The translations under genes and the position numbers were made by a program. DNA of 63,996 nt, filler included, from Kipferlia bialata (lineage: Eukaryota): NCBI GenBank assembly GCA_003568945.1. It is 3 parts of 3 records of this genome, joined end to end, with 100 filler letters (N's around TTAATTAATTAA, not from the genome) between each part and the next. Parts side by side here need not be neighbours in the genome. Positions count along the whole stretch, not along the records: positions 1 to 21,645 come from BDIP01000319.1; positions 21,746 to 43,319 come from BDIP01000322.1; positions 43,420 to 63,996 come from BDIP01000369.1. One strand, written 5' to 3'. This document shows positions 1 to 63,996 of the stretch, piece after piece (within the stretch, counting starts at the first letter, position 1; every line of letters starts with the position of its first letter). The notes under the pieces are model-generated. The model did no database searches, was not told where the DNA came from, and was given only the letters and a program-made list of their open reading frames with translations.

Positions 1-391
1 TCCTTTTTTCCCCCCCCTCCCCCCCCCCCCCCCCCCCTCCTTTCCCAGTATCCTCCTCGGTACCTTAGTATTGCGTGCCCCTCTGACCCCAGTGTGTCCT
101 GTCCAGGCCCTATCCTTCCAGGACCCAGTGGAAGAGTGAGTTAACAACAAATGACAATATCCTACAATTGGTAAGAGACACAGATGCTCTTTGTCATTAG
201 GTACCACTCCACTGTGTAGTACAACTTCCATATAATTCTCACCTTCAATTGAAAATCACAAAGTGTTTCATGGGTGTGATACATAGAGTGATGTATCACA
301 ATATGACACATATTTGATGTGACTCCTACGCGTGGTGACAAGAGACCAAAAGAGAATATAGTCTATTCGGAAGCCACCATTCCAATAGACA

Positions 392-1348
392 TCAGCCTGG
401 CATATTCCTCAGCTTGATAGGCGACACCTTGAGCCTCTGTATGATGGAGGACAGGTCCCGCTGCCTGCTCTCCTCCGGGGACAGACATGTATCTGACAGG
501 CCCAGTGGCTCAGGAGATGCGACCTCCCTACCCACGCCAATATCCGGCCTCCCATACCCAGGGGGGTCGCGAGGCACTGAGAGTGGAACGGGCATGTCGG
601 CATAGCTGCCGAGGGGGGATATCTCGGGGGAGCCACCTCCATGGTGCACACCCCTACCAATGACACCCATACCCAGGACAGGGGATGGGGGAGTGTAGGT
701 CTGGGGCGCCGTGCCCGCCCTATCGGGTGGACTGGCGGGGGTGCCCTCCCTCTCTCTCTCTCTCACTGGCGTGGCATACAGGACAGGGGTGCCCGGGGCC
801 TCGTCGAGGACAACGCTCTGTGCCAGATAGTCTGGGTCCAGGGGACTTGACTCCATGGGCCTTGGGTCAATAGCACTTGGGTCAATAGCACTTGGGTCAA
901 TAGGACCAGCCAGCCCGGAGATCTCTGCACCCTCAGTGTCCCCCACCTCTGCATCAATATCAGGGCCAGATGCAGCCTCTGGGGTCCTGCTAGGTATGAT
1001 ACTAGGTTGCCGTGGGGACCCTTGGGGGGAGAGGGATGGGAGAGAGGATCTGGCTGGGGACAGGCTGCCATCTCTGGGACCACCCCCATGCCCATACAGC
1101 GGCACATCACGATACGACACACTGGGGACACCACCCCATGCACCCCTCCCGTCACTAGTACCGCTAGGGTATGCCCCAGTCAGGAACACTCGGAACGGAC
1201 TCCGCTTCTTCAGACTCTGACAGCCTGGGATTGGGGGGGGGGGTATGTGTCTTGTGTGTTGCGTATACATATACACCTACCTGTGTCCACCATCAGATGT
1301 TGATAGCTGTCCCAGGCACCGACAGCATTCACTCGGCACACATAGCCC
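392..1348 (-). CDS. Hypothetical protein, 3' part only (two exons; Pro/Ser-rich low-complexity C-terminus); 5' end lost at the poly-G junction
   Basis: Exon 1348-1281 (GYVCRVNAVGAWDSYQHLMVDT) joins by a GT..CCCAG intron in frame to a long terminal exon (GCQSLKKRSPF...RNMPG*) that stops at 392. No recognisable domain. Confidence 0.6.
857..903 (-). repeat. 15-bp coding tandem repeat (IDPSA x2 plus a partial third unit, IDP)
   Basis: Repeated cttgggtcaatagca-like units, matching PIDPSAIDPSAIDP in the ORF. Confidence 0.85.
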
Positions 1349-1405
1349 CTGAATATGAACATACTGGAAACCCCACGAAGAAATGAGGAAAGGGAGGTTG
1401 GTGCG

Positions 1406-1458
<53 letters not shown>

Positions 1459-1513
1459 GTATATATACTAGACATACACACACACATATATATATATATA
1501 GCTACATCCATAC

Positions 1514-2243
1514 CTGGGGCTGCATCTGCATGGGCTGCTGGGCGTACTGGGGAGGGGACTGCACAACAGTGGTGACAGAGCCACCCTGGGCGTAGCATCC
1601 GTTACGGATGTTGGCGGCCTAAGAGGTGAGAAGGGAAGAAGAGCAGGGAAATGGTCAACACATACAGTTAATGTATGTACTATGACATGTGCACTGTACC
1701 TGCACGTGGGAGGGCATGAGGCAGAGGTCGATGAGGGCCCAGAGGCCGAATCCGCCCATGGTCAGGATGTAGAGGATGCCGACGCAGATGTTGCCGAGGT
1801 AGAAGTGGTGGCACGAGATGAGCCAGAACAGGTAGGCAACGCAGGTGTCCTTGGGGGCGCGCATGGGGCCGGCGCTCTGGATAGTGGTGGTCTGGGGTGG
1901 GATTGGAAGGGTGCCAAGCATTCAGGTATAAATATACGTGGTAGTCTACACGCAGCATATGGGGAGAAAATGAGAATAACGGGCAGGTCGAAAATACCCC
2001 GCTCAAACCTCATACCGTAGAAATACCATGCAACACAGACAGAGACTAGTGATATATTACACAAGAACAACATATTCAAAGGCACTACGTCCACAAACAC
2101 TGAATACTCGATGAAAGAAGTTGAAGAATTGCATTACTGAATATAATGTCTCAGAAGCCGGTAAAAGCGAGGAATGACCCGATAAAAAGGATAGCAGTAC
2201 CAATACCATCAGAACACCTTGAATTACTGTATCTCACCTGCAT
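1514..2243 (-). CDS. TM2-domain-containing membrane protein (3' end truncated at poly-G)
   Basis: Exon 1891-1700 encodes KDTCVAYLFWLISCHHFYLGNICVGILYILTMGGFGLWALIDLCLMP, a TM2 signature (K...AY.LW...G.H.FYLG....G.L...T.GG.G.W..ID). Exon 1618-1514 encodes a Gln/Pro-rich tail. A putative first coding exon ATGCAG|GTGAG lies at 2243-2238. Confidence 0.85.
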
Positions 2244-2404
2244 TCTAGAGTTTCCTAAAGAGCTTGTCAGCTTGCTTTGTTCAGACAGTCAGAATAATCC
2301 GAATATCCGTTTCTATTTTTAGACCATATGGACCACTGTACACCGTATCCCGTTTTCACTCGAAGTGACATGCCCAAGTCTATAACACTCTCACAACACC
2401 TCTA

Positions 2405-5400
2405 TTATTGAAACTGCCATCGCCCCCCGTCTCTGTCTCTCTGCCTCCTGTCCTCCTCCCACCTGCTGAGTGCCTGGCAGGCTATCTGGGACAGCAGCAC
2501 ACACTGTCCGGCAATGTCTCTGGCAGCCACCCTCTCTCTCTCCCTCTGCCCCCTCTCCTCCTGTCTCTGTGTCACACATAGACTGGCAGAGGGGACAGGA
2601 GGGGGGTCGGCACTGTCTCTTCCCGTATGTGTGGGGGCATGGGTAGGTACAGACCCACTGACAGTCTCCTCCTGTGTTGCCTGCTCTGACCCAGTAGTGA
2701 CAGTGTCTGCTGCTGGACCATGACTTATACTATCAGCAGCACCCGCTGTCTCACTCGTGCCCCCTCTCTCCAGGGTTTGGGGGGAGTCCCGGCTCTCTCT
2801 GCCCCTCCCCCTCCCCCTCCACCTGAAGAGCCGTCTCCGAGAGTGTCCACCATTATGGTGGCCATGTACCCCTGTCTCTAGCTGTACAGCATGCCCCTCT
2901 CTCTCTGCATGTGTTGTACCATCACTAGTGCCAGTACCAGGTGAGGGTGCCAGATAGGTGGACACGAGGGTGGAGGAGGGAGGGCCTATGGGGTAAGGGG
3001 GGTCACAATAAGCACCAAATGCTATGTGTACACAATACACAATACACAATAAAACACAATAAAAGCTTGTACACATACCCTCTGGACTTGGCACCTGTCT
3101 CACGTGTATGTCACACCCCGCCAGTCTGGCTGCCCTGCGGCACAGCCTCTCTCTCTCCCTGGCGTCAACGTATATGTATATATACATCATCATAGAACCC
3201 AGATTCATTGATTCATATCCTCTCTCACAGGGTAATTAGTATATCCTATGTATATATGGTATATATGGCACACCTGCACCCCTCCATCCAGGGCACAGCT
3301 GTCACAGGTGCAGTATGGGTGTGTGGGGGTGGTCGAGACAGAGAGTGGCTGGGAGGAGGGGCCTGGGGTTACAGTAGATAGAGACGATAACGAGTAGTAT
3401 CACATTTTATGAAATGGCGTGTATGATAGTACCTTCTCCGTTTCAGTCCCTCTAGTATCACGCTCCCTCTCTCTCTCCCTCTCTGTCTCAACTGGCACTT
3501 GGTCACTATCCCTAGTGACTCTCCCTGCCACACTGACCTATCGGGTGAGGGGAAGAAGTTAGGGGGCATTTACCGATAGCCATAGCAAAAACAGGAAGCA
3601 CTGAAATATTGAGTGTATGATAACACAACACACAAATATAGATGGATACATGAATGGCGTGTACACAGTATGATACTCACCACCGCATCCACGAGTGCCT
3701 GTGAGTGTACTAGACACTGGGACACCCCATAATCATGCATCAGGGGGAGCTGGTGGTAGGAAGCTTGACGGCAATAAGAATTATACACAATAATCCATAT
3801 ATATACACATAGTATTCATACTGTATACACTAAGGTCATGCAACCGGGGGAGCTAAGGTCAGGGTGAGAGACAGTAGTACTCGAAGTGATCATGCGTGTC
3901 CTATAGTGTTTGTGCGAATGTAAGTGGACATATATACATCAATACACACCTGCATGCTCGAGTCCCTGACCGCTGCCCCGTATGTCTGGGCCAACCAGAC
4001 CCAGTACCGGGTGGGGGCCTGGGGTGGGGTGAGGGGGAAGTTCATGATACAAACAACATCATCCTGCTACCCGCCCATCTATGTGGTGAATAGGTCAGAT
4101 AGATCTACATGTATGACGCACCTTGTCCCTGTACCCCAATGCCTACAAGTTGTACATATTAAGCATATACCAGATGATCAATGCTTCACATACCTTGTCC
4201 CTGTAGCCCAGGGCAGCCAGGGTCACCTCCACTGTTGAGACATAGGAGTACACGCCACACAGCCTGAAGGCCCTGGGGGGTAAGCAGTGTGAACTATATA
4301 TGATTGTAAATTCCCAATGGTGTAATGAGTCATTAGGCCTATAAATGACTATGTGATATTGACATCACTAACCTTCCCGCCTCTGGTGAGAAAAACTGGT
4401 TGCCTGTGTTGATGTTGGGAACTCTGCAGCCCTAGAGGGTGAGAGAAGTACACTATCTTAGTATCTATGGGACATATGGTATTGTGAAAGAACATGTGTG
4501 TACCTGGAATGCCCCCATCTGAGCTCTGAACATGTTGTTGGACGGGGAGCACACAGTGATTCCTGGGGTGAGGGGGAATAGAATGCATGCATATGTATAG
4601 AGGCAATTCATGCAGAACCATTACATATGCAAACACATATCCACACCTGTCTGGGTCTGCACACTGAGTGACCCCATCCTGGGCACCAGCCAGAACCACA
4701 GGAGACCACCACCCTGAGGGGTCAGAATGACAATGGATATATATGTATATAGCACAGTAGATGTGAAGTTGTATACCAGCGTGGGTGAGTGTTTGGTGGT
4801 TATGTATGTGAAATTGTGTGTGTCTAGCCTATACCCACCGGTGTCACTATGGGATCCCCTCTCGATGTGAATCTGTCTGTGCCAGGGCTAGGCGGGGGTC
4901 TGGGTCAGCGGAGAGACTAGTAGAGACGTAATTACATACACAAATACATCGAACACAATCGTGTATGAATTGTGCATTTGTCGATATTGACAGATCTCAT
5001 CTCAGTGACACATGACACCAGGGCACATACCTACATTGGTTGAGGCCTATGTTGGACAGGGATCCATAGGGGCCAGATCTACAGGTGAGGGGAGAGGAAG
5101 GTTCAGAAATACTAGTGTATAAATACAGACTATCGAGTATACCTTCCGTCCAGTCTGACGCATGCCTGATGAGGCTGCACCGGTCCATACTGCTCTCTAC
5201 CCTCTGTCTCTGTCTCAGTAGTGCCAGTTGGGTATAGCACCAGGGTATCAGCCCCGAAGGAGGAGACCTCTCTTTCTGTCTCTCTCTCCCCTGCCTCACT
5301 GTATGCACCCTCCCCTGTCAGTATCCGCTGTGTCTGTCTGAGGGTATGGGCAGTAGGGATACCCTCTCCCTCACCCTCCCCCTCATCCCTTGATGATGTC

Positions 5401-8400
5401 ACTTCCATGCACCACTGTGCTACTCTCTCTAGGGTATGCACACACTCGGCACCCAGTCGCCTCCCACTACTTCCGCTAGGCTGTCTTGTGCTATCACTGT
5501 ACACAGTAGATGATGTAGAGGAGTCTACCCTACTGACCATTCCACTCCCACCATCTCTCTCTCTATCCCCGAGGGGAGATGCATATGGTACAGGCATGAG
5601 GGGGGGTAGGGCACGATCAACACCAGCATGGGAGGGAGGGTCATGTCTCTCCCTCTCACCACTCAGCCCATCTCTGCTGTCTCCATGTACCCTATGTGTA
5701 CTGGGTACAGATGCAGCCAGACCATGCTCGGGACCCTGGGCCTTGCCTGGTGGTAAGAACTCTAAACAAGTAGAATGTATGACTGCTGCAGTACAATACA
5801 CTAATAGTGTTTTGAATACCTGACGCCGATGCAACTGATGCCCCACTGTACCCTTCCACCCCCTCTGCATCTAGCGGTGATATAGGAGAGGTGAAGGAGG
5901 CAGCAAAGCCCCCACTCGATATTTCACTGGATAGGGGTACACTACCAGATACACCACTGGTGGAGAGAGATGTGTCCAGCTTAGTAGTGGGTCTCTCTAC
6001 CCCATGTACTGTGATGGATAGGGGGAGAGACACAGGGGAGTGGTCTGGTCTGGGGGTATCCTCTGCTATACCCTCACTCATGGTACTCTGGATACTGTCG
6101 ACAGGACTCCCTAGCAGCGTGAACCCAGGTGACATGCCCTGAGTGGTACACTCTGACACACCTGGGGTGGACACACTCTCCCCCTCACTCTCCCCCTCAC
6201 TCTCTCCCTCACTCTCCTCAGTGTCAGTCAGGGGGTCGTGTAGAACAGGCACCAGGGATCCATGACTACCTGACATAGCAACACTGTCTACAGTGTGCCT
6301 GGTGTCACCACTAGTGGCACTACTGCTGGGTTGGGGCACTTCACTCTCCAGGTACCCAGTGTCGGCCACTGGTTCACTCCCGTCTCCCTCCCCACCATCT
6401 CTCCCTCTCTCTATGTCTCCCTCTTCCTCAGTGTCTATTCCACTATCCTTGGTATGTACCACAGGGGCAGAGGACGGGGCAGCATCACGGCCACTCAGCC
6501 TGAAGGGGTAAGGTATGCACCAGCAACATACTGTATCCTATATGTCAAGTAGTATAATCTCGTACCTATCCACTATACCCCGTGTTGCTCTCTTCAGTCT
6601 CAGGGACTCTCGGATGTGACCTATGAGTTGGGGGTAAAAAGGAGGACAACAGCTGACAACATATACCTGTTACTCACATCGTTATGCCATTCTCGATATA
6701 TATCAAGCGCTATAGACATATCCAATTCACCTAGCAGCTCCGGCCTATGCCTGGTGTGCACGTTGGTCCCAGTGTCACTCTCATATGGGTGTCTGATGAA
6801 GTTGAGTCTCGCATTCCTGGGGGTCAGACTCCTCACAATCCACTTCTCTCGCTATACACCTACCAAATGACTCCCCCACCTGTATCTCTGCACCCATACC
6901 CATGCCCTCTGTCTGGCTTTACACCAAATTACGTCACATGCAGTTTACTATATATACTCGTGTATAGCTATACTATGTATACTGCCCACCTGTATCTCTG
7001 CACCCCCACCCCCGCCCTCTGCCTGGCTATGTCGATGGTGGACTCAACCCTGGGGACAGACCGGAGGAGCATGCCTAGGAGTCAGGATGTATATAGGCAT
7101 ATACATATATAATTCGATACTTTGGGCACAGACCGGAGGAGCATGCCTAGAGGGTTTGTCTGTATATATATACACGTATATGGTTGTCATAAGCAAATAC
7201 TAGCACGCTACCTCTACATGTGACTGGCAGTGACACTGCTGTCAGCCATGCCATGTCCTGCCACTGCACACACCTGGGGGGAGGGGAATAGAGAGATATA
7301 CATGACTATATATATATATACATGACTATATATATACTAGACTATATATATACATGACTATATATATATATATGTCATGCCATGTCCTGCCACTGCACAG
7401 ACCTGGGGTGAGGGGTATAGACATACACATATACAGATGTAAATATATACAACTACACTATATATACATGACTATATATATATGTCATGCCATGTCCTGC
7501 CACTGCACAGACCTGGGGGGGAAGGGTATAAATACTAGAATACACGTATGCAGGTATACACAGTATATAATATATAGTATATATAGTATACATTACACCC
7601 ACCTCCCCTCCCCTCCAGGCCATGTCTCCCCTATGGATGCACTCCCTGTGCCAGAGTGCTGCCCTATCGATGCCCTCCCAGCCACCACAACCTGCTTGGC
7701 CCTCTTGGCCAGAATGCGCTGGGCACGCGGGATCTGGGGGTGAGGGTTTCTATATATAGGGGTGAAATGTGTATACACGGATGCATTTGTGCCTCAATGC
7801 ACCCACGTTCTCCCTACCTGCCCCACGTTGAGGTCCTCGTCTGCACCTAGATACTGCACACAAGCCTGGGGTCAGGTGTGGACAGAGGATAAGAAGAGTC
7901 TGTAACCATGTCACAAGGGACACCATACATCAGACCCCACCTTGAGCACCGCTCTGTCCACCTCTCTCAGCAATAATTGCATATACAACCATGTTAATGT
8001 CTATATAGTATAGCTCTGTCTTTCTCGTTGATCGTTCTGTACATTACCTTGAGCACCGCCCTGTCTACCTCTCTCTCCTCCCTTTGGGACCTGACCTGAG
8101 GGTAAGGGAGTGTATACTGAACATCACTATACCCATATCCACTATACACTCCATATATCACCCATCCCTCACCCGTGTGCCGTCTGTGTGTGTGGGAGCA
8201 AGGACAGTGAAGTCCTGCTTGACAGTCCTGGAAAGGTCAGTGTACATACAAGTATACTTCAAGAATCAGGGTAAGACAGGATATTGAAATGTCCTTCCCT
8301 GTACCTAGTGTGTCTCTGCCTCTGCCGCTCCCTCCCTCTGTCTGAGGCCTGGGGTCAGGTGGTAGACAGATACGTATACTAGTTGTCCTGATTAGATACA

Positions 8401-9210
8401 TACACAAGTATCCTCGTAGAGTGGACACACACCTGGATCAAGTGTTCGAACTCATGTCGTTTGACTCGATCACCCCCAGCCTTGATGCTCTGGGGGTAAG
8501 GGTAGTACGAGTGCATGGGTCTTACTAACCACAACAATGCAGTCTTACAACCAGTGTCGGTATGGGAACCTGCAGAGAAACTGACACTCATATCTAGCTG
8601 AAACCCAAACCTTCTCATCTCCACATGCATATACTGGCATCCCTATGCTGGAGGGCAGGGCGGCTGATGTCTGCATGTCCAGGCGCTCGGCACTCTTGAT
8701 CAGGACTGGGAGGTCAGATAGATGCTCTAGAGAGGATTCCAGTGGGTTCACATACATACGAGGTCAGACATGGTGGATAGTGAACAACCATTTCGCAATG
8801 TGTATAGATGAGACCCCACTCAGTTATGTCACTTAGGTAATTATGTAATGATACATACATATATATGGGGGATAAGTACTCTCACCCAGTGACTCTGTGG
8901 CCCCACTCTGCATGGCTAGACCTATTCTCTACGTACACATATATATACATATATGGATGCATACTGTATCTACTATGACTGTCTATGGTCTCACCCAGTG
9001 ACATTGTTGCCCCACTCTGCATGGGCTCAGAGTCCACAGCGATGATGGGGTATCTGGGGGGGGTGAGGTAACAATAAACATATGAATGTAACAATAGACA
9101 CATGAAAGTATAGATGTATATTACACCACCACTAGGTATTCATGTATGTATATATATATACTATATATACCTGTCCTGCACCAGATGCACCCAGCCATAC
9201 ATACATGTAC

Positions 9211-9241
<31 letters not shown>

Positions 9242-12200
9242 GATATATATATATATATGATTCCTATCCATACATGTCCTGCACGAGATGCACCCAGCCA
9301 TTGATACCCCTAAATGTACATATACATACGAGAAGAGGCTAGAAATGAATACCCACACTAATATAGATACCTATGTCAATCCATATATATATATGTATAT
9401 ACCTGTCCTGCACCAGATGCACCCAGCTGGCCGTGTTGTCACTGTGCCCACCATCGGTCAGGAATAGGGCGGGGAGGCGCTTCAGCCACTTGTCCAGCTC
9501 GGGTCTAAGGTCAGGCCGGGGAATAGGCCAACACTACACTCCATATACACTATAGAGACTATGTACCTAGTCCTTGGGGCCCCTGCACTGAGAGCAAATG
9601 ATACAGTGAGGGACCGGCCTAGCACCATCTGTGGAGTCAGGAAGTACTCGTAGTAGGCATCATTGCAATACAAGTGTGATGTGGTGAATATGTATGTATA
9701 TGCATACCTTCCATCTGGTTGGGGCTGGCAGGCACACAAGCACAAAGATGGCTGGGGTGGGTGTCATAGGATGAGGACACAAAGGTCATAGAATGAGAGG
9801 ATATATATTGTACATGATATATACGTATATATATGTATATGTATACACCCCCACGTACTGACCACCAGGCACAGTATGTTAGTGACTATGGCCAGGCTGA
9901 AGGCCTCATCATAGTCAAACCCATCGATGGCCCTGGGGTTGGATACATATCTCCATTTGAATAGAGTATACATATATATATATTATCACATGCACTATGG
10001 CTAAAAGCAGCTTCTTCGTAGTCAACCCCATCGATGGCCCTGGGTGTAAGGTATGAGGCAGAGCGGTATGCATACAACTGTACCCAGCAGGGGCATACGA
10101 AGGATGTAGGAGTTAACATGGAGGGTACACAGACATGACATTATGATAGTGCACTCTCTCTCCATCACTACCTGTCTGCAGAGTACTCTGCCAACCGACA
10201 ACATACAGAGTACCATCACCCCACATGTGTGCAGTATATGTATTCGTACTATGCCCCCACCTGTATGCAAAGTACTCTGCCACAAAGAAGCCTGCGGCCA
10301 GGACAGAGAACAGGATGTCAAAGGCAAAGAGAGAGAAGCGGTGGCTGGGGGTAGACAGGGAGAGGGAGAGGATTGAGCTACAACTCAATATATAGGAAGT
10401 CAACGTGAATGGCGGGGGAGTGGGTATGGCTTATACCTAGGCTCCAGCACCCATGGACAGTACATATATATATAGAGTATGAAGTATATATGGTACTATA
10501 TGTGATACATGGCATGTATGCTATATGTTGTATACCTAGGCTCCAGCACCCATGCCCCCATGGAGAGTGCTAGGAACTGGATCAAGGTGCCAATGCCACC
10601 TAGCAGACCTGGGGCATAAGAATCAACATCACGACTTGTTCCATATATCTTGTACATCAGAGAAGGTTACATTGTCACCCCACAGGAACACTACTGCTGT
10701 TACACATAACGATAATATAACAGACTATAAGTGTCTCATACCCTGCAGTCTGTCCATGTTGTGTGCCACTGGCACCCTACAAATTGTGTAACACTCTTGT
10801 GTATAGACACATTGCATATAGTATATACATCCACTATATCATACCCTGCAGTCTCCCCATGTTGTGTGCAAGGGCTACCAAGTGACACACTATAAATTAT
10901 GCAACGTTCTACCACATAGCCACATTGTATATGAATATCCATCCACTATGTCTTACCCTGCAGTCTCCCCATGTTGTGTGCCAGTGCCGCCCCACTGACT
11001 GCCACAGCAGTGATGAGCTGGATGTCCTTGAGCCACTCAATGGTGACCTGGGCATAAACAGAATATCTCTATATAAACAGAGTATCTCTTATACACCATA
11101 ATGAACAGAGTCACTCTGGGGGAGGACAGAGGAAACGTGATTCTAAATGTATTGTGTGCTATGACACTGCCACCCCCACCTCTGGTATGGTCCCAGCTGG
11201 CGGTTCCAGTTCATCTGGTCTGAACCAGTACATCTTGCCACCAGACGATGTTAACACAAGCATGGACCTGGGGGGTGAGGTATACAGGGTGAGATGGTTC
11301 AACTATAGTCTGATAGTGTCTACCCGAGAATGTCCTCTGCCAGAAATGCCAGAGCTAGTAATATATGTGACAGTATCTACCAGCGTACAGAATGACACAC
11401 GAAGACCATGAGTAGTAGCCTCTACCTGAGGCTGTCCTCTGCTAGGTATGCCAGGTGGCACAATGATAGAGTATGTAGAATGTATAGGATATACTTAATA
11501 TGGTGTATGACAGTATACACCTGAGGCTGTCCTCTGCGAGATATGCCAGGTGGCACACAATGTTATACCGGTCAGAGACATCGCTGGGGGGTCAGGGCAC
11601 ACTATATATACAAATCAAAACACACACATATATATATATCATCTACCTCATCTGTCTGCTCTGGCTGTATGTAATCTCGTCCAGACTGGAGGTGGCGTCG
11701 TGGTAGAAGGACCGAAGAATGGCACCCCTGGGGTAAGGATGCATGGGGAATATGTATGTGCATATAGAGAGTTCCTATACACACACTCATACCCCACCTG
11801 AACAGTCTGTGTGCCCCGCTGTCCCTTATCATCTCCAGGAATGGCCACATGACTATGATACCCATGCAGGCCCAGTCAAGGCCTGGGGTAAGTAAGTCCA
11901 GTTGATAGGAGGTGAACGACACACGTATGCCAATAATACACTCACCAGGTGCCCAAATGAACGGGTCCAGCACTTCTATGTCCACATGACAAGGCATATA
12001 TATGTATATATATATAACCTTGATGTGTATGCATACACATATCGTCATACATACCTGGTGCCCAACTGAACGGGTCCAGCACTGCCCTGTCGACATAGTA
12101 GACCAGTCTGATGATAGCAACAGCCCCAAAGACTAGGACAGGGATGATGATGGACCAGTCTGGTGTTAGAGGCAGTGTATAGACACGAATATACACACAC

Positions 12201-14924
12201 ATACAATAATATATGGGTGTGTCAAAGACTAGGACAGGGATGATGATGGACCAGTCTGGGGGTGGGGTATGACATTAACCTATATATACATATGTATATA
12301 ATATTACATATATGCATAGTATATGTAAAAGTATGCCCCACCTGCCATGCTGAACAGCCTCAATAGAGTGATGCCCCCTAGGACTAGACAGCCCATGCCT
12401 ACCCAGATCAGGACCTGGGGTCAGACAGGAGATCACAAGGGTGGAAGACAAAGACTCACAGATATTACTATACAGGTGTTGTCATTATATACCCTCCACT
12501 CAGGTATCCCAGTGTCCAGCTGGGCCTACTCAAAGAATTCATAGCCAACATATATGGTAGCAGGGTATGGTACCAGCTATTGTAGTATATATGATCAGTA
12601 TCCACTTACATATCCGACTGTCTGCCCTGCTGTGCCTCCTCCAATACACATATATGTAGGCATATGGTACCGATTGGATATAACAAGTATAGTATATATA
12701 GATGCACTCACGTATCCGACTGTCTGCCCCGCTGTGCCTGGCCCACTGACCCACACCCATCGGAAGGCATACTGGGGGTGAGGGGTAGGACAAAGCGTAA
12801 TGGTCAGAGTGAGGTCATTGTCAAGTATATTTAGTGACACTCGGAATCCTAGACACCACTCACGAATGTTGTGATGAGGAGTGTGGACAGGCTGACCACC
12901 AGGAGCATCTGGGTCAGGGTCCTGGGGGGTGAGGCATAGTATGACATGTATATATATATATATAGCTTGACATTAAGTAATAGGATACAGTGCATCTGGG
13001 TCAGGGTCCTGGGGTTAGAGCACTGCGTGAAAATGAAATAGAGCTAGACACTAAGAAAAAGCATACCGTACCTGTACACATTGGAGAGTCGCCATGACCT
13101 CAGCCAGAACCTAGCTGTGCCCAGCCAGGTGGCCATGACGCCATAGACCAGGATGGAGGCTATGCAGACTGTTGTTAGATATACATACATATATATATAT
13201 ATAGATATAGACATAGATATTGGATATGGCCATGACGCAATAGACTAGGATGGAGGCTAGACAGCCTTGAGGAGTCAGACGACAGTGATCTAGGGTATAC
13301 ATAATGGAAAGGTTTGAGATAGAAAGCGACAGAGAGAGAGAGAGAGAGAGAGACGCAGGTGTGACGTACTGATTCCGAACACCATGAAGCCTGTGGATGC
13401 CGAGGCCACATCGATGGGTCTGAGGGGGTGAGACAGGGGAGAGAGGTAGATAAATATAGATATGTATATATATATAATGGGAGGGAGATTGAGAGATACT
13501 GGGGAAACATCAATGGGTCTGAAGGGGTAAGATAGGGATAGAGGAATGCACATAGAGAGAGAGGAGAGAAAGGCGGGTAAAAGAGTAATACAACCCTCCA
13601 CGTGAAGAGAGAGAGAGAGAAAACGAGAGGGAGAGGGAGAGAGATAATGTACCACACCTGAGGTCCAGCCAGTCGAAGAGTATCATGACGAGGAGGCCTG
13701 AGAAGACATAGGAGACGGCGAAGACAAGGATGAGGAGAAGGGCAACTGGGGTGAGGGGGGCAGAGACAATGATTTGCATTTCGACAATATATACTAGACA
13801 TTGGCTCAGTACACTCGCAACACTCACCCAGTAGACTGAAACAGAATGTGCAACTTGTAAATAGATAATAGATACTTGGTATATATGCTTGATATATAGG
13901 GGTATATACAATATACACCCACCCAGCAGACTGAACCAGAATGTTGCCCACCAGAACCTGGGCCAGGTGCCAAAGGTGTAGTTGGGGTTGGACAGGAACC
14001 TGGGGGGTAGGAGGGGAGTAGAGAATATATTCAGTACCTTGCCATCAATAAAGGAGAAGAGAAACACAGATACTCTCCCACTCAGATATATCACAACTGC
14101 CCACTTCTTGACCCTGTCATACTTTCTCTATATCTGACTCACAGTATAAACATACAGTAATACTAGAAGATATAGACATATAGATACATGTATACATATA
14201 CCTGTTGATGACCCTGTCATACTCCCTCTCGATCTCTGGCTCTCCATCCACAGGGGGAGGGTACACTCCCTGGCCCTGCATATCTGGGACAGACCCATCT
14301 CTCTCTGCTGAGGCAACATCACCCTCCCCTACCCCTTCGCCTCTGACACCACTATCTGATGCTTGTAGAGACTGTAGTGACTCTCCCTCTCTCTCCCCCT
14401 CACCTGCGCTTGATACATTAGACATACTAGAGGGTAGGAGTGATGTGAAGGAGGAGGTGGCCTCGTCATACACCCTGGACTGGACACCGGCCCTGAGGTG
14501 AGAGGTATATATACTATATACATATACATATTAATGGACTGCATACCATCCCTGGGGTGAGGGGAGACACATTCAATTACATATATGGATCAACATGTAT
14601 ATGAATACACTATCCCTGACCTGACCACTGTATGGGTGTGTCTGGCAGCAGAGTCAAACACAGCACCTGGGGGTGAGAGACTGTATTTACATACATACAC
14701 ATAACAGGGAGAGGGGGGAGGGAAGCACAGAGATACACATAGAGAAAGAGAGACCGTACCTGCGAAGAACCCCCCTCCTGAGACCGATGACACATTCCTG
14801 ACACGCATGCTGTCCCACACAGTGTTGGGGGTGTCTGTCTCTCCCTCTGTCTCCCCCTCCCTCTCTCCTTCTCCCTCTCCATCCCTGAGCATCTCTCTGA
14901 CATCTGCCATGGTGGATAGCACAC
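2405..14924 (-). CDS. Multi-transmembrane patatin/cPLA2-superfamily (lysophospholipase-like) protein, roughly 40 exons, 5' end missing
   Basis: Spliced motifs occur in order: GVLSTM (14924), NVSSVSGGGFFAG nucleophile elbow (14760-14797), many hydrophobic exons (9.7-14.0 kb), LFLTDGGHSDNT (9432-9467), PIIAVD, long S/E/G-rich insert (5.1-6.5 kb), GLLWFWLVPRM, VPNINTGNQFFSPEAGRAFRLCG (4.2-4.45 kb), stop at 2405. Exon phases were checked by hand from ~7.0 kb to the stop. Confidence 0.75.
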
Positions 14925-15195
14925 CTGGGGGTGAGGATAATATAAACAATACATACAACACATATACCACATCTGTCATGGTTGATAACACTTGGAGGAG
15001 GGGGGGGGGGGAATAATTCTTAAGTATAGGTAGAGTCACGGAAACCAGGAAAGAGAGAGAGAGAGAGAATAGGACTCTGGCATACTGGATAGTAGAGTAC
15101 ATTGAGTGAGGAAGAGACCACAGGAGGATGGTGTGGCAGTGGAGGTATATGCTACATGTGTATACTCCAGCAATTATGAATGAGAAAGAGAGAGA

Positions 15196-15237
<42 letters not shown>

Positions 15238-15324
15238 AACCCCTTTTGGCCCCCCCCCCCCCCCCCATTCCCCACACGCCCCCTTGCCGCTCTAAGTCTC
15301 CGCTAAGCCTCCTCTTATTGACAG

Positions 15325-15955
15325 GATGTGGATAAACAGCTTCCCCGCGAGCTCTCAGTGCTGAAGCATGTCCAGTCGCCATTCATTGTCAGGTATATTG
15401 AAGTGACATTGATATACATGAGTATCATCCACTATGTGTAATATAATACTCATTGTATCCTGTTATTAGTGCTGAAGCATGTCCAGTCCCCATTCATTGT
15501 CAGGTACTGACTGTTATATATAGTGTGGTATAATGTATGTACATTCTTACCCTCAGATACCACGACCACTTCATCAATGGAGATGTATATTTGTATATGT
15601 CTTCCTACATACATATATGTGTGTATTGATACGTATACATGGATCTTCTCACCCTCAGATACCACGACCACTTCATCAATGGAGATGCTGGCAACTACTA
15701 CGACCACATGGTTATAGTCATGGAGATGCTCGAGGGTAGGGTCTCTCTCCCCCTCTGCTTCTCTCCCTCCTCAACAGATCTCTCTCTCTCTCTTTCTCTC
15801 CGTCACACTCATCCAGGCACTGACCTCCGCCACTTCTGTGCCCCTTACCGCTTCAAGGACGATAGGCTTACGGAGAGGGAGATTAAGGAGCGCTACCCAC
15901 ACCTGCAGAAGGGCAGGAGCCTGCGTGGTCTGTTGGTCATGATTGAGCAGGTATG

Positions 15956-15995
<40 letters not shown>

Positions 15996-18069
15996 ATCTA
16001 CCTATCTGCCACTTCCCTACACCAGCGCACTCATGATTCAGCTTCTGTCACATATTCTATAATATGCGTACATATTAATGTATAGTAATCTATTATAGAC
16101 TTATATATTGTATGGCATTATACTGTACTCACCCTCCAGATGCTAGAGGGTCTGGCTGAGCTGCACAGACACAGAGTCATCCACAGGGACATCAAGGTAG
16201 TATGTCTCTCTGTCTCTCTCTCCATATGATGCTTAACCCTGTCTCTATCTCACTACCAGCCAGCGAATATCAGGGTGTGCACTGTTCCTGGCACCAAGGT
16301 ACTCTCTCTCAGTGTGTCTATCTCTCTCTCTCTCTCTCTAGTGCACTGTGTCTGACTCCCATGTCCCGTGCTGCAGGACAATTATTAGTTACTCTTTTAC
16401 TCTCTATCCCTATCTCTATCTCTATTTGTAAATATATATATGTATGTATAGGAACATCAGACTATGTACTGTGTCTGACTCCCATGTCCCATGCTGCAAG
16501 CTCATGGACCTGGGGCTGTGCAGGCCATTCACACTGGATGAGGTACGATCTCTTCTACATGTATATCTAAACATGTATACATTCCTATGCATTCCTATCA
16601 GTATTCATACTGTGCTCTAACAAGATAAGTTCATTTATTGTCATATACTAACTCCAGAACATGACTCTCAGTGCCCAGGAGGTATCCCCTCTCTTCAGAG
16701 CGCCAGAGGTAGGAAGCATACCTACACACTCTCTCTCTTAGGAGTTCTCTCCAGTGTGGGAATCTGTCCCTTCTAACACTCAGACCTTCAAGTCCATCTG
16801 CACTGATGGTTATGGCCTCAAGATAGACATCTGGTCCCTGGGTATCACAATCTCTAGGGTGGGTCCCCACGACATTCTACACGATAGTTCCATTCCTATA
16901 AACTCTCACTTCTAGTTAATCACTGATGAGTGTGTACTGGGCTTCCCCTGTGGCCACATGGCCATCCAGCACAGACTGGAGACAGAGGGGCCTAGGTACA
17001 GTGTATGTACTATGTAATCCTCACTGGGTGGATAGCAATCTCTTGGTCTAGTACAGATCCTGAGCACCTCTCCCTGTAATCTTATCCTAGACCCCTGACA
17101 GATGAGGAGACTGGTATCCCAGGCCTGGCAGATATCGTCAACAGCATGCTACAGGTACTCTCTCCTCTAACCCTGGTTATACACCATACCGCCTTGTTGC
17201 CCCAACTCACACCCAGCCTGACCCTGCCGAGCGTCCCAACTGTATCACTCTTCTAGGTATCTCTCTCTCAATATATATATGTATATGTGTATTCATATGT
17301 ATTCATACAGGTCTTCCACAATAGTCTAGTGATGTATATATACATTTATACTAAACCCAGGCATGCTACACGATGTCCAGGAGAGAGTCCGTTTGAACAC
17401 AGACGGCCTGTTCCTCACTGTCCCCCTCTCTCTCCCCCTTCCCTCTGCCAATCGAGTCCCAGAGACACCTGGTATGTATACACACGTATATATATATATA
17501 TATATAGCCAGAGAGAGAGCTCCTTTACCAACCCCAGGGTATGTCTCAGAACTGGAGGTCAAGTACCCCAAGAGCCCAGCCAGTGACAGCTACTTACACT
17601 CTCCCTATAACGACTCTGATGGGATGTTGTCCCCCCTGGCACCCTCTCCCATAGGATCGCGTAGCGTGACATCGTATTGTAGAACCCCAAGTAGCAGCCG
17701 CGCCAAGCGCAGTAGAGCACCTCCTAACATAGCCCATATACATGGTAGGCCGTGCACCCCCGAGATAGAACAGCACATACGCACACTTGTGATGGGTGGT
17801 GACCTAGAAGGTGTGCCAGTGTATAGTGTCGGGGCGACTATCTTTGTCAGTGCAGTTGGGAATGCGGTGCCCGAGCAAGAGACACACGGACTTGTGAAAG
17901 AGGTGTGTCTTCCGTCTCTTCTAGTGTTTACGGTCTCTATCTGATCATCTGATACCCAGATCCAGCTGACTAGACGTGCAGGCCAGTACCTACAGAAGGC
18001 AATAGCACATATGCACTGGGTGAGTAGGTTCCTCTCTCTCTCTTCCTTTGGCTCTCTCTCTCCCTTTGG

Positions 18070-18100
<31 letters not shown>

Positions 18101-19659
18101 CCTTTGGCTCTCTCTCACTCACTTAGGTAAATGCCATTGTGTTCCACGAGTGTGGCCCTATTGGCAAGAGGCCGGGTGAGAAGAGCCACCGTAACAACCG
18201 TGGTGCTATGAACAAGGAGCGCAATTTCCCTGGTGTCATGGAATGCGTATACGCTGGTATGTTTGAGTATCCAATGGTATCCCACGTTTACTCACTCCAT
18301 TTGTGTTCTTTGAATCTAACCTTATGTCCACCCTATACACTCTTCTACACTTTTCATTTAGTGCTAAGTCCTCTATGAAGTATCGTTGATAGCCAGGGAT
18401 GGCAGAGAGCAAGGAGCGGCGGGACAAGAAGAAGGGTAAAGGCAGACGGAGAGGGGGAGGGGGAAGGAAGGATAGACCTAAACCTGGCTGCAGATGGTCC
18501 TCTGCAATATCAGACACGCCTGTCCTGTACTATGACTGTCTGGACAACGCACCAAAGGTACACGTTCTACTCGGATAATCACTATCCTATTGGAGCTTCA
18601 AGTCTCTCTGATATGCATGTATCTAATGTCTAGGTAGAGAAGATCAGACAGCTTCTGCAACCCCTCCTTGGTTGTGACAATACTGCAGTGGAGACAGAGG
18701 GAGAGAGAGAGAGAGAGACTGTCCCTGAGCTACCCCTCGAGGCACTGCACCCAGTAGGGGATGGGTGCCTCAGTAGGGATCTGGTACTGCTAGGTGGTGT
18801 TGCCAGACCAGACATACTCTCCCACCTAGACACTGTATGGGAGCAAGGGCCTACAACCAGAGGCGTTACCACAGATGGATCAATACTAGTCATAACCCAG
18901 ACTGAGGAGACACTTCCTGACTCATGGGAGTGTGATGGAGGCACCTCCGCTGGTAGCTCTCACTCCCTCTATGGTGGTGGAGTTCCCGCCTTCACCGTCT
19001 CATATAGTGGGTACTCCAACCCTGCTGGGCATGTAGCCGCCCTGGCCAATGCTATAGAGTGTGTGCCCATCCAGTGCATAGTACTATACAGAACCAAGGC
19101 CAAGTGGTACATGTACAAGGACACGATAGCCAGGCTGGTGGATGTGGTCTACAAGGAGGTGGTGTCTGGTGCAGAGAGAGAGAGAGATGGAATGGATGCC
19201 GTCAGACTGCTGCCTATCCTCCTCCACCAGAACCCTAGGTTTGCACACCAGCACGGCACTGCAGCACATAGAGCCAAGGTACTACATACACTCATTCATA
19301 ATCTATATAAGCTTACTAACCTCGTGAGTAACCTTCTCCCACCCCAGATAGCTGAGCTTAGAGAGAGGATCCAGACGGTGCAGGACACCTTTTGCGGCCC
19401 GAGGGAGCGTCAGCCGAGGGCTGCCGCTACCCAGCGTGTCCCCCTGCCGCCTCCCAGGGAGACACCTCCTGTGAGTCTGCCCCTGCCCCGTCCCACTGCC
19501 CCTCCCCTTCTCTCTCCCATGAACAGATTCCAGTTGTGCATCTCAGCCCCAACAGACGAAGTCACTCCTCCTGCATCACTCCCAATCCCACCAAGAGATG
19601 TCCCCTCTCCCAGTGATGGCCCTGATACCTCTCCTAGACTCCCTCAGGACTCACACTAA
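15325..19659 (+). CDS. Ser/Thr protein kinase (NEK-like) with long C-terminal extension; N-terminal exons missing
   Basis: Spliced subdomains: RELSVLKHVQSPFIVR|YHDHF..MVIVMEMLEG, EQMLEGLAELHRHRVIHRDIK|PANI, LMDLGLCR, FRAPE, YGLKIDIWSLG, IVNSMLQ|PDPAERP. Further exons run to the stop at 19659. Confidence 0.9.
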
Positions 19660-19677
19660 CCACTGCAGGGTCCATTT

Positions 19678-19723
19678 GGTTAGTGTATGGTTAGTGTCTG
19701 GTTAGTGTGTGGTTAGTGTTAGT
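19678..19723. repeat. 11-bp tandem repeat (TGGTTAGTGTN) x4 just after the kinase stop codon
   Basis: tggttagtgta tggttagtgtc tggttagtgtg tggttagtgtt read directly. Confidence 0.85.
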
Positions 19724-20047
19724 CCATTATGACACCTGTCTCTACGAGTGGCCTTAATACTGGAGATAGTGCCTTAGAATGTATCAATTATGTAAATTGT
19801 CGCTTTTAAGTGTCTGAAGTCGGCCTCCATGGCTGCACGATTTGATCATATATTATATGATCATATAACGCCGTATCCCACACTGTAAGCAAGCTGGCAT
19901 ATGTCCCAGAATCTTATATGCTAAAAACGGGTTCTATCAAATTAGTTCTTAATTGCAGTTTTAATCGGCGTGTCAGACACGAGTCAAACCACCTGGACCG
20001 AACAACAGTCTCCACTCTCTGTCTCATTTACACTTCCTGACTGCGGT

Positions 20048-21141
20048 ATGCCAGAGAGCATGGCCCCCGGGCCTCAGTGCACCGAAGAGGACACTCAGAC
20101 ACAGGACTGTGGGAATGATCTGACTCTGAGCCAGATCCCAATTGAAGAGACAAAGCGGGAGTCACTCACCGGCTTGTACAATGTGATTGCGCAGCTGGGG
20201 TCTGGTTCCTATGGGAAGGTGTATAAGGTACGCTGTCTGTTTGTGTCAGTAAGTGCTGACTCAACCTCTGCACTATGTGTCTCTATACTAGAGTGTTATG
20301 TGGCCTAGGGGTGATACTCTCGCAGTCACGTTCATGCACTGATTGTCAGGTCCAGGAGACGACTGGGGATCACAATCTGTTCGCAGCCAAGCTGATTGAC
20401 TATGAATTGGAGAAGGTAAGAGTAACCTGGCCTCTGATGCATTTCCATTCATTGTCCTTATCCTTGAGAGTCTCATTGACACCTGTCTCACCTCTGGACA
20501 GGCTCAAGCTCGACAAGTACCTGCGCCGTGAGGTATCTGCTATGAAGCGGACCGACTCACCACACGTTGTGAGGTAGGACAATTCTGACTATAGTGCTTC
20601 ACCCATGCTCTCTCCCTTCTCCATTCCCATGTACACACTTGCCTATCATTTCAGGTATTATATTAACCTGTAATCACAGTTCACTGCCGTAGTTCTAGAC
20701 AAGTACACTTCTAATCTCCCCCCCCTCCTGCTCCCATCGCCTTACCCCTCAGGTACCACGACCACTTCTTCAACACAGATACAGTACAAGTACACAAGTA
20801 CAAGAACACTTATAGCGTTGCCCCCCCCCACCCTACGTCTCGCCTTACCCCTCAGGTACCACGACCACTTCTTCAACACAGATGACAGGTGGAATGGCTT
20901 CATGGTCATTGTCATGGAGCTGGTGGAAGGTATCTCTCTCTCTCTCTCTCTCTCCCCCCCCCCACCTCTCTCTCTCATGGAGCTGGAGGATGGTGGGTAG
21001 ATTCTACACTCTTAATATCTGTCTCTCTGATGACTTACCTCTCTCTCTCGCTCCCTCCCCCATTCCTCACCCTCAAACTATCCATCTTTCCTCTTGGTTC
21101 CTATCCGTCTCATCGTCAGGGTTCAACACCTCTCCCTCTCT

Positions 21142-21180
<39 letters not shown>

Positions 21181-21592
21181 ATTCCTCACCCCTTTACCAT
21201 CCATCTCTCTTTCTTGTTAATATCAGGGGACAACCTCGAACGGTTATCCACAGCCTCTGACATATTCCGCAGGGCTGAGCGGGAGTGCGCCGCTCTCGGT
21301 AGCAATGAGGGTGTTCGTGCGCTTGCTGAAAGCAAGTACCCACACCTGCTGCCGGGGAATGTGTTTCCCAACCTTCTAGCTCTCATGGAACAGGTCAGTA
21401 CCACATTCTCTTTCTGTTCAAGTCTTTGAATAATACAGCTTTCTGTATTCTCTCACCCTCTCTCCTTCATTATGAATTGTAGCCCACTTCCAGTCCCTAC
21501 CATTCTGTGAGTATTTAATTAATCTTATATGATAGGTACTTGAGGGCCTGGCCGCCGTCCACCGACTTGGCATTGTCCACAGGGACATCAAG
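20048..21592 (+). CDS. Ser/Thr protein kinase (NEK-like), tandem paralog; truncated by the assembly gap
   Basis: YNVIAQLGSGSYGKVYK|VQE..FAAKLID, REVSAMKRTDSPHVVR|YHDHFF..VIVMELVEG, EQ|VLEGLAAVHRLGIVHRDIK, then N gap. The start codon is uncertain. Confidence 0.9.
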
Positions 21593-21593
21593 G

Positions 21594-21645
<52 letters not shown>

Positions 21646-21689
21646 NNNNNNNNNNNNNNNNNNNNNNNNNNNNNNNNNNNNNNNNNNNN

Positions 21690-21701
21690 TTAATTAATTA
21701 A
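21690..21701. other. Artificial contig linker (TTAATTAATTAA inside Ns)
   Basis: Six-frame stop 12-mer centred in an N run; an identical copy lies at 43364. Confidence 0.95.
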
Positions 21702-21827
21702 NNNNNNNNNNNNNNNNNNNNNNNNNNNNNNNNNNNNNNNNNNNNATAATCCCGGGCCTACCCCCCCCCCCCCCCCCCCCCCTCCTCCTCCTGAGTGTAT
21801 ACAACATTGCTCCCTCTCTCACCTCAG

Positions 21828-22183
21828 GTCAATCGCATTGCTGCGCAGCGTGAGGCTGAGAGGCAGGAGTTTGTGGACGCCAAGAAGTCCCAGCAGTGGC
21901 TTGCCAACAGTGAGAGCATGCGCACAGCCACCAGCATGATCAAGAGAGAGGTACAGTGTGTATATATATATTATGAGAGTTGGTAGCTATAACGCACACA
22001 CTTTGTCTCGCTCCGTCTTCTCAGTATATACACTCACTATCTAGGAGGCTGATGCCCTCCAGACATAATCTCTCTCTCTCTCTCTCTCTCTCCCCTCTCT
22101 CTCTCTCTCTCTGTCTCTATATGTATATATATGTAATGTTCCCTTTATACACTCACTGTGCAGGAGGCCGATGCCATCCAGAC

Positions 22184-22235
<52 letters not shown>

Positions 22236-22326
22236 AATATACTCACTGTGCAGGAGGCCGATGCCATCCAGACCTTCCAGAAGGCACATAAGCAGAGGCA
22301 GAGGATGCAGGTGGGTGCATGTATAG

Positions 22327-22362
<36 letters not shown>

Positions 22363-23050
22363 GGTGATACATATGTATAGAGAGAGAGGTGTCACACAGC
22401 AGAGGGAGAGGATGTGGGTGCATGCGTGTCCATATATATTTTGGGAGAGCTAGAAAGGGTGGAGAGGGGTGGAGGAGAGTGAGATGTCATACCAGCAGAG
22501 GCAGACGATGCAGTAGGAAAGATATGTCTATGCATTAGCAGACTCTCTCTCTCTCACTCCCCCCCGCGTTTGTATAGTATGTCTCTATTACCAACCAAAG
22601 CGTGAAGATGAGTCCCATGCACCATATCACTATTAGACTATAGGCCCCGCCTTAATACTAATACACTAACCCTAGGACAAGCGTGACGATGAGTTCTGGC
22701 TGTCTGTGCACGAGGCCGAGCTTGCCAAGGAGGAGGAGAGGGAGAGACAGAGGGTGGCCAAGACACATGTACTCAAGGACGAGTACACACAGGCACTGCA
22801 GGGGCAGGTATGGGGTAGTGTACACATATCTACTTCTTCTTACACCTATATACATATTATACGGGATAGACTACTCAGAGACCAGTTCACATACATCATG
22901 AGTACCCATAAGTGTCTACCCCCCCCCCCCACACACACACACTCCCCCACCCCAGATGGCCACCCAGACTGCCCTGCGGCAGAAGGAGGTGGAGGCCAAG
23001 CTGGCAGAGGACGAGGTATGATATATGATACGTAGATAGATAGACAGGCC

Positions 23051-23094
<44 letters not shown>

Positions 23095-23347
23095 CCATAT
23101 GGAGAAGGAGGTGCAGGCCAAGCTGGCAGAGGACGAGGTGTGTTAAACAGTGCCTAGTATAATATTGTACATATTCTTGTGTTGTGCTCACCCCAGGCCA
23201 TCAAGGAGGAGCAGCGCAACAACGCATACCTGGCAGAGCTGGAGGATGAGAGAAGAAGGTGTGTCTATTAGTGTATGCAAATATATGCAAAACTGGCAGA
23301 GGTGGAGGGTGAGAGAAGGAGGTATGGATGCTGTTGCGGTGCTGTCA

Positions 23348-23399
<52 letters not shown>

Positions 23400-24349
23400 C
23401 CTCTGCCTCTGTCTATGTATAAAGAACTATAACACCTCCCCCCCCTCTGACCCCCCAGGCTGAAGGAGCTGATGCAGGATGTCTTATATGATAATATCCT
23501 CAATTGACTATATATATATAGATAGATAGATAGATAGATAGATGGATAGATAGTTGGGTTGTACTGCTCTCCCTCTAACCCCCCAGGCTGAAGGAGCTGA
23601 TGCAGGCCGTGATGATCCAAGAGCAGGGGCAGAGGAACATCGAGAGGGCCATAGACGAGAGAGAGACAGAGCACAGGTGGGTGTATTTGGGCAGTTATGA
23701 TGTACTATATCATAAAGCCTACGTAACTAATACAACATATATTTCTCTCACCCCCAGCGAGGCTGCCATCCGCATTGAGGCTAGTATAGAACATATAATT
23801 ATATATATATATCCTGATATGCCATACATATACTCATATCAGCGAGGCTGCCATCCGCATTGAGGCTAGTATAGTACATATAATTATATATATATATATA
23901 TATCNNNNNNNNNNNNNNNNNNNNNNNNNNNNNNNNNNTTATATATATATATATATATCCTGATGTCCTTATACATACTCATATCAGCGAGGCTGCCATC
24001 CGCATTGAGGCTGCCCGGGCCGAGGAGGAGAGGGAGAGGCAGGAGAGACACGCCAAGTCACTCAGACACCAGAGAGAGGCACTCGCCAGCATGAGGGCGG
24101 CAGAGAAGGTACTATCTAGAGTAATATACTATTTGTATACTATATGCATATAGTATATTGCATAGTGATCAGGTCAGCATGAGGGCAGCGGAGAAGGTAC
24201 AAATGATATGCATATACTGTATGTGTAGATATATATATAGTATAGTATGTGCATTGCATAGTGCTCTGTTACCCAGCATGAGGGCGGCTGAGAAGGTACT
24301 GATACTGATGTATATTCAACCATAGTAGTATATATTAATAGTATCACCG

Positions 24350-24389
<40 letters not shown>

Positions 24390-25066
24390 CTTTCTCCCTC
24401 ACCCCCCAGCGCAGACAGTACCAGGCCCAGGAGGAGGCCATGGTGGATGACTTCCTGGCCAATCAGCAGGTATTGTGATATATGTCTATATATAGTATAT
24501 GTATAGTACTTGTCTTGGTGGATGACTTCCTGGCAAACCAGCAGGTACCCATGTATATATATACATGATAGTATAGTACAGTATAGTTATAGTGAAACAT
24601 AGTCTCGGTATATATATGGATATATGTGTCCCTCTCCTCACCCCAGGCTGCCCTTGAGGCCGACAAGCAGCGGAGGGAACAGAGGAAGGCAGAGGCCAGT
24701 GCGGGACTGCTCAAGTGAGTACTACCACTATACCTATTATGTATATCTATCGCTCTCAGCCCCATAGGATAATTTCTTCTTCAATATCATACCCTATGAT
24801 CATATCATATTTACCTCTCACCCCCTAGGGAGTGCATGGAGGAGAACGACCACCGTCTATCCTACAGACAGGCACAGAGGGAGAGAGAGAGGCAGGAGAG
24901 GGAGCAGGTGTGTAAATATAGTATACTATATATATACACATAGTGTATATATGACACTAACCCCTAGGAGCTGCGCGAGGGAGAGAGGCGTGCCCAGGAG
25001 GCCAAGAGAGAGGCAGCAGAGAAGGAGGCGATGCTGTACAACAGGGCCAGCCAGTACAAGGCATGC

Positions 25067-25104
<38 letters not shown>

Positions 25105-25311
25105 GCTATATTCACATATCCGCGAGTCTCTCACCCCCAGGCTGACCTCTCTGAGCAGATCCGGGAGAGAGAGAGCCTTGCCCAGGCCAAGAGAGAGAGA
25201 GAGCTTGAGGCAGAGAGAAGCCTGGCAGCAGCAGACGAGGAGGAGGCACACAGGGTGGAGCAGTACTTGCAGGTATGGGGAGTATAGTATATATATTTAT
25301 ATACATATTGC

Positions 25312-25342
<31 letters not shown>

Positions 25343-25424
25343 TTATGTCTAACTCCAGTCTCAGAGGGAGCGTGTGCAGCGTATAAAGCGCAATGGCCAG
25401 GGAATGGCCAACCTCTTTGGATAG
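21828..25424 (+). CDS. Coiled-coil ciliary protein of the trichohyalin-plectin-homology (CFAP53-like) type; 5' end missing
   Basis: About 13 exons splice in frame to an E/R/K/Q-rich helix: VNRIAAQREAERQEFVDAKKSQQWLANSESMR...DDEFW...ALQGQM...YKADLSEQIRERE...RVEQYLQSQRERVQRIKRNGQGMANLFG*. The opening resembles the CFAP53 REAERQ..V..K..QQ....E..R pattern; orthology is untested. Confidence 0.65.
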
Positions 25425-26021
25425 AGACACTCCCAATAGACATGTATCAAATCACTTATGATATGAACCAGCTCTATCTATTGCAATGTGGTGACGATGG
25501 AGTATATACCACTGGAATATGCTAGTATGAATGATGTAGCAGTGGATGTCTTCAGTTGACTGAACCCACTGCATAAAGAACTCTAGGACCCGAAACTCTA
25601 CTCTCTGTTTGTCCCTACAGGCCTTTGGCTCAGTCTCGGTATACCCTCTCTACACCTCACAGATACGTTGATATAGTACCAGTTGGTCTGGATTGTAAAT
25701 ATATACAGAGACTAATACAAGTATTATGAGTATATACACTGGCACAGTGAGTGAAAGCCTCAGACACAGACTCTCAGTGGTCTTCAGGACAGCGTCTTGT
25801 TGCTGTTTACCGTTTACAGTCGTGTGTACACTTGATACCATCACGACTCTTCCGGCATCAACGCCTAGTAAGCGACAGCTTCCTTTCCACACTCTGAGAG
25901 GACTGAATCCACCTGAAGAAGTAGACAGTATACCACCCTTGGCAAGCATTACAAGAGTCGAGTGAAGAAGGGGGACGCGCCCTTGTGTTGTCTACACAGT
26001 CATACTCAAGCGGCGGCGACA

Positions 26022-29000
26022 ATGCAAACAGACACGTGTCGAGTGGGCAATGCCCCGTGCTGGAGAAGACATATACCCATAGTAGCTGCTGTGTACCTTG
26101 CAGCACTGACCCTCAATCTGCTACGACTGCTACATGAGGGAGTATCAAACAGTACTTGTTCGCTCGTGAATGCTGCTAAGACAGCTGTTCAGAGTTGCAT
26201 TGTCTTCACTGGACTGGTGACTCTATCCTTCCTGACCCAATCTCGAAGACCCTCAGTTCAGGTGAGACAACAAATATACACACTGAGTAGGAGCTCTCTT
26301 CATATTGACTGACACTCAGTGTTTCCTTGGTCTCTCCCTCCTTGCTGTCTGTGCATCTGTCTCTGTCCTAGTGTTAGACATGGACTGGAGATGGGTGCTA
26401 CCCATTCACTGTATATGGGTGTTGAGCTGTGTGTGGCTCCCCTGTTTCCCTAGTTATGTCTCTAGCGCCACGTTGCATATGCTAGAAGACCAGCGTGTGC
26501 TGACTCAGGTCGAACGCGAGGTATCAAGAATCATATCATTGCCGGTGGATATTCCTAGCAATAGTAGTGTCTACATTACTTAGAGCATATAACTGTTCTG
26601 TTGCTCCATACATGACCTAACGTCACTCTGTTGCAGGATTTACTCACACCTTCCAGAACTGTCCCTCCTATGTCGGTGATGCATCTCCTACGGTCACGTA
26701 CTTACGCTGGATCTGTAGTGATGATGCAGACCCTTGTTCTATCGCTCATCGTGAGGTATCACTTGTGGGTCATAATACAACTCTCCCAGGAAGAATGTCC
26801 CTTCACATACTGTACTGCCAGCAGCAAACTGTCAGCATGTTAGATAACACTCTCCACTTGATCTCATAACCAGCTGCTAAACCTCATGTTTCCTAGAGGA
26901 TCCCTATATAATGAACACTATTGGAACCGCACGATTTCCAAGGACCCACTGATATCTCTGGGTACCTTACTGCTGATTTTGTTGTATCCGCGAGTAACTG
27001 AGAGAGTCAAAGACATATTGGCACCCTATGCGATCAGCACACGTGTGCTGGAGGATACCAGGTGAGGTTCATACCGAGACTGTGGGTTGTGTGCATCATA
27101 TATGTCACTACCAGTGGTAATCTACAACACACATGGACGGCAATAATCCAATCTCCGTTATTCAACTCATACCTTACCGATTCACACCAGGTCTTGGGTG
27201 AAGCAGAGAGGGGTGGTTCCATCTGTGTTTTGCAAGGCCGACCGCCCACACAATATTGTCCCTCTCACTGGAGACCTTGGCGCATTCAAGACTTCTGACA
27301 TATACTGCGCTCTTTTGGAGAAGCTTGCAGACGCAGATCCTGCTATGTACAAACCGTGTAGATTGTCACAGTTCCACGTTGTGTCTGGATGTGTACTCTC
27401 GCACACGCCACCCGTAATGCCGTCTCCAATAGACGAGGACTCAGGGTCCGCCCTGATACCTGTACCCATGGCGACCAATGGGTTCCCTGTCGAATTAGGG
27501 CCCCACCCCATACCCCCTCCCCCTCCTCCCACTCACCCCCTTTTCTGGCCCCCTATTGCCATACCCCCCAGGGGCACACTGGCACAGTGTTTTCAGGTAT
27601 CAGTCATTGTTTCTAGTGTGCACGTTCACATGTTAGTAGATCGGAGGCCAGATAGTCTGATTTCACCGTAGGCACCCACAATTGTCCTTCCCGGCCTTCC
27701 TGTAATCTATGTTACAAGAGACTGGTTCAGGCTTCTTAGACTGAAGGGGAAGGTTGAAACAGGATGATAACGGAATGCTGTCCAGTGATACAACTACATG
27801 ACTGTAGTGCTTTCTTGTTATTTAGTGGTCTCCTAACCTCAGCCACTCACTGCCTTCAAGGATCACTTGAACACAATGGTATGTGGGTCCTATTAGGATG
27901 AATAATATCGTACATATCAGACAAGACAGAGCTTTAGTCCTAGTGTGTATTGATTCATGTATTATGTCTAACACAGCTCTCTGGGACGAGAAGTGGAGCC
28001 ATTGCCGCACTAGGCCATATAGTCAGTCCAACTCGTCCTGATACAGCGTATCTAGTGGGACGTTTACGACTCAACAGGCGTCGTAGCAAACAGGTGTGGC
28101 ACAATGCCACTGGCAGCAAACCTGAAACTGAAACTTATAATACACCAATAAGCATCCTATATATCCTGGAGAGAATCTTGTTTATCGTGAGCTAACTCAG
28201 TATGTTGCAGCCTGTAACTTCATAGCCTGTGTGGACGGACGGGACCGCGACGGGGTCCCGCAGCTAATGCCGGGGGTAGCCGTTATATACTGGAGTCGTG
28301 CCCATCTATCATTGTGGAGAGACGCCGAGAAGAAGCGAAGGAGAGACTCTCTTTCGAAGGGTGTGTGTATGCCACGTGCAGTACATGCTGCCCTCGTCCC
28401 TAGAGTACAAACCAGAAGACGCAACATCCCACCACACCTGCCACTATCCCTCTTCACACGTCCCATGGCTACCCCTGATTCGTTAATGGTGGCAGACTTC
28501 CTATACTACTACAAGTGGTGCTTACAGGACACCCCTACTAGGTAAGAGAGAATACATCTATCGCAGATTATGTTGATGATTGTTGTCAGATGGAATATCA
28601 CACAATGAACATACTAACAACAGGCGTATGCTTGACCAGTTCTATTGCCAAAGAAAGCTAGACACCACCGTGCTGGAGTGCCTGCATCACCGATATGCAC
28701 TGCCCGTTCTCCTGATGCACATTAGTGTTAAGGATGGAGTTTCCCTTAGTGGTGAGTGACCTATGTACTGTGTTATAGCTAGATTTGTACTCTACAGGTA
28801 TGACAACCCACATGACCTCCAGGTGTCCCGGAGGAGGCTTCAGCCGCCTATAGCTTGACGGCCGGATCGGGATTCTCAAAGGCGCCGAGACACAACGTCC
28901 ACCATGCCTTGGCCACCATGCATCTGATGCATCACCTTGTGCAGAGTATCTGGAACAGTCCGGAGGGGATCATATACGTCCCGTCGCTTCTGGTATGTAA

Positions 29001-30124
29001 TAGTATCCTGCAGAACACTCCACACTGAAGTACTCAATGTACTACTTTGGCCTCTTCCATAGAACATAAGCAATTCCGCTTTTTTAAGTACAATACTGAC
29101 GTCAGTCAACTGCTCTAGTGGGTGCCTCCGTGGAGCATGGGTATGGCCGCGTAGCTTCAGAGACTACATGTGAACACGGGAGAATCCATGTGGCCGGTTG
29201 CTTGCACAGGTCTAACTGTCAGAAGTCCCACACTATCGGGTATGGAGTCTCACAGATACATTTATAGCTCTGGCACTATGAGACTGTCGTGTCTGGTAAT
29301 ACCAGTGGTATGCGTTCTAGATTAATATATAGCATGCGCCTTCACCTCAGGATGGCGGGAGTGGCAGCCATTGAATGTGGAGTGCTGCAATACTTGCCGC
29401 TTGGATTTAGAGCTCTCATGCAGAAGCTCCACACTGCTACCTCCATCACATCTGTGGCGTCACTAGTCGGAGACATCCAGGTGAAAGGACAGTGTTGAAT
29501 CAATAGCACTCATTCATGTGGAGAGTCCCCAATATTGGTATATCATTTTACTCTTGTTCTCTCACCAAGGCCTTCTGCCAGTGGTACGAGAGACTCACTC
29601 CTGAGGAGAGAGAGCAAACAGTCAACTGCAGGCGACCGGAGGTTTGCTGACTCTTATTGAATACCATGCCGTGTGAGTGTATTCGTCATCTGGCTCACCA
29701 CAGATGGAAGATGTAATGCCAAGTCTCTTAGCTGTTGAGCACTCCGTGTTTGGCGCCCTACAACTCTTGATACTCAAAGGCCTAATCGTTGTTGCATGTG
29801 TGGGGTCAGGCATGGCAACATCTGTGACAAGGTGTGACAATGGATATGAAACGCAACTCAGTATTGTTTGTGATTCTTCCGCTGTTTCCATACTCACTCT
29901 GCAGAAGAAGGGATGAACACCGAGTCTTCAATAGGATTGAGACTGCCGCAACTGGTCTTCCTGGTGATTCTTGGCCTGAGTCTGCCCGTCATGCAGAAGT
30001 GGCTCTCAAGAGAATGTGTTACGTGCCCTTGCTGAAGGCCCTCACCAACCTTGCACAGCTCTTTAAGATAACACACTTCGAGTCTCTGCTACGAACGCTC
30101 TTAGAGGAAACCCAAGCGGAATAG
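26022..30124 (+). CDS. Orphan multi-exon protein with N-terminal hydrophobic (TM-like) segments
   Basis: About 16 exons with GT donors and CTAAC/CTCAC..AG acceptors chain in frame (MQTDTCRV..IVAAVYLAALTLNLL; CFLGLSLLAV; APTIVLPGLPVIYV; YVAACNFIACVDG; ...LLEETQAE*). No domain recognised, and the start is uncertain. Confidence 0.6.
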
Positions 30125-30406
30125 AAGCACCCTTAGCTGTTCTTGCCTCATGGTATGCAGTACCCAACAGTCATTTGATGTTGGTAGTAGGATAAGGCCG
30201 TTAAGACTCACAAAGAGGAGTTTGAATGTGATATCTCTGGGGGTAATAGTTGGAGCAAACCAGCAAAGTGATGAAACATGTAGACTCAGAGTGTTATATG
30301 GGGAAACAGTCCCCACATGAGAGTTCTCAATGACTAGTAAACGGGTCTATATATTTGTGTGCAAATGTGACTCAACGAGGTATTTAGGAGCAGCTATGGA
30401 ATGGGT

Positions 30407-31378
30407 TTACTCCTTTATTGACTCTCCTCCCACAGCCCACCTCAGTCCATCATCTGGATACTGCAGTGCAAGGTCCATGTCACACAACAGAGTGGCGTTG
30501 CCTCTGCCCCTAGAACAGAGGATCATAGATGGTCGAAACACCTTCCAGTCGTAGCACTCACTTCGCATTACACCCCAGTCCTGCCACTCACCAGATATAG
30601 TGTCAAAGGCCACTACGACGTGGCAGCGCTCATCTCGGTGTGCATTGTACTGCACAATATAGGATCCTAAAACCTGCGGGGGACACGTATGAGCAAAACG
30701 GACATATGTGGGCTTAGGACTACTATACGGCGTCCAGCCACTGCACAAGTCAAAACAGTACATGTGTGTCACAAAACCGCTCATCAGGACAGTATAGGCC
30801 CTGTCTCCACAGAGAGAAGGCGGGATTCTCATCCACCCGCAGCATACTTCTCCCATCTCAGTCCAGCCTCTAGAGCTATGTTCTGGAGAGTATACGTAAG
30901 TGCGTAGTACCCCTCCGAGGATGTCGTTGTGTAGGAGTATCACATGGTTGTCGAGGCAGAAGAGAGAGACCGGACGGGGGAAACGCGTCGGCACGGACGC
31001 GACCTTCTCTCCACTTGTAAACTTAGGAATAGCAACAGCCTCGTAGGTGTCAAGGGTGACTGCTCGGACTGTGTACCTACTATTCTTCTCTAGAGTCCTC
31101 ATGATGTAGTATAGGACACCGCTGCAGACACAGTGCGTCAGTGATATGAGTTCAACCACCTGGCCAGATTCTGTGTCTCCGCCATATGAGGGTAGGGTCT
31201 TATGGATCCTATCTATGTAGGTCTCATTAGTGTGTGCATTGACTAGAGTCTGGATGTAGCATGATGTGCCCATCCCCATGGATATGAGTTGGTTGGCATC
31301 TGGTCCAGACACAGCAAAGGCAGACTCCACAAACCCGCTATAGTCAGATGGCAACACTGTCCTACTTCCCTGTTCCAT
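30407..31378 (-). CDS. Intronless divergent kelch/galactose-oxidase-like beta-propeller protein (323 aa)
   Basis: Continuous ORF with blade-end motifs TYVYSP...WTEMG, MYCFDLCSGW and VAFDTISGEWQDWG. Confidence 0.7.
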   Translation of the reverse strand: MEQGSRTVLPSDYSGFVESAFAVSGPDANQLISMGMGTSCYIQTLVNAHTNETYIDRIHKTLPSYGGDTESGQVVELISLTHCVCSGVLYYIMRTLEKNSRYTVRAVTLDTYEAVAIPKFTSGEKVASVPTRFPRPVSLFCLDNHVILLHNDILGGVLRTYVYSPEHSSRGWTEMGEVCCGWMRIPPSLCGDRAYTVLMSGFVTHMYCFDLCSGWTPYSSPKPTYVRFAHTCPPQVLGSYIVQYNAHRDERCHVVVAFDTISGEWQDWGVMRSECYDWKVFRPSMILCSRGRGNATLLCDMDLALQYPDDGLRWAVGGESIKE

Positions 31379-32208
31379 TGTTCTCTGCTCCTACTTAAGG
31401 TCTCTAGAAGAGCTGTCCTGTTTTAGAGGAGGCCTCTTAAGCGTCTTACCAAGCTGAAGTCTTCAATTGGTTTCGTTGAAGCCTTCAACTTGATTCATCT
31501 CCAAGAGGGTATCTGATACCTCTGATTGAATACAAGGCCTAGTACTGACTTGCCAATATCGGTGTTCACTTGATATTGGTCTTAGCTCGCACTTTACTAC
31601 TGATATCTTCAGGTGTAATAGTAGTGAATTATGCATAATGATTCCGCATAACTACTGGTGGAGCGTTACACTTCTCAGATATTAGTACAAAGTTTACTAT
31701 TTGGGGTGATGTGGACGTACTAAATGACTCAAGTATCCTGGACATCATTATGAATAGTCAACTACAAATGAGTCATTGTGGAGACGCGGTCGAGTTAAGT
31801 ACGAGTAGATGAGGGAGACACAGTGTATATACACAGTCAGAATTTGGAGCCAGGAGTTCTTCGGGTATAAACAGTAAACACACTGGCGCGCAGACATGTT
31901 TAGTAGCTCAATCACTAGCAGCAACTATAATCCAACAGATACATGAGACTAACGTCTTGTAAACCTTGCGAGGCACACGTATCAATGCACCCAATAGACA
32001 CCCAATATACATACCCTGAGAGTACTCCTCTCAGGTTCAGCGAACAATCACCCCCGTCCGCCTGTGCCCTCTGTTCGGCAGAGTGGGAAGAGAACACAAG
32101 TAGTGTACAGTCAATATCGATGGGGGACTGATTCATTCATTGAACGGAGAGAGACATTCCTGAAGTATGTAGGACAGAGTGTAAGAAAGAGCAGTCATCT
32201 ACCATAAA

Positions 32209-32239
<31 letters not shown>

Positions 32240-32926
32240 CCACCTCCAGGCATCTTGATTCAGAGTGGAACCTCTCACTATCTGCGACTGCAGCCTCCAA
32301 TGGGTACACCCTCACTAATATCCCCCTCCTCCGTTGAGTGTGAGAACATACTCTCTCCAGAGAGACTAAGGGGGAGAGAGAGAGACTGGATCAGTATGAT
32401 GTGGACACAGACGAGGGTGCCGTATGGGCCTAGCATGAGAGAGAGGGGGGAGGGAGAGAGCACTTGACAGTACCAGCTTTAACATGGCATGAGTCTCATA
32501 CCGCATGAGAGAGACAGGGTGGAAGATGGGTGACAAATCACTAATGAAGAAAGGAAGTGAGGGGGGGGGGGGGTTACCACCAACCTCAATACATGCCCAA
32601 AATTCACTTGAGGACCGAGCCCATAGAGGCAGATGCATAGCAGGGCGGCACCTGAGTGTCAGGATCATGGTGTATACCTCAGAGGGAAGAGGAGACTTAT
32701 AATGTAGCGGGGGGGAAGGGGGGGGGGATTGGTACCTGCATCAGGAGTGCATGTGTCTCAGGTGACACTTGACACCGGACTGGCAGGGTGAGGAGAGTAT
32801 CAGTATCAGTATCAGTATCTGATGATACTGATAGAGTGCACATGTGACACATATTGGAATAGATCAAGACGGCCTGTCAGACGTGTGATTGGTTTCTGCG
32901 GATGCTCCTTCTCTTGACTCAAGGTA

Positions 32927-34763
32927 ATGTCCAATGGGGAGAGTGACTTGGTGGCTGCGTTCAGGGCTGGGACCCTGTGGCCTCAACCTGGGAATGTTGG
33001 CACCCAGGGTGCAAGACCCTCTGCCTCTGCCGCTCCCTTCGGTCCCAAGCCAGTAGGGACCAAGCCCACACCTGCCCCCTCCCACCACCCCACACCATCT
33101 CCCCCTCGGTACAGAGGGCCAGAGGAGCTCGAGGGGCTACCATACGACTTCAGGTGTGTGTTGCATATCTGTGAGTATGTATAGTATACAGACTGTATCT
33201 TCGGTGTGAGTTTTGCTCCTCTGGAGTTGAGACGATGTATAGTATGGTGACCCTATCAACGTGTTGTTGCATGTCACATGTCTCTACTCTCTGTGACACC
33301 CTATGTTGCAGCTCTGTGGGGAGCAGACGCTGCTTTTGATATGATCTGCTCTCTCTCTCTCTCTTCCTCTCTCTTTTCCACTCATACCAGCACTGCTGTG
33401 AGTATTGGAGTCTCTTCGGCCCTGGTCATTGGAAGTAACGTCCAGGGGGACAGATGCATATCCCCCCTCGTATCTGTCGGCCAGGGGGGACTCTCCCTTG
33501 AGGATATGGAGTACCCTTTACCTATCGACCTCATGTTCTACAGGTGCCTCTCTCTCTCTGTTTCTCTCCATCTGTATTTGTGTATATAGGGTCATGTCAT
33601 CTTCCAATGGATCTTGTGTACTACCGCTACTATGTGCCCGTGTCTCTGACCCCCCCCCCCTTCCACTCTCTAGTTGTGTGCCATAACGTCCTATTCTTCA
33701 TCCATGACCCCCCTCCCCACTCCTCCAGTCTCTCCCTCTCACTCACTCCCCCTCTCTCTCCCTCTCCCCCCAGGGCTGTTCTTGTGGGCTCTGATGTATA
33801 TGTCTATGGGGGTATGGTGTCTGACGAGACTGACTCCACTACCTCGGATGGGGGTAGGGATGTAGACACCCTCTATGTACTCCATGTCGACACTATGAGG
33901 TGGGAGCTCATCGACAAACAGGGGAGGTGGCCACCATCCATGTCCAGGTACTCTAACCGCCAAGCGTCTCAGCGTCTCAGCGTCTCAGCGTCTCTAACCC
34001 AGATTCATAGCCTTCTCCACTGACGACACCACCCTCTACGTATGCGGCGCCAGTAACAAGGGGGAGAACAGGACGTGGGGATTCAACACTGACACACGGA
34101 CATGGGAGTCTCTCCCTCTACAGCCATTCATCTTTGACCCGGCGAGACCAGAGCTGACCTCCCTTGACCTCTCCGCCGACGACAGAGTGGTGGTCTCCAA
34201 TGGTGTGGCTCATGTGCTAAGGCCGCATGCGTCGACCACCCGCGCTCACAGTGTCCTAGTAGGCCCCTCTCACTGCACGTACACACCCAGTGAGGGCTGG
34301 AAAGCTATTGAGGGGTGTCCGTCCCTGACTAGACTTACATACGCCATAGCGAGGGGCAGATTCGTTGTGGTGGGAGTGTACCAGGGAGAGGCAGGGGCGC
34401 CCAGCTGGAACAAGTGAGTGTCCATACATGGATACATGTCCATATATATATGTATATCTATTGATGCATCTTGCGCGGCACCTCCATCCTCACCCCAGGT
34501 CTCAGCTGCTGCATGACTATGCGTATGACACTACTACGGGGGAGTGGACATGCATCAACGTGGTGCAGAGAGGGATTGGTCCCCTCAGCGCTAGTCACCC
34601 CATACCCATGGACTGCTCAGCCAGAGTGGGGCCACACTACCTGCTCTGCTGTTATGGGACACACTTCGAGCACCCTGAGGATCCAGACTACTACCCCTCC
34701 TCAGTGGTGCTCAGAGACGTGCGGTTCGGAGAGCAGCTGGAGAAGGCAGTGGCGTTTGAGTAG
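32927..34763 (+). CDS. Kelch-repeat beta-propeller protein (5 exons)
   Basis: Exons 32927-33153, 33391-33543, 33774-33947, 34003-34413 and 34499-34763 give AVLVGSDVYVYGG..TLYVLHVDTMRWE..WPP, TWGFNTDTRTWE and YAYDTTTGEW. Confidence 0.85.
33963..33994. repeat. 8-bp tandem repeat (AGCGTCTC) x4 making up most of a 55-nt intron
   Basis: agcgtctc repeated four times between the donor at 33948 and the acceptor at 34002. Confidence 0.85.
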
Positions 34764-35092
34764 ACAAGGAGTATCTGCCATGCCGGGATCCCGCAGGCTG
34801 CGCCACCAACGTCAGTGATCAGAGTAATAGACAGGGCATGGTGAATACTATTCATATAGAGTACCTATTCACTGAATAGGTACAGATTGAATGCAGCACA
34901 CGGGTATCATCACGGGAGCTGATTCATCTATGGGGCGATTATACAGTACCAACTTCTACCAATCCTTGACGTGTAGATCTATGTTCACTGTACCAAATCA
35001 ATAATGAATGTGTATCTTCCTCCACAGAGATACTAAGTAAATAGGACTTCTCAGAGTGTCCTCTCTCCCTCTCCCTCTCTCTCTCTCTCTCT

Positions 35093-38000
35093 CTAGTCCC
35101 TGTGTCCGGGCACTGCTGCCAGACTACTATCTCTGTCCCTCTCCTCACTCTCCTCCTCTCCCCCTCTGTGCCAGAACATACCTGACATGAGGGACACAAA
35201 CCCACACACTCCATCAACAATATTCCACTACTGTAGTAGTGTATACATAGGGTATATTGTGCGTACCGAGTCTCCTTGCCCTCTCTGCCTGTGTCTCATC
35301 CTCCACCCCATTGGTGGAACCAGACAGGTGCATGTAGTCATGCTTGTGGAGCTGGGTGAGTAAGGGAATAGGGAGATATATAGAAGGGGGAGGGGGAGAG
35401 AGAGTGTGTGTGTGTGATATGTATACTTGGTGTGTGTGTGTGGCATGTAGTCATGCTTGTGGAGCTGGGAGTAAGAAGGTTAGACACACAGAGAGCAAGA
35501 GAAAAAGAGGGAGTGTATCTAGTACAGTAAGCCCCCATGCTAGTCTCTTGTCCGCAAGTATTGGTTCATATTAGGTATGTGAGAACTTGAAGCTCCGATC
35601 AACCACCCACCTTAACATATCTCTTCCCCCACACCCATGCATCCACCACCACTATGATGACTAGGAGGGATATGCACACGACGGTCAGGGACTTGAGGCG
35701 CCCTGGGGGTTAGTACATACACATACACTAGGTATACAACCCAAGACAGACAGACGAAAGAGAAATGTATGGTGACTGACAGAGAGTAATGGTGTGGTAT
35801 GACGTGACGTACATGGTGAGAATGGCTCCTGTACATAGTGCCACTCAGGACAGGAGTAAGGGGCATCGGGGTCTAGGGGGGCCTGGGAGTTAAGAATATG
35901 TGGATAGTGTGCATACTTGTATACAGTGTGTATACTTGAGGGAGAGAGAGACAATGGGCATCGGGGTCCAGGGTGGCCTGTGGGTGGGTGAGTCACACGT
36001 ATACAATATATATGACTAGGCGTCAGAAGATAGAGAGATCGAGGAAAAGAGGCTTGGGAGTTAAATATCCAACCAAGACTTGTCAATCTGATATGATGAT
36101 TTATGATTTATGTTGAATAGGGGAAGAAATAGAGAAACTCATATAAACACGTACAACACACCTGCTTCCCCCCGTAGTAGCACAGGGCTGTCTCCTTCTT
36201 CTTGCCCTCGCCACACCACCCGCAGTCATCAACCAGGAGGCACCCATCGAAGGTGGTCTGGGGGGTTAGAGGAATCACAAAAACATTAGATACACTCGTA
36301 TATACCCTGCACCTCTCCATGGCTCTCTCTCTCCCTCTCTCTCTCTCTCTGCATACATATATATACATATACACACACATATATATACATACACCCACCT
36401 GATCCCTGCACCTCTCTATGGGTGTGTAGCACACGTCCCCTGTGACCCTCCAGTCAGGGCAGTACCCGGGGGCATAGTCACTAGATACACTGTCTGTAGA
36501 GTGTGCAGAGGCATTTCCGAATGTGTCCTCCCTGGCTATTGCACTGAGGTATGTGGAGAGGTCGAATGGACCAAAACCATCACCTGGCACACACTGGCCT
36601 AGGGGGTAAGATGAGGGGATAGAGAGAGTGGTATGAGTGTAGCAGACTGTAGTGTCAGAGACGGAAGAAGACGTTATCATTGTGTATATGTATGTCTTTT
36701 ATACCTGTCGACTGGCACCACCCGCATATATATACAAGGATTCATAGTATAGTGTGTATTATTATTGAATACCATCGCATATGATCCCCACCTGTCGACT
36801 GGCACCACCCGCATATGTTGTCGTTGTCTGTGTCTGTGCAGGTGTCACAGGTGGTGAAGGAGGTGCAGTCGATGCACTCACCGCCTGGGAGTCAGTGTAG
36901 GGTAGTATGAGATAACAACTCTATGGCCACAACTATATAAGGTGCAATACACCAGTCCCCTACCCGTGTACTGACTGTCGCACTCCTCCCATGGGGTACT
37001 GTCTGTGGCACCGGGCAGGACACCTCCAGAGATACAGGCACCTGGAGGTGAGATATGGAGAGGGATTGTATCTGCACACACATATACGCACTGGTCCCTC
37101 TATCTATATATATATCTGTCTCCCCAGTTATGTATACACTCACCCAGCCCCTCATTGGCCCCCTTGGCACCACCCGCACTGAGCACCTCTCTCTCTCTCT
37201 NNNNNNNNNNNNNNNNNNNNNNNNNNNNNNNNNNNNNNNNNNNNNNNNNNNNNNNNNNNNNNNNNNNNNNNNNNTATTTGTATATATAGATATATATATA
37301 CTACATACCTAGCCCCTCATTGGCCCCCTGGCACCACCCGCACTGGGCACCCCCCTGCACAGCTAGGGAACAGGAGGCACAGGTGGTGTACTGGTCACAG
37401 TCTGGGGTTGGGAACTATATATATATGCAGGCAGATGGTGTTGACATGGTCACAATCTACAGTAAGACACAATGCCTATAAACACCCAACCACATATACA
37501 GATGAATAGATATTTAGATATATATACACCTATACATACCTGACGCCTCATCGAACTGCCACCCATACAGGCACTCTGTCCATATCTCATTGCCTAGCAT
37601 GCAGGTGGGCCTCCCAAGGTCTGGAGTGAGGGGAGGAGGAGGGAGGGAGAGATAGACTGAGAGAGAGAGAGAGAGAAAGAAAACCAGTAGAACCTGGTAC
37701 CACCATGCACTTCCAACTATAGTCAATACATGGATATATATATATACATTATAATTATGTGTAGAACATATACCTGGCGGTCCCATGCACCACCCGCACA
37801 GGCAACAAATGCATATAAATATATAGTATATTCACTATATATAATACATAGTATATAATAGTATTATACACCTGGTGGTCCCATGCACCACCCGCACAGG
37901 TCCTGGTCCACACACAAGTCTGGTATCTGTCCATAGGTGGCGCAATCCGCACAGTCTCTCCCCTGATAATAAGGGTGTAGAAATAGAGAGAGAGAGAGAG

Positions 38001-40258
38001 AGAGAGAGTTGTTGCCGAGGACGATACCAAAATGACTGAGGGTGTATACATACATATATATATATATTAACATTGGGGCAGCACATGGACAAATGAGAGT
38101 GTAGAGAGAGAGAGGGTGAGTACCTCGAATATGGGGCACTCCGTAGCCTCGTAGAGCGGCACTCCCATATGGGCCTCGACACACCTCTGGGTGTAAGACA
38201 CACATATGCTACATGTACACATATATGAACACCTATTGAAGAACAATAGACGGGAGGGAGAGAGAGAGGGGACTACTCACGTTGTCTGAGGCGCAGTACC
38301 CACAGGACCCGTATACATGGTCCGCATTGATCAGATCAGCACTGACCACATCGGGGGGAATTCCCTCATCTAGACAGGCACGACAGTTGTTATTATACCT
38401 AGCGTAAAAGGAGAGAGGGGGAGGGAGATAGAGGTCGGGTATATCCAGAGAATACAGTAGCCAGTGAAACGTAGTATTTAGACATGTATACATGAACAAT
38501 GATACCATCACTGGACAGATTCAGTGTATATATAGCATACACATACATAGTGCATATACACCCACCCACCTGGCACAGTCGATGCAGTCCCCCTTCTCCA
38601 CTCTGAACAGGTCATCCTGACAATAGCCTGAGGGTGAGGGATACACTAGAAACATATATACTAGTACTACACTATATATATATGCTAGTGTATATATACT
38701 AACTGATATATACTAGCACTCTGAACAGGCCATCCTGGCAATACCCTTGGGGTGAGGGGTATAGTAGCTGATATAATACACAATACATCATATATCAATC
38801 TAGCCCCCGTTTATCGATGACACTATATGTGAAAGACACTAATACGCCCATACATACCATCCAATGGCCCTGTCCCGTCTGCATCCAGTGTCATACATAG
38901 GCCAGTACTATATAGAGTATACTACTACTATATAGTACAATACTATATAAGTATCAATTGTCATATATACATACCATCCAATGGCCCTGTCCCGTCTGCA
39001 TCGAGTGTCATGCACAGGCCAGTACTATATAGAGTATACTACTACCATATTGTACAATACTACGTAGGTATCATTAGTCATATATATATATACCATCTAA
39101 GGGCCCTGTGCCGTCTGCATCGAGTGTCATGCACAGGCCATTCTGGGAGCAGAAGCCACAGGTGTCTAGAGGGTAAGATATATAACTATATGGTATGTAT
39201 ATCTAAGACAGGTGTCTAGGATGAGGTTCACTATATACAGTGATATTTCCAACATATAACTATATCTATGGGATCAGAAGCCACAGGGGTCTAGAGGGTA
39301 AGAACCACCCTACACTATAAGCATATATGAATATGTGCCATGTATATAGATAAGCATTCCACTATATACATACCATGCATATATATATATATATATATAG
39401 ATAGATATACATACCCTCTGCTGCGCATGTGTCACACAGCCCATACATGGCACAGTGGTCCACTATCCATAAACTATCCACTATATACACATATATATAT
39501 ATTCATGTACATACTTTGTTCTGCGCATGTGTCACACAGCCCGTACATGGCACAGTGGTCCATGGCATAGGCACGCATGGTGTCAGTTGCAGGAGAGTAG
39601 CCTGGAAGGTGAGAGGGAGAGAGTAAGGGATAGGGAGATAGACCAAAGGCATGCACCTTATACCAATGGCACAGTTGCACTAATTACAACACTCAATAAC
39701 CATGATATTTATCATATATGTCATATCCGTACCGTTTGCCCCTGACCCCCCAATGAGCGTGACGGTGTCATCGTGTAGATACCCAGCAGAGTAGTACAGA
39801 GAGGTGGGGGTGGAGCCTGGGGGTGAGGGAACACTGTCAAGAATACACCTACATCCCATCTGACCAACGCCATACTGTCAATGTACAGAGTGTATATATG
39901 ACCTGTGCCCACACAATATATAAGTATGATTACGTATATCTGTATACATGTACCTGCGTCCCACCTGGCCCATGCCATATTGTCAATGCACATACAGATG
40001 GATATAGGACCTGTGTTCACACTATATATACTATGAATACGTATATCTGAATACATGTGTACCTGTGTCCCACCTGGCCCATGCCAATGTGTCAAGGTAC
40101 AATGTATATACGATATGTACATACTATCCATTATGTATATTTGTGTGTCTCTTTATATGTATACAATACTATACCTGCGTCCCATCTAGCCCATGCCATT
40201 GTGTCTATATAGGGTGTATCCATACCCTGTTTACACACTACATATACGATGTAAATGA

Positions 40259-40296
<38 letters not shown>

Positions 40297-40470
40297 CTAT
40301 ACACTTCCATACCTGCGTCCCATCTGGCCCATGCCATTGTCACTGTACATTATATATATACATATATATATATATATATCTACAGTATGTACCTGCGTCC
40401 CATCTGGCCCATGCCATTGTGTCTGGGTGGTACAACAGTACATCAAGACCAGAGCCACTGAGGTTGGTAT

Positions 40471-40501
<31 letters not shown>

Positions 40502-40923
40502 CTAGTAGGACATCAAGGCCAAAGCCACTGGGGGGTGAGATAAAGGTATACGGGTATAGACACGAGGATACATACCTCCCACGAGACACCTCTGTATCGT
40601 CAGACTATGAGTATACACATACATGTAACCTATAGTGAATATGGAGAGCGTGTCCATATACCACTCACCCTGTGACCACCATGGCATATGCATCCACCCC
40701 ACTATCCTCATCTGTCCTAGTCATACATATACATATACATATACGCATTTATACAAATATGCACATATAGCCTGTGGCATATATAGAGGGAGTGGGCTTA
40801 TACTATTCAACTTCCTTACCCAGTTACCACCATGGCGTATGCATCCACCCCGCTGTCCTCATCTGTGACTGCAATAGACACAGAGAGGGAACCTGTTCTG
40901 GGGCCGGGAGACACACCTGGGGG

Positions 40924-40955
<32 letters not shown>

Positions 40956-41224
40956 CGAGAGAGAGAGAGAGAGGGAGAGGGAGAGAGAGGGCACCTGTCC
41001 TGGGGCTAGGGGAGACATCTGGGGGTAATTTATATATATAGAGAGAGAGAGGGAGAGGGAGGGAGGGAGAGAGTAAGAGAGACAGCACCTGTCCTGGGAC
41101 CCGCAGAGACGCCTAAGGGTTAAACCATATATACGTATATATATAGTAGTGAGTAACACATGATACTCCAAACACATATATATCATATACATCTGGTATC
41201 CAGCTGCACCCACATGAGTGTGCT

Positions 41225-41260
<36 letters not shown>

Positions 41261-41789
41261 TGTGTAACTAGTATGATAGACTGATGATATCATATACCTC
41301 TGGTATCCAGCTAGTGATTAACGCTAAATGCACATGCATCTGGGTACATATATATCTGGGTATATATACCTCTAGTATCCATCTGCACCCACATGAGTGT
41401 GCTGGCGCATATCCTCCAGGTGTCACTGCACACAGAGTGGTCAGAGGTCTCGCCTAGGGGTGGAGAGAGAGAGAGAAAGAGAGAGAGAGAATAACCGTCC
41501 ACATATCAGTCTCATTAATTTTACTAAACACGCAATCCTATATACACTTAGCGACAGCAAGCGATACATATTGCATCATCTTACCTCCATACACCACGAT
41601 GCAGTCCTCTGTCCAGTGGTCAGACTGGGAGTCAGAGGGGTAGATAACCATATACAGCATACTATATACATATATGTGTAAATACCACTTTAGACAATAC
41701 ACTCACGTATGTGTGTGTGGGCAGTATGCTGGCCACCGCCGAGTGCCGCCTGGAGGGTGCTGCATTGCCAGTGTAGTTAACAGGGCTGG

Positions 41790-41834
<45 letters not shown>

Positions 41835-43173
41835 TCGATGTAATGGACAGGGCTGGTATGAGGGGGGGGAGAGAGAGAACTAGAGTCATGTGTGTAGTGT
41901 ACACTGCTCGTATGAGGGGTGAACGAAACAGAAGGTCATACATGCTAAAATGTTCTGTATAAACACTGCCGTACCTCCATGTGGCTCCCTGGCCCAGAGT
42001 GTAGAGCTCCCAGGTGTCATTGACTGGGGTGAGGGGAAAGCACAGTGGTTAGAACTCATGCTCAATGGGTGTTAAGAGTGTGTGTTTACATTGACGCGTC
42101 CATCCTCTGTCAGCCCCCCAAACACGAATGAGTGCTAGGACTCATTACGTTATTACAAGTAAAACAAGTGTATAGAGTGTATACAAACGTAAAGAGTGCA
42201 TATATATACCCGGTCCATCCTCGGTCATCCCCCCAAACATGAATGAGTGGTAGGACTCATTACTATTATTATACAAGGTATACACGTGTATATAGTGTAT
42301 ATATATACCTGGTCCGTCCTCCGTCATCCCCCCAAACATGAATGAGTGGTATGAGTCAGTCTCCACAGATATGGCAGCCTTACACCTCGCAGAGGGCCAG
42401 GGGCCGTACTTGGTGACCTGATGAATCAGTGACACACCTATGTAGATATATGGATATAGTGTGCGTGTGTATGGATCATCGTCTCCTGTGACACATACAT
42501 ATATATATATGTGTGTGTGTGTGTATCCTCACCTGGAACCACTTGAGGTCTGCTATCTGGAACACCCACAGGTCATTGTGGAGATCGCCTAGGAGTTAGG
42601 GCGTAGGGATATATACATTGGGTATATATATATATATTACTGATACTATTATACTAAATACAATACTCTATCTGGAACACCCAGAGGTCATTGTGGAGAT
42701 CGCCTGAAATTAGCATGAAATATGTTCATAAAGTTCTCATCAAAGTATATAATCATATACGTATTGATGATGGAGTATAGGATACATAGACTACCCACAG
42801 GTCATTGTGGACACCGCCTAAGATGAACACTCGAGTATGTATATTTGATATCATATTCAAGAGATAGAGTTATGGTATATACAGACTATATCAGTGACTA
42901 CTACTATTACTACTATGTATACAATTAAAGCTAGATATAGTATACTCAACATACACATATATATATACTCCACCACATACATACCCTCATCGTCTATGCC
43001 ATCGAACATGGAAGGAGTAGCAAAGGATATACATACATATATAATAACAGAGAGATAAATACTTCAGAATATCCATATACACAAAGACTATACTAAACAA
43101 TATACATACCCTCATCGTCTATGCCACCGAACATGTGGAAGGTGTTACCAAAGGCCACATAGGATGCGTAGGC
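35093..43173 (-). CDS. Type I membrane protein C-terminal part: kelch repeats + multiple Cys-rich PSI-like repeats + TM + short tail (attractin/MEGF8-like architecture)
   Basis: Kelch exons: RAYASYVAFGNTFHMFGGIDDE|GDLHNDLWVFQIADLKWFQ|VTKYGPWPSARCKAA..FMFGG..|VNDTWEL and APSRRHSAVA. Cys modules: CGFCSQNGLC, CRACL..CGYC, CVDQDLCGWC, CASC..QCGWC, CDTC..CGWC, CLLVDDCGWC. TM exon: RLKSLTVVCISLLVIIVVVDAWVWGKR (35611-35702). Stop at 35093. Confidence 0.8.
38858..39295 (-). repeat. Half-exon echo stack around exon 39094-39165
   Basis: 3'-half copies with GT donors at 38975-39021 and 38858-38904; 5'-half copies near 39208-39220 and 39270-39295. Confidence 0.9.
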
Positions 43174-43363
43174 CCTGGGGTCAGAGAGAGGTGGAGAGAG
43201 ACACAAAATATAGATAGACCCTGAATAGAATAAGACTGTGTCAGAATCCTGATAGGAGAGGATATACCTAGCCCCTGGTCCATCCTCCAGGTGCATCTCA
43301 TATACATATATAGACAATTNNNNNNNNNNNNNNNNNNNNNNNNNNNNNNNNNNNNNNNNNNNN

Positions 43364-43375
43364 TTAATTAATTAA
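43364..43375. other. Artificial contig linker (TTAATTAATTAA inside Ns)
   Basis: Same 12-mer and N flanks as at 21690. Confidence 0.95.
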
Positions 43376-43419
43376 NNNNNNNNNNNNNNNNNNNNNNNNN
43401 NNNNNNNNNNNNNNNNNNN

Positions 43420-44269
43420 TGCTATCCACATTTGTTTCTACGTTCCACCCTGCCCACTTGGCACTGTCTCCATCGGCTATCAGCTGGGAGGAATAGTCAT
43501 CGAAGTTACTCGGGGTTAGAGAATTAATGATTGAATATAAGACACATATATATTCATCTATATAGAAAGGGGATATATATTCATCTATATAGAAAGGGGA
43601 CAATATCCAAGAGCTGGGGGGAGTCGTCAAAGGTACTATGGTCACCAGAGAGAGAGATATATATATGGTCGACAGTAGAGAAATTGAGCAAGGAGAGAGA
43701 GAGAGAAATGAGAGAAGTGAATCCACCAGCTATTAGCAGGGAGGAATAGCTAATAATAGCGAAAGAAAGAGGCTTCCAAGAATCTATGAGTAAACACTGC
43801 ATATTACCTAGCAATAGGGAATGATAACCCTCCTGTATCGACACTTGGGAACAGGAACTGGTCCCCGTCTGACTCAATGAGACATGCCACCTTGATGTAC
43901 TTGTTGGGCAGTCTAGTCGTTAGACACATTCAGTGAATACATCATGGAATGGATACACGATTCATGAATGTATGTTCTGTCTGAATGATGTCAGAATATG
44001 GGAGATGAATCCTACATCTTAAGAAACTCCTCTACCTGTATCTCTCCTGCAACATGGCCAGTGGAATAACCACCTCCACGTCATGGGTGTCAGCATCCAC
44101 AGCATACTGCACAGTGCCCACAACCTCTGAGAATAAGGGTGTAGAGGGGGAGAGAGAGAGGGAGAGAGAGAGAGAGAGATGGGTGTCAGCATACTGCACA
44201 GTGCCAACAACCTCTGAGAATAAGGGTGTAGAGGGGGAGATATGTACATATATATATATATATATATAA

Positions 44270-44305
<36 letters not shown>

Positions 44306-45197
44306 CACTATCCACAGCATACTGCACAGTGCCAACAACCTCTGAGAATAAGGGTGTAGAGGGGGAGAGAGAGAGAGAGAGGTACACTCTCGTTAACAGC
44401 ACATAGGATGTATACATCATGATACAACAATTGTACCTATACCCACCCATATCACAATGCTTTGTGGGTTCCCTGTGATCTTCTCTGCCCACAATACACA
44501 TATGTACATGGGCTAGAAAACCAATACGCAATTATGGGGATTCTATATCACTCACCCATGTCGCTATAGTCTGTTGTTGTGCCTGTGATCTTCTCTGGGA
44601 GCTTGAGAAGAGAACCATCAGACACTACATACTGACAGAGCATGTTGGAGCCAGATACTAATAGACCTGGTCTTAGAAAGAGAAAGAGACCCGAAGAGAG
44701 AGATAGAGAGGGAGTATCCAGTTGGACACTGCAGCCATGTATCCCACTCAGAGTATAGAGTGTATACATTCTATAATATATACACACATACCTCTATCTG
44801 TCTCATCCCCATGTCTCCCACTCAGAGGAGGGTATTAAAAATACTATAGTGTAATATATATACACCAGGTGGATACCTCTGTCTGTCTCGTCTCCCAGTA
44901 GGTCCAAATAGAGTGAGTGGCTCCACAGCCATGTCTCCCACTCAGAGGAGGGGGTGAGACCGGTGCTGGTGTGGATGTACAGGCCTAGGGTTAGTAATAA
45001 CATACAGTAGATGGAGTTATGAAGAGAGATAGAGGCATATGACATAGTTTGGCAGAGAGATATCGGGATGGCGAGTCTCACCTCGAACGCAAAAAATTGA
45101 GAGTGTACATGATATATATGCATCATAAGGACTGACTACTCACCTATGTCACTAAACAATATAGTAGCATAATAATACCACATAATAGAAATAATAG

Positions 45198-45228
<31 letters not shown>

Positions 45229-48200
45229 CATACTACTACTCACCTATGTCATCATATGCCACCTCTATGGACTCCACGTATGTGTACACTGTGTGTATGT
45301 CAGAGTCATAGTTGACACCGGCCAGTCTGGTCATCAAGGTATCACTCGGCATTGATGCACCTGGAGTTAGCTAAGTATTCACGCACATATATATGCATAT
45401 ATATATATATATATATATATATNNNNNNNNNNNNNNNNNNNNNNNNNNNNNNNNNNNNNNNNNNNNNNNNNNNNNNNNNNNNNNNNNNNNNNNNNNNNNN
45501 NNNNNNNNNNNNNNNNNNNNNNNNNNNNNNNNNNNNNNNNNNNNNNNNNNNNNNNNNNNNNNNNNNNNNNNNNNNNNNNNNNNNNNNNNNNNNNNNNNNN
45601 NNNNNNNNNNNNNNNNNNNNNNNNNNNNNNNNNNNNNNNNNNNNNNNNNNNNNNNNNNNNNNNNNNNNNNNNNNNNNNNNNNNNNNNNNNNNNNNNNNNN
45701 NNNNNNNNNNNNNNNNNNNNNNNNNNNNNNNNNNNNNNNNNNNNNNNNNNNNNNNNNNNNNNNNNNNNNNNNNNNNNNNNNNNNNNNNNNNNNNNNNNNN
45801 NNNNNNNNNNNNNNNNNNNNNNNNNNNNNNNNNNNNNNNNNNNNNNNNNNNNNNNNNNNNNNNNNNNNNNNNNNNNNNNNNNNNCGAAAGAGAGAGAGAG
45901 AGAGATAGACAGTCTAGTCATGAGGGTGTCAGAGGGCATGGAAGATCCTACAGTAGTTAAGGAATTAGTACACCAATGATAACACAGTAAAATTGCTTAT
46001 CCACTCGAATATGTCCCATCGAGACGAATATAGGAAAAATGGGCACAAATATATTATATACTTTACACATAAATTATATAGTGCCATATACACACTATAC
46101 CTGTCCCATCGAGTGTGTACCCTGACTCCAGAGTGGCATTTAGGGTGACATCGGAGCCAACGGCTAGGGGTCAGATTGAAATGAAGATACAGACTTATAG
46201 TGTGAGTAGTTTACATATGTGTTGATGGTACATATCACAAGGTTAGAGGGGCATCCAGGGTGGCATCTGAACCTACGGCTGGGTGTTAAGGGCAGAGGGG
46301 TTTTGTGAATGATATAGATAGCACACATGCATTATATAGACACATAGAGAGAATGACTATGAGTTATATGAAAATTATCTCCATGAATACACACCTGTGA
46401 CGCCGTCTGTGACTGATACTCGAATGATTATGTATACAAATAGAAATATGTATACTTTACTATATATATACATATATACAGTGTATCCATTCATATATAC
46501 ATGTATATACATCCATACCTGTGACCCCGTCTGTGACTGATACTCCAAAGGACATGGCAGTGGGAGTGGAGATCTGGATATTAAGAGTATATATATAGAG
46601 AGAGAGTGTGTGGATATGGTAGGACGAATGGAAATGACCAAGGAGGGAGACAGACATATACAAATATATATCACTGTCATTGATACACAGTACCTCTCGT
46701 GTGTAGTTGTATGTGAACACATTGTCTGTGTCCACATTGACAGCACTGGCTGGGATGGCCAGAGTGACATCATCTGGTGTGATATACAGATATATATACA
46801 TATATATATATATATATAGTATATACTAATCATATATGTAACTATGTATATATGTATGTATATATGTCACTGGGATGGCCAGGGTGACATCATCTGGTGT
46901 GATATACAGATATATATATAAATATATATATATCTAATATATATATATATATACAGATATATATATACATAGTATATACTAATCCTGTATGTAACTGTGT
47001 ATATATGTCACTGGGATGGCCAGGGTGACATCATCTGAGTATAAGAATATGCTACAATGCCATATATATGTGTGTGTACACTGTTACAATTCCACACATG
47101 TATACAAATATTACTGGCTGGGATGGCCAGGGTGACATCATCTGATATGAGTAATAAAACACTACATATTTTATACATGTATTAATATATGTATTAAGTA
47201 TGTATTTAACAGATGACACTGGTAGGGATGGACGGTGACATCAGCTGGAGTAAGATATGGTATAATCTGGGGACTATCCATGAGAGTGAAAGTGGTGCCG
47301 TACACTACATTCCCCTTCAGTCTGCTCTGTGAGTACATCTTCCACGGTTACGCATATAGTATATACATATGAAATGGATATACTATACGTGTGAATGTGT
47401 CATATACTATGTATACCTTCCCCATCTGTCTGCACTGTGAGTACATACTCCAGTGGGGACATACATATATACTATATACATGTAATATACATACATATAT
47501 ATTCTTACCTTCACCATCAGTCAGCACAGTGAGTACATACTCCAGTAGAGAGGGAGACCCACGGGCAGAGGCCTGGGGGAACTGGACCTTGTATAAAGGG
47601 TGTAGAGGGAGAGAGAGAGGGAGAGAGAGAGCGAGAGCGTAGTATAGAGCATCTACACTTTAGAGAGAATTATAGAATTATAGAATTATAGAATTATGTC
47701 TCTGTAACACTGGTGAAAGTTGCATCCTGGTACCGTGCACTTACTCTATAACACGTAAACAAATGAGAAAATCTCAAAGATACCTGCACACCAGATCCTA
47801 GAGAGAACTCTGCCTCTGTGACACCGGTGAAGTATATATACAAACAGAATGGATACAACACTATATATATATATGTATATATATATATGACTATGTCACC
47901 TGCACTCCAGATCCTAGAGAGAACTGTGCGTCTGTGACACCGGTGAAGGAGGGGGACGAGAGGGGGAACTCGCCTGGATGTAAGTATATGTACACCAACT
48001 CATTTAAAAGTACTCAACATACTATTCACTGCCTCTGCAGTTACCTTTCTCCACATTTATCTCAATGTATATGTATCCATATTTACACCTCTCTCTGCCT
48101 CCCCTGTCACTGTGTATGCTCCCTCTCTCTCTATTTATATATACATATATTCATATATACATATGTAATGTAGTAAACCAACCCCCCTCTGCCTCCCCTG

Positions 48201-48492
48201 TCACCGTGTATGCACACACACTCATTATACATATATATATAAATATGTGCATATATGTGCATACCTCCCTCTGCCTCCCCTGTCACTGTGTATGCACATG
48301 ACCCAGTGGCATCAGGAACAGGGACAAAGCTAGACAGTCCTTGGCATTAGATAGAGAGATGGAGAGAAGGAAAGAGAGAGAGACCCATCGGCATCATAGC
48401 TGGGGACGAAGGCGAGACCTTTTGTAACAAATATAGGTAGGTATATACACTATAAACACTAATCCTGTCTGTCATGTCGTGACTGATTGTCC

Positions 48493-48527
<35 letters not shown>

Positions 48528-48992
48528 CTTAACATACCAGTGACAGAGTCCTTGACGTATATCCTGTCAGTCATGTCATGACTGTCTCTCTCTGTCTCTC
48601 TCTCTCTATATATATACTTAACATACCTGCTGTAGAGTCTTTGACGTATATCCTGTCAGTCATGTCATGACTGTACGTGTCTCTCTCTCTATATATATAT
48701 AAATACTAATATATATAGTAAATACTATGCATACCTGTAGTAGAGTCCTTGACATATATCCTGTCAGTCATGTCATGGCTGTATGTGTCTGTGGCTGTGC
48801 CTCCATCGGTGCCAGTGGTGTGGGTGACATCCAAGTCAGAAAGAACCAAGAAGTAAGCGCCTAAAGTGAGAAGAGAAATTGATATGTTAATCTATATAGA
48901 TATAGATATGTGCCAGGGGTGTGGGTGACAGAGAGGGAGGGTAGCACCAAGTCCAAGAAGTATGCTCCTGGGACAAGACACGTATATATGTC

Positions 48993-49030
<38 letters not shown>

Positions 49031-51938
49031 AATGTGCTAACAACAGAGAACCATATACAGGAAAGAATGTACCTTCACTGCCACTCGTGCAGAATAACCA
49101 CATATATATACATACTATATATACACATACCTTCACTACCACATGTGTCTGTGTCACTGTCGACAGTGGATGCCACAGCGGCATAGCAGATGGAGGTGGA
49201 GGCCTAATACATAAGTAATAGAGAGAGAGAGAGATAGAGAGACACAGCGGCATAGCAGATGGAGGTGGAGGCCTAGAGAGAGAGAGAGATAGAGAGACAC
49301 AGCGGCATAGCAGATGGAGGTGGAGGCCTAATACATAAGGGGTGAAGAGAGAGAGAGAGAGAGAGAGAGACATCTGCATAGCAGATGGAGGTAGATAGTC
49401 AAAAACAATTTGAGACAGAGACCCTACAGTCTTCATACCTCCTTGGCCCTACCAATGTGCTCCAGTCAGACATGTAGCACCATCATTATACACACACATA
49501 TGTGTGTTTCCATATATATATATATATATATATATACCTCGTTGACACTGCCAATGTGCTCCAGATAGACCCCACAGGTGAGGGAGTCCACAGCCCTGCC
49601 ACCACCAGAGCCTAGGGTCAGTATCTAAACAATAATGATACATATGTGTATGTGTGTGTGTGTAATAAGGTATGCCATTGAGTGTATACTACATGTCCTC
49701 TGGCCTACACCACCTACCCTAGGGTGGGAAAGAGGAACACACATTATTGACCATACACTTCATGATAATACTTCTTACGATCTCTTGACATGCATTACGG
49801 TAAACGTATATATACTCTCTGTATTACCTAGGGTTATTGAGATGTAGACCACACACCCCACCAGTACCTCCATCCCCTCCCCTGCTGACAGGGAGACACC
49901 CACACACATATATATACATATATATAGCTAGATAGTACCTACAGATGTCCCGTAGATAACTCCTCTCACTAACACCTCCACCCCCTCCCCTGCTGATAGG
50001 GACACAGAGGGGGCAGGGGGGGAGAGAGAGGCGGGGACAGCCGTCGCATAGCCTGAGGTAAGCCTAATCGAAAAGAGTATATACATATGTATATGTGGAA
50101 ATATATAGAGAGAGAGACAGAGTGACACAGAGGGGGCAGAGAGAGAGAGACGGCGACGGAAGTGGCAAAACCTGACATTAGTATAGTATAATATAGCATA
50201 TTCATACAAGAACCTGTTGTACGCACACATATATATATACCTACAGTGGCCACTTCGTTGTCTGGGTATCTGTCTGGTGTAGCTGATGATCCTATTGTGA
50301 TGTGGGATGACACAACACCAGAGTGGGAGTACAGGGGGATGTCACTAGGCACGGGTATGGTCAGTCTAGTTATTAGATATATATAGAGAGAGAGAGATGT
50401 ATATATATATATATAGATAGAGAGAGTGGGAGTACAGGGGGATGTCAGAGGGGACGGGGATGATCAGTCTAATGGTAAGAGATAGAGAGAAAGAGTGCCA
50501 GTACCTGTGTATGTTGGAGTGTCAGAGATACTGAGCACAATAGTTGGTATGTGGATGTATTGGTATAAGAGACCTTACAGTGTATACATGGAAATATACA
50601 TGGAGTATATATATATGGTATAATGAGCACAAATACGACTCATACCTTGTGTAATCTGTTCCGCCTCTACTACATGTCATGTCTGCCTCCTCTGTACTGG
50701 TGGCTGATGCTATGTACACTATACATATAGTATATATAAGATATATATAATAGTATTTACCTTGTGTATAACACTCCGTCTCTACTACACTGTATATCGG
50801 CCTCCTCTGTACTGGTGGCTGATGCTACCCACTGGGTGGACTCGGTGTTGTCACCCCAGATGGCCTAAAGTCAGTAAGATATATATATATATATATATAT
50901 ATATGTATTAATATATAGAGAGAGAGAGAGAAAGAGAAAGACAGGGATAGTGCACTGTATATACACCGGTATACCAAATCGCCAAGTGGCCTTGTGGGAC
51001 AACAGAATATGTCATTCCTTACACAATGTAGGTAGAATATGTCATTCCTTACACACTATCTGATATACCTAGATATCTATATACACAGCATAACAGTATC
51101 TATAGTCTCTATAGTATATAAAGAATATATGTAGCTCCCACCTCGTCGTATGGGTTCTCTGCCGTGTACCACTGGACAGCGGTACCTAGAGGTTAGGGAA
51201 AGAGGGGAGTCAACTATATACACTTTATATACTAGATATACCACTAATATACACTGATGAAGACAGGAAAGAATGTACCACTGGACAGCGGTTCCTAGAG
51301 GTTAGGGAGAGGATGGGCAAAGGCATGTATAGATACAGATACTAACAATAGTGACTGGAACAGTTCCTCACCTGTAGGTATGCATCCACCAGGGTAGACA
51401 CATTGTATGTATTGTCATATATATAGATAATTACACACATGATCATATAATGATACTAACCTGTCAGGTCTGTGCATAGATACAGTCCGTCCCCGTCCAC
51501 CAGGGCAGGCATGGCCACAATCAGCATGGCAGTGGCACCCCTAATGGGTGAGAAGAGAAAAGACATGGATATGCGCAATCTAGATGTAACTATGATTCGT
51601 ATACGAATATGTATTTGAAGAGATACACAATATTCAAGGTGGCACCCGTAATGGTAAGAAGATAGGACATATCAATTAATGTATATATCCATATATGAAG
51701 ATAGAAAGAGTGTGTCATACCTATCATCCAGTCCTCCCCTTGTGCTCTCGTTGGGCTGGAAGAAGAGCCTGGGGTGAGAGAGATAGGTATACAATGATTC
51801 TATTCCTCTTTTATAACTATAAATACATATACATATATGTGTCTAGACCTCACTGTCTCTCCATGTGCCTCTCCCAATAGATTGGCACGGAGAGTATGCC
51901 TTCATAGATATATATACATGCACTATACTTACATACAT

Positions 51939-51973
<35 letters not shown>

Positions 51974-54900
51974 TACCTCATTGTCTCCCCCTGTGCCTCT
52001 CCCATGGTATTGACACACATAGGTCATATATACACTAGGCATATATACACTACATGTATACCTCATTGTCTCCCCCTGTGCCTCCCCCAGTGGGTTGGCA
52101 TGGAGGACAAGGTCGACGGTGGGGTCAGTCCCTATTATTAGAGAGACATATGTATATAGAAGGTATATAACAGAGAGAGAGAGAGAGAGAGAGAGATTGC
52201 ATGGAGGACAAGGTCAAAGGTGGGGTCGGTGCCTAGGGATAAGGGTATGATAGTATATACTATGAGAGAGAGAGAGAGATACAGATTGACATGGAGGACA
52301 AGGTCCAGGGACGTAGAGAATAGGGAACATTCGCAAGAGAGAGAGAGAGAGAGAATGAAGTCGATATCATCATTACCTTCCATGTACAATGTTGATGACA
52401 TGAAGGGTGATATCTCGTCATCGGGATCAGTCAGAAGCGTCTGAGCATAGAAGAGCGTTTCAGACGCCGCAGAGTCTTGGAAGAAGAGGCTCCGTATGGC
52501 AGTGTTCTGTTCTTCATTGCCTTGGATGAGAATAGAGAAGCATTACGACAATGCGTGACACTTATGCACAACCAGTAGGAAGTTTCCCCATCTGTTCACA
52601 CTGGGGTTTCAAATAAAATATACATGCCAAAAGATGGACCACTCTCCCCATCCCATCTAACCTGTAACATGGTGATCTCTCTCTCTCTCTCTCTCTCTCT
52701 CGGTATAAGTATATACACTATGTAGGTATACATACCGAATGAGGGACCAACACGTCCTATCCCGTCTGAGCTGTACCCAGCTGCACTCTCTGCCCTGACA
52801 GACACATGGAGGGAGAGACCATCAAGATCTATGTCTATCGGTTAGAACGAATGCATATATGCGTGTGATATATACTATGTTAATATATACTATCTAGTGT
52901 GAGTATTGTAGACAGTAGCGTAAATACCGTCTGGATATAGAGGGAGCGGCCAATGGACGAGGATATTTGTTTGCAGAGAGTATCCATATACATTTACATA
53001 CCGTTATGGAAGCACACTGAGTATGCCAAAGGTAGAGAGTCAGCTCTGTAGTTGGGGTGGGAACTGACAAGGGCCTGGTGGGTTAGATAGATGAGATACG
53101 GAAGACATATATACATATATACATAGAGAGAGAGTCAGCTCTGTAGTTTGGGTGGGAACTGGCAAGGGCCTAGTGAGTTAGACAGATAGGAGTTACACTA
53201 GATCCATACACACTAGTTCCATTCTAGATCCATACACAATGTAAATGGGAACAGGAATATGTATCTCCTAGGCACACTCATTATAGAGAGAATAGAGTAT
53301 TCAGAGTATACAAAGCTAGAGCCGATACCTCGCTCCTTGGCATTGCGACAGGAAAGAGTAACAACATATAGGGAATATATACACATGAATCCTACTACGT
53401 TTGCATAATCATTATACATACCTCGCACCTTGGCATTGCGACAGGAAAGAGTAACAACATATATTCAATATATACACATGAATCCTACTACGTTTGCATA
53501 ATCATTATACATACCTCGCTCCTTGGCACTGCGACAGGAATGACATCTGGGGCCAGGATCCTAGGGTTAAGGTACGCATAGGAACACACACACGCATATA
53601 TATATATATGTATAAGAATATTAATTTAGAGACAGAGAGAGATACAGAGTAATGGTATGACATCTGGCGCCAGGATCCTAGGGGGTCAAATAAGGCATTT
53701 ACAACAAAATCAAATAGTGGCGGAAGTGCGGTAAGACTAACCATGTGGATATGGACGCATCAGCATGTGCTAGAAGTAGTAATATACACATGTACCTATA
53801 TACAGATACCTCTTTATGATCTGCCACTGGTATGACAGACTCTGAGGGCATACATAAACACACATACATAATATACATACGAAGATCTATATATATTTAC
53901 ATATACCAACCTGTAAATGGAAATCTCTTCGTCTGCCGCTGGTATGACAGACCCTGACACAATATATACATATAGACGGTGTACATACGTTGTATATATA
54001 TATATAATAGTGAATATATATACCTGTAAATAGATGCCTCTGTGTCATCTGCCGCTGGTATGACAGACCCTGACACTAGGCCATCATCCAAAAGGGAGAA
54101 GGACTCAGAGGTGTCAAACTGCAATAAGGGTGTAGAGAGAGAGAGAGAGAGAGAGAGAAGGACTCAGAGGTGTCAACCTACAATAAGGGTGTAGAGACAA
54201 AGAGAGAGAGACCTGTCAACACCTTTGTCTTGGACAGGTGTCTGTCCTCTGTGATATAATAGATATGATACACAATACATACCTATATAGATTACCATAC
54301 ATGTTAATGTATTTGACAGGATATATATATATTATGATATATATATACATACCTTAGTCTTGGACAGGTGTCTCTCCTCTGTGAGGGCAGGGGCAGAGGG
54401 GTCTGGATAGTTAGATGAGTTCTAATTAATAATGTATAGTATACATTTTGTAGATACGGGTTTATATGTATGTATATATATGTGTCTGTCCTCTGTCAAT
54501 GCAGGGGCAGAGGGGTCTGAAGAGTTAGAATAGACATAATTGTATATACACACACACAGTCATATACGTGTCGTAATAAATGTATGTGTGAATATGCCTG
54601 TCTCTGTGAGGGCAGGGGCCGAGGGGTCTGGATGTTAATGCATGTACAATGAATAAATATACACATATATCTCTAAATGTTTGTATATATATGTATGTAA
54701 CTATGAGGGCAGGGGCACAGGGGTCTGAAGGTAAGGTATCCACTCACTTATATATGTACATAATATGGTTGAGAACATACATGTATATGAGCATATGTAT
54801 ATATATGTGTCTCTGTGAGGGAAGGGGCAGAGGGTTCTGGGGAGTTAGACACATATACTGATATGAATATGTGTGTGGGTGTATGTAACAGTATATACAT

Positions 54901-55434
54901 ATGTAACTACCAGTATATACATGCGTTCGTGTATATATATGAGGGAATGTATATGTATGATATGTATGTGTGTTCCTACTCTGGACATACAGATGTTGAA
55001 TACCGTTATATACCTTGCAAATATATACTCTTGCCCTCATCAATACAAATATCCACTATACATAGCAATTATTATACAACATACCTACTAGTGTCATGTA
55101 TATGTTATATGCTGTCCTGTCCCTGGCATGTATCAACTCTCTCTCAATCACTACACACACATATATATACATAACTACTTACCTAGCAATGTCATATACA
55201 CATTGTAAGCTGTCCTGTCCCTAGCATTGTGGGCTGTGTTGAAGGAGACAGTGATACACCTGGGTATCAGGGGGTAAAAGGATACATATGCATATGCAAT
55301 TATTCAAATATTACAGAATGCACACATATATTGAGTATGGTATGGTAATGTTTCACTATATATACATATATACCTATCATCCGATGACTCTGTCTCATAC
55401 TCTGCCTCCTGGTCTGTGGATAGGGACCCATCCA

Positions 55435-55470
<36 letters not shown>

Positions 55471-55895
55471 CTATATACTATATATATACTACACTATACA
55501 TATTACCTATCGTCTGATGACTCCGTCTCATACTCTGCCTCCTGGTCTGTGGATAGGGACCCATCCACTATCTCTCTATTTCTCTATGTATATACTATAT
55601 ATATACACTACACTATATATATCTATCTACACCTATCATCTGATGACTCTGTCTCATACTCTGCCTCCTGGTCTGTGGATAAGGACCCATCCACTGTCCT
55701 GACACCACCAATCAGAGAGAGGGCACCACCTAAGTTAGCTATGAACATTGAAACATCCAACGCATCTATTGCAACAAAATAGAGTCTTGACACCCTCTAT
55801 AAAGAGACAAAGCGCCACCTAGAAATTACACTTAGGAAATATACATATATATATATATATATAGAATAGATACATCTATTTTGGCTATAGAATAG

Positions 55896-55928
<33 letters not shown>

Positions 55929-55972
55929 ATAGATATATAGAATATATATATAGAATAGATTTATATATAAAT

Positions 55973-56003
<31 letters not shown>

Positions 56004-57636
56004 CGTACTGTGGTCATCGACAACTGTCTCCGTGTCCTCCGACCTCTCCCCTGCACCCTTTTGCCAATCAAAGGCACCAATATCTCTGAGAATAAGGGTG
56101 TAGAGAGAGGGAGAGAGAGACAGTCAAAGGCACCAATATCTCTGAGAATAAGGGTCTAGAGGGAGAGAGAGAGAGAGAGAGACAGTCAAAGGCACTAATG
56201 CCCCTGAGAATAAGGGTGAGGGAGAGAGAGAGAGAGAGAGACAGTCAAAGGCACCAATGTCCCTGAAAATTAGGGGGTAGAGGGAGAGAGAGATGGACAG
56301 TCAAAGACACCAATGTCCCTGACGAATAAGGGTGTAGAGGGAGAGAAGATACAGTTACCTGGTATCTACCAGAGTGTCCGTCACCTGAAGTATATACATT
56401 GAGTAATATACAGAATTAACAATATACAGAAATAACAGAATTGTACAGAGAGAAGGACAATGGTGTGGTATACCTAGTCTCTGCTTCCTCTGCCTGTAGG
56501 GTGTTGGTGCATACATATCATCGTATATATACGTATACATAGTATACATATATTCAGATACATTACAACTATACCTAGTCTCTGCCCCCTCTGCCTCCAG
56601 GGTGTCAGTAGTATAAACATATAACATACATAGAGTATTGAGTACCGTATAGAGACTATAAAATGTATACAATATAAATATGAATGTATATACAATGTCA
56701 TACCTAGTCTCTGCCCCCTCTGCCTCCAGGGTGTCGGTGGGTCTCTCGGTATCCCTCGTGATCAGAGAAAGAGAGAGAGAGAGAGAGGTATCCCAAAGGC
56801 AACAAATACTGAGACAGAGATAGAAAGAGAGAGATTCTGTATATATACCTGAGTGGCTCCAGTGCGGCTGGGAGGAACACTGGTGTGTATACGATGTCAA
56901 TGCCCATGGAGGAGGCATAGTCATCTGGTGTTAGTATATAGTATTATATATATGTATATACTGTATACATTAATATATACATGTACACTGTAACATGTGT
57001 GTAGACTATGTCAATGTCCATGGAGGGGGCAGAGTCGTCTAGATGTGAGATATATATATATGTTCCACATCCGTATATACTGTGTACATGTATTGATATA
57101 TGTACTATAACTTGCGATAACAGAACCAGAGAGGGGGGGGGGGGTATCCTCACCTACGTCTTATACACATATATATACAAATTATCATATATACCTATAT
57201 CCACCACGTCACATGCCACGTTGTCCGTGTCTACTCCTATATATAGTACACTTTAGAGTAATATACAGTAATTACACTCTATATATACCATAAATATACT
57301 ATATACATCATATATACCTATGTCCACCACGTCACATGCCACGTTATCCATGACCATACATACGTAGTAAATATGCAATGTATATATCATACACGCTATG
57401 TCCATACTACATACCTATGTCCACGACGTCACATGCCACGTTGTCCGTGTCCTCATCGTCCAACAACTCATAGACTATGGGGTGACTAAAGGGTTAGATA
57501 CATATGAAAGGTATGAACTATCAGTATACACACACACCTTGCCAGCACTGACAGAGCATCTTCAAACACACTTGGGAACTGCTCAATGATAGGGATCTCC
57601 TCTCCATTGGAAGTAATGCTGGGGGTAAAAGGGCAT

Positions 57637-57671
<35 letters not shown>

Positions 57672-60600
57672 CACCTGCATGGCACGAAGTCTCTGACCAC
57701 CACCAGTGGGTAGACACGCACCCACACCCATATATAGTCATCATGAGATTGCAGGGAGGGAGATACACATATATATAATTATATACCTATGTATCATGCA
57801 TACCTGCAGGGTACAACGTCCCTGACCACCACCAGTGGGTAGAAGTGCTCCACAGTAATATTCTCATATACATACCATACACTGCATATATATCTATTTG
57901 ATATATATGTATATATATACATACCTGCAGGGTACAAAGTCCCTCACCACCACCAGTGGGTAGAAGTATAAATAGACACATACATATATATATATGTATA
58001 TAGTCATTAGGAGAGTGAAGAGAGAGGGGGAGAGAGAGAGATACCTGCATGGCACGAAGTCTCTGACCACTACCAGTGGGTAGAAGTGCTCGACAGTGCG
58101 TGTGGTCTCACCATCCTCCTCAGTCTCAGTCACCTTGACCCTAGGGGTAAGTGTATTACATATATAGTGGATATACACTATACATATACATATATATATA
58201 TATATACGGAGTGGTACTAAAGATGTAATCCTCCTCTGTCTCAGTCACCTTGACCCTAAGGGTAAGTCTATAACCAGTATATACATGTAATGAAACTAAA
58301 CATGTATATCACCCCTCTCCTCTGTCTCAGTCACATTGACCCTAGGGGTTAGAGGGACATACTATATAACTACACAGTATATAACCAGAGATACTGTATA
58401 CAACTGTTACTACTATATACACCGTTCATCCGTTCATTGTACGGTACCTAGGTACAGAGCCTCGTTGCAGCACAGCAGCCAGGTAGGAGTTGTGGTAGGT
58501 GCTAGGGGTGAGAGGGAGAATGAGGGTGAAAAGGTGTTGGAGTCACAAGTGGTAACAGAAGCGAGAGAGAGAGAAATCGACAGTTAAGCCAGGTAGGATT
58601 TAGTGGTAGGTGCTAGGGGTAAGACGGGGGGAGAGAGAGAGAACGGGGGGGTAGGAGGAAAGGATGTTTGGAAGAGTCGCATGGTGACAGAGGCGAGAGA
58701 GTGAGCAAAGGAGAGCTGAAGTCAAGGTACCGTATGTAACTATTCATTTACCTAGCCAAAGAGTTGTCTACGAAGTAGTAGTCCCCCCTGGATGCTGTGA
58801 AGTGCACATCTTCTCTCTCTCTCTATATATATAATACATCTTATATTCAATACGCAATATATATACTCTACCTTGCGAGGGAGTTATCTACGAAGTAGTA
58901 GTCCCCCCTGGATGCAGTGAAGTACCCACACTCTCTCTCAATATATATACAATACATCCTATACACTATACACTATATATACTGTACCTGGCTAACGCGT
59001 TGTCTACGAAGTAGTAATCTCCTCTAGATGCTGTGAAGTGCACACCCTCTATCAGGAACAGGTCAAGGGGGAGGGTCAGAGGGGACCATGTATACTGGAA
59101 AGGATAACCTATGGATTAGAGAGACGGGGGGGGGGGGTATAATGATATATGGGGGAAGAGAGAGAGAGAGAATATCAGGAACAGGTCAAGAGGCAGAGTC
59201 AGAGGGGACCATGTATACTGGAAGGGATAACCTGGTATAAGGGTGTAGAGAGAGAGAGAGAGAGAGAGAGAATATCAGGAACAGGTCAAGGGGGACCAGG
59301 TATACTGGAAGAGATAACCTATGGATTAGAGAGAGAAGTGGGGGGGGGGGCAGGGGTATCCTGATATGAGGGTGTAGAGGGGGAGAGAGAGAGAGGGAGA
59401 ATAATAGGAAGAGGTCAAGGGGGAGGGTCAGAGGGGACCATGTGTATTGGAAGGGGTATCCTGACATAAGGATGTGGAGGGGAGAAGTATAGAGAGAGAC
59501 TCTATCAGAAATATACATCATAGGAGGAACGGGGACACATGGACGAACCAATGTAAAACATAGAATATCGGTGTAAATTCTTTCATATACGTAATACTAA
59601 GTATACGTAATTCCAATGCTATAACAACATAATATCTATGTGTGTGTGAGTATATACACACCTACGTATGTCATGGATGTGTCGATGTTGAGGCCTATCA
59701 AGAGATCAGGGTACTGGTCTCTCAGGTAGGACACAGCTGACATTAAGTGTGTTGATAGAGAGAAAGAGAGAGAAACTCAATGATGTCAAATTCTTATAAG
59801 GAGACTAGAAGTACCACTACACATACCGTTGTAAACGTTCTCTGCCAGGTACCCATTCTCCCCATAGGCAGAGCCAACATCAACCTGAGAATAAGGGTGT
59901 AGAGAGAGAGAGAGAGAGAGAGAGAAAGGGTAAGTCAAAGTAATAGCAACATAATTGTGTTTATATTGTGAAAAGTACCAACGTGTTTTATCCCACCTGT
60001 AGCATAATACCCTCGTATCCCAGTTGTACCAGGACGTGTATATCAATTTGAAGAAGACAATTACAAACATAATTATATCTAACACTCTCTCTTACCTGCA
60101 GCATAATCCCCTCATAACCTAGGTCCACCAGTGTGTCTATGGAGTACTTCCTCTCCAGGGCCTCTGTGGATGTGGATGAAGTGTCTGTACTGCCATGACA
60201 TAGCACTTCTAACCAGTCTTCATGGTCTATAGGTTAGAAGAGAGAGTGATAGTATATATATATATATATATATGAATATATATGTGGTCTCTGTGGATGT
60301 GGATGATGTATCAGTACTTCCGTGACATAGCAAGTCTAGCCAATCATCATGATCTGAAAGTTAGAAGATAGAGTGATAGTATATATATATGTGGTCTCCG
60401 TGGATGTGGATGAGGTATCAGTACTACCATGGCATAGCACATCAAGCCAGTCTTCGTGGTCTATAGGTAAGGGGCATAGCATATTGTAAATATATATTCG
60501 GCTTTACAAATATTATGGGTATAGATGTATCAGTGCTGCCATGGCACAGCACGTCTAACCAATCATCATGATCTAGAACTAAGATAAATACTTGAGATAG

Positions 60601-63263
60601 TATATGTATTGGGACTATAGCAAGAGGTGGAAGTGATGCTATGACAAAGTACGTCAAGCCAATCTGCATGATCTATACGTCAGGGATACAGATGGCTAAT
60701 AGGAGATTAATAGTGCATCCTTTTGTATATTTGTATATAGTATGTTGCATATGTGTGTCGCATACTATATACCTAACCATAACACATCAAAGGAAGTCCA
60801 TACATATATACACACCTGGTACCACCGAGTACCCTCCCCACCCGTTGTGGAGCTGGGGCATGCCGGAGCCTACAGGGTGAGACATATGTAAGACATAGGG
60901 AGAGAGAGAGAGAGACAGAGAGAGAGAGCTGGGGCATGCCGGAGCCTAGACGGTGAGATAGATAAGCACATTACTTATATATCATACCATTAGACGTTAC
61001 ACAATACATGTATAAATACTAACTACAAAGAGAGAGGGAGGAAGAGAGAGAGAAAGACAGAGAGAGAGAGAAAGCTGCGGCATGCCGGAGCCAAGAGGGT
61101 GAGATATGTATACCACATAGAGAGTACAATGAAATTGAATAGAAGAAGTGATCAAAGTATTATAGTATACACAGTACCTGACTCATCGAGGTAGAACCCC
61201 GCTATGCACCCGATATATATATATCACATAGAGACAGAGAGAGAGAGAAGGTGAGGAGGAGAGATACACATATATATGTACATATATATATGTAGTACCT
61301 GACTCATCGAGGTAGAACCCTGCTATGCCTCCGTTGGATGCCTGCAGGGTGCCTGTGGCCTGGGGGTTAAGGGTATTAATGGCAATTAATACATGCATAT
61401 ATAGATAACAGTATATATATATAGTTACATATATATATCAAATATATGAATCTATGCCTGGAGGGTGCCTGTGGCCTGGGGGTAAGGGTACTATTGTAAC
61501 AATATATATATAAACATATATATAAACATATATCTAACTCACAGTATATTTATGTCTGGTGGGTGCCTGTGGCCTGGGGGTGTTAATAGCATATACATAA
61601 GCAAAATTGTGAATCACATATACGTATACAGTTCATGTATACTATATAACATGCACGTATTCATGGATATATGCAACCCTGATTGAATGACCGTGGCCCC
61701 AGTCCTATATACTATAGCATTGGATATATATATATTATTGATATATATATATATATACATATGAATACATATGCACACCTGATTGAATGTTTGTGGCCCC
61801 AGTCCTATATACTATAGCATTGGATATGTATACTATTATTGATATATTTATGAATATATATATATGTATGTATCCACACCTGATTGAATTACTGAGGTCC
61901 CAGCCCTATATACTATAGCATTGGATATATATATATATTATTGATACATTTATGAATATATATATATATATGTATGTATACCTGATTGAATGACTGTGGT
62001 CCCAGCCCGTCCCCTGTGATGGGGCCATATAAAACATAGTATTGGATAAATATATATTATTGATTCATATATATATATATATATATATACATATATATCC
62101 CTACCTGATTAAAGGACTGCGGCCCCAGCCCGTCCCCTGAGATGGGGGCATAGTCGTACAGACCGGCCTCCTTGTCCTAAGGGTAAGACAGGATATATAT
62201 ATATATATATATACATATATATATACTGTATACTCTATATATATAGTATATATACAAATATAAATACTGAATTGGTGCATAGTCGTACAGACCGGCCTGC
62301 TTGTCCTAAGGGTAAGGTGGGACGAACACTGATAGCATACGTCATAGATATGGATATAAAATGAAATGGTAGCATATACTTGTACCTCCCAAATGCACTC
62401 TGGCTGATCCTCATCAATATTGTATAGTATATAATATATAATACATAATATGTCTTCCTCAATATATATGTAGATATGGTGGAATACTCTTGTACCTGAC
62501 ATATGTACACCATGGCATATGCACTCTGACTGATCCTCATCTTGGAGATGGCCTCGAGGTGGTCGTCCTACCATGAGATGTATAGTATAGAACCAATATG
62601 CTATTGAAGAGAGAGAGAGAAAGAAGAAAGGTGCATTTTGTTGTTGATATAAGAGAAGTAATTGGAGATGGCCTCGAGGTGGTCGTCCTAACATGAGATA
62701 TAGGATATAGCAATATAGACACACATATATATATACATAATGTATATACTGTTGATATATAGGTACTGATATTGGAGTATTGGAGATGGCCTCGAGGTGG
62801 TCGTCCTACCATGAGATGTATAGTATAGAACATATATACTATTGAAGAGAGAGAGAGAAAGAAGAAAGGTATACATTGTTCTTGATATAAGAGAAGTATT
62901 GGAGATGGCCTCAAGGTGGTCGTCCTAGCATAAGGGTTTAGACACATATCTTAGAAAATTATATTTCATATTACTATATTACATATTACACTATATTGAT
63001 AGAATGGAAGTAATGAGATCCATGAATTGAATGACTATGGGTGTAATTACTACTATATACTATTATTCACTATGGAGCCCATACCTTGCTTGTCGGACCG
63101 AGGAATGGGTTGATGAAATATCGTATAATGTAAATATCTATATACATTGAAGAGTAAACAGAATATGTATATACTGAGCTAGTGAATATACCTTGCTTGT
63201 TGGTCCGAGGAACGGGTTGATGATCAGAATGGGGTGGTCCCAGACTGGTGGGTGAATAAAGGG

Positions 63264-63297
<34 letters not shown>

Positions 63298-63608
63298 AGG
63301 AATGGGGTGGTCCCAGACTGGAGGGTGAATAAAGGGTTCAGAGAGAGAGAGAGAGAGAGAGAGAGAATAGGGTGGTCCCAGACTGGAGGGTGAAAAAAGG
63401 ATGCAGGGAGAGAGAGACAGAGAGAGAGATTGCTTACGGGATAGTCATAGATTGTGTGAATGAAGGGTGTGGTAGAGATACATAACAAACAACATAATAT
63501 ATATATACCAGAAAAAACCAATATAATATATACCTGAGTATATGTTGGCAATGTCCCACGTGTGCATCAGAGTGGCCACGCCTGGGGGTAAAGAGAGATT
63601 AAGGGTGT

Positions 63609-63643
<35 letters not shown>

Positions 63644-63928
63644 AGCAGTAAGTGCTTCAGAGTGGCCACGCCTGGGGGTAAAAAGGGTGTAGCGGGAGAG
63701 AATATATAGAAACATGTGTAAAAAGGGTGTAGCGGGAGAGAGAAATGTATATGGAGTGTGTCAGTGAACAGAAAGAACGATAAGGTGAGGGTTTACATGT
63801 CACTACAAGGCTCTCTCTCTCTCTGTATTTCTCTCTATATATATAGAATACATATACAACATATATACCTGTCGTGACTGTGATCCTCTCTGGTGGGTCC
63901 ATGTACACTAGCCCACAGGACACAAGGC
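43420..63928 (-). CDS. Very large multi-exon extracellular-type protein (dozens of short exons); probably the N-terminal part of the 35-43 kb gene; start lies outside the window
   Basis: Continuous series of minus-strand exons with standard signals and beta-strand-like T/S/V/Y/D-rich peptides: GYPFQYTWSPLTLPLDLFLIEGVHFTASRGDYYFVDN, HFYPLVVVRDFVPC, LHVSVRAESAAGYSSDGIG, GALSLIGGVR, VVGTVQYAVDA. No terminal exon was seen before the linker, and not all phases were verified. Confidence 0.6.
58752..59461 (-). repeat. Half-exon echo stack around exon 58988-59108
   Basis: Two 3'-half copies (58752, 58872) and three or four 5'-half copies (59173-59461). Confidence 0.9.
59997..60672 (-). repeat. Half-exon echo stack around exon 60096-60226
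   Basis: Four 5'-half copies starting at 60353, 60460, 60572 and 60672, and one 3'-half copy ending at 59997. Confidence 0.9.
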
Positions 63929-63960
63929 CTGACGTAAGGGCGTAGGGAGAGAGAGAGAGG

Positions 63961-63992
<32 letters not shown>

Positions 63993-63996
63993 AACC

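Follow-up and report, generated by a model that had tools for sequence, protein, structure and literature searches.

Half-exon copies stacked in introns of Kipferlia bialata, and their possible origin as displaced parts of earlier exon versions

Neighbouring exon-like copies with silent-biased divergence characterise tandem exon duplication and mutually exclusive exons, and one-sided invasion is a form of one-sided homologous repair. Among described systems, tandem (internal gene) duplication that spans an exon-intron junction is named as one way in which introns change (PMC9860276, PMC2891723). Introners place one intron-end sequence in unrelated introns (PMC9860276), stwintrons (PMC7138796) and recursive splicing involve extra splice sites within an intron, and duplications made by joining homologs, such as meiotic double-cut duplications (10.1101/2020.06.23.168138), are known as rare events in assays or mutants.

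Within one 64-kb window of the Kipferlia bialata genome (the whole stretch analysed, 63,996 nt), many introns hold truncated copies of the adjacent exon, here called echoes. Like the products of tandem junction duplication, echoes are direct, adjacent partial exon copies with one splice site and a polarity given by geometry. Unlike these, the Kipferlia copies seem to have been unfaithful at birth, with exon parts resembling other alleles; their intron ends are mostly unrelated and their size is narrow, up to five events are stacked on one exon side, and no new intron position is created. With mutually exclusive exons they share the neighbouring exon-like copies and the silent bias, whereas echoes have one splice site, decay by rank and are absent from an RNA contig. 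The analysis rests on four curated gene models (A, A2, B and E), which replaced the output of an automatic gene finder; 116 of their 121 exons rest on hand reading of frames and splice signals, and five exons of gene A are confirmed by a spliced contig.

43449..63928, minus strand: gene A, a single open frame of 48 curated exons (1288 aa); 92 echoes
35093..43174, minus strand: gene part A2, 26 exons, 731 aa; 25 echoes
6566..14910, minus strand: gene B, first 34 exons; 22 echoes
21828..25424, plus strand: gene E, 13 exons, Glu/Arg-rich; 11 echoes
43320..43419 and 21646-21745: artificial linkers joining contigs (N run, six-frame stop word, N run)

A2, which lies on its own contig, probably forms the 3′ portion of gene A and would continue it across the linker; coding lengths of 2925 and 2786 nt compare with 3010 and 2929 nt in the RNA contig. 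The A2 product has kelch-like repeats, recognised by eye, PSI-like exons below the Pfam cut-off and a likely membrane segment, while gene B likely encodes a multi-pass membrane protein and gene E a coiled coil. A homolog search with the ORF at 30410-31378 had no result among 520 candidates. Metagenome scans for relatives of protein P0001 gave 29 pattern matches, 0 of them confirmed, and therefore no other allele to compare; a metagenome scan with a 20-base acceptor motif gave no match.

Codon-blind local alignment of the 121 exons with their own flanking introns (score at least 32; of 1387 trials with non-adjacent introns, 1.2% reached 30 and 0.4% reached 34) returned 150 half-exon echoes flanking 77 exons, none with the wrong polarity. 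Upstream, 65 echoes are anchored at the exon 5′ end, 4 are internal and 0 lie at the 3′ end; downstream, 69 are anchored at the 3′ end, 10 are internal, 0 lie at the 5′ end only, and two more span the whole exon without its AG. The AG is intact in 62 of the 65 upstream 5′-anchored echoes and the GT in 65 of the 69 downstream 3′-anchored ones, as the initial annotation had described for polarity and kept splice sites, and not one of the 150 has both sites. This polarity needs no special system, because any direct duplication across one splice site yields it. A looser splice-anchored scan added 13 echoes, again with wrong polarity in 0. Beyond the flanking introns, to 1.5 kb, there were 11 matches, every one GA-rich and of low complexity. 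One putative inverted match was also reported from the scan beyond the flanking introns. Exon length does not predict echoes (median 75 vs 79.5, p 0.82).

All eight stacks singled out beforehand were recovered, with 2, 2, 2, 5, 4, 3, 4 and 3 echoes, yet the description 'window-wide' proved too broad: two stretches with automatic gene models, at about 1-6600 (22 exons) and 25500-34900 (23 exons, of which 17 are doubtful as models), gave no echo. A zero count in two kinase genes (28 exons, automatic models) was discarded as invalid because the automatic gene finder had taken echoes for exons; repeats are seen there. Individual stacks are as follows.

61679..62305, minus strand: exon 62176-62105, preceded by the 5′ echo 62305-62267 and followed by 3′ echoes 62029-61982, 61906-61880, a weak one near 61796, and 61705-61679
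59997..60670, minus strand: exon 60226-60096 with four 5′ echoes (60670-60624, 60570-60515, 60460-60393, 60351-60286), deeply diverged and with common variants out of order, and one 3′ echo (60043-59997)
58752..59458, minus strand: exon 59108-58988, flanked by three 5′ and two 3′ echoes; the echo ends almost abut (exon positions 55-59 and 56)
57675..58341, minus strand: exon 58140-58045, flanked by two 5′ and three 3′ echoes; of the 3′ echoes, the outermost is nearest to the exon in sequence
54223..54834, minus strand: exon 54402-54353 with four 5′ echoes and one 3′ echo
46694..47587, minus strand: 735-nt intron between exons 47587-47509 and 46773-46694, two 3′ and four 5′ echoes
46101..46573, minus strand: 355-nt intron with 3′ echo 46424-46395 and 5′ echo 46278-46245
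39849..40457, minus strand: exon 40457-40393 with five 3′ echoes, the outermost most decayed
9171..9504, minus strand: exon 9504-9403 with 3′ echoes 9298-9275 and 9195-9171
7212..7512, minus strand: exon 7273-7212 with 5′ echoes 7512-7486 and 7402-7376
23758..24295, plus strand: exon 23988-24108 with 5′ echoes 23758-23782 and 23843-23867 and 3′ echoes 24175-24196 and 24273-24295

RNA and DNA contigs were compared with the window at 46000-48100 (2.1 kb). Independently built DNA unitigs of 884 and 609 letters, from a sample possibly identical with that of the window, agree at every position with 46000-46779 and 47008-47597; those spanning the stacks are unbranched, at depths of 409.5 and 406.3 vs 438 in the next piece. 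In this interval the unitigs are thus contiguous across the stacks at neighbour-like depth, contrary to collapsed haplotypes. The unit size does resemble short-read length, and gaps lie next to repeats in the window, but this agreement, together with an ordered decay and a composition shift that are not artefact-like, leaves an assembly artefact a negligible chance. No second exon version was found among the DNA matches listed at 90% likeness for 46000-48100, and the two long unitigs, being without variants, show no donor allele. The spliced contig, from a sample taken as RNA by guess, agrees perfectly with five full exons and leaves out 10 echoes; the 735-nt intron is removed whole, and the echoes of the 355-nt intron are skipped at the joint.

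These data bear on the proposal of a continuing coding constraint on echoes, which would then serve as parts of alternative exons, as donors for conversion or as steps in recursive splicing. Such constraint would explain the kept splice sites and the scarcity of replacement differences in the innermost stack echoes (15/870 sites, with 10 of 17 changed codons conservative). It is nonetheless very improbable, given a contig with full exons only (contigs drop rare variants, which leaves room for minor use), the outward decay described below, 8 differences that create stops, gaps in 22 of the 150 echoes, and the absence of a frame preference (25/19/18 and 20/20/25). Although echoes resemble stwintrons in placing extra splice sites within an intron, removal of the inner intron would rebuild no donor in 37 of the 42 exons with upstream echoes; a GT start is present in 5 of these 42 vs 23 of 121 exons overall, and an AG end in 44 of the 54 exons with downstream echoes vs 96 of 121 overall. 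Recursive or combinatorial splicing, considered in the initial annotation, is not supported by these data.

Echo and exon differ mostly at third codon positions, as noticed earlier by hand alignment (130/112/354 differences on 1772/1780/1764 sites). Site classes were counted on echo cores cut back from the free end until six matches stood in a row. Non-degenerate divergence relative to fourfold divergence is 0.185 (127/3062 vs 154/776 sites; bootstrap 0.13-0.26), and echo-echo pairs give a likewise low 0.18. A dN/dS near 1, the level first set for refutation, is too lax, as a dead same-allele duplicate of a constrained exon is expected near 0.5; the data pass this stricter level, at which 327 non-degenerate differences would be expected vs the 127 observed (binomial p 8e-40). 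Singletons and outermost echoes alone give 0.26 (0.19-0.35), and gene B alone gives 0.47 (26/415 vs 13/97), near the ordinary null.

Non-degenerate divergence climbs with stack rank (0.017, 0.037, 0.056; trend p 0.0004), whereas fourfold divergence stays flat (0.199, 0.199, 0.23; p 0.65). At sites common to the outermost and innermost echo, replacement differences number 31 vs 10 (13 stacks vs 1, of 39) and degenerate differences 63 vs 56. Since replacement differences increase outward while silent divergence stays near 0.2, echoes are likely dead, with the oldest outside, and they were likely diverged at birth. A suggestion of greater likeness toward the echo free end (72/303 vs 90/289, p 0.053) was not accepted. 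Of the two interpretations first put forward, a diverged functional source with old halves moved outward is supported by the rank trends, and continuing coding constraint is not supported.

Plain dead tandem duplicates, in which a silent excess arises since selection protects the working exon only and the ratio should lie near 0.5, would give the polarity for free and would fit gene B. In a plain duplication chain, however, differences confined to the middle of three consecutive copies must be dead-copy mutations, and these fall on 11/1003 non-degenerate vs 18/247 fourfold sites (ratio 0.15, p 5e-7; the same without the deepest stack). Same-allele duplication would also require non-degenerate divergence of at least half the fourfold value, both rising with age; with a pooled value of 0.185, no fourfold rise with rank and flanks that are not copied, this explanation is rejected for genes A, A2 and E pooled, and overall its chance is very slim. 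Just as slim is the chance of an error-prone resynthesis of each new half from the resident half, with selection passing the silent errors. It would do without a second allele, and fillers, the intron sequences accompanying the echoes, do resemble slippage products, but a copying chain makes the XYX pattern rare, whereas the triplet patterns at degenerate sites (XYY 42, XXY 47, XYX 35, XYZ 12) are as for exchangeable alleles, and the substitution table is without a single-base error signature.

Units measure about 109 nt (10-90% range 84-128 nt), as estimated from 129 of the 150 echoes; unanchored and N-bearing ones and those of at least 170 nt were left out, which trims the upper tail. Of the 30,531 intron bases in the four models, 16,641 belong to echoes or fillers, with a 462-base gap counted in one filler. 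Flanks were analysed for 127 anchored echoes with intact sites. Had the intron flank been copied with the exon part, as in same-allele duplication, new and old intron ends should align, yet they do so in 4 of 75 pairs (filler vs old end); filler aligns with filler in 17 of 51. Old and new ends are alike for about 30 nt at acceptors and for 6 nt at donors. In composition, the intron flanks of outermost echoes match introns free of echoes, while the flank adjoining echoed exons is simpler and AT-richer (acceptor 0.70 vs 0.63 AT, donor 0.74 vs 0.65). Echo ends abut unrelated filler, with a repeat pattern reaching at least 3 nt into the echo in 9% of 134 cases (1.8% expected), a weak junction microhomology; the joint is not enriched in simple-repeat runs over a point 20 nt into the filler (20 vs 29 of 134). 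In 6 of 19 exons, no more than 5 nt separate the ends of 5′ and 3′ halves (3.0 expected, p 0.055), so that whole-exon insertion was rejected as a rule and the symmetric nesting that it would give is at most occasional.

One rather unlikely alternative starts from old same-allele tandem duplications across the splice site, whose exon parts, in the echo or in the working copy, were later refreshed from diverged alleles by recombination or gene conversion while filler likeness was lost by slippage. It explains the silent bias, the flat fourfold divergence, the exchangeable patterns and the shared end points equally well; 13 of the 17 alignable filler pairs go with a shared end point, and a few units are near-perfect tandem copies (53325-53543). 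Against it, among 20 singletons that carry no more than one difference the flank is unalignable in 19, even if neither flank is repetitive, filler composition is unlike that of the old intron ends, and splice dinucleotides are almost all intact.

The intron ends contain one further feature.

37980..63732, minus strand: acceptor module, (CT)n then CTACACCCT[TC], 15 copies in 8 different introns of A + A2

This module occurs nowhere else in the window. Like introners, it puts one intron-end sequence into unrelated introns, whereas its likeness lies at the 3′ end only, is confined within the window to one gene and creates no new position for an intron, in contrast to the introners of PMC9860276; shared 12-mers reveal no donor-side family that would extend the likeness to both splice boundaries. 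The module speaks for an RNA- or spliceosome-guided swap, in which the end of another intron is placed at the same junction (e.g. by reverse splicing into the other allele's transcript) and a short copy recombines one-sidedly. Close acceptor pairs are likewise commoner within genes (23/8563) than between them (2/7805), and likeness ends within 6 nt of the donor. We regard such a swap as unlikely, however, as old and new acceptor ends are alike above consensus to about 30 nt and most fillers match no other intron in the window.

With moderate confidence, we favour the explanation that echoes are dead, displaced halves of earlier exon versions, whose ends were repeatedly replaced by pieces of about 110 bases from a diverged allele, each joined by homology at one end and illegitimately at the other. 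Each inserted piece would comprise an exon half, its splice site and the intron end of the diverged allele. A break would form in the exon, 20-70 nt from the splice site, and a single end would find homology in the other allele's exon and copy through the splice site into the intron; one end alone would do so because allelic introns may be too unlike to pair. Joined to the other broken end, the copy would complete the exon and displace the old half into the intron, together with the splice site and intron end that belonged to it. Only events bringing a working splice site and a tolerated protein would survive, and stacks may also grow by out-of-register exchange between unit-carrying alleles. 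Splice sites are likely recognised by exon definition, in which the spliceosome joins the closest acceptor and donor on either side of an exon into a pair, and half-exons would therefore be ignored and decay.

According to PMC8516963, fornicates retain two Dmc1 paralogs but have neither Ku-type end joining nor Rad51A, and in mouse meiosis, as described in 10.1101/2020.06.23.168138, ends are joined between homologs and tandem duplications arise thereby. The echoes would resemble such one-sided repair or homolog end joining in having homology at one end only and a tandem duplication with haplotype switch, and their divergence pattern fits copies from different functional haplotypes; unlike those rare events, Kipferlia units would be fixed by the hundred, in few genes, at about 110 nt and with the working exon always rebuilt. 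Several observations count against replacement from diverged alleles. Fillers from allelic introns should partly align with the resident end, and almost none do, yet some filler pairs still align where the exon parts differ at 10/19 degenerate sites, a combination for which the model does not account. The narrow unit size is not predicted, several genes in the window are without echoes, gene B fits the ordinary null, and the donor allele is not seen in the 46000-48100 DNA unitigs. In a more far-reaching version, which we put forward only as speculation, Kipferlia would run a standing, splice-junction-directed replacement: fixed-size pieces of about 110 nt, made of the other allele's exon end and a fresh intron end, would be written into exons repeatedly, intron ends would be renewed while the introns stay in place, scar would account for about half of the intron DNA in affected genes, and each stack would be a time-ordered allele archive in a lineage without observed sex.

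The openly accessible literature that was searched holds no description of the echo pattern. Kipferlia bialata has been reported with 124,912 introns (PMC5874029) and a reduced spliceosome in which 87 of 174 proteins were found (PMC6679479). That intact branch point-AG and GT sites 60-130 nt from the used ones are skipped points to exon definition, here alongside short introns and the reduced spliceosome, and the skipped sites are natural test substrates. Echoes also mislead gene prediction, the automatic model having taken many of them for exons. Many introns of this free-living protist hold stacks of half-exons that differ mostly at silent positions. If these stem from replacement by diverged alleles, one genome would be a record of gene exchange in a group without seen sex, and echoes would be a major, apparently undescribed route of intron growth.

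Introns are dense in this stretch of eukaryotic DNA; they are rich in repeats, measure about 50-130 nt and have their branch points near the acceptor. Comparing the window with itself revealed many direct repeats of 20-70 nt at a spacing of 85-130 nt. Four gene models were curated by hand as open frames. They comprise 121 exons, 116 of which are based on frame and splice signals and the other five, in gene A, on their match to a contig from run X2, which we took to be RNA. A codon-blind alignment of each exon with its flanking introns yielded 150 echoes, i.e. intronic half-copies of the adjacent exon that mostly keep one splice site, at 77 of the 121 exons (about 2 of the 150 are expected to be false from the null). 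Their density is uneven between genes:

43449-63928 (-): gene A, 48 exons, 92 echoes
35093-43174 (-): gene A2, 26 exons, 25 echoes
6566-14910 (-): gene B, 34 exons, 22 echoes
21828-25424 (+): gene E, 13 exons, 11 echoes
21646-21745 and 43320-43419: artificial linkers between contigs

None of the 150 has the wrong polarity. AG is kept in 62 of 65 upstream 5' halves and GT in 65 of 69 downstream 3' halves, and 13 additional weaker echoes all obey the same rule. Echoes are restricted to the introns flanking their exon. The alignment recovered all eight stacks, i.e. groups of echoes beside one exon, that the initial annotation had named.

No echoes occur in the genes at 1-6600 and 25500-34900, which were modelled automatically. 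A TM2-domain gene at 1514-1891 (-) (PF05154, E 5.5e-12) is echo-free, and an intronless 323-aa ORF at 30407-31390 (-), for which neither a Pfam family nor a relative was found, sits in an echo-free, intron-poor stretch. Outside the curated count, two paralogous kinase genes carry echo pairs at 15357-15687 (+) and 20737-20883 (+), both at the exon starting YHDHF. A kinase stretch had a single protein hit, record P0001, which bears the name Kipferlia bialata. In the kinase gene of P0001 the annotated exon at 16260-16298 (+) stops short of a DFG-like motif. A shorter intronic copy lies at 16342-16376 (+), and another at 16452-16542 (+) continues through KLMDLG to GT; the latter is either a longer ancestral exon preserved as an echo or a real exon missed by the public model.

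Genes A and A2 are probably a single gene of about 2050 residues split over two contigs, and the X2 contig has a length compatible with A plus A2. The contig end at 43269-43319 (-) consists of an intron piece and a 3' exon half with GT, thus the break lies inside an echo-bearing intron. Five exons of gene A are identical to the spliced X2 contig, in which these exons are joined at full length and none of the ten intervening echoes is included. Curated exons of gene A have unusual GAG or AAG acceptors at 56754, 43508, 52520, 48339 and 47587 (-), the last backed by this contig. One stack-bearing intron contains a 26-nt segment (56384-56359, -) that has an AG as well as a GT and faintly resembles the upstream exon; splicing it in would disrupt the frame.

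Stack contiguity, for which the initial annotation had proposed an artefact check, held at both stretches checked. Unbranched unitigs of DNA run X1 span 46000-46779 and 47008-47597 with zero differences, at depths of 409.5 and 406.3 versus 438 for a neighbouring piece, and contain seven echoes together with their exons. Where checked, the stacks are no assembly artefact. Since X1 may derive from the window's own sample, this match is a check on the assembly and says nothing about the biology of other strains; no donor allele was seen in these unitigs.

If an exon is fully constrained, a dead copy of it is expected to show a ratio of non-degenerate to fourfold divergence of 0.5, because the exon changes at silent sites only and the copy at all sites. 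Echoes differ from their exons at 127 of 3062 non-degenerate versus 154 of 776 fourfold sites, a ratio of 0.185 (bootstrap over exons 0.13-0.26; 0.19 once base composition was matched; binomial p 8e-40 against the 0.5 null). Between echoes it is 0.18, and for singletons plus outermost echoes 0.26 (0.19-0.35). It is 0.15 in the cleanest class of sites, those at which, of three copies in a row, the middle one alone differs. Uncorrected values per gene are 0.175 (A), 0.24 (A2), 0.14 (E) and 0.47 (B), the last from few sites and not rejecting the null. The silent bias exceeds the expectation for ordinary dead duplicates.

With rank, counted outward from the exon, non-degenerate divergence rises from 0.017 through 0.037 to 0.056 (trend p 0.0004), whereas fourfold divergence stays at 0.20-0.23 (p 0.65). 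Outermost echoes carry more replacement differences than innermost ones in 13 of 39 stacks and fewer in one; eight differences create stops, and 22 echoes have gaps. Hence the silent divergence was probably present at birth and the remainder is decay, which makes the echoes dead sequence whose order along a stack follows their age. Variant patterns along the stacks (counts of 42, 47, 35 and 12) match what exchangeable alleles would give and do not match a copying chain. That an old same-allele duplication was later refreshed through recombination among diverged alleles is the main rival account, which we regard as unlikely. At 53325-53543 (93-nt period) and 62542-62934 (238-nt two-unit period), both (-), whole units have recently been copied in tandem and the copies are nearly perfect; these cases show that stacks grow by plain unequal exchange too.

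Units, measured from splice site to next splice site, have a median of 109 nt (10-90% range 84-128; 129 units), and longer echoes go with shorter fillers, the intron pieces between an echo and the next copy (rho -0.37). The AT content is 0.60 in the centre of echo-bearing introns and in echo-free introns alike, whereas fillers are simpler and AT-richer (0.67-0.72), which argues that the outermost echo bears the old intron end and that the piece adjoining the working exon is new. Old intron ends align with new fillers in 4 of 75 pairs, fillers with each other in 17 of 51; the flank is unalignable in 19 of 20 singletons having at most one difference. Old and new ends resemble each other above consensus over about 30 nt next to the acceptor, but over 6 nt next to the donor. 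The acceptor module (CT)n-CTACACCCTT occurs in eight unrelated introns of A and A2 (37980-63732, -), probably one gene, and is absent from the rest of the window. From this distribution it seems that intron ends were copied from place to place inside a gene. After several of the module's copies the exon or echo begins with GTT. That intron ends were swapped under the guidance of RNA appears still more doubtful than the refreshed duplication.

On balance, we lean towards echoes being the product of one-sided replacement from diverged alleles. Homology between alleles would be limited to the short exons; one broken end would copy the exon half of the other allele, continue past the splice site there into about 70 nt of intron, and then be joined to the other broken end without homology, displacing the old exon half outward. 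Further units could be added by out-of-register exchange. The half-exons would be ignored thanks to exon definition, to which the skipped splice sites point. One-sided invasion is a known kind of joining. Exon definition is one of two modes defined in the available text of PMC3488318; according to that of PMC8516963, metamonads lack Ku-type end joining, and fornicates lack Rad51A and retain two Dmc1 paralogs.

Echoes do not qualify as plain same-allele duplications, alternative duplicated exons, recursive splicing or Introners as characterised in the available text of PMC9860276. The genome paper of Kipferlia bialata gives the number of introns and a k-mer profile that is diploid; in its main text neither 'exon' nor 'duplicat' occurs (PMC5874029). 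No published description of such echo stacks was found in the literature searched. The components are of known kinds, i.e. tandem duplication across a splice junction and the joining of homologs to each other (available text of 10.1101/2020.06.23.168138). The echo observation is real and its scale surprising, and one-sided replacement and refreshed duplication agree that diverged alleles recombine.
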